DNA of 60,812 bases, taken from the NCBI GenBank assembly GCA_003693705.1, contig RBZT01000971.1, forward strand, positions 1-60,812, in the 5' to 3' direction. The position numbers were made by a program, and so were the translations under genes. Source of the stretch: Polymyxa betae A26-41 (taxonomy: Eukaryota; Protista; Endomyxa: Phytomyxea). The notes beneath the pieces were generated by a model, which did not search any database, had not been told where the DNA came from, and saw only the letters and a list, made by a program, of their open reading frames with translations. Each line of letters opens with the position of its first letter. Positions within the stretch are counted from its first letter, which is position 1. Of this stretch, positions 1-60,812 are shown piece by piece.

Positions 1-4
1 TAAT

Positions 5-1315
5 ATGAGGAGAGATATGCAGAGGATCTGCAAATCGGGTCTCCATTGTTTACCAACGCGAAGTGGTTTCCGTAAGCCGCGACCGCTGGGAGAAGCGTGT
101 CATGGCAATGAAAATGGACAGGCTATTCACTTTGATTATCTGTATGTTTATCCCAAAAAGGAGAATGCCTATCATGATTTTGAATGGCTGCTTGTCATTC
201 GTGATGACTATTCCGGCATGGTAATGTTAACTTTAGCGGAAAAGCCGAACACGATCACAACCGTAGATGCATTGATGCAATGGCGATCATGGTTTGGGCG
301 CACAGAGGTCTTTGTTTCAGACCAAGCTTCATATTTTGTGTCACAGACAATGCAAGAGTTTGCGCGTAAATGCAACACGCGACAGCATTGGACAACTGCA
401 TACTCACACTATCCGAATGGCTCTATTGAAGTTATCAATAAGCATTTCTTGGCCTTGTTACGAGCATTGATATCAGAGCTCAGATGGAACAAGGAAGACT
501 GGCCTTGGTTGGTTAAGCTAGTGGAACACACTTTGGACCACAGACCGCAAGCCAGACTGCGAGGATTGGCGTCATACACGGTATGGACAGGCAAGGAACC
601 TGATAATCCATTAGACATTGTTTTCCATGATCCGTCCAGAAAACAAATCCCAGAAGAACGTATTCGGAAGTATGTTGAAAAGTTACAAATGAGTATGGGT
701 CATATGCATAAGATCATTGATGAAGCTACCGAGCGTGAGCGCCTAGCACACCGAAAGCACAGCAACAAGCGACAGAAGCCTAGCTTTGGACTCGGTGACT
801 ATGTATTAGTCGGGGTTCCATAGAAGAGACATGGGCAGAAGTTGTCGTTGAACTGGCGTGGGCCATATCGTGTGGTTGATCAGCTAAATGGTTATGTTTT
901 TCAAGTCGAAAACATTGTAACCAGAGCGAGACAACAAGTGCACGGAGATCGGCTGCAGTTCTATGTAGATAATATGTTGAATGTTACCGAGGATATCAAA
1001 ACGCAGTTTGCTTTTGATAATGCATCCTTTGACATAGACAAAGTGATCGACCTGCGTATGCATGAAGAGACTGGCGAACTCCTGCTGTTAATCCAATGGA
1101 AAGGATTTTCGGAGGCTGAAAACTCCTGGAACCAGCTACCTCAATTAACGCAGATGCACCTGCGTTGGTTAAGTTGTACCATGCTCGAAACAAATCACAT
1201 CAGTATGCCACTGAACTTAAGAACATTATTTCGGGGACTAAGGCTAGCGTGCGGAAATGAATTCAAGTTCGAATTTGGAATCCGGCTCACAGAGCGGTTT
1301 AGCTATGAAAATTAG
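5..1315 (+). pseudogene. Ty3/gypsy (chromovirus-like) pol 3' part: integrase core, GPY/F motif and chromodomain, decayed
   Basis: DDE core motifs HFDYLY...IRDDYSG...VSDQASYF...TTAYSHYPNGSIEVIN. An in-frame TAG at 821-823 is followed by LNWRGPYRVV (GPY/F) and a chromodomain FDIDKVID...LLIQWKGFSEAENSW, with a frameshift near 1130. Confidence 0.93.
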
Positions 1316-1335
1316 TCGCAAGGTGAACTTGCCTT

Positions 1336-1414
1336 GGGGGAGGTAGTGTGTAGTGAGGCTGTCTCACATTCAAGACAAATAGAACAACTGAGTCAATCGA
1401 TGCTAATGATTGAT
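1336..1414 (+). mobile_element. Polypurine tract and start of the 3' LTR of the gypsy element (truncated by an assembly gap)
   Basis: GGGGGAGGTAG (1336-1346) lies just after the pol end and is immediately followed by TG(TG)TAGTGAGG; N-gap begins at 1415. Confidence 0.65.
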
Positions 1415-1434
1415 NNNNNNNNNNNNNNNNNNNN
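1415..1434. other. Assembly gap (20 N)
   Basis: Run of N. Confidence 1.
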
Positions 1435-1564
1435 AAAGGGCCAAATCGCCACTGGGGCCCTGTGGCGGCGGAAACTGCGTGAGTCACCGTCCGGCCTCCG
1501 GAAGCCCGGAATTACCCTGGCCGGCCTGGACGAGACCTTGGGGCCTGGAATCTAATCTACTAAA

Positions 1565-2180
1565 TCATAATTCAATTGTGCTCTCAATTGTACTTTGTTC
1601 ACGTAGGAGACAAACGACACAACCGTTCAACGGTACTCCACGATTTGGCACCATTTTGAGCTTGACCATAGCAGCTTGAATCAGGTATACATGATCCGCC
1701 TCTTGCCGCAATTCTGTGTGAATCCATCTCAGCACAGCGTCAGTGACTAAGGAATCCTCATACTCCTCCCCGGGAAATCCATAATAAGCGATATAAATCA
1801 GCTTTTCTGGAGCGATTAAAGACCTCCACGTCACATATTCGCCCAGCTGCGAGCGACGTTCTCGAAAGTCTTTTGCTTTCTTCATACCACACTGACAATT
1901 CTGCTCTAGAGTTGCCAGCATAACGAGCGGGAGCATCAGCCTGAACCACAACAGCGGGCATGGCTTCAAAACGCCTACCTGGGCGCCTGTTGTTGTTAAA
2001 CTCCGCAACAACAGCATCATCGGAGTNNNNNNNNNNNNNNNNNNNNNNNNNNNNNNNNNNNNNNNNNNNNNNNNNNNNNNNNNNNNNNNNNNNNNNNNNN
2101 NNNNNNNNNNNNNNNNAGAGTGAGCTCTCATCCACAGACTGCTTGTCGTTGATTGCACCAGCCATCGCATGATAACACAT
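1565..2180 (-). pseudogene. LTR retrotransposon gag-like ORF fragment (family A, copy 1), frameshifted, contains a gap at 2027-2116
   Basis: MPAVVVQ...NSRAELSVWYEESK / TWRSLIAPEKL...AMVKLKMVPNRG aligns by eye with the gag at 7109-7658 (LPAVYWD...GSRAELALWYENAK...KWKNLIAPQFL...AMGGLVMKPSRG). It lies directly downstream of an LTR. Confidence 0.7.
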
Positions 2181-2181
2181 C

Positions 2182-2402
2182 TGTAAAGAATTCTTTATAT
2201 CGCTACTTGAGATCTCGATGTTAAGATTGCAATGATGAATGCAGAATGACTATAAGATTGATTACAAGCCGGCCCTTAAATATAGCCAGAGTCGGAGGAT
2301 AGCTCGGACCTCAGGGAGTTTCCGGTTCATCGGAACTTAGTCAATATAGTGCGCTTTCCGATGCATCGGAGCTTAGTCAATATAGTGCGCTTAATATTGA
2401 CA
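2182..2402 (-). mobile_element. 5' LTR of family A copy 1 (221 bp)
   Basis: Minus strand reads TGTCAATATT...GAATTCTTTACA (TG...CA with short terminal inverted repeat). Internal ~36-bp tandem duplication (catcggarcttagtcaatatagtgcgctt) at 2328-2392. Ends resemble those of the 8088-8388 LTR. Confidence 0.75.
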
Positions 2403-3020
2403 CAATCAGCACGCATTGCGCGATGAGTTTCTCCAAATCGGTCTCGGCGGCTGTATGTGTGAGCTCGTCGAGGATGGCGTCGGTCAGTCCGGCACGGAAC
2501 CAATACACTTACGGATTGTTGTCGAAGTCGGCGTCATGACAACGCGCCGGAATTCCGCAGCGTAGGCGACGACGGGACGTCGGCCCTGTCTTAGCTGCGT
2601 CAGCTTACTGACGGCGGTCTTGGCACGGTGAGGGTCGTCAAACATGGCCTTGAATTTTTCTTCGAAAGACTCCCATGATGAAAGCATGGGATCCTGGAGC
2701 TCGAGATAGGGCGTGATCCAGTCCAGGGCGGCGCCCCGGAGCAGCGAAGCGACGAACCCGGTCTTGGAGGCGTCGGTGGGGAGCGGTCGTGGGAGACTGA
2801 GAACTGAAGCTTGACACAATTAATAAATTGACGGAAGTGCTGACGTTTTAAGTCGTATTTTTCAGGGAGAGGGAGCTTGGGGGCTGCGGTCGGTTTCTTG
2901 GCTAGGGTTAAGGTTTAAGATTCGATCTGCTGGGAGAGCTCGGCGCTGCGTTGCTCTAGCTGCTTCTTGGATAGTTGCAGGTCTGAAACTTTGCCGGCGA
3001 GCTCTGCGACGACAATGGCA
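2403..3020 (-). pseudogene. Ty3/gypsy sushi-like Retrotrans_gag fragment, interrupted by the LTR at 2402
   Basis: KLPLPEKYD...FRQFIN and KTGFVASLLRGAALDWITPYLE...SWESFEEKFKAMFDDP...LTQLRQGRRPVVAYAAEFRR are typical of gypsy/PEG10-like capsid; frameshifted; GC-rich. Confidence 0.85.
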
Positions 3021-3140
3021 ACGTGTTCAGGGTTTATATAGGGTTCCGATCGGGTATTCACGGGTCAGGTATCGTCATTCTAACGGTACCGACCGGGAAA
3101 TTCGGGTCCGATACCGGTAGTACCGGTACCCGAAACACTA
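3020..3140. mobile_element. Probable hAT-type terminus or mini-element with CGGTAC/ACCGG subterminal repeats
   Basis: Clustered cggtac/accgg motifs; minus strand begins TAGTGTTTCGGGTACCGG at 3140, resembling hAT termini. No clean TSD found. Confidence 0.35.
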
Positions 3141-3179
3141 AAATTTGGAAAAAGGGAATAATAATGATGTTTTATTGTT

Positions 3180-4600
3180 TCAAGCCTTCAAAGCACATTT
3201 TCCGAAAATTAATGCGCTTAAAGTGTCTGGCTTCAGAGAAAACCGGCGCAGCCCTAACACATCTCGACCGCATTGAAGATCCGCTCTACAGACACTGATG
3301 ATCCTTAGATCCTGGAATGGAAATTATGTCTTTTGCTACTTGGCTTAAGAACGGAAACTGCATCGAATGGGTTTTCCAATATACCAGAGGGTCAATCGCT
3401 GGATGCTCACACTGCTGGTTTGAAAATTTGTCAACTTCGTCCGTCAACTGGCTTTCAGATGAGCTGTGAGTGAATAAAGAAGAGAGCAGCTCAGAATTTT
3501 CAGGCTCGGAATTGTTTTTAGAAATCTCGCTTGCTATTCCACCTGTGCTCTTTTTGTTCTGAGCCAGTGTCTTAAGATTGGAAACGGTTTGGGTAATCAG
3601 TCCCGGATAATCGACATCAAATTCCTTTTTTTCAAGATATGTCTTCTTGAATCTGGGATCCAAGAGAACAGAAAGCAGATACATGGCTGAGTCATCGGTG
3701 AATGCGTATTATTTGGCCAGCACGGTATGTGCTGCCGTCAATGGAATCGTCATTGCGTCATCCTGCACAGCCAATGCGACTTCACGTTCGATGAAAGCAA
3801 ACAATTTAATGAAAATTGGCATTACAAGCGAAAGAGTAGGGCACTTCTCCCCAGACATCATTTTGCTTTTCATCTTCAGACTTCTGCAGAATGCAGCACT
3901 CTGAACGGAGTTGATGCTCACCCAGCCTCACTTTACCGATCTCCGGATCGGTGCTGAGCCAATTCCTTAATCCTTTCCGGACTTGAAAGGCTCTTTGAAT
4001 CATATTAAAGGTGGAATTCCACCGAGTTGGGACATACAGAATTAACATTAACTTTTCAGTGTTGGCATGTTCGCATTGTCCAAGAAAACTTTTTCTTTGG
4101 ACCGGACTGCTCCGCAACTTCTTGATTATAAATCGCAATCGTTTGAACAGAGTAGATGCAGTAACATCGGATATCGTCATCCTGGACGATGCCTTATCAT
4201 CTTCCCCAAGACTTTTCAGAAAAGCTTTCACTGCAAGGTTGATAACATGAGGAAGACAGCGAATTCGAGATTCATTCGGATTCCATAAACCAATGGCGAC
4301 CTCGTTATCTTGCATGAAGGATTCTCAAATGGCAGAGATCAGAGTGTCGTTATTAGGGGCGTTATCCATTGTCAAGCACCCCAATCGGGCCGATAAATCG
4401 AAATTGTCTAACGTCTTCACAAGCTCAGCCATTCCAGAACCTGTATGGTCTGTAGTCTCCTCAAACGAAAGCAGCTTTTCAACCAATCTCCAATCCTGAT
4501 CAACAAAATAGACTGTTATAGCCAGAAAAGAGAACTGTTGATCGGTTTCGTCAGATCGCGATATAGTTGCTACAAAAATCGGCAGCACTTCAATCAGTGA
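3180..4600 (-). pseudogene. hAT (Ac/Tam3) transposase, 5'-truncated, with multiple frameshifts and stops
   Basis: SFLAITVYFVD..W, HTG, TMDNAPNN (D2), RIRCLPHVINLAVK (CxxH), PTRWNSTFNMI, LDPRFK, and dimerisation domain DPLVYWK...FPFLSQVAKDIISIPGS-SVSVERIF...RRFSLKPD; TGA at 3180-3182. Confidence 0.95.
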
Positions 4601-4940
4601 TAATGAGTTGTGTTTTATTTCCAGCTCGAATCCCAGCTTCATTCAGCTCAGTCCTTACGGACACCGTAGGACTCCGCGGGAGTCGAGCCCATTAATATTA
4701 CTGTACGTCTTCATACTTTAATCTTGTTCGCATCTTTGTTACGCATCAGATTTATGCGTGAGTCATCAAAGCTTATCTGCGTGCGCTGATCTTCAATTTG
4801 CGTACGCACTTTAAAAGGGATGTAAGATTTTATAATGTTTTTAATAAATCTGATACATCTGATTGGATGAAGTCCACATGTCTAGGCATAGGTGGACAGC
4901 AGAGTCGCTTCTTGCTATTGTCTCCTTTTTTGATCAAGCA

Positions 4941-6218
4941 TTAAATAAGGCAGCTTGGCCCATCAGACGGAAGAAAACATTCTGTTGATATTAAGCCCTC
5001 ATAATCGTCACTTTCATCAACCAATAAGTTTTCGTAGGCCGCAGTCCAGGCATCTTCCTGGTATGACTCACTGAACAGCGCCTTCAATGGGACATGAAGT
5101 GAATCGTAGTCAAATTTTTCCGCAGCGACGAGACCACATAAAGCAAACGATTTCTCGATTGCGGTTGGAGACTGCGTTTTTGTCCAATCAGTGACCCACT
5201 GTACACCGGCTTTCTTCTGCAAAGTGACATCTTCAGTGGCTTTTGCAATGTATGTGTCATACTGAGTACAGTAATACTGCTGGAAACTGCCGTTTACCTC
5301 TACACCTAAGGGTTGCAGAAATCTTGGTAAGATTTGGAGGGACAATCTGAACGAATATGCGATATTTCTCGAGCTCTTTTGATTCAGCCAACTTAACGTG
5401 CGGTCCATATGAGTCGATTATGAATAGAACTGGTAAGGCAGTTTCGCGACGACTTCGAATGGCTTTCTCGACTAAAGATCGCAGTATTTCCTCGCTGAAC
5501 ATTCCGGTCTTATTAATATCGCAATGAACATCCGCGGACAGAGTTGGCTTGTGTTTGAGTGTAGAGAACAGAAGATGAGGCTTAAGGAACGGTCCGTCAC
5601 CAGTTATCGAGAAAGTGACCGTGAACCTCTTGTGAGATGTACCTCCCTTTCCCATTAGGACTTCGCGTGACCCTTTCTTGGTGATCGTTCTCTTGGGCTC
5701 CGTTTCAAAATACCAAGGTACCTGATCCATATTGATTACGCCGCTTTATGATAGAGTGAATACTCTGAATGAAGGAGAGGCATATCTCATCAGCGTGTTC
5801 AGGAAGCGTCCTGGTGGCTGTCTGACGTCTAGAAACATACTTCCATCTTTGTTTGAACCTGGCGAGCCAGCCGGTGGACGCGCAAAGTCGCTTCGAATCT
5901 CATTTCCAGCTACGTTCATCGCAATAGGATGGAGGTTCCGCGCCTTCCCTTGAATATATTGATCTTTTACTCGTAATCCTTTCTTATTTTTCTCTCTAAT
6001 CCAGGCATCTAACTCCTTTTCAATTTGAAGGAACTTAGCGTTGGGTTCGCCACCAGGCAAACGGCGAAGAACGGCGGCTGCTTGAGTCAGGGATCGCGAG
6101 GGATGTCGCACTGCTTTGCTAATGCAGGAAGACCGTAACCCTTTACGCCTTTCCGGCACTGTCGGATGATATCCACCTTCTGTTTGATTGTGTAGTTCTG
6201 ACGCTTGGTAGGAGCCAT
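4941..6218 (-). pseudogene. pogo/Tigger-like (Tc1/mariner) transposase: CENP-B HTH plus DDE_1, frameshifted
   Basis: MAPTKRQNYTIKQKVDII; EKELDAWIREKNKKGLRV (HTH_Tnp_Tc5); NMDQVPWYF...HKRFTVTFSITGDG..LKP; LFIIDSYGPH; VPPNLT/LQPLGVEVNGSFQ. Confidence 0.92.
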
Positions 6219-6339
6219 GGTCAATAGACGATCGTCGAGCGAAAATCAGAGAGAGGCAAGGACGACACTCTTAAACTCCGCCACGGAGTGCGGAGACATT
6301 CAGGATCGGTACGATAAAAAAGTTTATTACTGATATTCG

Positions 6340-6425
6340 AATAACAACACCATGGTGTTCTAAACGAATCGAACGCCATGTCGGCTTCTTTTCGGACATA
6401 ACACCATTGTGTTAGAGGAAGACGG
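6340..6425 (-). mobile_element. Probable 5' terminus of the pogo element
   Basis: Minus strand CCGTCTTCCTC... starts at 6425, where the retro-protease sequence breaks off. Contains the perfect palindrome AACACCATGGTGTT (~6346-6359) and a degenerate copy at ~6400-6413. Partner TIR not found. Confidence 0.4.
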
Positions 6426-8083
6426 AAGTGTTTCCAATATATCACTTCCCAGGATAATTTCTTCACTACCGTAGGTATATCCCACATCAAGAAACGTTGA
6501 TCTTGTACAACTAATTCCCCAGCTTGTGTCAAGATCTTAATATTTAATGTTATGGATTGATGTACTTCCAGTGTGCTAACATTTGTCCCATAGTCTGATC
6601 AACAGTGGCTCGCTTAGCTCAAGTATCTTTAAGCTAAGAGTCATTTTGATCACCTCAAGAACTATATGCCTAGGTATTAATGACACATGGTTAGCACCAC
6701 TATCTAGGATCGCTCTCACTCTCTGTCAAATAACTCTATCAGTACACTCTTCTGAGGATCAATATTTACTGCAAACACTTTTTAAGAGGAAGTGTCCTTC
6801 TTGCTTTTATTTCTTCTTTAGATCAGGGCAGAGGGATTAGGGATGCCCGGTCTTTTTGCAAATATAGCAAACTAAGTTCTTGGCTCTCTCAGGATCAAGA
6901 AACTTCTGTTTCTTGGCAGCCGGCTTTCAATCCGATGGCTTGGAGCTAGGAAGATCCTCTCTCTTCGGTTTCTCGCCACCCTTGATCTTAGCGGCTTTGT
7001 ACTTGTCACTTGCGATCCGTTAAAATGATTGACCGAATCAAACATGACTGACTTTGCTCGCAGTACCTCAACAAACTTGAGGGGATCCTTACTGATCTCA
7101 CTCTGTTGTTAGACTTCCACTCGCAGCATCTCTTGCATCCCGAAGGGTCGCGCCGCATTCAACAAGTACTGGACCGCTTTCTCTTGGCCCTCTGGGCTCT
7201 CAAGGAAGCTGGTCCATCCGTTATCTTTCACGATCTTATCAAAATTGTAGAGAAGATCCGTGACGGCATCATTAGGCGAACCTCTGGATGGTTTCATAAC
7301 TAAGCCACCCATCGCCTGATCTATGTAATGTTGCTGGATGGATTCGTTACCCAGCCTGTCCTTAACCCAGCTGTGTATCTCCTCATCCGTCACCTCGGTC
7401 GGGTCCTTTTTCAGCACCCAGCTATGTACTAATGGTCCCTAAAAACTGAGGCGCTATAAGGTTCTTCCACTTGAATGGTGGCTGGCCTTCCTCTCCATTC
7501 ACTATGAAGGCTTTAGCATTCTCATACCAAAGGGCTAACTCAGCCCGGGACCCACCGCTAGATACTGTCGGCCTTCTACGGTCCCAATAAACTGCCGGAA
7601 GCCGAGCCTGCGTCATCGCTACGGACATCTTGCTAAACTGATCGATGGCCTGACACATGGTTTGTCAGGGCCTGTGTCCCTGCCAGAGTCCCAGGTAACG
7701 TAACTGCAGGCGCAACCAGTTCTACGGAGTGCGAAGCCTATACCGGAGTAGAACATTCCGAAAAACCCTCGAGCTTCCGCCAGTCCATTCCCAGTCACCA
7801 GCAACTTGGAAGATTCCTAGGACGTTCCTAGAAACTATTTAACTCCTGAATATAGCCTAGCATAGGTCATTCCGATTACCGCCTTTCGATAATACACATC
7901 AAACCTTGATCTCAGTCTCTATTCTCGCCTTCGACTTGAACACCAGCCGTATCGTTCTGGACCGGACCTTAACATGGTTGGTGTAAACTCCGGGTCCTGT
8001 TCAGGTTGGCTGCTGTCATAACGCTTAACCCCTTGCTCAGCAACGTCCTTGGTGTTGGTCATGGCTGGGTTGTGGGCCAGCAT
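6426..8083 (-). pseudogene. LTR retrotransposon gag-protease (family A, copy 2), decayed, interrupted by a solo LTR
   Basis: ATG at 8083; the frame is restored after removing 7663-7979. CCHC knuckle CYICKKTGHP*SLC at ~6828-6869; aspartic protease VRAILDSGANHVS at ~6681-6719. Confidence 0.88.
7663..7974. mobile_element. Solo LTR (312 bp) with 5-bp TSD TGGTT
   Basis: TGTCAGGG...CCTTAACA termini; TGGTT at 7658-7662 and 7975-7979; excision restores the host gag reading frame. Confidence 0.92.
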
Positions 8084-8087
8084 ACCA

Positions 8088-8388
8088 AAAGAATTCTTTA
8101 TGGCAAATTTTAAACTTTGATGTTACTGTTGCGATGTGAAATGAATTATGGAGTATGATTTATTGTCCGATGTAATTAGCCCATTAATAGTCTGAGGATT
8201 CACATGCTCGAGACAGCACTGCCACAAATTGGGACCCCTGGGAATCGACTGGGAAGATTCATCGATTTTAGAATCCACTCACGGAGTATTCTCCGACACT
8301 CATGAACCGAGTAATCTCCACCAATCACTCTTCCAGTGCTTTCTTGGTCAATAATTAATGTTACAGGTAACATTACTTTATATTGACA
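8088..8388 (-). mobile_element. 5' LTR of family A copy 2
   Basis: Minus strand starts TGTCAATATAAAG and ends ...TAAAGAATTCTTT like LTR 2182-2402; directly upstream of the gag ATG; terminal CA missing. Confidence 0.65.
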
Positions 8389-8509
8389 CACGCGCCAAGT
8401 TTAATAGCCCTTCGCAGAAATCCGCTTTTAAACTCTATCATTTACAAGATTCAAAATCGTTAAACGCAGAAGTTAAAAGCGGCCGAATGCGCAACTTTGA
8501 TAACCCCTA

Positions 8510-8827
8510 ATGGCACCAGGATGTCATTGCGAAGCATGATGGATTCATGATCGATTTTTGTCCGAAATTTCATTGCGAATTTAACTTTATTAAGTCCTGC
8601 GCGCGTCGAAATTGCACTATTCTCTTATGGACCTTCAAAAAGTTGTTCCAGTGTCGGATCTCTCAAATCAGGCGTTTGCCAGAAGTCTGAGAGACAAAGA
8701 AGGTAAGCCTTTGACATTTGGTCAAATAGAATATGCTGTTAAGAAATACAAAAGCCATCGTCGTTTTCCGATGCGCATTCATGAAGAAATTAGATTGAAA
8801 AATATCGGAATTCGAATAAAAAGCTAA
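8510..8827 (+). pseudogene. C-terminal fragment of an IS630/Tc1-like DDE transposase
   Basis: DFCPKFHCEFNFIK...ARRNC..YSL and AVKKYKSHRRFP resemble the PKFHCELN-type DDE_3 transposase C-terminus; frameshifted. Confidence 0.6.
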
Positions 8828-9161
8828 ACTTTACAAGAGAATTGCATTTTTCTTTTGTCAAAACAAAATTTACAAATGTCACTTTGAAGGTGATTTCACT
8901 GATTTGCACTGTATCTTTGGAAAAAATGCCCAAAAACCATGCGCTCACTTTTCGGACGCCTGAATTAAATTACCTGCCTAACTTGCAGAAATCCCTGCAT
9001 TTTCTGAAATACGGATTCGCTTTTTGTCCCACGAGGGCCGGAAATACGGGTATTTTTTGTCGTTGACCCTCAAATACGGAATATTTGGTCAGTCGGATTA
9101 TCATTATACTGTTGTCTATTAGAGTTATGCCGTTAGCAAATATCGTGGTCATAACTCATAA

Positions 9162-9487
9162 GGGCCCGTTTGGATGTCACGGAAAATTTCCGCCGGAACG
9201 CTGGAAATTTCCTGTGCGACTTGGGACGGGAATTTCCTGCCACGCAGATTCCTTGCAACCCGTTTGGATGCCAAGCGGCGGAAATTTCATAATGGATGCA
9301 TTCCCGTGTTCCGGCGTTCCCACGGGAATTTCCTGAGGTAAAAGCTGAGGAAAAATTTCACGGGAATAAAACGCCGGAATTCCCGTCCCTGCATTTTTGT
9401 CATCCAAACAGGGCGCAACCTCAGGAAACCGGAATTCCCACGCATTTCTGGGAATTCCGGCGTTTTTTGTGACATCCAAACGGGCCC
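9162..9487. mobile_element. PIF/Harbinger (Tourist-like) MITE, 326 bp
   Basis: Perfect 19-bp TIR GGGCCCGTTTGGATGTCAC (9162-9180 / 9469-9487); TAA TSD at 9159-9161 and 9488-9490; internal GGAATTTCC-type repeats. Confidence 0.95.
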
Positions 9488-9733
9488 TAAGTCCGGAATC
9501 TCGTTTCTTCCGCCGGCTGAAACTGGGCTGCTCTTCCTCCGGCTGAAATCAGGTTGCGCTTCCGCCGGGTTTGATGCTTGCGAAGTCATGCGATTGAACG
9601 GTAGGGGTTTTCTTCATGATATACATACATGGATGACATCTAATAAAACTAAGTCATGACAATAATAAAAACTAGTCTTAGCGCAGCAAAAACGTAATCC
9701 GCATCAATCGACCAACACCTGTATCTTCTTATC

Positions 9734-10323
9734 ATGCCAGGCTTTGAACGGCGCTCCCGATCACGATCGCCTTATGCACGTTATCGCCGAAGCTCGCGAT
9801 CGCGCTCTGTTTAATACCAGCGACATCATCGCTCTAGCCATCATTGTCGATCATATGCTCTAGATCGTTCAAGGCGCTCGCTCCATCAAGCTCGTTCACG
9901 AGGCACTCCCCGTCGTTCTCCTTCCCAACGATTATCACCTCCCTGTTCCCGTCCTCGGCGTTTATCGTCTTCTTCTTGTCGTTCTCGGCGTTTATCGCCT
10001 TCTCGTTTTCGTTCGCGGCGTTTATCGCCTTCTCGCTCTCGTTCTCGGCGTTTTTCGCCTTCTCGCTCTCGTTCTCGGCGTTTATCGCCTTCTTGTTCTC
10101 GTTCTCGGCGTTTATCGCCTTCTCGCTCTCTTCTCGGCGTTTTTCGACTTCTCGCTCTCGTTCTCGGCGTTTATCGCCTTCTTATTCTCGCTCTCGGCGT
10201 TTATCACCTAATCGTTCTCGTTCTCGGCGCTCGTCGCCTCGCTCTCGTTCACCGCGCTCGGAGATGGGCAGAGGCGTTCATTCAGGTCCTACTACATCAA
10301 CAACGGTACGATACGTACCGTAG
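9734..10323 (+). pseudogene. Arg/Ser-rich (RS/protamine-like) ORF inside the MULE
   Basis: ATG at 9734: MPGFERRSRSRSPYARYRRSSRSRSV*YQRHH...(RSRRLSPSRS)n...RSRSPRSEMGRG...VP*. One internal TAA (9812-9814) and a 1-bp deletion near 10131. Confidence 0.6.
9951..10250 (+). repeat. 30-bp tandem repeat (~9-10 copies), consensus GTTCTCGGCGTTTATCGCCTTCTCGCTCTC
   Basis: Directly visible head-to-tail copies without spacers. Confidence 0.95.
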
Positions 10324-10491
10324 ACTCTCTTATAATCGATATGGTCGGTGGCAGGTGTTTTTATCAAATATAAGAGAGTATTGATTATACGAGAATAAAC
10401 TGTGTTCGCAATTTTATTTATGCGTACGCAAAAATTTTATGCGTGACTGACGGATCGCGGAATCTGCGTGTTTCGAATTTGACCCGGGTCA

Positions 10492-12298
10492 ATGCCCTCA
10501 AATTCGCTTCTGGATTCGTCATTGAAAGCTGATTCGCTGCGTTCTACTCGCCGTCCGGTTGTCGCAATCACCACCGATATGAATTGCTGCGTTGTTTGTA
10601 ACTCTTCAATAAGCGGACATCATCTGTGTCCTGCGTGCTATCAGCTTGTGCACCCGTTTTGCGGGAAACCTTATGAATTCGACGACGAAGGACATGGTCA
10701 ACACATCTGGTGTTCGAAATCTGGAACATGTATGCGCTCTGGTCAACTCCCGCGGTTGCAATTGTCGTCTGATTCTTGTTCATTATCTGATGGTGAAACG
10801 AGCTTTGTGTGCATCACTTTCAAGCTGAAGCAATGAGGGCTCAAACAGGGTTAACTGGAAATTTACGATCCGATTTCTTGAAATCCATCAAGAAGGCGAT
10901 ATTTCATGATTTCTGCACAGATTCTGCTCTAGATGAGCATTTCGAAATATGCAAGGCGCAATACTCGATTTACAATCAGGCGATGAGTTTATTAGATCGG
11001 TTAGCAAATAAGAAAGAGAAAGTTTGCGCCACCTGGCTGGAAAATCCTTTTCAGCAGGGGCAGTATCAACTCAACGGGCTGAAGGAATTAATGCAATTGT
11101 AAAGAATCGAGGAGAGAAGAAAAACGAGCTGAAACGAATGAATCTTTACCAGCTTGCGCTTCATCTTGACGCCATAATTTCTCTTCGAGAGCAAGAAGCG
11201 CTGAAAACTATTGTAAAGTTAATAGAGAACAATAAGAAATGGAGCGACTTCGTGCAAACCAAGATACAAACCGAGCATAATCACCAGAGTGATTTCGTTT
11301 CGCACCGAAATAGTGAGCTTTCACCAGTATTTTCCATTCACCGGTTTTCAAACGACACTGATCAAGTTTGTGAAGTGATTGTAAATTATGATGACAATCT
11401 GGTCAGCTCCTGCTTTTGTACTTGCACGTTCTTTTGTTCGAATAGACTCCCATGCCGCCATATTTCCCATGTTTTGTCTCAACATTTCAACAGAAGCCCT
11501 TTCGATGTCGGCTTCCTTCCTGATCGATGGAGACTTGATCACCACCCTCTTTACCAGATGGCTTGCCGTCGCCTAGGTCTCAGTGCTGGTATAGAAAGAC
11601 CTCTTTCCGAGCCCAACGAGACTGCAAGCGTTCCAATAAGTTTGCAAGTGGCTGCATACCAGCAAATTGATTTTCCTCGCGATCAAGCTGCGAGATATAG
11701 CTGCTTAATGCAGGATTTCAAGCAGCTGGTTGCATTAGCGCAAGAATCCCCCAATCTGTACAAGCGAACCAGATTGACGATCGCCAGTTTAATCAACACT
11801 GCAGGCTCCCAAGCCACTGACATTTTTGATACAGAAACGGCGCCGGCAATCGGAATGCTAGCCCCAGAGCGCCAACGGGGGCGTGTCCGAAACCAAGATT
11901 TAGAAAATTGCTCGGTTTTAGCTCGAACAGGTCAGCGACCTAAACAGCGAGCCAAGGGAGTATGCTCGGTTTGTCGTTCTCACAATGTAGTTCCTGTGGA
12001 ATCCCACCGAGCAGGGTCATCACGTTGCCCATATACGGTAGTATCCTCACAGCCGCTTGCCAGCCAGCATCAGCAGATGCCAACAGCGGCTCCGGTAAAC
12101 GTCGCCGTTGCACAGGTTGTGCACGATCAACGAGCTTTCAACATGCAGCGTGGTGGCAGGATTCGATGTTCTGATTGCGAATCGAGAGGGATTCAAATCA
12201 CAGAATCACATCTCAGCGGTTGCCCCCTCCAATCGAATCCCTATAACCCAGGATTTGACGAACTGCAAATTGCTGAGGCACAATTGCTCAACTTTTGA
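10492..12298 (+). pseudogene. MULE transposase remnant: N-terminal PHD-like Zn finger, CxxH, FAR1-type STQRAEGIN motif, SWIM finger, C-terminal knuckle-like motifs
   Basis: CCVVC...HLCPAC..LVHPFC...WC; LCVHHF; FSAGAVSTQRAEGINAIVK; SWIM CTCTFFCSNRLPCRH; the first two catalytic Asp regions appear deleted; frameshifts at ~10800 and ~11030. Confidence 0.85.
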
Positions 12299-12794
12299 AA
12301 TATATATGTTTAAGAAATAAAATAGGAATCACTGCTGAGCAAAACGGGGAACAGTAATTGATATCCCAAGGAAAACTATTAACCGATATTCAATTCTGAT
12401 CATAAAACCATCTTTGGCGGCGAAGGCAAGGTATCTGATCTTCAATAACAACGCCGATCACAGAGGACTGAGACGCTGGGTGAACAGCACAGTGACAAGT
12501 TATCTCTAGTATCAAACCCGGCGGAAGCGCAACCTGATTTCAGCCGGAGGAAGAGCAGCCCAGTTTCAGCCGGCGGAAAGAAACGAGATTCCGCCCTAAG
12601 TCTCGAGTAAATCCAATGTGGTCATTCGAGAGGCCACGCACGCAGTTTTCTTGTCAAATCGTAGGAATAAGGCTTCCTCTACCGGACCTCGGATTCCTCT
12701 CTGAAATCATGAGAGTAGGTCTTCATTGTTTTGCCTCATTGTTATTCCATCATACTGTATTTAGAGATTACTCCCTATAGTTCAAGGATATATT

Positions 12795-14051
12795 ATGGAG
12801 ACTATAGGTACTCATAGCGGCACGTTCCATTGTGATGAGGTATATACATCATTCTAATCAATTGTAATTGTTTCGATGATGTAATATAGGCACTCGCTTG
12901 TTACATGCTGCGACAACTTCCTAGATTTGCTAAAAGTACTATTGTGAGATCTCGAGATCAGCAAGTTCTATCCCAGCTGACGATTGTTGTTGATGTTGGT
13001 GACGTAAGTATATTATATTTTTTATCAGCAGTTTTCATCACATTTCATGATTTAGGTTTATAATCCAAGCACTCTTAGATTTGATCATCACCAGAAGGGA
13101 TTCTTTGAGACATTCTCTTCAAATCACAACACAAAACTGAGTAGTGCTGGTTTGATCTATAAGCACTTTGGTCGTGAGATTATTCAGAATATAGTACCAG
13201 AACTTACGGATACTGATAATGAAATCATTTATAACAAAGTATATGATGCCTTTATTGAGGTATTCTTCATACTCGACTTTATTGATTTAGTTAGAATGAA
13301 ATTTATTATAGGGGATTGATGGTATCGACAATGGAGTAGCTGCATATAAATGTTCTAACGATAATTGCTCTGCTGGCGTTAATCGATGTTATATTGTTGA
13401 TAGTGATGTTTCTTCACGTGTTGGACGTCTGAATCCTGCATGGAATGAAGAAGTTGATGATGTAGAAATCGATAAGCGTTTCGTGAAAGCCATGGAGCTT
13501 GTTGGTAGTGAATTTCATGATCGTGTCTGCTCATACGCTAGAATCTGGCTACCAGGTACTAAGTTTTATATTTCTAAAAGATAATATTGACTGTTGGTTT
13601 AGGTCGGCAGATTGTCGAAAATGCACTCAAGAATCGTATGCAATATGATAATGAAGGTAGGATTGTTGTATTTGAGCAATACTGTCCTTGGAAAGATCAT
13701 CTTCATAAACTGGAGAAGGAGATGATATTATCTCAACCTATTCTTCATGTTATCTATCCAGATCAGTCGAAATCATGGTAATTAATTTTAGACTTATTAA
13801 TACCTATTGATATCGCTCTTTAAACCTGATTCAGGCGAGTTCAGGCTGTGTCTGTACAGCCTGGTGTCTTTACTAATCGTTTATCTTTGCCAAGTGAATG
13901 GAGAGGTATTCGTGATGCTGAATTATCTCAAATTTCTGGTGTCAATAATTGTATATTCGTGCATAATACTGGGTTTATTGGTGGTAATAAGACCAAGGAT
14001 GGTGCTTTAATGATGGCCAAGAAATCCATACAATTGCAGATCATGAACTGA
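12795..14051 (+). CDS. MYG1: MYG1 family 3'-5' exonuclease (UPF0160), about 6 exons
   Basis: IGTHSGTFHCDE|ALACYML, VVDVG..Y.P...RFDHHQKGF, KLSSAGLIYKHFG, IDGIDNGV, LNPAWNE, CPWKDHL, LPSEWRG.RD.EL..ISG...CIFVH.TGFIGG; ~50-nt GT-AG introns. Confidence 0.95.
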
Positions 14052-14404
14052 TCGTTCTTTGTTCAATACATTGTCAGATATTCGTTTCTAAAGCAAATAG
14101 TGCCTATCTTCATATCAGTTACAGCCTTTTGTTAAGCTATCGTCATTGCAGTTTATAAGAAAGGTATTCCTGAGAACACACACTCATAGTGAGAGAATAT
14201 ATTCTGTTCATGCAGAAACTTGATGATTTATCTTTGTGTAGCCGAATTCAGAAGATATAAATAAACAGACCGGTGATGCATAACCTGTGAATATAATAAA
14301 CTCAAATAGTGTTGATCATATCATTCATAGTAAAAGTATTGGAATCTGGGCGCAGAAAGTCGAACATAAATTCAAGGTATTCAAAATCACTAAATCTTTA
14401 CTTG

Positions 14405-15601
14405 ATGCCTCTTCGACGTGAGATTGCTGGAGTGTTTGCTAAGCTGCTTAGTCAGACTCCTGCTACTGCTCCAGATTCTCCTGAACTACAACAGATTGTT
14501 GTAATACCTTCTGGATTCAATCTGCTTGATGCATTCCAGGTTTGACTAAATTCAAACTAACCTACCTTAGATTACAGTGAGTCTTTTTAGCAACTCATCG
14601 ATAACAATATTTTATCAGCTCCCGTTTATGATTCCAATTCAAAAACCTTCCTTGGTTTTCTTGATTGTCGTGATCTTGTAGCTTTTTGTATTTATGCCAG
14701 TAATGAAGAGAATTGGTAAGTGTATCAATAACAAAATTCACTAAATGACATTATAATGTTTGAAGGTCGCCTTCTGTTCAAGACCTTATCAGTATGAGTA
14801 CGAAATCATTTCCAATCCCAGCTGCTCATATAACTGCATCTTGTCAGTATGCTCTATATGTTCAACGCAGTACGAACTAATTTTAGTTTTAGATCTAGCT
14901 CGACGTCATCCATATTACTTTGTATATTCTACCGATACTCTACTTACAGTTGCTCAAAAGCTAGCTGCAAGAGACTGTCATAGAGTTCCTCTTGTTGATG
15001 CTACAACAAAAGAAATGGTTGGCTTGATAACTCAATCAGCATTAATTAGATGGCTCTATGATCAAAGACATCGACTAAGTGATATCCATCTTCCAATGCA
15101 AAACTTCATTCAATGTTGGTTTTAGGTTCAGTTATGGGTCTCAAATTAAATGAAATTGGTCAAATTGGCTCCAGACCTGTAATTAGTTGTAATGCAGATA
15201 CACCTGTAATTGAAGCATTTACTCTTATGGATCGACATTCTATTAGTGCTATTGGCATTACAACTGCACAGGTTACAATATAGCTCTATTATGACCCTGA
15301 ACCCAGTATTTTATTGTAGGGAGAGCTCATTGCGACCACTTCTGCATCCGATATTAAGAAATTCTTATCCAAACATATCTCGCTTTCTCAGCCCATCATT
15401 TCATTTATTAAGGCACTTTACGATGACTATATTGACGCCCGAGCTCCATTGGTGTGTGTTAGAATGTCAAGCACTTTGGAAGAAGCTATTGGACGTATGG
15501 CAGAATCTAAGATTCATCGTATATTCGTTATTAGTGCTCAAAATGAACCTTTGGAAGTGATCTCAATCACAGATATTGTCAAGCTTCTAGCTAATCGTTA
15601 A
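14405..15601 (+). CDS. CBS-domain (4x) protein, SNF4/AMPK-gamma/Sds23-like, multi-exon
   Basis: AFQ|QLIDNNILSAPVYD...FLGFLD.RDLV; HRVPLVD...MVGLITQSALIRWL; IHRIFVI...VISITDIVKLL. Confidence 0.88.
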
Positions 15602-15650
15602 TAACAATTCTGTATTAGATGTTATTAAAGTATTCGGGCTGGAATATTCC

Positions 15651-16787
15651 TCATTTGTGCTTGTGTGTAGGGACTGATCCTGTCTGACACCATTTATTAA
15701 TCAGACCATGACCACCACGTCGTATACTCAAAACTACTGAATTCCATGAACTACCAGGTTGTTCATCTTCCCATGATTTCTTAAATGGCTGTACTTCATC
15801 TTCTTCCTGTGCTATCTCTTGGTATGAATATTCTCGAGTTGTTAATGAATGCTTCAGACTTCTCAGACGAATAGCACTCGTTTTGGCAAGATCGAATGCT
15901 AATCACACAATAGTTCGGTCATTATCAATAACTATTTGATCCGGAATAGATACGAACCTCCTTCAAGAAGACCTGGACCACGTTCTGCCATGATTACTGC
16001 TAGTTTACTCCCTTCAATCGTTGCTTCTGCTGTAATGATCTGATTCTGTTAGATCAGATTTGAAGATATTCCTGAAATATCTCTCTCGTGACTGAATTGC
16101 CATCATATGATTTATTAGCATGCCATATCAGGGCTAGGTCGAAATTTTTTCTTAACTGCATGAACTTCTGACTTACGATTTCGCTTCACTGCTCTTGGTC
16201 TGCGATTCTCTTGTTCCTAATATCACAAATTGTGTTAGACAGTTCATTTCAATTCCGATTATATACCTTCAACACACCAATACATGAGCGAGTGCTCCTT
16301 CTGTTTCCTGTCTTAACTTCACGTTTGGATATTTTCTTCACCACAGGTATGTCTTTTTGACCAATTATTGACGATGGATCTTGTATCTGTGTTTCGTTTT
16401 CGTTCATATCTGCAGTAATTACTGTCTGATAGTCGATATTTATGAGTAAGGGATCATTACTGTTTCTAGGAGTTTGCTCACATTGGTTAATGAAGATTGT
16501 TTCTCAGGTAAAAGTAGTTTAGAATGATGACGTATTGGTCGAGCAGCACCTAAAAGCGTATGACCAGCTAATGAAGTATCAGGGGCTTGCAGTCCTGAAG
16601 GTGACCCACAACCTTGTACTTGCTGAAACCAAACCCGAACGAATCTATCTTGATCTCCATATACTTGCTTGTTGGGAAAGGATTTCGGAACGTATTGAGG
16701 TCTAATAATAAAGTCATAGAGAAGTGACAGAATGATAGCAATGTGAATGATAACGGCTATAACAATCCAAATAGTGAATATTAACAT
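15651..16787 (-). CDS. Hypothetical protein with N-terminal TM/signal anchor, about 4 exons
   Basis: Hydrophobic N-terminus MLIFTIWIVIAVIIHIAIILSLL; GT-AG introns at ~16410-16460, ~16217-16266 and ~15899-15957 join open frames to TGA at 15651; no recognisable domain. Confidence 0.6.
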
Positions 16788-16822
16788 GTAACTAATTACT
16801 AATGGAATATGAATAGCTGATC

Positions 16823-18289
16823 ATGTCGGAAGTTGAGAAAGACGACATGATCGGGAATACAACAGGTCAAGAGACGTCATATTATCTGATACTACTATGT
16901 ACCATTTTGATAGCAGCAAGTCATTGTTGTATGATCTGTATTTAGGTATGAGTACAGATATATTGAAGTCAAGGCATTGCGAGACTAATACATCATATGA
17001 TATCAGACTGTAATATCACTAGACATGACATTACTCTTCTATTCTCATTTTCATACTCAGCAATACTGATCAGGCCCATATTTTATCCCTAGCATATTCA
17101 TATACAGATCAATATATCGCTGCTGGATCTTCAGATGCAATCATTCGAGTAAGTAAATCAGCGAACCAATGGCTCGTGTTCTTATCTACTAAGATCGTTA
17201 ATATCTCGACTCAACATCTATCTCACAAACTGAATGTTGGCCCTTCAAGCACAATGCCGATCACGTGTGTACGATTTCGTCCTAAATCTCACATTTCTAA
17301 CGTTCTAGCTGCATCAAGTATCAGTTATTGGATGTGCTACTAAATTTGATTGATATATGATAGGTGCAGATGGAACTATTCAGTATTTCCATGTCAGTAC
17401 ACAGCAACGATTATGCCGAATTGATGAACCTGGGAATGAGATCTATGCTGTAATTTGAAACTAACAGAGTTGATTTCCATCTTAGTACATTTTTTGAAAC
17501 AGATCGATTTTGATTGTACGGGTTCCTTACTAGCTAGCGGTGGTCATGATGGCCAAGTTCGATTATATGACGATGTTAGGAAACAATTACTGGCCACAAT
17601 GAGTTGTAATCAAAGCCAATATCAATCTCGATCACATTCAAGTCGTGTATTCTGTGTCAAATTCTCAAAATCATCTGCAAATACTTTAATGTCAGCTGGA
17701 TGGGATAACACTATCCAAGTTCTGTTTGCCATAAAAAATATCTCATTTATGCTGATATATTGTCCAGATCTGGGATATCAGAACTGGAAAATGTCAACGA
17801 ACTATATTTGGTCCACATATTGCTGGTGATTCTGTTGATATCAACAATCATGGACAGATATTGAGTGGGTCTTGGCGTCCTGAGCAAGGATTACAATTAT
17901 GGGATGTTGCATCAGGTCTCCATCTTAATTTAGAATCGTAAATAAGTTTCTGATGCATGCATCTAGGGAAATTAATTCAGAATATTGAATGGGACATGGC
18001 TCCAATGATATATTCGGTTTGCTTTCAACCTGGAGATACAAACCAGCTCTGCGCTGGTGGTTCTGGTACAAATAAAGCTGCTGTCATCAATATACATTCT
18101 GATCAGAATGTTCAAGTGAGATGAAGTGTCCATCGTCCAATTTGTGATGCTGAGCATATTTAGATCGCAGATGAATACCAACTGTCAAATCAAGAAGCTA
18201 TATATTCTTGTGTCTATTCTAATAACGGTAAGCAGATCTGCCTGGCAGGATCTTCACCATCATTACGTATCATACAAGTCGATGATTGA
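16823..18289 (+). CDS. WD40-repeat protein, multi-exon
   Basis: YIAAGSSDAIIR, LLASGGHDGQVRLYD, HSSRVFCVKF...LMSAGWDNTIQIWD, ILSGSWR...LQLWD repeats separated by short introns; start codon uncertain. Confidence 0.88.
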
Positions 18290-18309
18290 ATGTGGTTGGC
18301 TTTTATTGC

Positions 18310-19280
18310 CTAGAGCTGTGGCTCATAATGATCGAATTCGGTTTGTTGATCATCTAAAATATCATGATTGGATTCAGTAGGAATAGTAAATGATACTGGT
18401 ATATAAGCTCCATATACAGAAGTAGGAGGCATAGGTCCAGGTGGTATATAGATTACAGGTTGAAACCTATAGATATGAGAAAGGACCCCAATAACCCCAA
18501 TATCACACCACGTACCCATAATCAGTAGTATGAAATGGAGGTTGTCCATATACAACATAATAACCCCATGGAGGTGAAGAACCACTACTACTGCTACTAC
18601 TAATACTATTGCCACTTGGTCCTCCTGTACCTGTTCCTCCCCCTATTACTGCACTCATACTCCCATTCGTACTTATCGCTGGAGTCACTTTCATCCAAGG
18701 TTCGTCTGTACACGGTTCAGATCAGCACATCATTTCACAGTCTTTAATCTACTTCCGGAACCATTCGTGTAGCGCTTTCGGACTCCTTCCGCCGCCAGAA
18801 CACAGTTTGTTTTGCGGTCATCAATTACTGGATTAGGATCCTGAATGGCTCTTTCTGCAGATGCTTCATCTTTATAGGTAACCTAGGTAAAATCTTACCC
18901 AATAGCTTTATAAATTATTGACATTTTGCACTTACGAACCCATATCCTTTCGACCGTCCATTCTGTCGATCGACGATGACCGCTGCTTCGACTATTTCAC
19001 CATAGACAGAAAAATGCTTCTGCAATGATTCGGAAGTTGTTTCCCATGCTAATCCGCCAACGAATACTTTTGTTAGCGATGTGTCCTGTTGGTAGCCTGC
19101 CTTATATACATTCTTCTGTTTAGTTGCCGTCTCTGAGTTTGCTGCATGTCGACGTCGCTGACCAGATGGTTGCTGTTGTTGCATTAATTGAATATGTTCT
19201 GGCCCTGTTCGGTCCATATTGTATGTGAAAATCGGACCTTGATTATTAATTGTCATCCATTCCGGCGATGGGCGTTCCAT
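18310..19280 (-). CDS. RRM RNA-binding protein, RBM24/RBM38 (SUP-12/ARP1)-like
   Basis: [50 protein letters not shown]|[30 protein letters not shown] matches the RBM24/38 RRM; P/Y/S-rich tail; about 4 exons. Confidence 0.9.
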
Positions 19281-19528
19281 AATTTATACACTCATCGGTA
19301 CCACTAATTGCAAAGTCCTTATTTATCCCCTCTCGTTATGCCTTCTTGGCCATTACTCTTCAATTTTCAATCGCGATCCAATATGCTTCCGAGATCTAAT
19401 ACTTGGCACAGTTCCGGTCAGTCTATCAGTCATCCGATGCTTTAGTGAGGTTGGTACAAAGTGCTCTGGATGAGTCATCATATTCTTGACCATCATAATA
19501 CATTGAATGCATATCCTAGCAAACAATA

Positions 19529-19942
19529 ATGCCTTCCAGAATTCATTGTTTGGCAGTGATATTTTTAACCCTGTTCTTAGCGGGTGTATTCGCATTGGTT
19601 ATTATCTTTCTTATTCAAGATGCCAGCCTTAAGAAATTTTCGAACGTATCGAAATCAGACCTGGCCGAGTCGATCTCGAGCGACGTGCCATCTTATATTA
19701 CCGATTCGTCAAGCCCATCACCAAGATCTATATCATATTTCAACAATATCCCTATATCTATGAAACATCCTGCCATTGTGACATCTGGGTCAACTATCCC
19801 ATCTGCCACTAACAATCCTGATATTCTAGCTCAATCTAATCGTGATTCTGGGTTATCTCATGAACCTCAGCCAGATTCAGGTTCACCAGTCATCAGTACA
19901 TTGCCGTTTGTACAGTTCACTCAGCACGATGTGCAGGAGTAA
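19529..19942 (+). CDS. Hypothetical protein with N-terminal TM helix and Ser/Pro-rich tail (137 aa)
   Basis: Single ORF with a hydrophobic stretch LAVIFLTLFLAGVFALVIIFLI; no domain recognised. Confidence 0.5.
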   Translation: MPSRIHCLAVIFLTLFLAGVFALVIIFLIQDASLKKFSNVSKSDLAESISSDVPSYITDSSSPSPRSISYFNNIPISMKHPAIVTSGSTIPSATNNPDILAQSNRDSGLSHEPQPDSGSPVISTLPFVQFTQHDVQE

Positions 19943-20356
19943 AGTAAACTGGGAACTGCATGCAGGTCTGTCGATGTTAATATTTCAATTGGGTTTCCTG
20001 AAGAATTACATTTGTATTCGTTAACCTGCCTCTAGTAAATCTGCTGCCATATCAGTTACGGTTGTTAAGATATCAATTCATTTGTAAACTATGAAATCGA
20101 AATATAATTGTTTGTTTGTGGGTTTTAGCTCAATGGAGTTCCTATCTCCTAGATGTACAGAAGCCAATACTTCAAAATTCACATATGTTTGTAAAGTAAT
20201 TCCCAACTGTATCTGCTTTGATAAAATACCTCTGAGCTTGGTGTACAAATGCTATATGACTACATATGCCACAAGCATGGTATTGATATGGTAAACTTTA
20301 TTCGGTGGTTCGGTCGGTATCTGTCCCCGAAATGCATTCAGTTCAGATTTGAAAGA

Positions 20357-20725
20357 ATGCATGCCAAGATATTGAAAGTATTACTACTACTAGTATACCT
20401 AGGATTAAGTCCAGTCTTGTGTAATTTAAGACATCATGGCAATTGGCATTATAAGCATCTTCCTATTCATGTATCAATGACATCTAGACAGACTACAAAA
20501 GATCCCCAACATACTACTAATCATATAGACCGAGAGCCAGTACGCCTCACAATTGTCCAGCTGTTCCTGATCATATTATCCAGTTTATTTATCGGCGTTG
20601 TATCTTCAGCGGTATGCATTGTTGTCAAACAATATCGGCGACGATCTCTTGAACGACGGGCAATAATGGCAGATTTTGATTCCATATCACCGATCTTGTC
20701 AAGGGATATCTTACATGTTATTTAA
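20357..20725 (+). CDS. Small predicted type I membrane protein (122 aa)
   Basis: Signal-like MHAKILKVLLLLVYLGLSPVLC, a TM segment IVQLFLIILSSLFIGVVSSAVCIVV and a basic stop-transfer KQYRRR. Confidence 0.55.
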   Translation: MHAKILKVLLLLVYLGLSPVLCNLRHHGNWHYKHLPIHVSMTSRQTTKDPQHTTNHIDREPVRLTIVQLFLIILSSLFIGVVSSAVCIVVKQYRRRSLERRAIMADFDSISPILSRDILHVI

Positions 20726-20816
20726 CTAAATGCAATATATTGTGTCATCTGGGTTGAGTCATGCTAATAGTCTTCATGGATCAGCATCATTGCTGTAAAG
20801 CAGAGATTTTATCTTT

Positions 20817-22545
20817 ATGGCTGAACTGCATTTAACAGAGTCTAGATCTCGATTCAGGTATTGGTTCCATCATCCTACTAGTCGTATTACGAATGTCGTC
20901 CTATCATCTGTACTAAATTGTGTTCTCTTCTCTAAAGATCCTATTGGATATTCTCCAGCTGAAGCCCAGATTCCTATATTCGGTAATACAAGTCTGATCT
21001 ATAAACTTCACATGAATATCTCATATATACTGATTAGGTCCCGCTGGGAAGTTCATCTTCTATCCATATCCCTTCCTTGATACCTGGGGGCTCATCTTTA
21101 AAACGGTCATTGCTATAATCTATCTCATTGCTGGCATGATATTCGGCAAGTATATCATCCATAATTATTTGCTTCGTGATAGATTTAGGTATTAATTACA
21201 CCTGAATTACAAGCCATAACTTAATCTCTCATACAGATGGGCAATGTTCAATGATGATAAAGGTTCATGGTTCTGTATGCTGATATCAAGTATCTGGTCT
21301 CTGTATACAGGATGCTTTCTATTCAATCTGATAGACAAAATATATCATCCACATGTGTAAGTAATCACATGATAACAATATGCAATTACGTATTGATATC
21401 AGAGCTGGTCACGATCATGAAGAAATTGGAGACGGCTTAGGATTTACATTTGCCAAATTGCACGAATTTCTGAGCCCGTTTTCACTGACATTCAGTATCT
21501 TTGTCTTCATCATGGTATTTGATGACGTCTTGCAGGTAAATCCAGGAGTGGTTATTCAATGGAATATTGCAATTGATAGATTAACAGGATAGAAGTGATC
21601 TTCATAGATCTACATCAGAACATCTTGGTGCAGATCCATATCCTAATACATGGATATCATTAAAGAGAATCTACAGGTCTGGACATGGTGCTGTAAGAAT
21701 GATACTATTCTGGTATTCACATATCATAGACATCTTATTTACTGTGAACTCAAATGTACCTCCCTCAGGACTGTCATGCTTCTAATCTTTCTCTTGCATG
21801 GATTCGTATTGGAATATGAAAGATTCGATCATAGTTGGATACATTCGAATTTATTTCCTGCTATGTCAGAACTTGACAGGTTATTAACAACTTTTATGAT
21901 TTGATGTTTTCTGAGTAATAATATTCAGATCAATACTTGCATCTATAATCACAGCATTAGAACTTCTATCAATTATGCAAGATGAAGGGTTTCCAAGATT
22001 CTCATCTGTCCATCGTGTACGTTTAGTGGGATTTAACTCAAGTCGAATCCATTTCGCCTTGAAAAATTTTGAAGTGGTTGTTACTGGAAAATGGTTCAAC
22101 TACTCATTCGTATTGTGGACAATTGGCACTGATTTGATCATGTTTTATTATCAGGTTAGCTAACAAATCATTATAACCGAATCAACTAATGCATGAACAT
22201 ATAGTTCACGTATGAGCCCACCATCTATCATCAATCTGTTGATGATGAAGGATATATTATCTACTCAGGTGGAGTTCTAGAGAAATCTACGTTAGTATTG
22301 ATCTGGTTTAAATCGAGGAAACTCAAATGATGTGGTACAGTTACAAAGGCACAAAGCCATACCTAATGTGTCTTTCGTTTCTACCAATCTTTATTGTATC
22401 GGCGATCTTCGTTTTCAGCTTGGTAAGCGATGCTAAGTCCAAGAAGAGGGCCAAGTCGATTAGCATGAATACTCAAGACCTAGATGAATCTCATGAAACA
22501 GAAGAATCTCTAGCATTTGATGAATCCCAATTACGGGACGTATAA
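20817..22545 (+). CDS. TMEM117: TMEM117-like multi-pass membrane protein, multi-exon
   Basis: FRYWFHHPTSRI...DPIGYS..EAQIPIFG, GKYIIH, MFNDDKGSW, IMQDEGFPRF and VTGKWFNY match TMEM117 motifs (FRYYFQHP, DHGSW, MQDWEFPHF, ITGKWFNY). Confidence 0.85.
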
Positions 22546-22871
22546 ATCCAGCTCGTGCAATATTTTTTGCATCATGTCATTATTTAAAGAGATTACCAAA
22601 GTATATAAATAATGTCTTGCCTTATTATAACAAGAAGAGCAATGTCAGGAAATGTCATGGAGAACTGGATAGAAAAATGATAGCAAAATGTTCACATGTG
22701 GGACTTGTGAAATAATTGCGTAATAGAAAGTGCGCAGATTCCGGTGTTGTCGCTCACCACATTTCTGTTTCCACTAAAAATCCACATAGTCCTCCATCGG
22801 ATTCCATACATTATCGCTCTGCAATTGCGTTATCGTAGTCCTTGTCAGCAAGAAAACCGATCTGATACTAG

Positions 22872-24491
22872 ATGTTGGATGTTAACCAGGAAGGACAAAC
22901 TGTCGCCCAGCCGCCAATGATGAAGACTAATCCTACGCTATCACCAGAGCAAGCCTCAGTCCCTGCTTCCTTGGTCGCGTCCACATTTGTCGAACAGTAC
23001 TATAGAACGTTGGGAAACGCTCCGCACCAGCTCCATCGTTTCTATAGCAATGATTCTGTTTTTGCAAGGCTCGAGCCAGGTACCCATGTCGCTATCTTTG
23101 GTTTCTGTCCACAGTTTTGCTGATCTTTCTATAAATAGGCGATGCTCTTTCGATGGATGCCGAATCCAAACTTACTGTACTGGGTCAGGTTGCCATTCAT
23201 GCTAAGATTCGTGATCAAAGCTACAAAAATTGCAAAGCATTAATTGATACTATCGATTTTCAAGATTCTTTTGACGGCTCCGTCATTGTCTTGATCACTG
23301 GTTACATTAGCAACAATGGTTGACTTAATTATGGAAACCACAATATCGGTAGATTTATGTGCTCTTTAGGTGCAAAACCTCGCCCATTTACTCAATCAAT
23401 CCTTCTTGCTCGCCAGGATCGTGGTGGCTACTACGTTCGTAATGACATTCTACGCTTCGTTCAGCGTAATCAAGATAAGAATGTCCCTGCGCCTTCAACC
23501 GATGCGCCTTCAACCGATGCCATCCAGGTACAAGATAATTATTTGTTCCAAATGAATACTAAATAGCTAGAATAGCCTGGTTTCGTTCCTGATATCAAGA
23601 CGCCCTCGGTTGTGTCAGACAATGCTGCTACATCTGATGTATGCAGTGAAGGTCCTAAAGAGAATGTTTCTGACACCATGGAGCAAGTGGAAGAGTTTGA
23701 TTCTACACCTCAGCCTGAAATTTCACTCGTAACTTTTACTGTATCTTTTGTTCTTTTCGCTAATGTATGCATTCAGGAGCAAGATATGAAGGTTGAGCAA
23801 GTTGAACCTGAACCGATCTCTGTCGAACCTGTTCCTCTTCCTGGTATCGAATTCATTGAATCTGATATGTATTATATTTTGATATTGTGTAGAGCCGTCT
23901 GTTGCTCCAGCTGTTCCTTCAAAGCCAGCTTCCTGGGCTTCCTTGTTCACAAACTCAACTCCCGCTCCAGCCCCGTCTGCTACTCAACCTGCTCCAACTT
24001 CTCCTATTCAATCTCCTTCTACTCAGTCTCCTCCTACTCCTTCTGAATTTTCCTCTAAAACACCTGAGTACTGTTCCCAACCTACCCTATCTTAATTTTA
24101 CTTAATCCCTACTTAGTTATTCTAGCCATATATTTGTTCAGAATCTGCCTGAATCTTCAACTGAAGCCGAGATAAGCTCTTTATTCTCAGCTTATGGCCC
24201 TGTTGACTGTGTCGATATTCTGCCAAAGCGCACTCTAGCGTAACTTGATGTTCTATCTCTCTAAGCGATACCCTGACGTCTATCGGCAGATTCGTAATTT
24301 TCGAGAATGCTCAGGGTGCCCAGGCGGCTTTGAATGCGAAGACGATCATGTTGCAAGGCCGAGATCTTCAAGTGTCTGCTCGTAAACCTCGTAGCCAATA
24401 TAATAATCGTGGCCGTGGAAGGGGTGGTCGTGGTCGTCATGTTGCTGCTCGTGGACGTAATAACAAGCATGAAGAACGACAGCAACTTTAG
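22872..24491 (+). CDS. G3BP/Rasputin-like protein (NTF2, acidic/PxxP, RRM, RGG)
   Basis: VASTFVEQYY..L...P..LHRFY, FTQSILLA...YYVRNDILRF (NTF2); PxxPxSWASL motif; IFVQNLP...FVIFE RRM; RGRGRGGRG tail; TAG at 24489-24491. Confidence 0.9.
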
Positions 24492-24614
24492 ACAGTTAAC
24501 ATATATTTTTATAAACTTCCATGTCGATAAATTGTAGCTTTTCAACAAATGTATTGTATTTCTTTCAATTTTGTATTGTCAAATCGTCAATATTCGCAGC
24601 AATTGTATTGTTGA

Positions 24615-25709
24615 ATGCGCCGTTTGTACTCATCGATATATCGGGCGTTGCCAAAACCATGGAGACGTCTGATTACATCTGGGGCTATTGGTGTCACTAT
24701 AGGATGGGCTACAGCTCCATATCTTCTTACTACTACAGAGCCATCTGTCCTTCCAATACATCAGCCCTTGGAAAATTTGGAACAAAGTCTTAACCATCGA
24801 GCTGCTGCTTTTGGCCTCCCGAGTTAGTGTTTAACCAGTGTATGCAATGTGTCTAACTGTAGTTTCTAGATTCGATGGGGATTAGTATACAGAAGGATTA
24901 TATAGCTGCATTTGATTGGAGAACAAGAAACCCTATCTGGGTTGCACAGATGCTTCGTAAACCGGGAAAATCACAAACTGGCAAGACGAAAGCTTCAAAC
25001 AAGTCCTGCACAAATCTGACATTATTTAGATAAGCCTCGTGGCCGTCAGAACGTCCAGTTTGCTGCCGATGAATCTGTACCAGCTCCGTTCCGAACCAAT
25101 CATCGTGATTATATTGGCTCTGGGTTAGATCGGGGACATCTGGCTCCTTCTGCTGATGCAGAATCACAGCGAGGTCTAGAACAGACATTCTTAATGACAA
25201 ATATCAGTCCACAGGTTGGAGATGGATTCAACAGAACCTATTGGAATAGACTCGAGAGATTTATTCGTCGTTTACTGAACGAATATGAAGGTTGTTTCGT
25301 TGAAAACATCCACTAATAAGCATTTAAATTGATTACAGAAGTGTATATTATATCTGGACCTTTATTTCTACCAGAGCAGTCCAACTCCAAAACTGTTATA
25401 TACAACACGATTGGCAATCAAATTGCTGTTCCAACTCATTTCTTCAAATCAGTTCTTGCTGTCAAGCCTGGATTTTTCAACCGCAGGACTTACTCGACAG
25501 CTACCTTTATCGTTCCAAATCGTAATATCGACCCGGCAACACCTCTGTCTTCATTCAAAGTACCGCTCGAGCAACTGGAGTCTAAAGCGGGCCTGATACT
25601 ATGGCCCAAAATCAATCGAGCTGCTCTGTCAGATTTGTGTGATGAAACCGGTTGTATTTTATCACTACTTCCGAGATTTGATCGCCACCGATCACAACAA
25701 CCAGAATAA
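24615..25709 (+). CDS. DNA/RNA non-specific endonuclease, EndoG/Nuc1-like, probable mitochondrial presequence
   Basis: FGLP, YIAAFDWRTRNPIWV, GSGLDRGHLAPSAD (DRGH active site), TFLMTNISPQVGDGFNRTYW, VYIISGPLFLP, VPTHFFK. Confidence 0.93.
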
Positions 25710-25898
25710 TAAAATATCTGAATATGTAATGTTACATATGACATGAGACTGTCTATCTTTACTGTATAAATCTATAAGCAGCTCTATACCAGTCTATATA
25801 GTACAGATCTATACATCATATCTTCTAGAACCTTTAACCATAGTGAATGTCATACATGCGCTGTCTGACCTCATAACCGATCAAAATATCTCTTTACA

Positions 25899-27524
25899 AT
25901 GTCGTCGTATTTGTTCGGCTTTGCCATCCTGTGCTTGATCATTTTTACACTGCTTCTATACCAAGTTCTCATCCGTCCTTATATGCAATATCGATATTAT
26001 CAGCAGGAGGCGAAGCGGAATCCTAATCTGTTGATCGATATGCCACCCAGATTCGTTCCATTATTTGGTGATCTGATTCGTCTGAACAATGCCCTGAAGC
26101 AGAGTGATGATCAATTCGTTTTATTACGAGAGGCGATTAAGAATCGTGCTCGATTCAGTGTTGGATTTATTGGATGTATCCCTCGTATTGCTATATTAGA
26201 TGCAGATGTTGTTCAAGATATATTATCAGCAAAAATGTTTGAATGGACTGGGATCAGTAGGGTCTCAGCAATGATATTTGGTTTAATGGTTCCTAATTCA
26301 TTAATCTCTATGGAGGGATTATCATGGCAGCAACGTCGTAAAATTGTTGTTCCAACATTTAGATACCAAATGATGAAAATATATGGAGATGCTATTTCTA
26401 CCATTTCTCAAGAACTTCTCAATCACACTGAACAATCTGAGAACGAAATCGATTTCGTGAAGATGTTCAAACGTTGGACGATTTCGATCATCGGGGCTTG
26501 TGCCTTTGGAGGCGCTTTCAATAATCTTGATGAAGCTGATCGCAAGCTAACTGATGAAGCCATTGACTCATTAACTGACATGATCAAATTTTCAGCAGAA
26601 TTTGTCACTAATCCAGTGAATTTAATTCCAGGCATGATGTGGTTCCCAACACCAACCAGATATAAGTTCAGATCTGCTATCAGACGATGTCAAGATGTTG
26701 CGAACGAAGTTATACGACGTCGTCTTCAAGGACAAAAACCTGCAATTGAATGTGGTATGAATCAGTAATTGCTGTTTCACTTTTCTTGAACTTGTCTCTT
26801 AGAACGTGATTTACTTGATGTTCTTGTATCTTATAAAACCGAGAATGGCAAGCTTCTATCAACTGAAGATATACGAGATGAATGTCTTCTCTTTATCTTT
26901 GCAGGACATGAAACAACAGCCAATCTGCTATCATGGCTATTTGTTGTATTTTGTCAATATCCTGATATTGAAGAGAAATGTCGTCAGGAAGTTCTCGAAG
27001 TACTTCAGTCTAAAGACAGCTCATTCCCAACAGAAGCTGATGTGAAATTAATGCCATTTCTTCATAGCTGCTTATTAGAAACATTACGATTATATCCTCC
27101 TGCTCCTGTTCTTGGAAGAGAATGTCGCCGTCCTTATAATCTAGGTGGATTTGAAGTTCAATCTGGAACAATGTTACGAATTGATATATGGGCGATTCAT
27201 CATAGTCCAAGATATTGGAAAAATCCAGAGAATTTTGATCCAAATAGGTTCTTATCACAAGATGAGCATGGAAATATGATTGTTCGTCATCCTTCTGATG
27301 TACATACACATGCATGGATACCATTCGGTCATGGAATTCGTAATTGTCCTGGACAAGGGTTTGCTCTATTAGAAGCACGAATCATCATGGCTGGATTGTT
27401 GTCTAAGTTTAATATTGAATTCTCTCCAGGACAGAGATTTCCTGAGAAAGTTGCCATTACTTCCTCACCAAAATATGGTGTTATGGGTCGTTTGATTCCA
27501 CGATCACCCAATAATAATCAATAA
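25899..27524 (+). CDS. Cytochrome P450, 2 exons (intron 26755-26802)
   Basis: N-terminal TM anchor; WQQRRK C-helix; AGHETT I-helix; ETLR K-helix; PNRF; heme motif PFGHGIRNCPG. Confidence 0.96.
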
Positions 27525-27539
27525 TATTTATTTGTGTGT

Positions 27540-28696
27540 TTATTGCCATCGTTTTATATTTCTCGATTGAACAGTGACCTGATTAAATTCATTAAATACT
27601 GTATATGTTGGCATTTGATCAGTACTTCCATGTTGCATTAAATGATGACTTCCAAGTTTTCGATTCATCTCTGATGCCAAGCTATCATGAGAATCTCTAT
27701 TACATCCATGATTAACATGATATGCTTCAACTGTTCTTGTCATATCGATCATCTGAATATCCCAATGATTATATATGTATGATGTGAACCAGTTATCTAA
27801 TAATATCTATTAGCAAAATTATGTTGAAATATAGCAGAAATTGTGCAATACCAAATAGAACACCACCTATAAAAAATGGAGGAATCTGATTCCAATCGAT
27901 TGGAAGATCTCGTGTAAATATGAAATAATCCTGTCGAAAATGAATGAGTAGATAATTGCTTTGAAATCCAAATGAGAGACCTGAGCAGTTTTATCAAATA
28001 AAGACGAGTTGTGAATAGATTTCATCCAATCTGTTTGGTATCCTCCAGATAATACATTATTATCAAGATCAATATTACGACGTCGTCCAATACCAAACCA
28101 ATGGTTCCATTTACCAGATTGTTCGTGTTCATGTGCATGAGATATGATCCCAATCAATGTTTGCAATAAACTTATATCAAACATGATATCGCTATTAGCG
28201 ATTGCTAATAATTTGCTCTGAACTTGTTTCAACGATTTGATTGTTGTAAGCAGATAACGATATGTGATAGCGTCGAGATCTGAATCTGCATTTTTATATA
28301 ATGTTGGTAGACCGAACTCGGTAGCTAACTGTATAACACGACAGTCTTGAGACGTCACAATAATATCAATTTGATCCAGATCTGCCCACGATCCCATCAA
28401 AAATTTCAGCCGCCTTTTCTCATGTTGAGCGAAGATGCAAATTGAGTGATTTGAGAGACTGACCTTTCAGAGCTTGTATTAGATTGCAATCTGGGTGACA
28501 TTAATATTGTCAATAACCCATCTGATCGTAATTGTCCTTGTAATCCAGAACGATAACATGTGTTATCTTTTCCAATAGCAGTATGAAGATTGGCAGATTG
28601 ATGTAATGGCGACCATAATGCTAAACTGATATTAATTAATACAAGAGACCACAATAGACATATAACAACAAGTATCTGAGCTGTCAATGGCATCAT
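27540..28696 (-). CDS. Putative glycosyltransferase-like (GT-A fold) type II membrane protein, about 4 exons
   Basis: N-terminal signal anchor; IANSDIMFD, GIGRRRNI, DYFIF...IPPFFIGG..FDNWF, IDMT.TV.AYHVNH. This motif series is recalled from uncharacterised GT-like proteins (plant RAY1 N-terminal-like); not verified. Confidence 0.6.
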
Positions 28697-29149
28697 TATA
28701 AACGATCGTCAGATGTAAATCGGTACCAGTTGCTTCTCATTATTTAATGATATCATATCGGTAGGAGATTTCATTGTAGAAATGAGCTATATATGTTAAT
28801 GATTATTACATTGATTGGAACCCTAATTCATGCTATTGTTAGCAAGTGAAATTAAAGACTTTCTCTTAATACAATCTGATATCTGCTGATATCCCATTAT
28901 TAGATGGATCCTAATGTGAACAGTACTGCAGCAACATCATCAAATGATAAAAACATTTCATTACAATATCAACTGTCGAGATTTGACCGAAATTGGACAG
29001 CTGGAATTGATTCAATTCGATGTTCGGTGGATTTTGTACACAGAAAAGTGTTATGTTCATTATTGCTGTCAAAGTTATTGAAAATTATACGCATCAGACA
29101 GATCGTTTAACAAGAAATAATAAATGTTCAATTTAATGAAGAATATATT

Positions 29150-32100
29150 TTACAAATCATCAGTATCTAGACGTCGTCGTGTAATCAATGCTTCAGCCAT
29201 AGAACCTGTATTCTGATTCAAGCTACGACTAACATGGTCGATATTTTGATTAAGTTGAACAGGACCAATCTCACTTGGATTATCATCACGATCATCATGA
29301 TCAAGTAGATCCTCATTACCAGTATTCGAATGAGCAACAACTTGATTATATAATGGATTCACTGATTGTCTCTCTAATGCCATATCTACAGCTCCTTTAC
29401 CAGATGATTTCTTCGATATTCGTGCATCAGCAGGAGAAATTTCTACAGGTTTCTCCACGTATACGGGTTCAGGTGCTGATTTCTGTCTTCGTCTTGGACA
29501 GAACGTCTTACGTAGGAAGAGAGCAGCTTGAGCGAAGAAGAAGGTGATGAGAGCAATAGTGAAGAATATGAGAATGAGAGATATAACCCAGTTCATAGTT
29601 GCATCAATCTGTTCAAGTATAAAGAATACTTGAGCTGCCATCATATACATTAATATTGACGTCTGTACTAATAGATGTAATCTATCATCTCCTTTACGTT
29701 GATAAGGATTTAATAATAAGATCAACATCGTATAAATACATGTCACTGACATTCCTATTGGAATCTGATAATTTCGGAATCGAGATCCAAAGAATGATAA
29801 GAGTGATGTTAGAAAGAGCTTGTGGAGATTATCAAGAAGATCGAACCACCAATAACTGGGTGAAAATGCATCATATAAGAATCCAACCTGAGCTTTAATA
29901 CCAGGTTCATGTAATCTATGACGTACTCGATATATAGACCATATAAAGAATAATGGTACACCAATAGGATATATGAATATTAATATTGGACTGTAATTAC
30001 GATATTCATACCATGTAGAAGTATAACATTGAGTACGAACATCAGATAGAAGGTAATCAACACCATCAACTTGTACACAATTATATAGACGTAATATGAT
30101 AGATGATGTCCCAGGATAGAATAAGAACAATAAGAAGAGGATCATACGCCAATATCGACGTCGTGTACGTTTATGTGCAGCTGGTGTAGATGTTCGGCAA
30201 TAACGTCTTGGTAATAGATAAATGAATGTGACAGCTAGAATCAATATAATAGGAGTGATAGATGCACTAATATATGTGGAATAGAAATTAGTAGAGAATA
30301 TACAGGATACCATTGTAATTCCAGCTAGATCAAAGTTTAATGGTGTGAACCATGATAGAAATAATTTATATTGTGGTGGCCATGGCACATCTAATGTACT
30401 TGATAGATTAGTTGTTATTTGAAAGAATCCTAATAATATCTTCATCTTGAACATAAAGTTAGGTGGTAATGATGTTATAACCTGCTGCTGTCCATTCAGA
30501 TGTCTATGTTGTGATATATTCAATAATGTTCTTGATGGTATATGAGTAGTAGGCATTGTTAGACTAGGCTGACTAACATGTCCAGATCCAGTCTGATATT
30601 GAGTCTTCTCTTTCTCCATTCTCATCAATTCAGAACCAGCACGTACTACTAGGAACAGCTGTAATGCAACACATCCACATACTAATGATGTTAAACATAT
30701 AAATGATAACAATGACAAGATTCGAGCTGGGCATTGTGTGCATGAACTTCCCCAAGTGTCGTAATATCCAGATTTACAGACAGCACAGAGCGGGCCGGTA
30801 CGTCGATCTGGACATTCCCCTTCTAATGTCTGCATTGATGGACAATGTGATGCGAATAGACATCGATAGAATTGTCCAGATGCAGATCTCCAATATCCAT
30901 CTAATGCATATAGAGTAGCATTAGTTGTACCATAATGTGTACAATCAGCACCAAATGGACACTGAAGACATGATTGTTCAGGAGGTGAACCAATCTCATG
31001 ATAATATCCTGGATTACATTGACATGATTGTTTGGATGAATCTGGACTAGATGTTGGACTACATGCAAGACAGACAGGAGTACCAAGTTTAGGAGCTATT
31101 AGATGTGGACCACAGACACTGCAATCAGCAGATCCATTAACAGCTGATGTCCCAATTGGACATAATGAACATGATGTAGCACCAGTTGAAGATTTACTTC
31201 CAGCTGGACATAGAAGACATTCATGAGAATTTGGACTGGGTTGATATGAGCCAGCATGACATATATAACATAATGTAGCTGCTGATGTATCAGAATATGA
31301 TCCAGATGGACATATAGAACATTGAGTAGATCCTTGAGTATTGCTATAAGATCCAGGTTCACATTTGTCACATGATTCCGATGCAGTAGTATTAGAGTAT
31401 CGCCCTTGTGGACATGATAGACATATTGTAGATCCAGCTTCTCCTGCATATGCACCAGCTGGACAATCTGTACACTCACTACTGCCTTGCTTATTACTAA
31501 TAGTACCAGCAGGACATAACTGACATGATCCATCTGATGATTTATATCGTCCCATATCACATGGTACACAATTATCACTACCAATACGTAATGTACTATG
31601 TCCAGCATCACATACTGAACATGAACTTGATCCAGATCGATTGGAATATTGACCAATAGGACATGATATACACTGATCTGAACCTGCAGATGAATATGTT
31701 CCAATACCACAATCTGTACATTCTGACATGCCAGAATTTTTAGCAAATCTACCAGCAGGACACGACATACATTGTCCTTGTCCAAGCTGATTCTGATATG
31801 AACCTGATCGACAATCTAGACATTGCTCTACAGCAGATCCATTCCCATAACGACCAGGCACACAATCAAAACATTGAATAGCACCTTGTTGTGGTTGATA
31901 TTGACCACGAGGACATGCATCACATTTCGAGCTAGATTCAGCTGATTGAAAACGTCCAACAGGACACAAAAGACAGTCTGTAGACCCCTATAACACATAA
32001 TCAATATGAGTGATGAGTGCAACTACAGACTACATACTGGATTAGGTGAATATCTGCCTGATGGACAGACAGTACAATCACTACTTCCATTATTGGTTTG

Positions 32101-35100
32101 ATATGTGCCAGCAGGACATAATTCACATGATGTAATACCCAGATTATTAGTAGCTATAGATCGAGATCCTGCTGGACACAGATCACAGACAGTCTTGCCT
32201 GATAGAGCAGCATATCTGCCAGATTGGCAATGTATACATGATGTTAATGCTGGAGCATCACCATATGATCCAATAGGACATGGAATACATTGTGATAATG
32301 CATTCTCATCTGAATATGTTCCAGTAGGACATTGTTGACATGGTCTGGATGATCCAGTCTCATCTTGATATGTTCCAGGTCCACATTCCTTACACAGAAT
32401 AGATCCAGGTTGATCTGCATATGATCCAGCCAAACAATCAATACATTGCGATTGTCCTTCATTGGATTGAGATTGTCCAGGTGAGCACGCCAAACTCTGA
32501 TTCTGTCCAATATCGGACACATAACGACCCGGCTCTGCGAATTTACATTCTTTAGCGCCATAATCATCAGTATATCTACCAATAGGACATGGTGTACATT
32601 GACCTGCACCAGATCCTGAATATGTCCCAGGTGGACATCGTATGCATGAATCTGATGAGTTCGTATATGGCTGATACTGTCCTGCATCACATACTATACA
32701 GTTAGTCTGACCTTGATCTGGTTGATATGTACCAATAGGACAAGGTATCTGATATGTACTGCCTATATATATACATTATATAGTACTCATAATACACACT
32801 CACATACATACCACTATCAACTACATAATATCCTGCATCTGATATCACACATGTATCAGCAGAATCACCATCACCTCGATATGTCCCAGGACTGCATTTC
32901 CGACATGAACTGCTCTCATTAGTACTAGTATAATATCCACCAGGACATGGACTACAGGAAGTAGCTCCAGGTCCACTGTAATATCCAGCCGTACAGATCC
33001 CAGAGCATGCTACCGATCCATTCTGATTCGTAAAACGTCCAGCTGGACACAGAGTGCATGATAATTGTGCAGTTACTGATGTAAATGTACCAGCAGGACA
33101 TAATGAACATATACTCTGTCCAGATATGTTCTGGTACTGGCCCGCTGGACAATCCTGACATGTAGATTGAGCAGTCAAGGCCGTATAACGACCTGGTTCA
33201 CATTCTGAGCAGGTGAACTGTTCAATGCCATTACTATATCGGCCTATAGGACATGATATGCATTGTGTTTGTCCACTTTGATCTTGATATGTTCCAAGTC
33301 CACATTGTGTGCATGATAAACTACTATTACTAGATGCATATCGACCTAATGGACATTTTACACATGATATTTGACCTTCCACAGCCGAATATGACCTATA
33401 CAGACCAAGTCAGATATAAACCCTGAAACCCTTCATTCTGTAATTGATACCCTGGATGACAGATATCACATGATGTGGATCCACCACCTGCCGTACTAGT
33501 CCCTGGTAGACATGCTGTGCACTTAGCCTGTCCTGATGTTGATGAATACGTTCCAGGGTCACATGATAGACAATAACTTTGTCCACTTAAGTTCTGATAT
33601 TGACCAGCAGTACATGAAGAACATGAAGTAGATCCAGGATTAAGTGATGCTGTCCCACGTGGACAATCCAGACATTGAGTAGAACCATCCGAGGTACTAT
33701 ATGTACCAGCTGGGCATGTCTTACATAATATCTGTCCTAAGGTCTCTGAGGCTGTCCCTGGCTTACACAGACTACAAGAAGTGCCACCAGGACGATCTTG
33801 ATAACTTTCATATTATGTCAGATATGATAATAATGTACACATAGAGATACCTTCCAGCAGGACACAGGTCACATGTTCGTTGTCCAGTAGATGATGAATA
33901 TCTTCCAGCAGGACATGATGATATGCATGATGAACTACCTGGATCTGGAGCATATTGTCCAATAGGACATGGTTTACATTGAGAAGATTGAACTTGATCT
34001 GCATATGCTCCTGCTGGACATTGAACACATGATGATGAACCAGTTATATTCTGGTAGGTTCCAATTGGACATTGTAGACATTGAGACTGACCCCAAGATG
34101 GACTATCACATGGTTATTAACTTGATTAAAACGTCAAATCAAACCAGCCAGTCCGATAATTTCCAAATAAAAGTTCATTTAAAACGGTTGCATGAATTTG
34201 GACATACCTGTATGTACCAATAGGACATAGACTACAGGTTGATGATCCAGCTATACCACTGATAGATCTACTATATGTTCCAGGTCCACATTTCATACAT
34301 TGACTAAGTCCAGTCTGGTTACCGAACCATCCAGATGCACACTGATCACATCTAAGTTGACCAGACCCAGCCTGTGCTGTCCCTAATGAGCATGATGTAC
34401 ATGATGTCTGCCTAGTGAATGGTTGAACTGTCCCGGCTAAACAAGACGTGCATAATGTTGATCCAGATGTTGAGGTCTGAGATCCAGCAGAACAATCTGT
34501 ACATGATATAGAGCCTAACACAACTGATTAAATAACATGATAATGACGATAGAATGATAATACCTGATAACTGAGCATATGTACCAGCTGAGCATAAATT
34601 ACATGCAGATGTCTTCTTAGTATCACTATTAGCAGATCCTGGTGCACACTTCTTACACGATGTCTGGCCTAATTGGTCACTATATTCGCCCTCTATACAT
34701 GCACTGCATGATGATTGCCGTGTCTGACTATTATAGAATCCAACTGGACATGGTGTACATGCAATAGCACCAGAGATAGCATAAGTCCCAACTTGACAGT
34801 CAGAACATGATGTAGCTGCAGTCTGATTACTTGCAGTACCATCAGGACATGGTGTACATGATATAGATCCAGATGATGAGGAAAATGTACCAGAAGGACA
34901 TGGACGACATGCAACCTGTCGTACTACATCTTGATATCCAGCAGGACATGATATATATGATAAGAACAAAGGTGATGAACTAATCTGACCACCACCTTGC
35001 ATTACTGATACAGGTATAGATAGACCAGATGTTTGTGGTATAGAACATGTTAACTTTCTATTTGGTATAATAGAATCATGAACTACATTATTACAGGTAT

Positions 35101-38100
35101 CTTCACCAATAAATACAATCGCATTCGATGGACCGAAATCAGATCCTGTAATAGTGATAGTAGGCTGAGAAGTACGAGAGCATGCGACTATGTGTGTGGA
35201 ATCTGATCCAGTTGTACATCCCTTAATTGTCGATAATGTTGGAGCTCGATATGATACCAGATTGACACTTCGTGAGTAGAGCTCTCCAGTAATGACAATA
35301 ACAGGCAGATTAACACCAACTCCAGCTGATAATAAACAGACAAGTGAGAATGGTGGCGAGATACTTATGACATCACATGAGCTTGGTCCAATAATAACGG
35401 ACGTTGAGTTTGATGTGAAATAGTTTCCCTGAATAGTAATGGGTATGGAACCTTCTGTTGGACATTTCGTGGTCGTGTTTTGATGATCAACGCAATATGA
35501 TGATGATGCCGAATGAACGAGAGCGGAGATTGGAAATGCGAATGTATCAGTACCGGTAACAGATGTTTGACCAGCAACGACAACAACGAAATGCCAATCA
35601 GTACCATCACCTTTGCCAACAAGACAAGATAGACGATCTGAACCTATAATCTGTACAGAGGTACATGCAATAGTATTAGTACTGGATCTAGATGTGAGAT
35701 AGACAGTCAGCTTGTCTGCCCAGGTCCCGAGATTATCAACAGAGAAATCAACATATTGATTAACTGATTTAATAGCAGTTAGGAATGATTGAGGAGTATC
35801 AGTTGGGAAAGATCTAAGACCAGAACGTATAACAGGAGCTAGATACGATATTGTAGAGATACTTGGTGATGATTGTAGTGTAAATCCAGGCATTTGTCTA
35901 TGAACTATTACAGATAGGTTAGCTCCAATACCAGTTGATATTGCACATATAATAGATGTATCTGTAGCAGATGTAATATTACAGGAATATGTTGATAAAG
36001 ACTGACTAGGTCCATATTCAACAATATTATTGGATATTGTTGAACTATCAAATCCAGTTCCGGTTATAGTCAGCTTAGTATTACCATTAGTTACAGGTAA
36101 TGCTGAGCATTGCTCAGGTGAACATGTCAATGATGTAATCTGTGGACCAGCATATGATACCAATCCAGATCCAGTACCAGACTGTCCAGAAACAGTAACG
36201 ATCACATCCAGATTAGTAAACGTTGGATCACTCCATGATGATAACGTGCAGATTAGCTGTGTGTGCGATGGCTGTGATACGGGCGTACAGGACCGCGACC
36301 CGATCGTGGCTGTGGCACCGGATACCCCGAAATTATTGCCATTGATTGTGAAGGTATTTGGTGTAGATAATGGACATTGATTAACAGTATGACCAGATAT
36401 TGAGCATGTTGAACTGGATATTGATGTAACAGTTGGTGGACTATATGAGAATAATAATCTGTTAGTACTGGATTGAGATGCAACACTAACAGCTACTGGT
36501 AATGCATGACCAGATCCAGCACCAACACGACATGTCAGGGTCGTACCGCCCGACACGCTCAATACTGGGCAGTTTCCATTACCGACATTAGCTGAGATCT
36601 GGCTTACATCTGTTCCGAAATTGCTACCGATTATGGTGAGCAAATAGGAGCCGGAAGTGAGGGTCGATGGTGTTGATAATGATGTCAATGTTGGACGATC
36701 ATATGAGAATGCTGAATTGAATATGTAGGTGGGATTATTACTAACAGTGATAGCAATGGGAAGATTGGCTCCAATCCCAGCTGGTATCGTGCATGTAATA
36801 GATGAATCCGAATATGAGCTATATGATGAGCATTCAGTGTTGTTAATGAGGACTTTACCATCAGATCCAAATGATGTTCCAGATAATGAAATAAAGTCAC
36901 CACCTGTACTACCACCATGTAATGGCCATATTGAATTAATAACTGGTGCATTGTATGAGAATAGTGCAGATGATGATCTGGCTGATTGTTGACCATCGAC
37001 AGTGACACGAACATACAGGCCCTTACCCATACCTGGTTGTAATGAACATGTAATCTGAGTATGAGCTGTTATTAATTGTGGTGATAAACATGAATATGAG
37101 ACTGAATCGTTCTCAATGACAACAGATCTAGATACAGCAGCATTGCCTAATGATGTTCCCGTAACTGTAAGTACAACATCAGCAGCTGATGTATCAGCAG
37201 TTAATGGTGTAATGGAAGTAATATTTGGTGGATTATAAGCAATATGTAATTGATTAGTACTTGATTGTTGAGCTATTGATACAGATACTGATTGACTAGA
37301 TCCAGATCCTTCACCAGCATTACATAATATCATAGTATTATTAACATATACTGCAGAAGAACATGATACACCACCTATACGAACACTAACAGAACCAGAG
37401 ATGCCTGATCCGAAATCAGTTCCAACAATAGTAACGCGTGCACCAGATGTTGGTAATGATATTGGAATAGTTCTAATTAATGTTGGGGCAGTATATTGTA
37501 ACGTAAGGGAGTTACTTGTAACACCAGATACTGATACTGTAGTTAATGCAGTTTGTCCTTGACCATTAGGTGATGTGCATATAATAATAGATTGATTATG
37601 TGAGGAGATCTCACATGAACATCTTAATAATTGAGTACCAGTTGTATCAGCACATTGACTTCCCATATTAACAGATATAATACTATCACTTGTGCCAAAG
37701 TCATGACCAATCAAGGTGACAGTCTCTGAGCCTCCTGTTGATAATGATGTCTTTCCAGTTGGCAGGATAGCTCGAGTCAGTGTTGGTCCTCGATATTGGT
37801 AATAATATCCTGAACTTGTTCGTGTATCAACAGTTACATACAGCATAAATGATCCACCAGGTCCAGATGGTATCTGACATGATAGTTTCGTATGATTTAC
37901 CAATGTCTGTACAGATGTACAATCAACATTATCTGATACACGCTTGATTGTCTTCGGCACTGATTTCGTTCCGAAATTCGATCCGGTGATGGTGACGATC
38001 GTTGTGCCATTGGTGCGGGCCCCAGTGGTAGAATCCAATGCAGAAACAGTAGGTGTGATTGCTGATATAACAGGAGCATCATATAAGAATGTGATGGCAT

Positions 38101-41036
38101 CAGTACTTGATTGTCCATCAGCATTAATAATAACAGAATGATCAGTATTAATCTTAGCAGGTAATGTACATATAATTTGACTTGATATAACAGAAGTTAC
38201 TGTACATATAGATCCACCAACATAAACTGTTAATCCTTTGATAGAAGATCCAAAATTAAATCCAATAATAGTGATAGAATCACCACCTAAAGGCAATGAG
38301 TATTGACAAACCCTAAACCCTGGACATTTACCTGTTGTTCTAGCTACAGCTCCAATTACACTAGATACAGTTGGTATATGATAGCTAATAAATGATGATG
38401 CAGATCTTGCATCATTAGTGAATACACTAACTGGAATATTAGCACCACGTCCATTTGGTGATTTACAGGTAATTGATGTATGTGACCATGATACAATTGT
38501 ACATAATTGATCACCAATATTTGGGATTTTAAATGTCACATTACCACCAGATGGACCAAAATTCTGTCCTGAAATCTGTATCACATCATTCGAGCTGGTT
38601 GTAATTAAAGATGGCAGAACACTGCTGATCGAGGGAGGATTATAGGAGAACCTCGCCGTTTGAACTGGAACCTGACCAGATACGTTCACAATGATGGGCA
38701 GATTGATGCCAGTTCCCGACGGTGTCTGAATAAAAATTTTAGAGAACTGTAAAGTGAAATGACAAACAAATCTGAAAGAGAGTATAGTTTCAAAACCAGT
38801 ATTGTGCAAATAAAAACTGGAAAGTTAACAACATTGAAGTCAGGTTGAAATAACGAGATTGCAAAACGATGTTTAGATATGGCTTACAATGCATGCTAGC
38901 TTGGTATCAGTATGATCAATGATAGTCTCTTTAACAATGCAGGGATTGCCATTAATGTTGATAGTAGCAGATGCAGATATAGTGCCAAGATTAGTACCTG
39001 TAATAATAACAGAATCACCACCAGATGTAGATCCAGTATATACAGTAGATGTATCAATAACAGGTGCTGTATATGAGAATATTGATGATATTGTAGTATT
39101 AGCAACTGATGTACCAATAATAACATCAAGATTAGCACCAACACCATTAGGTATTGTACAGTATATTAATGTATGATTCCATAATGATATAGAGCATGTT
39201 CTACCACCAATCCATACAGATCCTGACACAGATCCAAAACTATTTCCAATGACAGTAAATGTAGAACCACCAGCCGTTGGTACAGCTGATGTTGGCTTTA
39301 AACTAGTAATAGATGCATTCTGATATGAATATGAATATGAATTACTAGGACCACTTCTATGTGATAATATAACAGTACGTTTACCAGATCCAGATGTCAT
39401 CTGAAATGTAGCTGTTGTTGCTGTACTAGTTAGAACTGTATAATATGTTCCATCAACAGATAATAATGGATTTGTACCAAAACTTGTTCCTTGTATAGTG
39501 ACAATCTGATTACCAGATGTTGATATAATTGGTGATATTGATGTAATTGTTGGTGCTGCATAATTATACACAATTGATGTTGGAGCATTGTTTTGTCCAG
39601 CAACAGATATTGCAATCACATTCGACTAACCAAAACGATTGAATATGGGATGGATGGATAATGAATGGCAAACTTACAAGTCCTTCTCCAGGAGGTATTC
39701 TTACTTGCATCATTGTATGATTACGTGAACATGTAGAACATGATAATACTGCTGATGAACCAATAGTGACAGTAATAGAAGCATTACTTGTACCAAAGTT
39801 GAGTCCATAGATAGTAAGCCATGTTGATGATGATGATGTAGATCCTGATGTTGGACCAATAGATGATGATAATGATATAATCTCTGGTGCATCATATGAT
39901 AATGTATAAACAGTATATGATTGATCTAATACTTGAACTATCACATCCTTATTAGTACCTTGTCCAGATGGTAATACACATAGTAATTGAGTGTGTAAGG
40001 TATTACTGGATGTTATTGGACATGATAAACCACCAACTTTTACTGATCTTGATATTAGTTGATTACCAAGATTTGTACCAGTTATTGTGAGTGTATCTCC
40101 ACCAGATGTTCGCGCAGGTGATGCTGATAATGAGCTGATTGTTGGTGGATTATATGCAAAATATACAGCTGTATTTACACCAGTTGTATCATGTGCAGAT
40201 ACAGATATTGTATTATGTGATCCAGCACCTGCACCCATTGAACATATTATCTGTGTATGGGTTTGAGATACCAATGTACAATTATAACTAAAATTGATTT
40301 TAGCAGGGTTTTAGGGTTTGTAAACCTCTCACAAACCTTCCAACTTTGACTACAGCTGTACCAATGGGACCGAAATGATTCCCATTGATAGTAAGTTGTG
40401 TAGGTAGACCAGTTGATACAATTGGACCAGTTGGTCCTGATGTTGGTGATATTGATGTAATAGTAGGTGTTGCATATGATAATGTCCAATTTCCAGCTAC
40501 ATAATACTTATTAGTGACCATAATGTAACGACTTGATGGATTCGATGGATAATTCGATGTTGTTAAAGCTGGGAATGTACATATTAATTTCGTCATTGTA
40601 ATTGTTGAACATGTCACTGATTGACCATAGACTCTGAAGGAGAAATCTGCATCAGAATTATCAAAGAAATTATTTCCTATAATGGTGACAGGAGTAGCTC
40701 CAGCTGTTGGTGGATTAGCTGGTGATACACTTGATATTGCTGGAACTATTCATATGTTGAGTATTAAGTATACAGGTAATGTATTATCATACCAAGACAT
40801 GTAGATATGATATCACTACAACAATCTTGATATTGCATACAGACATCATCACACCAGCATGATAACGAGTTATTAGTTGCCATTGTACTGCACATGACAG
40901 TTTTAGCATCATTATTAGCTGCCTGGCAATATGGCCGTGGTGGGTTAAATGCTGGATACCATGAGGGAATTTTACATTCCGTTCGTGGCAAGGTAATGGC
41001 TATTATGATGGCGATGTAGAGCCACCATGGCCACAT
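29150..41036 (-). CDS. Giant receptor-like protein A (~3,700 aa, about 12 exons): signal peptide, somatomedin-B-like domain, ~20 IPT/TIG repeats, dozens of Cys-rich GCC2/GCC3 (Ephrin_rec_like/TNFR-like) units, multi-TM C-terminal domain
   Basis: MWPWWLYIAIIIAITLP; CWCDDVCMQYQDCCSD (SMB); repeated PxITSISP..G.T.GG..ITI.G.NFG...I.C..P.G.G; repeated C..CPAG.YS...G...C; TM region KILLGFFQI...PWP...LFLLFLFYP...IYPIGVP...GFLYDAF...WWFDLLD...PYQRKGDDRLH. Last exon ~29150-31977. Confidence 0.9.
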
Positions 41037-41157
41037 TAGTTGTCGTACTTTGACGACAACAATATAACGATTATTATGTAGTCAGTGAATGACAGCAAAC
41101 ATCATGCTGCAAGTGATACAACCTCAGATAATAGATCGTTTTCATTGAAATGAACGA

Positions 41158-41175
41158 TTTAGGGTTTTAGGGTTT
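41158..41175 (+). repeat. Interstitial telomere-like motif TTTAGGGTTTTAGGGTTT upstream of receptor A
   Basis: Seen directly; similar motifs in introns at 33418-33432, 38308-38322, 40305-40319 and 52006-52025. Confidence 0.6.
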
Positions 41176-41211
41176 CAGAAGTTGAAATTTTGTTCTTGAT
41201 AACATCATTCT

Positions 41212-42643
41212 TAATTGGCAGCCTTCTTATTATCATTACAACCTGCCTGCTTCTTCGGTACAGCCGGCTGCTTTTTAGCTACTTGCTTTTTCGGTACAAC
41301 CGCCTGCTTTTTAGCTGCCTGTTTTTGGATGCAGCCGCCCTAAGATTTATGATTGCTATTAGCAAACAGTAGCCGTTGAAACCAAATCGAAAGAAAATGT
41401 CTGGAAATGAAATTCGTACATGATATGAAACAATACGAATACACTCACTTTGCTGCTTTCTTTACAGCACAAGCCGTAACAACACCTTGCTTATTCATAG
41501 TAACTTGGAATGGACTTGCTTGTTTCAATAAACCAACACAATTAAGTCCATCAGCTCCATAAGATGCCTCAAATCGTCCACACAAGAATGTGAAGAGATT
41601 GGTACCAACTTCTGGATCTGGAGAGGTCGCCTTTGAGGTCAAACCCATTCCAGCAGCATAACGAACAGGTGCAACTTTACGAAAGTTCTGACAATATGTT
41701 GTTGATGTTCCAGCTGCACCTCGTTGTTGATTAACACCAATTCGATAAAGATCACGTTTAATAGCATTGGCCTTTCCATTGACCAATGTCATAGGATCAT
41801 TCTCAGGGACAATTGCAATGGGTGCCTGTTGTAATTTAGCAGCTATGATTTCATTAAGAGCCAGAGCCGAGAGAGTAGAGCCAGGATCAGATAAATCTGG
41901 GGCCTGGAATCGATTACATTTAAGAGTTTGCAAAACGGTCATTAGAAGGGCGTTATCACTTCCATTAGAGATGACCTGAGCTCCAGCAAGTCTCTTACGA
42001 TTGGCAGCTGTGTTCTGAGCGAGCTGCTTGTTTTTAGTGACCAGATATGTGGTATCAACATTGTCACTCTGATCCATATCTACAAGACCAAAATCTCGTG
42101 TTGTTAAGCATGCCATACCATCAGCACCTTTACCCAGAGCTGGGACATTGACAGCGTTGGCTGCTGCTGCGAAGAACGCTGGAGCATTGCAGTACGCGAA
42201 CTGGCCGAAGATCGATTTCCCCACACCATTAACACATTTCCCAGCAGCAACACCAGCACCAGTTAATTGCAAAGTATCACCGTTTGTACCGAACCAGATA
42301 CCGACCACAGCATTAGTAGGTAATTTCGGGACAACGGGAGCAACAGCTGGTTGGGTACCAGCATTAATAACCAATGGAGGATAAATCGAAAGCTGCTTTG
42401 TGGCCGGGTCGAAGATTACAGCTTCAACAAATGAAGGATTATCACCAGCTTGATCACATCCTCTCATCTAAAACAGAATCAATATTGAGATATGAGGACA
42501 TGAATAACAGAAAGATTTACAGTATAAGGAGTGGCCAATCCCTGAGCAGATAATGGATTTGCAGGCACAGTTAGGACACATTGTCCTTGGACTTTAATGC
42601 TTAAGAGCAGCAGAACAACTACTGAAAACATTCCCAGCTGCAT
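41212..42643 (-). CDS. Secreted protein of an uncharacterised family (recalled from fungi and actinobacteria), with a probable third exon encoding a Lys/Ala-rich tail
   Basis: Exon 1 42521-42643 (signal MQLGMFSVVVLLLLSIKVQG, CVLTVPANPLSAQGLATPY); intron 42468-42520; exon 2 with VVGIWFG.NG, FGQFAYCNAPAFF, VDMDQSDNV, NGSDN. The ORF 'stop' at 41445 sits inside a GTGAGT donor; acceptor at ~41340. 3' end uncertain. Confidence 0.8.
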
Positions 42644-42850
42644 ACTGATTCCAAAATATAGAATGGTTCGCTGCAAAACACATGGCGGCCTTAAATTAGT
42701 CCTGATTAGGAATCTAGAACCAGAGCCATGATCGAGAAATCTCTGGACTCGAGAGCATCTGGACATTGATATTTGATTTCGAGAAGATTAAAATACTGTT
42801 AATACAATTTATATTTACATGTTAATGAAATAAGCAATATAGTATTAAAC

Positions 42851-45800
42851 TTAGGCATAACCGAATCCAACATGATCGATATGCGATAAAACAATTCGCA
42901 TTTTGCTTCGAACCGTCTCTCTATGAAATAATCAATAAAATCTGATTTCATGTGTCTAGCCCGTACATACTCATCAATGTAGTCAGGCATATCAAGTGTA
43001 TGAAAACAGGTATGCCCAACAGGAAGCCTCTCTGTCCCGTTCACTTTCCGAACAGTGATCTTTCTGCTCAAACCCTGCACAGGAAGACAAGACAGCGACC
43101 TGAAACTCTTTAATTAAACAGGGGTTTTGGAAAATAACACGACAGACATACGTGCACAACCGTAAGAATCGCCTCAGATCCAGCTCAGGACAATGTTCGA
43201 GGAAGTCTCTGACAATCTGAGGAGTAGGACTATCGCCCCAAGAATCCTCAAAATTTACTTCTCGCAATAGCATAGCGCCATCGAGAGTCTGAACGCCACA
43301 GATCAAGATGCGGAGATCTTCAGGAGCTAATCGTAAACACTGTTCTTTTAAGCCCTGCTGCACTGTGAGGAAAAAGAGCGTTCAATCACAGCAAATTGGA
43401 ACCGTTAAGGTGAAGAATCCGGTTTTCAGTGCCTCTAATTGTGGCCTCCTCCTTTCGATCAAAAATTGTTTGATTTTTTCGTGAACATAGGTCCTATGAT
43501 TTAATCAGCATTGGACGGTACAGGATAGGGTAAATTACTTTCGGTTGCAGGGAAGTGGTAAATCGTACTGAACCTCAAGCGAATTAGGAGCAGAAATCGT
43601 TGCCATCATCATATTCCTGAATGAATTTGCCATAGTGCGATCGTAATCGTATAAATCAGAAAGGTCAGGGTCTAACAAGGACATCAGAAACTGGCATATT
43701 GTCGAAAACTTGTGAGTACCTATATCTAAGAAAAATTTCATAATGGCAGAAGAGAACATCAGGGGGACGACCCTTCCGTCGATAAGCGCCTTGCACATCG
43801 CCTTTCCAATTGCCGCATAGAATGATAAAGAAAAGTTTTGAGGATTCGGAAGGAATGAAGGTCCACTCGGCGGGCAATCCTCTTCGGGGGCGGACTCGAA
43901 AAGATTCTCGGATGGACTGACCACACGAAGGAAGAACTCAGTAAACAGGTCGGCTGTTAATCCTCCTGTTAAAAAATCGTAAGGATGACATTGTAGAAGA
44001 ACTGAAATATATACGAGCCTTGATCAATGCCTTGCGAGGACTGCATACTGTATTTGGTCCTGAAGTTCATTAATAGATCATTGCTGACTGCAGTTTCCAA
44101 TGCTGTTATCATTCCATAAAGAATACTGTTATCACGTTCAACGGTGACCAGGAAATCATGAGACTTTCGAGTCAAGCCAAGTAAGAAGTTCTGCATCTGA
44201 TGGATTCTGCCAGTGGAAGTAAGCCGAATCTATGGCATTGATTAGAGATGAAACAGGGCATAATTCCGTCCAATACCAGCTGACGAGAAGCAAGCATTTC
44301 TTTGACAATATCGCCACTACAGAATGTTAAATCTAAGGCATTACTGGCAGAGCATTGCCCAGATATCAGTGCATCTAGAAGCTCCCTCACAGATTCAGGA
44401 GTATCGATCGGCAAAGGACCAAGAGGAACCCCAGGGATTAACTCCATGTCAGTTAAATAAGAATACAGTAAGGCAGCCACATTCCACGTGTCGCTTGCAC
44501 CTATGTCTTTGCATCAGCAAGCACATTCTGGCAACTGTATTCATTACCGGAATTGTTAACGTCGATGTTTAAGTTGCTGTAATGTCGCGCTCGAGAAAAG
44601 TCGATTAATACAGGAGAGAAGTCGAAAGATATTAAGAAAATATTCCGAGCATGTAAATTTCCATGACAGATACCTCTGGCATACAAAGCAGCTAATGCTC
44701 GCAATAGGAGAACTATGAAATGCCGAACCTACCAAAAAGTTACACCAACCAAGTAGTACACTGCTGTTGAGATACCTCATGACCATCAGGTTTACTGTTG
44801 AGCCAATCTGCTGCGTTTCCTTTCTCGTAAACTGGACTCTCAATATAAGCATGTCCCAGCTCAGGAGAGACAAAAACTGCATTTATGGGAGCAACGAAAA
44901 TGCAGCTCTCTTGCAAATGGCTCCTAATGGCGACATCTGCAGCTAAGGCTTCAGTTTGTTCGCTGTCTTTAAGATTGAACTGCTTCAAGACGCATGGTTC
45001 GTATCCATGTAAAAGACATCTGAGCGAAATTAGGAAATAAGACTTTGAGGACAAAAAAGTACCTTGAGACCCGTGAACTGAGAGGATTTTTCTCTTTTAC
45101 ATATTCGTCGATTGAGCAGAAAGAAGCTAAGCCCGACCTAGAATAAAAGATCATGAACCGAGGGAAAGCAGAATCTCGATCTCTACCTTTTAACGGTCAC
45201 TGGTAATACAGCCCAGGGATCTTCTTCTAGCTTATAAGGAGGAAGATTTGATAAAGCGGTTTGAACCGCTTCCATGTGAGCACGCACAGCATCAATTTTG
45301 GACTGGGCTTCAGAAACAAATGACTCAGGAATTTGATGGAGGGTCATCATATTCAATTCGCAGGTCTTTTTGGCAATATCAATACTGAACTCGAGCAATT
45401 TCCCATCAAGTGAAAATCTTTGGATCAGCATAACCTGGGCGGAGAAATGAGTGCAAAACAATTTGTTTAAGCGAAAAAAGGTTACCTCTTTAGAGCCAAA
45501 CGGCTGCCGCGGTTTATGAAGAACATCGGTACAATGACTTTGAATATAAGAAGAAAATTGTTCAATGCGTTCAGCAACTTCTCTGATATGGGCCAGTTCA
45601 TTACAAATATGTGTGATGCTGTTCACCAACAGCAGCCGGCTGTTTTTCTCCAAAGCCGTCACTGATATCGCCTTTTTTATGAGGTTATTTCCAGTTTCGT
45701 CTTTCCGAGGGGTAATCGGCATCTCGGAATCCTGACTAGTTGGATCATTCTTGGCTTTAGAGAGTCGCTCTTCCACCATAGCATCCGAGCTCTCATGTTC

Positions 45801-46757
45801 CGAGCTCTCGTGTGTATCCGAGTTCTCATGCTTACAGTCCACTTGTTCTGTTTCCAGCTTAAAACACTTCAGTACATATTAATGTTGAGCCGATTAAATA
45901 CAAGCAGACCTGTTTTCTCAAAGACGCTATATCTTCAGATCTTACAGGAAGACTTTGAAGCCACTTCTGTGCAGCATCCACACATTCTTTGATCGGCCTG
46001 AATGCGTTTAAAAGCGCCTCAGAGCTGGGTGGAATTCGCTGAGCCTCTGCCTGAAGAAGCGAAATGGTTTTCGACACAGCATCACTTAAGGACTTATTTT
46101 CCGAGGAAACTTCTAACCACGAATGTTTTAGAAGGAATATTTGAACGACAGGGAATGAATCTTACTATTTGCCAACTCGATGCAGGGAATCGCTCTAGCA
46201 AGAGCTTTCTCATTCATGATCGAGCAACGAGCGGCAGCCTCTTCAAGTTGTGCTGGCTTGAGAACATGGCTTATCTGGCAAATTCTTCTAATAGTACTGC
46301 GATGATGTAAAAGAGCAGCATGACGGGATTCTCTGAGAACCGAGATATCGCTTTCTAATTGCTTCTTGAGCGTTTCCAGTGATGTATACTGGTCAACAAT
46401 AGGAGGAACTGCAATCACAGACCATAAAAACTCTTGTACGAAAAAAGTCAACACATTCTAACCGTATTCGACAATAGCACGTGCCAAGCTCCTACACAAA
46501 TCATGCTGTTCGACTTCTGTTTGTATAGATGCTATTGCGGATGTATAATCAACCGGGGTCGGAGGTTGTTCCGGCCTTGGCCCTTCACAAGCTCCACACT
46601 TTTCTGGGCCGCATTCATTAACATATGTGCATTGAGGGCAAACCCAGGGAGCGAGATCAAGGTCGAGAGCAGCGGCACCTGAGATGGGTGCTTGGCACAT
46701 CTGACAAATAGCGGCTCCATCCTCGCAAAGAAAAGTGCACCTTGGGCAGTTCACCAT
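42851..46757 (-). CDS. 2x RanBP2/NZF zinc finger, helical region, pseudokinase, HECT E3 ubiquitin ligase; many exons
   Basis: CPRCTFLC...CQMC and WVCPQCTYVN...CGAC; kinase-like VLKQF...HGNLHARNIF...LIDFS; HECT GIDQGGLT.DLF.EFF, FLPNP, AIGKAMCKALIDG, RRFLRLCT, RLPVGHTCFHTLDMPDY, C-terminal GFGYA* (TAA at 42851). Confidence 0.88.
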
Positions 46758-47168
46758 GAGCCCAAATGGAAATAATCAGGTGCAATGTTGATGGACTGGA
46801 TATGATAAGTAGATTTGTAAGAGTAGAGTTGGAAGCTAGTTAAGGCAGTAACTGATTTCTAGTTCTGGAAACTGCGCACTCCTGGATAAACTTTAAACGA
46901 ACGTTCTGCGTTCTGCTGACCGCTTGGACCTCGATTGACGAGCCACAACCAACCTTGGGCCAGACGCTCTTTCTGACCAGCGTCCTTGGATCAGCTTAAA
47001 TGTCTAAGTTGTCCTTCGATAATATGCGATGTTTATGACGTACCCTCGATGATTGACGGAGCTGATATGCAACAGATGTGATGGACGTCATAGTAAACTC
47101 ACATGTGATTCGTGTTGGTATAAAAAGTTAATTTAATTGTTGTAAGGTTAGGTGACTGGATTATGTAT

Positions 47169-50100
47169 TTACAGATCATTTTCGTTTGGAAGCTTGTAGA
47201 AGGAACGTTGCGAAAAGCTTAGCTCAGAAGGAGCTGATCTGTTCAATGGGGATGCATCCTGGAACTCAGACTCGGCTTCATCGTTGCTAACTTTCATAAC
47301 GTTCACTTGCAGCTTGTTTTCGAGTTTTCGCTTGTTTCGCTCGCGCTTTAACTTGATAATCTTGAAGATTACGCCGGCAGCCTGAACGAAAAAGAACGCA
47401 CTGAACGTTCCAATCGTGATTGTTAGAAGGATACTGAGGCCGACATCGACGCTCGTGTTTGTTGTGAAGTCATTCTTGAACATATAGCCGCAAATTACAG
47501 CACAGAAAATCTCGACTTGGGCAAACAAATGCAGACGATCGTCACCTTTTCGAATATAGGGCCGAACTAACAGCAGTAAGATTGTGTATGACACTGAAAT
47601 GACGGCAGCAGCCTGAACAGAAAGTTAGAAAAAGCGTTATGGATCACGGTATTCAACTTACGATCAGCTGGGATGAAGCAGGAAAGAATGCTACTAAACC
47701 GGTTAGGGACAGCTTGTGAATCATATCGACAAGTTCAAACCACCAGATTTCATGATTATATGCATCATATAAGAAACCTGACCTCTACATTTAACCTCGT
47801 GTCATACAAAAATTTATGCCCTCACCCAATTCTGCCTTGACTCCATCTTCTTGCAAGCGATAGCGATAGCGCCACAACATGTAGAAGAAGAAGCAAGGGA
47901 TCCCGATTGGGTAGAGCAAAGCGAAAAAAACTCCTAATCTTCGTTTAGTGTTCTCATACACATCTAAATAGCAGAATGTACCTAAACCAGCATATTTTTG
48001 ATAAGTGTCATCGTAGCATTGGATCCTCATGTCAGATCTCAAGTAGTACACTCCTTCGACTTTCGTGCAGACGAACAGCCGAACGATCGTTGAAGAAACA
48101 TTCGGATAGATTAAGAACAAACTGAAAAACAAGAACAATTGAATACAAATTCAAGCAGAATGTTTGCGTTGGCAACCTAAACACAAGCATTCGCCAGAAC
48201 TTCTTCCGGGATCGCTTCCTTGACGCAGCGTCTACTGATCTGCCAAGCACAGTTTTCGGAAGCAAATACAGCAAGATGACCAGAGCGAGCAGGATTAAAG
48301 GGGAGAAGGAGACGAAAAGGAATTTCTTGTAAAAGTTGGAATCTGAATGTGGCGATGAGTATCCTGGCTCAATGTTTTCAACAACTTACTGAAGACACAT
48401 TCCAGCCCAGAGGAGGAGAAAAGGTCCAAGTTGATAACTGCAAACAAACTAACAAATTCTTTGAAAGTGTTTGGCATAGGGGTCTCTACGATGGTCATCA
48501 GTGACGTCAGAATCTGAGTGAAACCTATCGAGAGAGTGAACATCGAAATAGACAGTTGAGATATGACATTACCCAGCATAATCTTTAGCTTGTATGAGAA
48601 ATTTGGCTTTGGAGTTGGCTGCCCATGAATCGCAGCTTCTTCAGCTTGAGAAGCTTTGTGTCTCGCCTGTTCTGATTCATGCAACATGTGGCGAGATTCA
48701 CTCTGAGTAAGCCCAACACCGATAACATCACTCCAGAAACGTTCATTTTTCTCAACAGCATCCTGAGCGGCACATTATTTTCGTTTCGGGTGAACAGCAT
48801 GGTCACAAACCTGAACTTTGACATGGTGCATTTTAGAAGCGCCTGCCCTCAGAACGATAAAGAATTGAGCCCACAGTGCTAGTAAAGTGACAGAGCCAAC
48901 CAGAAGCATATATGTCCAGCTATCAGATGCCGAAGGGCAGACATTACAATCACCACGTAATGTTCCATAATAGCCAGGATTGCAAATAGCGCACAGAGGT
49001 CCATGATGATTAGCCTGGCATACAGATTGCACACCTCCTTGACAGTTTTTCTGGAGAATGCATCGGTAGAAATTCATACTTGTATTCGAAGGTTTCCAGT
49101 ATCCTGGATCCGCTTGTAATGTTTCTGATTAAGTGTTAGCTAATATTCCTCAGAGTTTTCTATCAACATACCGACAGTCAAACCTGTTTCGTGACAGCTC
49201 ATTCCTTCAGTGCAGATCTGCATGATTGCTGTCAAATCGGATCACTGCGAAAAATTATAAGGTTGTACCTGGCACTGAGTGGTCACGTCTTCACGTTCGT
49301 CGCTGTAATAGCCAATGTTGCAGGGACATTCGGAATTAAAGGCATTTGCTTCCGAATTCACATCGCATGCAAGGCATTGCGATTGGCCTGCCTTCGTTGT
49401 CACCTGTCTTGTTGGACATTGCAGGCATTCTCTAGCGGCAGGACCACTGAATGTACCCGGTACACAGCTTGAACATTTAGCAACACCAAACCCAGCCACT
49501 GGATCAGAGCTATATCTCCCTGAAAGAGAACTTAACGACATCTCTCAGAAAAAGAGATTAAAATCAGCATACCAGCTGGACATCCATAGCACAACTCTTG
49601 ACCCGTATCACCCTGGTAATAACCTGCTGGACAGGCTTCGCAAGCTAGAGACCCGTTTCCCTTTTGATGGGTACCTACAGGGCACAGCTTACACTCTGTT
49701 AAACCTTCTTCATCCTGAAATTACAAAAAACAGTTAAATTTCTGTACCCGATGATGAACAGCATCACTAACCGAATATCTTCCAGGTTCGCAATCAATGC
49801 AGGATTTTTGCCCGGATACAGAAACATATCTGCCTTTCGGACAGCGCGTACATGTCTCAAGAGGAAGTTCAACTCGTAAACTGAAGGTTCCTGGCTCACA
49901 TTCGGTACAGATGCTATTATTGCTTCCTAAAGCGAAAGTTCCGCTTGGACAGTCGGTACAGGTCGCAGAAGCGAAATCCGAAGCCACCAGACCCGATTTG
50001 CAAGCTTTGCAAATAGAACCTTTTTCGTCAGAATACCATCCTATCCATGGATGTCAATAAAAATGACAAACATACATATGAAGCAAAAGGTACCAACCAG

Positions 50101-53100
50101 GTTTACAAGGAAAACAGCTGGTGTCTCCAATATTCGGCTGTTCATAACCAACTGGGCATTGAATACAGCTTGTGGAATTATACGACGATGTATACGTTCC
50201 AGCAGGACAGGGCGTACACGACGAAGATTCTGGCGTTGGCGCATATGTACCAGGAGGACACAATGTACATTGAGTTGGATTCAATGTTTGCCCATTTTGG
50301 TAACTAAAGAGAACAATCAAATTTAGAGTTCGTTCAACAAACTAAATTCAGTCTTGACCTTCCAGCAGGACAGACATCACAAACAGTCGAGTTAGAGGAA
50401 TTGGAAAACCGTCCAGCAGGACACTTTACACAGGACTTTGAGCCATAATCTGAACTGAACGTGCCTGGAGTGCATAGATCACACGATGTTTGCCCAACGA
50501 GATTCTGAGCAGAATTTCAGCAAAAGATACAAAGAAAACTGTCAACCTCCTACTTGAGATGATCCTGGAGGACAACTTTCACATTGAGAGCCAGATGGTG
50601 AGTTTTGATTTCGAAATGTTCCTGCGGGACACTGGCTGCATAGAACCGTGCCTTCAGATCCAGCAAACCTATAAGATGATAAGAAAAAATCTATAAACGG
50701 ACTCGTGAAATGCTGACCTTCCATCAGCACAAGGAGAACACTGTCGAGAGCGTTCTGATGGTGCTGCATATCCCAAAGGACACAAATCACATTCGCTCTG
50801 AGCCGACAATGGCTGGGCTCTGCCAACAGGACAGCTAATGCAGACTGGAGAGCCTTCACCAGCAAACGTCCCAGGTAAACAATCGATACATTGTGTTGGG
50901 CCATTCGAAGTTCTTCCAGCAGGGCAGGCAAAGCATTCTTTTAGACCCGTGATATTACTGAGCAAAGTCACACATTGTATTCCCAAGGTGCAGAGTTCAT
51001 ATGAAATACCTGAACCGCCCCAGAGAGCAGGTCGAACAAGATGCCTGACCACTATTTGAATTGAATGTTCCAACTGGGCACCGTAAACAGGATTGTTGTT
51101 CGGTTTGCGACTGGGAAAAACTCAGTGAAAGTACAGCGGAGTGAATGTCAACATTACAGTATACGTTCCTGCAGGGCAAGCGATACAATTGTCCAATCCG
51201 GGACTATTTGCATAAGTTCCTGGGTCGCATGGTTTACATGTTGTACTGCCTGGATTATTGGCATGCCTAAAGAGGAGTTATTTACCGAACATTTTTTTGA
51301 CCCATATGAAATCATACTTTCCAGAAGAGCATAGTGAACACGCAGCCACACCACCGGTCAGAGAAAAGGTTCCTGCACGACATGATGCACATGATGATTG
51401 ACCAGTAAGGTTATTATAAGTTCCAGGTGGACAGAGAGAACATTGGCTTGATCCATACGCCGACTGAACATCAAATTAGAATCGAAGTCGAAGTTGAATT
51501 AATTGGTAACTCACAGAGAAGGTAGCGATTGGACAGTCTAGACATTTTCCAGAACCAACCTGACTTTGATATTTCCCAGGAGGACATGCCAAGCATTGTG
51601 GTGTGCCTTGAACTGGCGCGTACATTCCTTGGTTGCAATCAGTACATGTTGACAATCCAGATGCCCCATTCAATGATGATCGTCCGACAGAACAGTTCTT
51701 GCAGGACGCAGCATTGAACGTATCCGACTAAAATCCGGTCAATTTGTGACTACAAAATTAGGACCACTTACATATGTTCCAGCTGGACAGTTATCACAAG
51801 ACGATAGCCCAATAGATGACGAATACCTGCCAGGAGTGCAGGAGGAACAAGCGATAGATCCCGTTTCTGTGGCGGAAGTTCCAGCACCACATGGTATACA
51901 AGCTGATTGCCCTTGATTAGGCTGCTTATAACCTGAGGGACAGGCCAGGCACTGATTCTTAAACGTCAGAGAGGCATTATTGAATCTACTCACACTCAGG
52001 CAACCAGACCCTAGACCCTAGACCCCTTCAAACCTTCCAGCGGGACATAGTGTGCAGACTGACGAACCAACTGTTGTTGCCATTGTACCATCTGGACAAT
52101 TGATGCAGAAGGTTTTCTTCTCAGAGGACTGATAGGTTCCTTGTGGGCATGAAGTGCATTCTGAACCTGAAATCGCATACCTGCCTGTAGGGCAGTTTGT
52201 GCAACTAACAGCCCCTGTCTGAGATGATTCAGTACCATCTGGACATTTCGAGCAAATGCTCTCTATAACAAAACATCAGATGCTAAAACAGCAAATGTAA
52301 TTCAATTACGCCCAGGTACTGAATATGTATTTCTAGGACATGGTTGGCAGGATGTAGCAGCAGTTTCATTTGAATACGTCCCAGCTGGACAGCTTAAGCA
52401 TTGATCATTACCAGATGCAGGCGAATATGTTCCAGGTTGGCAAGCAACACATGAGTTCAATGTCGCGCTATTCGTATAACCCTACATAACATTCAGTGAA
52501 ATGCATTAAGGATCGGATATAAGCAGTACCGGAGGGCATTTCGTACAGGATAAGGATTGTGTCGAATTCGAGTATGTTCCTGCAACACAGGCAGGGCATT
52601 GAGCTTGACCAATGTTGGGATTCGCTGTTCCTGTAGCACAGTCTGTACACGAGACAGCAGCATTGGATGAAGAATATCGTCCGGCTGCGCAGGTCGTGCA
52701 ATTTGTCGATTGAAAGGTAGATGTGTAGCTAACAATGCGTTAATGATACGACATTTGAAAAAGACAAAAAGAACCTTCCACTAGGACATTGAGCACACGA
52801 CGACAGCCCAGCCGAGGCAGTATAATAGCCAGGTGTACAGGGTGAACACGATGTGCTGCCTGAGACTTGCGACTGAAAGCCAGCAGGACATGATAAACAT
52901 GATGAGCTCCCAGTAGTACTGCTATACCTATAGCAAAGGATTCAGAAAACATCAGACCGATACAAGCCTGTTAACAAACCTTCCCGGTACACAGGACTTG
53001 CAGGATGCCGCCCCGACAGCATCAGTAAATGTTCCTGCTGGACATGGAGTACAGAAGGAGGCTCCGGCACGAGAAAAGGTCCCAGTTGGACAGGTCTGGC

Positions 53101-56100
53101 ACGAGATCGACCCAGTTACGTTCGAGAATTGTCCATCAGGGCATTGATTGCAGACTGATTGGCCCAGACCTGACTGACTGGTTCCCACCGGGCATTGCTT
53201 ACAGGATGTCTGTCCAGAGATGTCTTGGTATGATCCAGCAGGGCAATCGATCGAGGAATTCGATCCCACAGCGATGCTGTATCGTCCAGGTGGCGCTTGC
53301 GTACATGTGACCGATTTGGGCGTGGCCGAATACGATCCGGCGTCACATGCGATGCAAGACGAAACCGTGTCAGACGAGATTGTCCCGGATGGACAGTTTA
53401 GACACTTGGTCATGGCCATCTTGTTCGCATAAGTTCCCAAATTACATTTTTCACAGGATGTGACACCGGTCGCTGACGAGAATCGACCCAATTCGCAATC
53501 AACACATAATGTACTGTTGTATCCATGACGTCCTTGCGGGCAGCTGCTGCACAATGACGATCCGGAGTTTGGTGCAATCGTTCCCGCCAGGCAAGTGCTG
53601 CAAACAGCAGCGTTCGAGCCAGCCGATGCAGTGCCAGGCGGACACTTCAGGCAAGTATTGCCAGAGACGTACAGACCCGGATTGCACGGTGCATATGAAA
53701 TCGTGACATTCGATGAAGTTCCAACGGTTCCTCCATTCTGAATGACAAGCAGAGTACGTTGCATTCCTGATCCGGCCGGAGTCGTACATGCGAACTTACG
53801 CTGCGGCAGCGTATTATCATGAATTACGCTTGTACATGGCAGACCTCCAACATACACTGTCACTGGACTTCGAAAGTTCTGCCCAGTAACAGTGATAAGA
53901 TCGCCACCGGAACGAGAGCAATTTTTAATGGATCCGGGTGATGAATTATCAGTCAGACATCCAGCAACGCTGCTGATAATCGGCGGCGCATATGAAAATA
54001 GTCGAACGCCCCGAGAAAACAGAAGGCCTGATGAAGCCACCACCTGCAATGACAATCCAGCACCCTCAGAAACTTGGCAAGTATATTTGAAAGATGAGAT
54101 GAACGTGTTTAGCAGGCATGTACTAGTTGAAATTCGTGTACTGACATCACTGGCGAAGTTGGCGCCTGTAACAGTCAGGATAGCGCCACCTTCGGTCGAA
54201 CAGCCAGATGTAGCATTACCGCTCTATTGACATAATAATTATTTAGCCCGAAATAATAAGTACAGAAAATAGTACCTGAGATGGACATCCTTCGACTTTG
54301 TAAATAACTGGAGCAATTGGATATGAATAAGCGAAAGGACTAACAGCAGACGCCACATTTAAGGCTGTGAGAATGAATCTGAGATTGGAACCTTCACCAG
54401 GGACAGTACGGCACGTAATCTGTGCTGTCTCCCTCGATGCATCAATTACAGTGACACTAATCGATTGACAAGAATATTGGTTATAATTTGGTCCGGGTCC
54501 ATACGTCACTTTTAGAGCATCGGCTCGACTACCGACATGCTGAGCCTGGAATGTGATCGTCTGACCTTCGGTAGTATTAACTTGCAACAGATTCGATCGA
54601 ATAGATGAACCGGTGGTTCCCAAAGACGAATCGACCAGAGCCGGTGTAGGATGATTCAATGTATCGGATCCGAATAGCGATTGCTGTTTACCAGACATTA
54701 TCTGAAATTGAAGCCCAGAGCCAACACTATCAGATAAAGCGCATGATATCGCATAGATTCCGTTCGTGAGAGACACTTGCTGAACATCGGAACAACCGAA
54801 CTGGAAAGATGATGATGGTAGACCATAGATGACCGACCAAGGAGTAGAAACCAGATTTGTACAGCTGAAATAAGCACGAAGCCCTTGACTTCCAACCAAT
54901 GTCCAGTTAGCAGTAACAGCTCCTATAGGTCCATATGTTGTACTGCTAGTCTTAACTTGCAATGTCCCTGATATGATGACAGGACCAGCATATGACAGAT
55001 AATTCTTGCTGTCAGTTTGAGCCTGCAACTGATTCGGCCCAACCGATACAGCGACAGGTAAAGAGAATCCACCAACATCTCGAGCTGGTAACGAACATGT
55101 CATTATCTGACCTGGATTGTTGTACAGGTAGGTGACATTCGAGCAAAAAAGGCCTCCAACTGTAATGTTGGATTTTGCTGCGAAATTATTGCCGGAAACT
55201 GTAATCGTTGTCCCGCCCAAGATGCTGCAGCTTGAAGTTGTCGTGACATCGTTAACAGTGCATCCGCGAACAGAATTAATATGGGGTGCAGCATACGAGA
55301 ACGATTTGGGTGAGCTGCTTTGGCCACCAACTGTCATAATTACAGACAGCGATGCTCCTGAATTTTTAGGAAGAAGACACACAATATTGGTGTGGTTATG
55401 CTGTCCTGAGACTACTGGACAGAATGCATTTCCAACCAGAATCGTTGCAGTATCCGAACTGGAACCGAAATTTGTTCCCTTGATTGTTAAAACATTTGAC
55501 GTTATGGATTCGGTAAATGCCAATGGCGCATATAAAGTCGAGATCACAGGTGCTGCATACGAGAATATTTGGCTTCCACCAGAGCCAGCCTCCCCTGCGT
55601 TATTATACACAATAACATCAAGAAATTTCCCAACACCGGCTGGGATTGAACATTCGATGGATGTCTGCTGAAACCCGGCCCCAGTAACATTACAGAGTTT
55701 ACCACCAACTAATATACGAGCAGAACCAGAATATGGGCCGAATTCGGTTCCTGACAAAAAAAGGCTAATACCTCCAGCCGTGCTTGCTACTCCTACAAAG
55801 AACGATGTCAAATATAGAAAGAACGCGAGATAGAACATTTACTTGGACTGAGCGATGTAAGAACAGGTTTTCTGTAGCTCATAACGGTCTGAGCTGTCTG
55901 TCCGCCTGCTTTTAATATCAAGGTGAGATTTGTGCCTGAATTCTTTGGGGCTGTGCACCGAACTCGAGTGTGTGATTGTGTTCCGGCAACGATATCGCAA
56001 GATTTCTCTCCGAATGTAATAACCGACGAGGTTCCAAACGAGGTTCCAGATATAATTAACACCCCAGATCCATCAGTTGGTACTAAACCATCAGCTGAAT

Positions 56101-59100
56101 TCAATACAGAAACGGAGCTGATTTCTGGAGGTGCATAGGAGAAATTCTTCGCCGCAGACGTCTGCCCTTCAACATTAACAATCAAGGCGAGATTAACCCC
56201 CTGACCAGACGGGACCGAACATGTGATTTGAGCGCCGTTCAGTACCAGCTGTATTGCAGCGCACAGCTTTCCACCAATCGTTGCAAAACCAGTTGTACCA
56301 AAATTGTTTCCGAAAACAGTAATGACATCCCCTCCAGCAGTGGAGAACGACGATGTTAAACCCGAATAAGATGAGATCACAGGCTGGTCGTATGATAATG
56401 TAAGGGAATTACTCTTCTGGGCGCCAATTGAGATTTGCACACTAACACCAGTACCTTGTCCAGATGGTAATGAACAAATGACCAAAGTATTGTTCTGAAA
56501 TATACTCGAACAGACACTTCCACCAACTGTTGCAGTTCCATAGGAACCTAGATTGTTACCAACGATTGTGATGGGAACACCACCCAATGTTGGATATGAC
56601 GATGCCGAAATAGCCGTGATGGTTGGGCCGAAATACGAAATAAGCACAGATTGGGTTGAGACCAGACCATCGACATTGACAGTGACCAATTGGCCGGTAC
56701 CGAGTCCGCTTGGAACTGTACAGTTAATCTGTGTCTGGATATGTCCAGTAACAGGGCAGTCGTACTGGCCGCCGATCGTCACCGAGACCGTCGCCGACGA
56801 GGGTCCAAAATTCGATCCCGAAATCATCATCAGAGTGTTGCCCGATGTTGAGAACAGAGTCGGCGATACGTTATTGACAATCGGGGCCTGATAAGTGAGT
56901 TGAGCCGAACCAGAATACTGGCCCCCGACTACAGCATAAACTTGAATGCCCTTGCCTGACCCTGCCGGACACTTGAATGTAAATCTTCTATGTGGTATCA
57001 CCCTGGTAATTTGTATAACAGTTGATAAAATGACAACATAGGCTGGAGATGAGTTCGGGCCGAAATTCGTTCCATCGACGGTGATGGTGACAGTTCCGAG
57101 AGTATCACAGCCAGACGTTGGCGTCAGTGTTGTAATCGATGGAGCGTAGAAGTTGACGGCGCTGGAAACCGTCGCAGAAACCGACGGCGTCGAAGATGTT
57201 CGCGTCACCGTAAAATTCAAATTAGCACCGGTTGAATTGGCCGGCATACACTTGATTAGATTATGAGTATATGAGCGGGTAGAGCAGCTTAAGCCTGCGA
57301 CAGTAGCCTGCCCGCTCGTTCCAAAGCTACTTCCGGTAATGGTTAATAATGGACTTTGTGAGGTATCGGTTGAGAAGAATGTCGGAGTGGCTGCCATTGA
57401 ATTGGGCGCATTGAACGTCAGCAACGACGAATATCCAACTTTTCCATCGGCCGATCGAACTTGGAGTGTGCTATTTGCACCTGATAATGCAGGCATAGTG
57501 CACATAATGACAGTATGACTCCAGCCACCACTCTTTCACAATGGTTAAAGTGAATTAAACAAACAAACTAAACAGTGTGTCGCACCTGAATAGGACATGA
57601 CGCTCCCGAGCTGACGAACGTAACAGTTCCTGTCGAGGAACCGAAACTCGATCCGAATATCGTCAGAATGACACCGCCTTCGGTATTAATCGATGCCGGA
57701 TTGACACTTGTAATGGTTGGGCTGCGAAATGAGAAATATCCAGATAATGTACTGGATCTGCCTCCAGCAGGGACTTTCACCCGAACATCAAGATTTGATC
57801 CCGAACTAGGTGATACCAAACATTGAACAGTTGTGTGTGAGAACACGCTTGTTGCACATGAAATCAGATCAATTTCAGCGAGACCAGTCGTGCCCAGGTT
57901 CGTCCCGATAAACTGAACATTACTTCCTTCTGTTGCCGAATGAGCTGGGACAACACTGCTCAGAACTGGAGGGTCGTAAGCGAATATCTTATCGACATTG
58001 GATAAACGGCCGAGAACGCTAACAAAGACTTGCAGATCGTTGCCTTGACCAGGAGGAACAGTACACGTGATACGGGTATGATTATTAGTGGGACCTAAAC
58101 TAGAAACGCATTCCGTTCCCGTTCCTGTGTCGCTTGAATGACGAAAATAAACCTTTCCAGATGTGCCGAAATTCGATCCAGACAAGATAATCGCATAGCC
58201 TCCTTGTGTCGACCCCGAACTCGGGCTGATGGACGTCAAGGTCGGCGGCAGATAATTGACGTAAACGGCTGTATTGGAGTTAACCAGAGTGCCAACCTGA
58301 ACTGTCGGAAAGAGCCCGGTCCCTTGACCAGCAGCTGCCAGACAGGTCAACACCGTATGAGCAGTTGTAATTACAACATTGCTGCAGGCAACTGTCCCAA
58401 GCGTTATCGTGACGGCACCAGAATTAACAGGACCAAAGTTGGTGCCAGTTAAGGTAATAATGCCTCCTGTTGTTGGTAGTGCAGAGCCCGAAGATGGATA
58501 GGTAATTGCTGATACAGTTGGGGCATTGTAATTGTAGTAGATTGATGACTGTGAAACCTGAGTATTGACAGTAATTGTCACCAATACATTGGCACCATAG
58601 CCTGTAGATATTCAGAATTCATATCTGCATACATGAGCATTTAGGCTGTACCTGCAGGGACCGTACATTTGACGGAAGTATGATTTGTGACAAATGATGG
58701 TGATGCACAACTCCAGGTTCCAGCAAACATCACAGATACCTTGGAGATTGCATTTCCAAAATTGGTTCCGGTGACAGTGATGATCCCGCCCCCATTCGTA
58801 GATCCAGATGACAACCATACCGATGAGATCGCAGGAGTCACATAATTGAACGATGCACTGGCCGATTGCCCTCCAGCCGTGACCGTGACAATCGAATTTG
58901 TGCCCGTTCCAACTGGACATGGAACAATAATAGATGTGAATGACTTCGATGTGATAGCTGTAGTGATCCCGTTAACTGTTACGGACGGATTTGTGCCAAA
59001 ATTCGCTCCATAAATGGTGATGGGAATGGAGCCATCTGTCTTCATCACAGATGGGCTTAACGATGTGATGGTTGGCGGCGCGAAAGAGCACGAAATCGAA

Positions 59101-59776
59101 ACCGTGTCGGTTTTTCGCATCGTATTCCATAGTACGAGATTGACAGCTGAACCTCCAGATTGAGCAGGAACAGTCAATACAAAACTTTCTGATAAGCCCA
59201 AACTGTATTTGGGTGTCAATGGTGTTTGTGTAAACGGGTCGTACTTATTCCAGTTAGGCCAGTAATTCTTCGTACTCGATACCACAGTCATGTTATTACC
59301 TCCAAGTTGAAACATTGGACTGTAAGTGTTCGCAAACGTATTATCCCATAAAGTAAAGTATCGACCGCTGATGGTTATCGTATCCGTTCCATCATTGAGT
59401 AACCCACTGGATTTACTAATGCTAAACAATATAAACATTAGTATGAAGCCATGAATCAGCAAGGAAATACGAACGTGAGCAAAGTCGGCTTCATGCAATC
59501 TTGATAAAAACTCGAATGACAATCCCCAAAAATCTGACATTGCAGACCACATGCGTATGCATCCCATCGATTGATTGCACAATTATTCCAGGAGAAAGTC
59601 TTTCCATTAGTTGTTCCAGATGATTGTGTAGTACAATACGATGCAGGGCCAAAATTTTCACATAGTGAGGCGCAAGTTCCAGCTTCAGCTAGATGATTGA
59701 AACTAATCAGTATAATTACTGCAACTAATAATGATAATGGCCTTCCATTCGTAACAAATGCACGAATGCTTGCCAT
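47169..59776 (-). CDS. Giant receptor-like protein B, paralog of A (~3,600 aa, roughly 30 exons): signal peptide, Cys-rich SMB-like domain, IPT/TIG repeats, Cys-rich repeats, multi-TM domain
   Basis: ATG at 59776 with hydrophobic LSLLVAVIILISF; CGLQCQIFGDC; IPT repeats at 53.7-59.1 kb; CPAG repeats at 49.2-53.7 kb. TM motifs shared with A: GPLCAIC, KLKIMLG, FWRML, FLIYP, LYPIGIP, PYIRKGDDRLHL. Confidence 0.9.
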
Positions 59777-60050
59777 GGGCAAGGGGCGTTCGGCGCTAGG
59801 GGTTGTACTGCTTCTCTACCCTATAGGGTGAAAGCTGTGGAACTGGATGTTGATGATTGGCAGCTGTTCAAAGATGCTGAAATCAGTACGTCGTCACACA
59901 GATTTTAATTTTATTCCTTGATATCGCTTTCCAAAGATGACCACAAGCAAGCATGGCACATCCGTAGTTTTGATATAGAATTTAGACAAAGCGGAATTCA
60001 TATCCTATAAGCTATCAGCAAACTGCACTGGCTACTATATTGCAGCATTA

Positions 60051-60649
60051 GAGCATCTCCACCGCGTGGGGTCTATTCTAAGGTCTATTCGAGATTTTCT
60101 GCGCCACGGAGTTAAAATAGACCAGCTTTATATAGATCGCCACACCGCTCCCAATCGCCCGCGATCTATTGTACGTTCAAATATACAAATGGATCCGATA
60201 ATCGGGTAATGGTTTGAACAAGAACGACGTGATAATAGAGTGGATGATGATCTGGTTGAGGCCCGGATGTTCTTCAGGAACACAGACGTGATTTTGAAGA
60301 CGGGTTCCAGCGAATCTTCAAGATTATTGCGCAGAGAATCCTGTTTATAGAACAAAAGTGTTTCGGAGACGTTTCGCTATGCTTGGTGAGCGTTTTTTTA
60401 GAAAAATGGATGGTGTTAGGACCCAGAACTCTTGGCTCAAAAAAAACAACCAACAAAAATACAGTCGAGAAGAATTGAACTCCCGTCATGTCGCTCACGC
60501 AACTCCGTAGACCTTCGAATAGCCAGCGGTCTATTTCCTGCAAAAATAGACCGGTCTATTTAATAGATAGACTATAGACCCGCGGTGGGGCATTCCGTGA
60601 CGGGTCTATATTCATTAGACCTCGGAATAGACCCGCGGTGGAGATGCTC
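60051..60649. mobile_element. PIF/Harbinger (Tourist-like) MITE, ~600 bp
   Basis: TIR GAGCATCTCCACCGCG (60051-60066 / 60634-60649), extendable imperfectly to ~35 bp; flanks TTA and TAA; subterminal GGTCTAT/ATAGACC repeats. Confidence 0.88.
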
Positions 60650-60812
60650 TAATCTGGCCCAAATGGCCTAAAAATGGCCTAACGCCAGTTCAATGCACGA
60701 TTGCAGATTGGTTGACAATTTTTTGATATGATGATCTAGCATTGACATTAATTGAGAATACACCTAAAATTTGAACACTTTATTCATCTGTAGGGTTTTC
60801 TAGATAGTTGAT

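What the first reader, a model, noticed from the sequence alone, without database searches (positions are those of the whole stretch)
29150..59776. Candidate undescribed surface-sensing or recognition locus: two giant paralogous IPT/Cys-rich/multi-TM receptors flanking a secreted protein and a pseudokinase-HECT ligase
Seen: four co-oriented genes in the order receptor B, NZF-pseudokinase-HECT, secreted protein, receptor A. A and B have collinear architecture and conserved TM motifs (GPLCAxC, WRM, YPIGxP, PYxRKGDDRLHL) but very divergent ectodomains. Established: paired IPT/TIG-repeat proteins TgrB1/TgrC1 mediate allorecognition in Dictyostelium, and NZF and HECT domains read and write ubiquitin downstream of receptors. 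Inference: a receptor pair with a ubiquitin signalling module, possibly for self/non-self recognition, cell fusion or host-surface sensing. Linkage alone does not prove shared function.
Basis: partly seen in the sequence, partly recalled or inferred. Interest (0 to 1): 0.82.

Follow-up and report, generated by a model that had tools for sequence, protein, structure and literature searches.

The report
Paired giant CRMP-like surface receptors
Two very large, anciently duplicated surface-receptor genes of a root parasite (almost surely Polymyxa betae) lie 6 kb apart and belong to a widespread, little-studied family related to the CRMP host-contact sensors of malaria-type parasites. The ubiquitin-ligase gene and the secreted-protein gene between them look like neighbours by chance, not partners.

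Summary
Four co-oriented minus-strand genes occupy 29150-59776:
- receptor B (59776-47169);
- an NZF/kinase-like/HECT gene (46757-42799);
- a secreted-protein gene (42643-41445);
- receptor A (41036-29150).

A and B are collinear: signal peptide, small Cys module, 16-18 IPT/TIG units, a long Ephrin_rec_like stalk, a DUF7630 module and about 10 TM helices. All the named motifs occur in both, in the same order.

- **Family size:** the TM core is not an orphan. It has 7,465 representative relatives, many of them 3,000-6,500-aa TIG + Ephrin_rec_like giants.
- **Known relatives:** it is distantly tied to Pfam PF06011. By eye, its motifs match the CRMP core sequences printed in a Toxoplasma paper, where CRMPA and CRMPB form a heterodimer.
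- **Age of the pair:** A and B each have their own ortholog (B's is in Plasmodiophora brassicae), so this is an old tandem duplication.
- **Linkage:** it is not conserved. The B ortholog's contig has a GAF-kinase gene downstream. The P. brassicae homologues of the secreted gene sit in other contexts. None of 10 relatives' loci has a HECT neighbour.
- **Expression:** only the HECT gene was seen, as spliced RNA.
- **Not tested:** co-expression and polymorphism.
- **Earlier scan notes:** first-stage notes covered parts of this same window. The one word search of the scan's earlier notes returned nothing.

The parts
47169..59776 (-). Receptor B gene, many small introns. The ATG is at 59776 and the stop codon at 47169-47171.
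   Evidence: ORFs and Pfam; ATG and stop. Analysed exon by exon; the exons were not joined.
53690..59582 (-). B ectodomain: 16 IPT/TIG stretches.
   Evidence: PF01833 hits on five ORFs.
49242..53689 (-). B stalk of Ephrin_rec_like (GCC2_GCC3) Cys repeats.
   Evidence: PF07699 hits on many exons.
47172..49128 (-). B DUF7630 juxtamembrane module and multi-TM core, split over at least 5 exons.
   Evidence: DUF7630 E 1.4e-4 and TRP E 9e-5; motifs; family-profile hits.
42799..46757 (-). NZF-NZF / helical / kinase-like / HECT gene.
   Evidence: Reading-frame segments; Pfam. Spliced contigs at 95-99% identity in run X1 show GT..AG introns at 43100-43151, 43355-43402, 43494-43538, 43672-43719 and 44230-44276, and one near 46409-46462.
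46572..46757 (-). Two C4 RanBP2/NZF-type zinc fingers. Finger 1 reads C-x2-C-T-F...C-Q-M-C; finger 2 reads W-x-C-x2-C-T-Y...C-G-A-C.
   Evidence: PF00641 E 4e-5, 23 bits, below the 27-bit cut-off; the patterns were read from the translation.
44504..44728 (-). Exon with the kinase-like catalytic loop: HGNLHARN (Asn where the catalytic Asp sits) and DFS in place of DFG.
   Evidence: Weak hits to Pkinase 9e-4, APH 7e-4, Kdo 4e-4 and TCAD9 8e-5.
42799..44229 (-). HECT domain, with the catalytic Cys in the motif TCFHTLDMP.
   Evidence: PF00632 positions 7-98, 178-243 and 240-286 of 306 on three exons.
41445..42643 (-). Secreted-protein gene. Exon 1 (42643-42521) carries the signal peptide, the intron is 42520-42468, and exon 2 is 42467-41448.
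   Evidence: Homologues: P. brassicae 63% and 57% identity, chytrids and Ktedonobacteria 50-57%, no Pfam family. Model pLDDT 91 with no PDB match.
29150..41036 (-). Receptor A gene. The last 2.8 kb form one intron-free exon.
40767..41036 (-). A signal peptide and Somatomedin_B module.
   Evidence: PF01033, 23.4 bits against a cut-off of 23.1.
34922..40749 (-). A ectodomain: 18 IPT/TIG stretches.
30824..34921 (-). A stalk of Ephrin_rec_like Cys repeats.
29480..30823 (-). A DUF7630 module and core of about 10 TM helices.
   Evidence: AlphaFold2 model pLDDT 87, pTM 0.85. 7,465 relatives.
29348..29359 (-). NPLY motif in A's cytosolic tail.
   Evidence: NPL[YF]-like motifs recur in the tails of homologues in alignment A1.

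Best explanation
A and B are old tandem duplicates of one gene. It belongs to a large eukaryotic family of giant multi-pass surface receptors.

**Architecture.** Each protein has a variable adhesive head, here a small Cys module plus 16-18 IPT/TIG units. Next comes a rigid Ephrin_rec_like Cys-repeat stalk, then a DUF7630 juxtamembrane module (GPLCxxC...CxxC). The core of about 10 TM helices is distantly tied to Pfam PF06011 (fungal Pkd2/Flc 'TRP-like' proteins). By motif it also resembles the CRMP core of apicomplexans, chromerids and Dictyostelium.

**Most likely function (inferred).** They sit in the plasma membrane of the parasite, almost surely Polymyxa betae, with the TIG/Cys region outside and the tail in the cytosol. 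They bind an external surface or matrix and pass the signal through the TM core. They may well act as an A/B heterodimer, as CRMPA and CRMPB do.

**The genes in between.** The NZF/kinase-like/HECT ligase gene and the secreted-protein gene are most likely unrelated neighbours in a compact genome.

**Shown:** architecture, family size, age of the duplication, lack of conserved linkage.
**Inferred:** topology, sensing role, heterodimer.
For: **Architecture and family**
- Architecture and collinearity.
- The TM core has 7,465 representative relatives (318 at E <= 1e-30). Many are 3,000-6,500 aa with the core at the C-terminus.
- The three giants scanned, and all 29 word-search hits by their precomputed Pfam lists, carry TIG; all but one also carry Ephrin_rec_like.
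- 33 of 48 relatives' cores hit PF06011, best E 2.5e-12.
- ESM Atlas shape matches (TM-score 0.62-0.77) go to uncharacterised eukaryotic clusters with Ephrin_rec_like, DUF7630, LRR or TIR.

**CRMP resemblance**
- CRMP core sequences in supplementary file 6 of PMC9815656 show the same landmarks in the same order. These are GPLCxxC..GY..CxxC before TM1, C..V...Y.L......CYT, IGxP, GFL..Y....WW/FW[ED] and QPF/NPY.[RK]..D[DN]RL. They are clearest in Dictyostelium Q86I19 (read by eye).
- CRMPA and CRMPB are two paralogues that form a heterodimer through their TM domains.

**Age of the pair**
- B exons group with P0013 (SH-aLRT 99) and A with P0001 (100).
- A tree with all of these held together is not rejected and has the higher likelihood (p-AU 0.78).
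- Deeply diverged adjacent pairs also occur elsewhere: L004 at 31% identity and gene models g34203/g34204 at 30%.

**No conserved linkage:**

**Organism:** the assembly figures match the P. betae genome paper (1,001 contigs; 27,085,946 against 27,085,814 bp).
Against: - CRMP homology was judged by eye from printed sequences, not by a statistical test. The word search found no protein named CRMP.
- A and B score below the PF06011 cut-off (16.8-24.4 bits against 28.5).
- The TM model has no solved structural relative (Foldseek best E 0.08; VIA-align best Z 7.2). The fold therefore gives no function.
- Neither the heterodimer nor the localisation was tested.
- The four genes are tightly packed, with gaps of 411, 155 and 408 nt, and co-oriented. 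Lineage-specific co-regulation is therefore not excluded.
- The P. brassicae check of B's flank covers only about 4 kb downstream. A-B linkage there is unknown.
Confidence: 0.6

Rival explanations
1. The four genes form one functional module: a receptor pair whose signal is read and written by the adjacent NZF/kinase-like/HECT ligase, with the secreted protein as ligand or co-factor.
For: - Co-orientation and very short gaps of 411, 155 and 408 nt.
- The ligase has a complete HECT domain with its Cys, and finger 1 carries the T-F...M signature known from ubiquitin-binding NZF fingers.
- The HECT gene is transcribed and spliced in a close relative.
- The 231-aa helical region of the ligase is single-copy in the genome.
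Against: - Linkage is not conserved. L003 has a GAF-kinase gene after the B ortholog and no similarity to the HECT gene.
- The P. brassicae homologues of the secreted gene lie in unrelated contexts.
- None of 10 relatives' loci has a HECT neighbour.
- The secreted gene is one of three copies; the other two are on other contigs.
- No WW domain or other receptor-docking domain was found in the ligase.
- Short gaps are expected in a 27-Mb genome.
Confidence: 0.12
2. A and B act separately as adhesion-gated or stretch-gated cation channels, like fission-yeast Pkd2 and the Flc proteins (PF06011). They would not be a heterodimeric sensor. Their adjacency is only the trace of a tandem duplication.
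For: - The PF06011 link holds for two thirds of the relatives.
- Atlas clusters named 'TRP ion channel domain-containing' score 0.96-0.97.
- Pkd2 was reported to become calcium-permeable under membrane stretch (abstract of PMC9727806).
Against: - Both proteins score below the Pfam cut-off.
- The fungal-type N-terminal domain is absent.
- The model shows no TRP or polycystin fold among solved structures.
- Channel activity of this branch has never been shown.
Confidence: 0.2
3. A Tgr-like self/non-self (allorecognition or fusion) pair, as in Dictyostelium TgrB1/TgrC1.
For: IPT/TIG-rich ectodomains and two linked paralogues.
Against: - Multi-pass rather than single-pass.
- Co-oriented with two genes between them, not divergent from a shared promoter.
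- Each paralogue has a conserved ortholog (B: 53-66% to a protein clustered with P. brassicae's; A: 71% to a UniParc protein of unknown source) and the same layout is widespread. This fits a conserved function better than a fast-evolving recognition locus.
- Polymorphism was not measured.
Confidence: 0.05

Closest known systems
CRMPs (cysteine repeat modular proteins) of Apicomplexa, e.g. Toxoplasma CRMPA/CRMPB, with homologues in Chromera and Dictyostelium (PMC9815656, PMC9670195)
   Same: - Very large proteins with Ephrin-receptor-like/EGF-like Cys repeats outside, then a multi-TM core (9 TM in CRMPs) and a cytosolic tail.
- Two diverged paralogues per genome.
- Shared landmark motifs around and within the TM core, read by eye.
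   Different: - The head here is made of TIG units plus a small Cys module, not Kringle, MAR or lectin domains.
- The strict signature PYxRKGDDRLH is degenerate in CRMPs (QPF.[KN]R...L[ND].LE).
- The organism is a rhizarian plant-root parasite without rhoptries.
- Homology was not tested statistically, and neither the heterodimer nor any exocytosis role was tested.
Pfam PF06011 'TRP' family (S. pombe Pkd2, S. cerevisiae Flc1-3, Aspergillus TrpR)
   Same: Weak to moderate HMM similarity over the last five or so TM helices. 33 of 48 relatives match.
   Different: - A and B score below the curated cut-off.
- No fungal-type N-terminal domain.
- The ectodomain is about ten times larger.
Polycystin-1/polycystin-2 (my own knowledge)
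   Same: The concept: a giant Ig-like-repeat ectodomain fused to a multi-TM core, working with a paralogous partner.
   Different: No detectable fold or sequence relation.
Dictyostelium TgrB1/TgrC1 (my own knowledge)
   Same: IPT/TIG repeats and linked paralogues.
   Different: Tgr proteins are single-pass, divergently transcribed and hyper-polymorphic. These are multi-pass, co-oriented and have conserved orthologues.

Membership tests
CRMP superfamily | Ephrin-receptor-like/EGF-like Cys repeats directly upstream of the TM core | tested here: met
   PF07699 hits with E down to 1.8e-43 in A and 4.8e-34 in B.
CRMP superfamily | Conserved core: juxtamembrane Cys module plus a 9-TM domain homologous to CRMPs | tested here: inconclusive
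   The motif order matches the core sequences in the paper's supplement, best for Dictyostelium Q86I19 (by eye). No E-value could be computed. The word search returned no protein named CRMP.
CRMP superfamily | Two paralogues that form a heterodimer through their TM domains | not testable with these tools
   Two paralogues are present. No multimer prediction or binding assay was available.
PF06011 TRP-like (Pkd2/Flc) | Score above Pfam's gathering cut-off of 28.5 bits | tested here: not met
   A scores 16.8-24.4 bits and B 21.9-23.5 bits. 33 of 48 relatives match at E <= 0.01, best 2.5e-12. This points to a related superfamily, not membership.
PF06011 TRP-like (Pkd2/Flc) | Cation-channel activity | not testable with these tools
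   The TM model has no solved relative.
TgrB1/TgrC1 allorecognition pair | Single-pass TM protein with IPT/TIG repeats | tested here: not met
   TIG repeats are present, but the model shows about 10 TM helices.
TgrB1/TgrC1 allorecognition pair | High polymorphism of the ectodomains | not tested
HECT E3 ligases | Complete HECT domain with the catalytic Cys | tested here: met
   PF00632 matches on three exons, each above the 23.9-bit cut-off or supporting it. The Cys lies in TCFHTLDMP.
NZF (Npl4-type) ubiquitin-binding zinc finger | C4 RanBP2-type finger with the T-F...hydrophobic signature | tested here: inconclusive
   PF00641 scores 23 bits against a cut-off of 27. Finger 1 has T-F and M at the expected places; finger 2 has T-Y and A. 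Binding was not tested.
Protein kinase fold (pseudokinase) | Kinase-domain match with a missing catalytic Asp | tested here: inconclusive
   Only the catalytic-loop exon matches, weakly (Pkinase E 9e-4). The motifs are HGN in place of HRD and DFS in place of DFG.

The most novel reading that the evidence does not exclude
A and B form an obligate CRMP-like heterodimer on the zoospore surface. It senses contact with the root-hair wall and triggers the parasite's injection step. Host-contact sensing through CRMP-type receptor pairs would then be shared between apicomplexans and plasmodiophorid plant parasites. The adjacent NZF/kinase-like/HECT ligase could be a lineage-specific regulator of receptor turnover.
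Probability: 0.12. Interest if true: 0.8.

Novelty: new member of a known kind. Interest (0 to 1): 0.4.

Why it matters
Plasmodiophorids include the clubroot and powdery-scab agents and the vectors of rhizomania and cereal viruses. No receptor for host contact is known to me in this group; that is my own knowledge, and the one paper search on it found nothing relevant.

This genome has one pair of giant TIG-type receptors, plus one distant relative with a different ectodomain. The best-studied look-alikes of the pair, Toxoplasma CRMPA and CRMPB, are essential host-contact sensors. The pair is therefore a short, testable candidate list.

The abstract of the Toxoplasma paper calls CRMPs apicomplexan-specific. 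The result here shows that the CRMP-like TM core belongs to a very large eukaryotic family. Most of its members are TIG/Ephrin_rec_like giants known only from metagenomes.

The proposed link to ubiquitin signalling should not be carried forward without new evidence.

Tried and rejected
**RNA and reads**
- RNA raw-read runs X6, X10 and X13 held no read of this stretch, so they are no test.
- Co-expression of the four genes and polymorphism of the ectodomains could not be measured.

**Searches that led nowhere**
- The genome search on a P. brassicae locus is not possible, since the collection holds only bacteria and archaea.
- The word search with a giant relative's TM region found no protein named CRMP.
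- The PDB sequence profile search gave nothing for the TM core or the secreted protein.
- Foldseek and VIA-align against the PDB gave only noise for both models.
- Paper searches for this architecture in protists or Plasmodiophora gave nothing useful.

**A conclusion withdrawn**
- A first tree put B in a well-supported clade without A. With more rows this vanished, and the constrained tree was better. I therefore dropped the idea of two ancient pan-eukaryotic A and B clades.

They were handled exon by exon, by reference. For that reason no full-length relative of the NZF/kinase-like/HECT protein could be sought.

Full report
**1. What is there**

The window is eukaryotic DNA with introns of about 50 nt. 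All four genes of the finding lie on the minus strand.

| Order of transcription | Gene | Coordinates |
|---|---|---|
| 1 | Receptor B | ATG 59776, stop 47171-47169 |
| 2 | NZF/kinase-like/HECT | ATG 46757, stop 42801-42799 |
| 3 | Secreted protein | ATG 42643, intron 42520-42468, stop 41447-41445 |
| 4 | Receptor A | ATG 41036, stop 29152-29150 |

The gaps between the genes are 411, 155 and 408 nt.

Another note on this window confirms that labelling.

**2. The organism**

- The genome handle has 27,085,814 bases in 1,001 contigs.
- The Polymyxa betae genome announcement reports 1,001 contigs and 27,085,946 bp (PMC6328671).
- The best named relatives of window proteins are from Plasmodiophora brassicae.
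- Other relatives come from the rhizarians Filoreta and Leptophrys.

I take the source to be P. betae, an obligate root endoparasite and virus vector. This is an inference from matching figures, not a label given by a tool.

**3. The receptors**

Receptor A:
- a signal peptide and a Somatomedin_B module;
- 18 TIG stretches;
- a long Ephrin_rec_like stalk;
- a DUF7630 module and a TM core inside one 939-codon exon.

Receptor B:
- a signal peptide and a Cys-rich start;
- 16 TIG stretches;
- an Ephrin_rec_like stalk spread over many exons;
- DUF7630 and a TM core split over at least five exons.

Comparison of the two:
- tblastn of A on the B region is collinear through the core at 28-39% identity. 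The ectodomain repeats are 30-35% identical.

B and the ligase gene were analysed exon by exon, by reference.

**4. What the TM core is**

- *Family size.* A full HMMER search of 1.84 billion representatives found 7,465 relatives (2,391 at E <= 1e-10, 318 at E <= 1e-30). Many are 3,000-6,500 aa with the core at the C-terminus.
- *Shared layout.* The three giants scanned carry TIG and Ephrin_rec_like. By their precomputed Pfam lists, all 29 long proteins found with a relative's core carry TIG and all but one carry Ephrin_rec_like. Several carry the JGI label 'IPT/TIG domain/Tyrosine-protein kinase ephrin type A/B receptor-like'.
- *Pfam link.* 33 of 48 relatives' cores hit PF06011 (best E 2.5e-12). 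A and B stay below the cut-off.
- *Structure.* The AlphaFold2 model of A's core is confident (pLDDT 87, pTM 0.85). It has no solved relative: Foldseek best E 0.08 and VIA-align best Z 7.2, which is noise for helical bundles.
- *Predicted look-alikes.* In the ESM Atlas it matches uncharacterised eukaryotic clusters (TM-score 0.62-0.77). These combine the same core with Ephrin_rec_like, DUF7630, LRR or TIR parts and come from cnidarians, haptophytes and giant viruses.

The core is thus a widespread receptor chassis with exchangeable heads. It is not an undescribed orphan.

**5. Relation to CRMPs**

Two Toxoplasma papers describe CRMPA and CRMPB as giant proteins with Ephrin-receptor-like/EGF-like repeats and nine TM helices. 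They form a heterodimer through their TM domains and are needed to trigger rhoptry discharge on host contact. Homologues exist in Chromera and Dictyostelium (PMC9670195, PMC9815656).

In the core sequences printed in supplementary file 6 of PMC9815656 I read the same landmarks in the same order as in A and B:
- GPLCxxC..GY..CxxC just before TM1;
- C..V...Y.L......CYT;
- IGxP;
- GFL..Y....(W/F)W(E/D);
- (N/Q)P(Y/F).(R/K)..D(D/N)RL.

The match is clearest for Dictyostelium Q86I19 and more degenerate in apicomplexans. This is a comparison by eye. I could not pass those sequences to a tool, so membership stays 'inconclusive'. I still consider it likely.

**6. Age and copy number**

- *Copies.* A's core finds only A and B in the genome. 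The family profile adds a distant third member on contig C674, with Chlam_PMP repeats instead of TIG, and a doubtful fourth hit.
- *Orthologues.* P0013 shares a 90% cluster with a P. brassicae protein. It matches B exons at 53-66% identity and A at 34%. P0001 matches A at 71%.
- *Trees.* B exons group with P0013 (SH-aLRT 99) and A with P0001 (100).
- *A result that did not hold.* A first tree placed B in a supported clade without A. It dissolved with more rows. The tree with A, P0001, B and P0013 held together has a higher likelihood and is not rejected (p-AU 0.78).

The simplest reading is a tandem duplication that is older than the split between the window's organism and P. brassicae. Similar adjacent, deeply diverged pairs occur in other lineages:
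- L004, 31% identity, grouping together in the tree;
- gene models g34203 and g34204, 30% identity.

Adjacency is therefore an ordinary trace of how this family grows.

**7. The two genes in between**

*The ligase gene.*
- It encodes two C4 RanBP2/NZF-type fingers. Finger 1 has the T-F...M signature.
- A helical region of about 400 aa without Pfam matches follows.
- One exon gives weak kinase-fold hits and carries HGNLHARN and DFS.
- The HECT domain is complete and has its Cys.
- Contigs of run X1, at 95-99% identity, are spliced at five clear GT..AG introns, and probably at a sixth near 46409-46462. The gene is therefore expressed in a close relative.

*The secreted protein.*
- It has 41 + 340 codons, which fits the 381-386-aa P. 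brassicae homologues (63% and 57% identity).
- It belongs to a large family shared with chytrids and Ktedonobacteria at 50-57% identity, with no Pfam family.
- The genome has three copies.
- Its model is confident (pLDDT 91) and has no PDB match.

**8. Is it a module?**

| Locus checked | Result |
|---|---|
| L003, P. brassicae-like contig | The B ortholog is followed by a GAF-GAF-kinase gene; tblastx finds no trace of the ligase gene |
| L006-L009, four P. brassicae loci of the secreted-protein homologues | No HECT and no TIG receptor within 10 kb |
| L001-L005 and L010-L014, ten relatives' loci | No HECT neighbour; one has adjacent paralogues |

Limits of this test:
- L003 covers only about 4 kb downstream of the B ortholog.
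- Linkage of A and B in P. brassicae is unknown.
- No ortholog of the ligase could be sought, because only unjoined exons could be used and the word search is bound by query length.
- Co-expression and polymorphism were not measured.

On this evidence the ubiquitin-module reading is unsupported, but it is not strictly excluded for this lineage.

**9. Verdict**

- **Observation:** confirmed.
- **Interpretation:** partly supported. A receptor pair, yes. An undescribed kind with a ubiquitin module, no.
- **Best reading (0.6):** an old tandem pair of CRMP-like TIG/Ephrin_rec_like multi-pass surface receptors. They probably sense or bind an external surface and may act as a heterodimer. Two unrelated genes lie between them.
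- **Novelty:** new member of a known kind.
- **Interest:** moderate (0.4). It gives plasmodiophorid biology a concrete candidate for host-contact sensing and widens the known range of the CRMP-type core.

Noticed in passing
41445-42643 (also G000:C236:7357-8367 and G000:C158:6183-6887): The secreted protein belongs to a large family (2,181 hits among the 8,000 candidates scored). It is shared by plasmodiophorids, chytrid fungi and Ktedonobacteria at 50-63% identity and has no Pfam family. Its AlphaFold2 model is confident (pLDDT 91) and has no PDB match (best Z 4.5). The patchy spread across domains of life suggests gene transfer. P. brassicae has tandem copies.
   Followed up: partly
29348-29359; tails of homologues in alignment A1: A's cytosolic tail carries NPLY. 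NPL[YF]-like motifs recur in the tails of several distant homologues and may be an endocytic or adaptor signal. B's tail lacks it.
   Followed up: no
G000:C674:233-1372 (L015): A third, distant member of the DUF7630 + TM-core family sits near the start of its contig. Upstream of the core it has Chlam_PMP repeats (E 2.3e-13) instead of TIG.
   Followed up: partly
L004 (P0029/P0079); gene models g34203/g34204 (P0294/P0288): Other genomes also hold adjacent pairs of giant paralogues of this family that are only 30-31% identical over their full length.
   Followed up: partly
40290-40315: A telomere-like CCCTAAA repeat (TTTAGGG type) lies inside a small intron of receptor A.
   Followed up: no
43411-43511: One X1 contig skips 99 nt here and has 17 other letters in between. 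This could be an alternative splice form or a divergent allele of the HECT gene in the related strain. X1 differs from the window at 18 sites in the part it covers.
   Followed up: no
41214-41339: A Lys/Ala-rich open frame lies between the secreted gene and receptor A. The secreted protein does not need it to reach the length of its P. brassicae homologues (381 against 381-386 aa).
   Followed up: partly
25329-27524 (+ strand): Downstream of A lie exons of a DNA/RNA non-specific endonuclease and of a cytochrome P450, on the opposite strand. There is no synteny with the P. brassicae-like contig L003.
   Followed up: no
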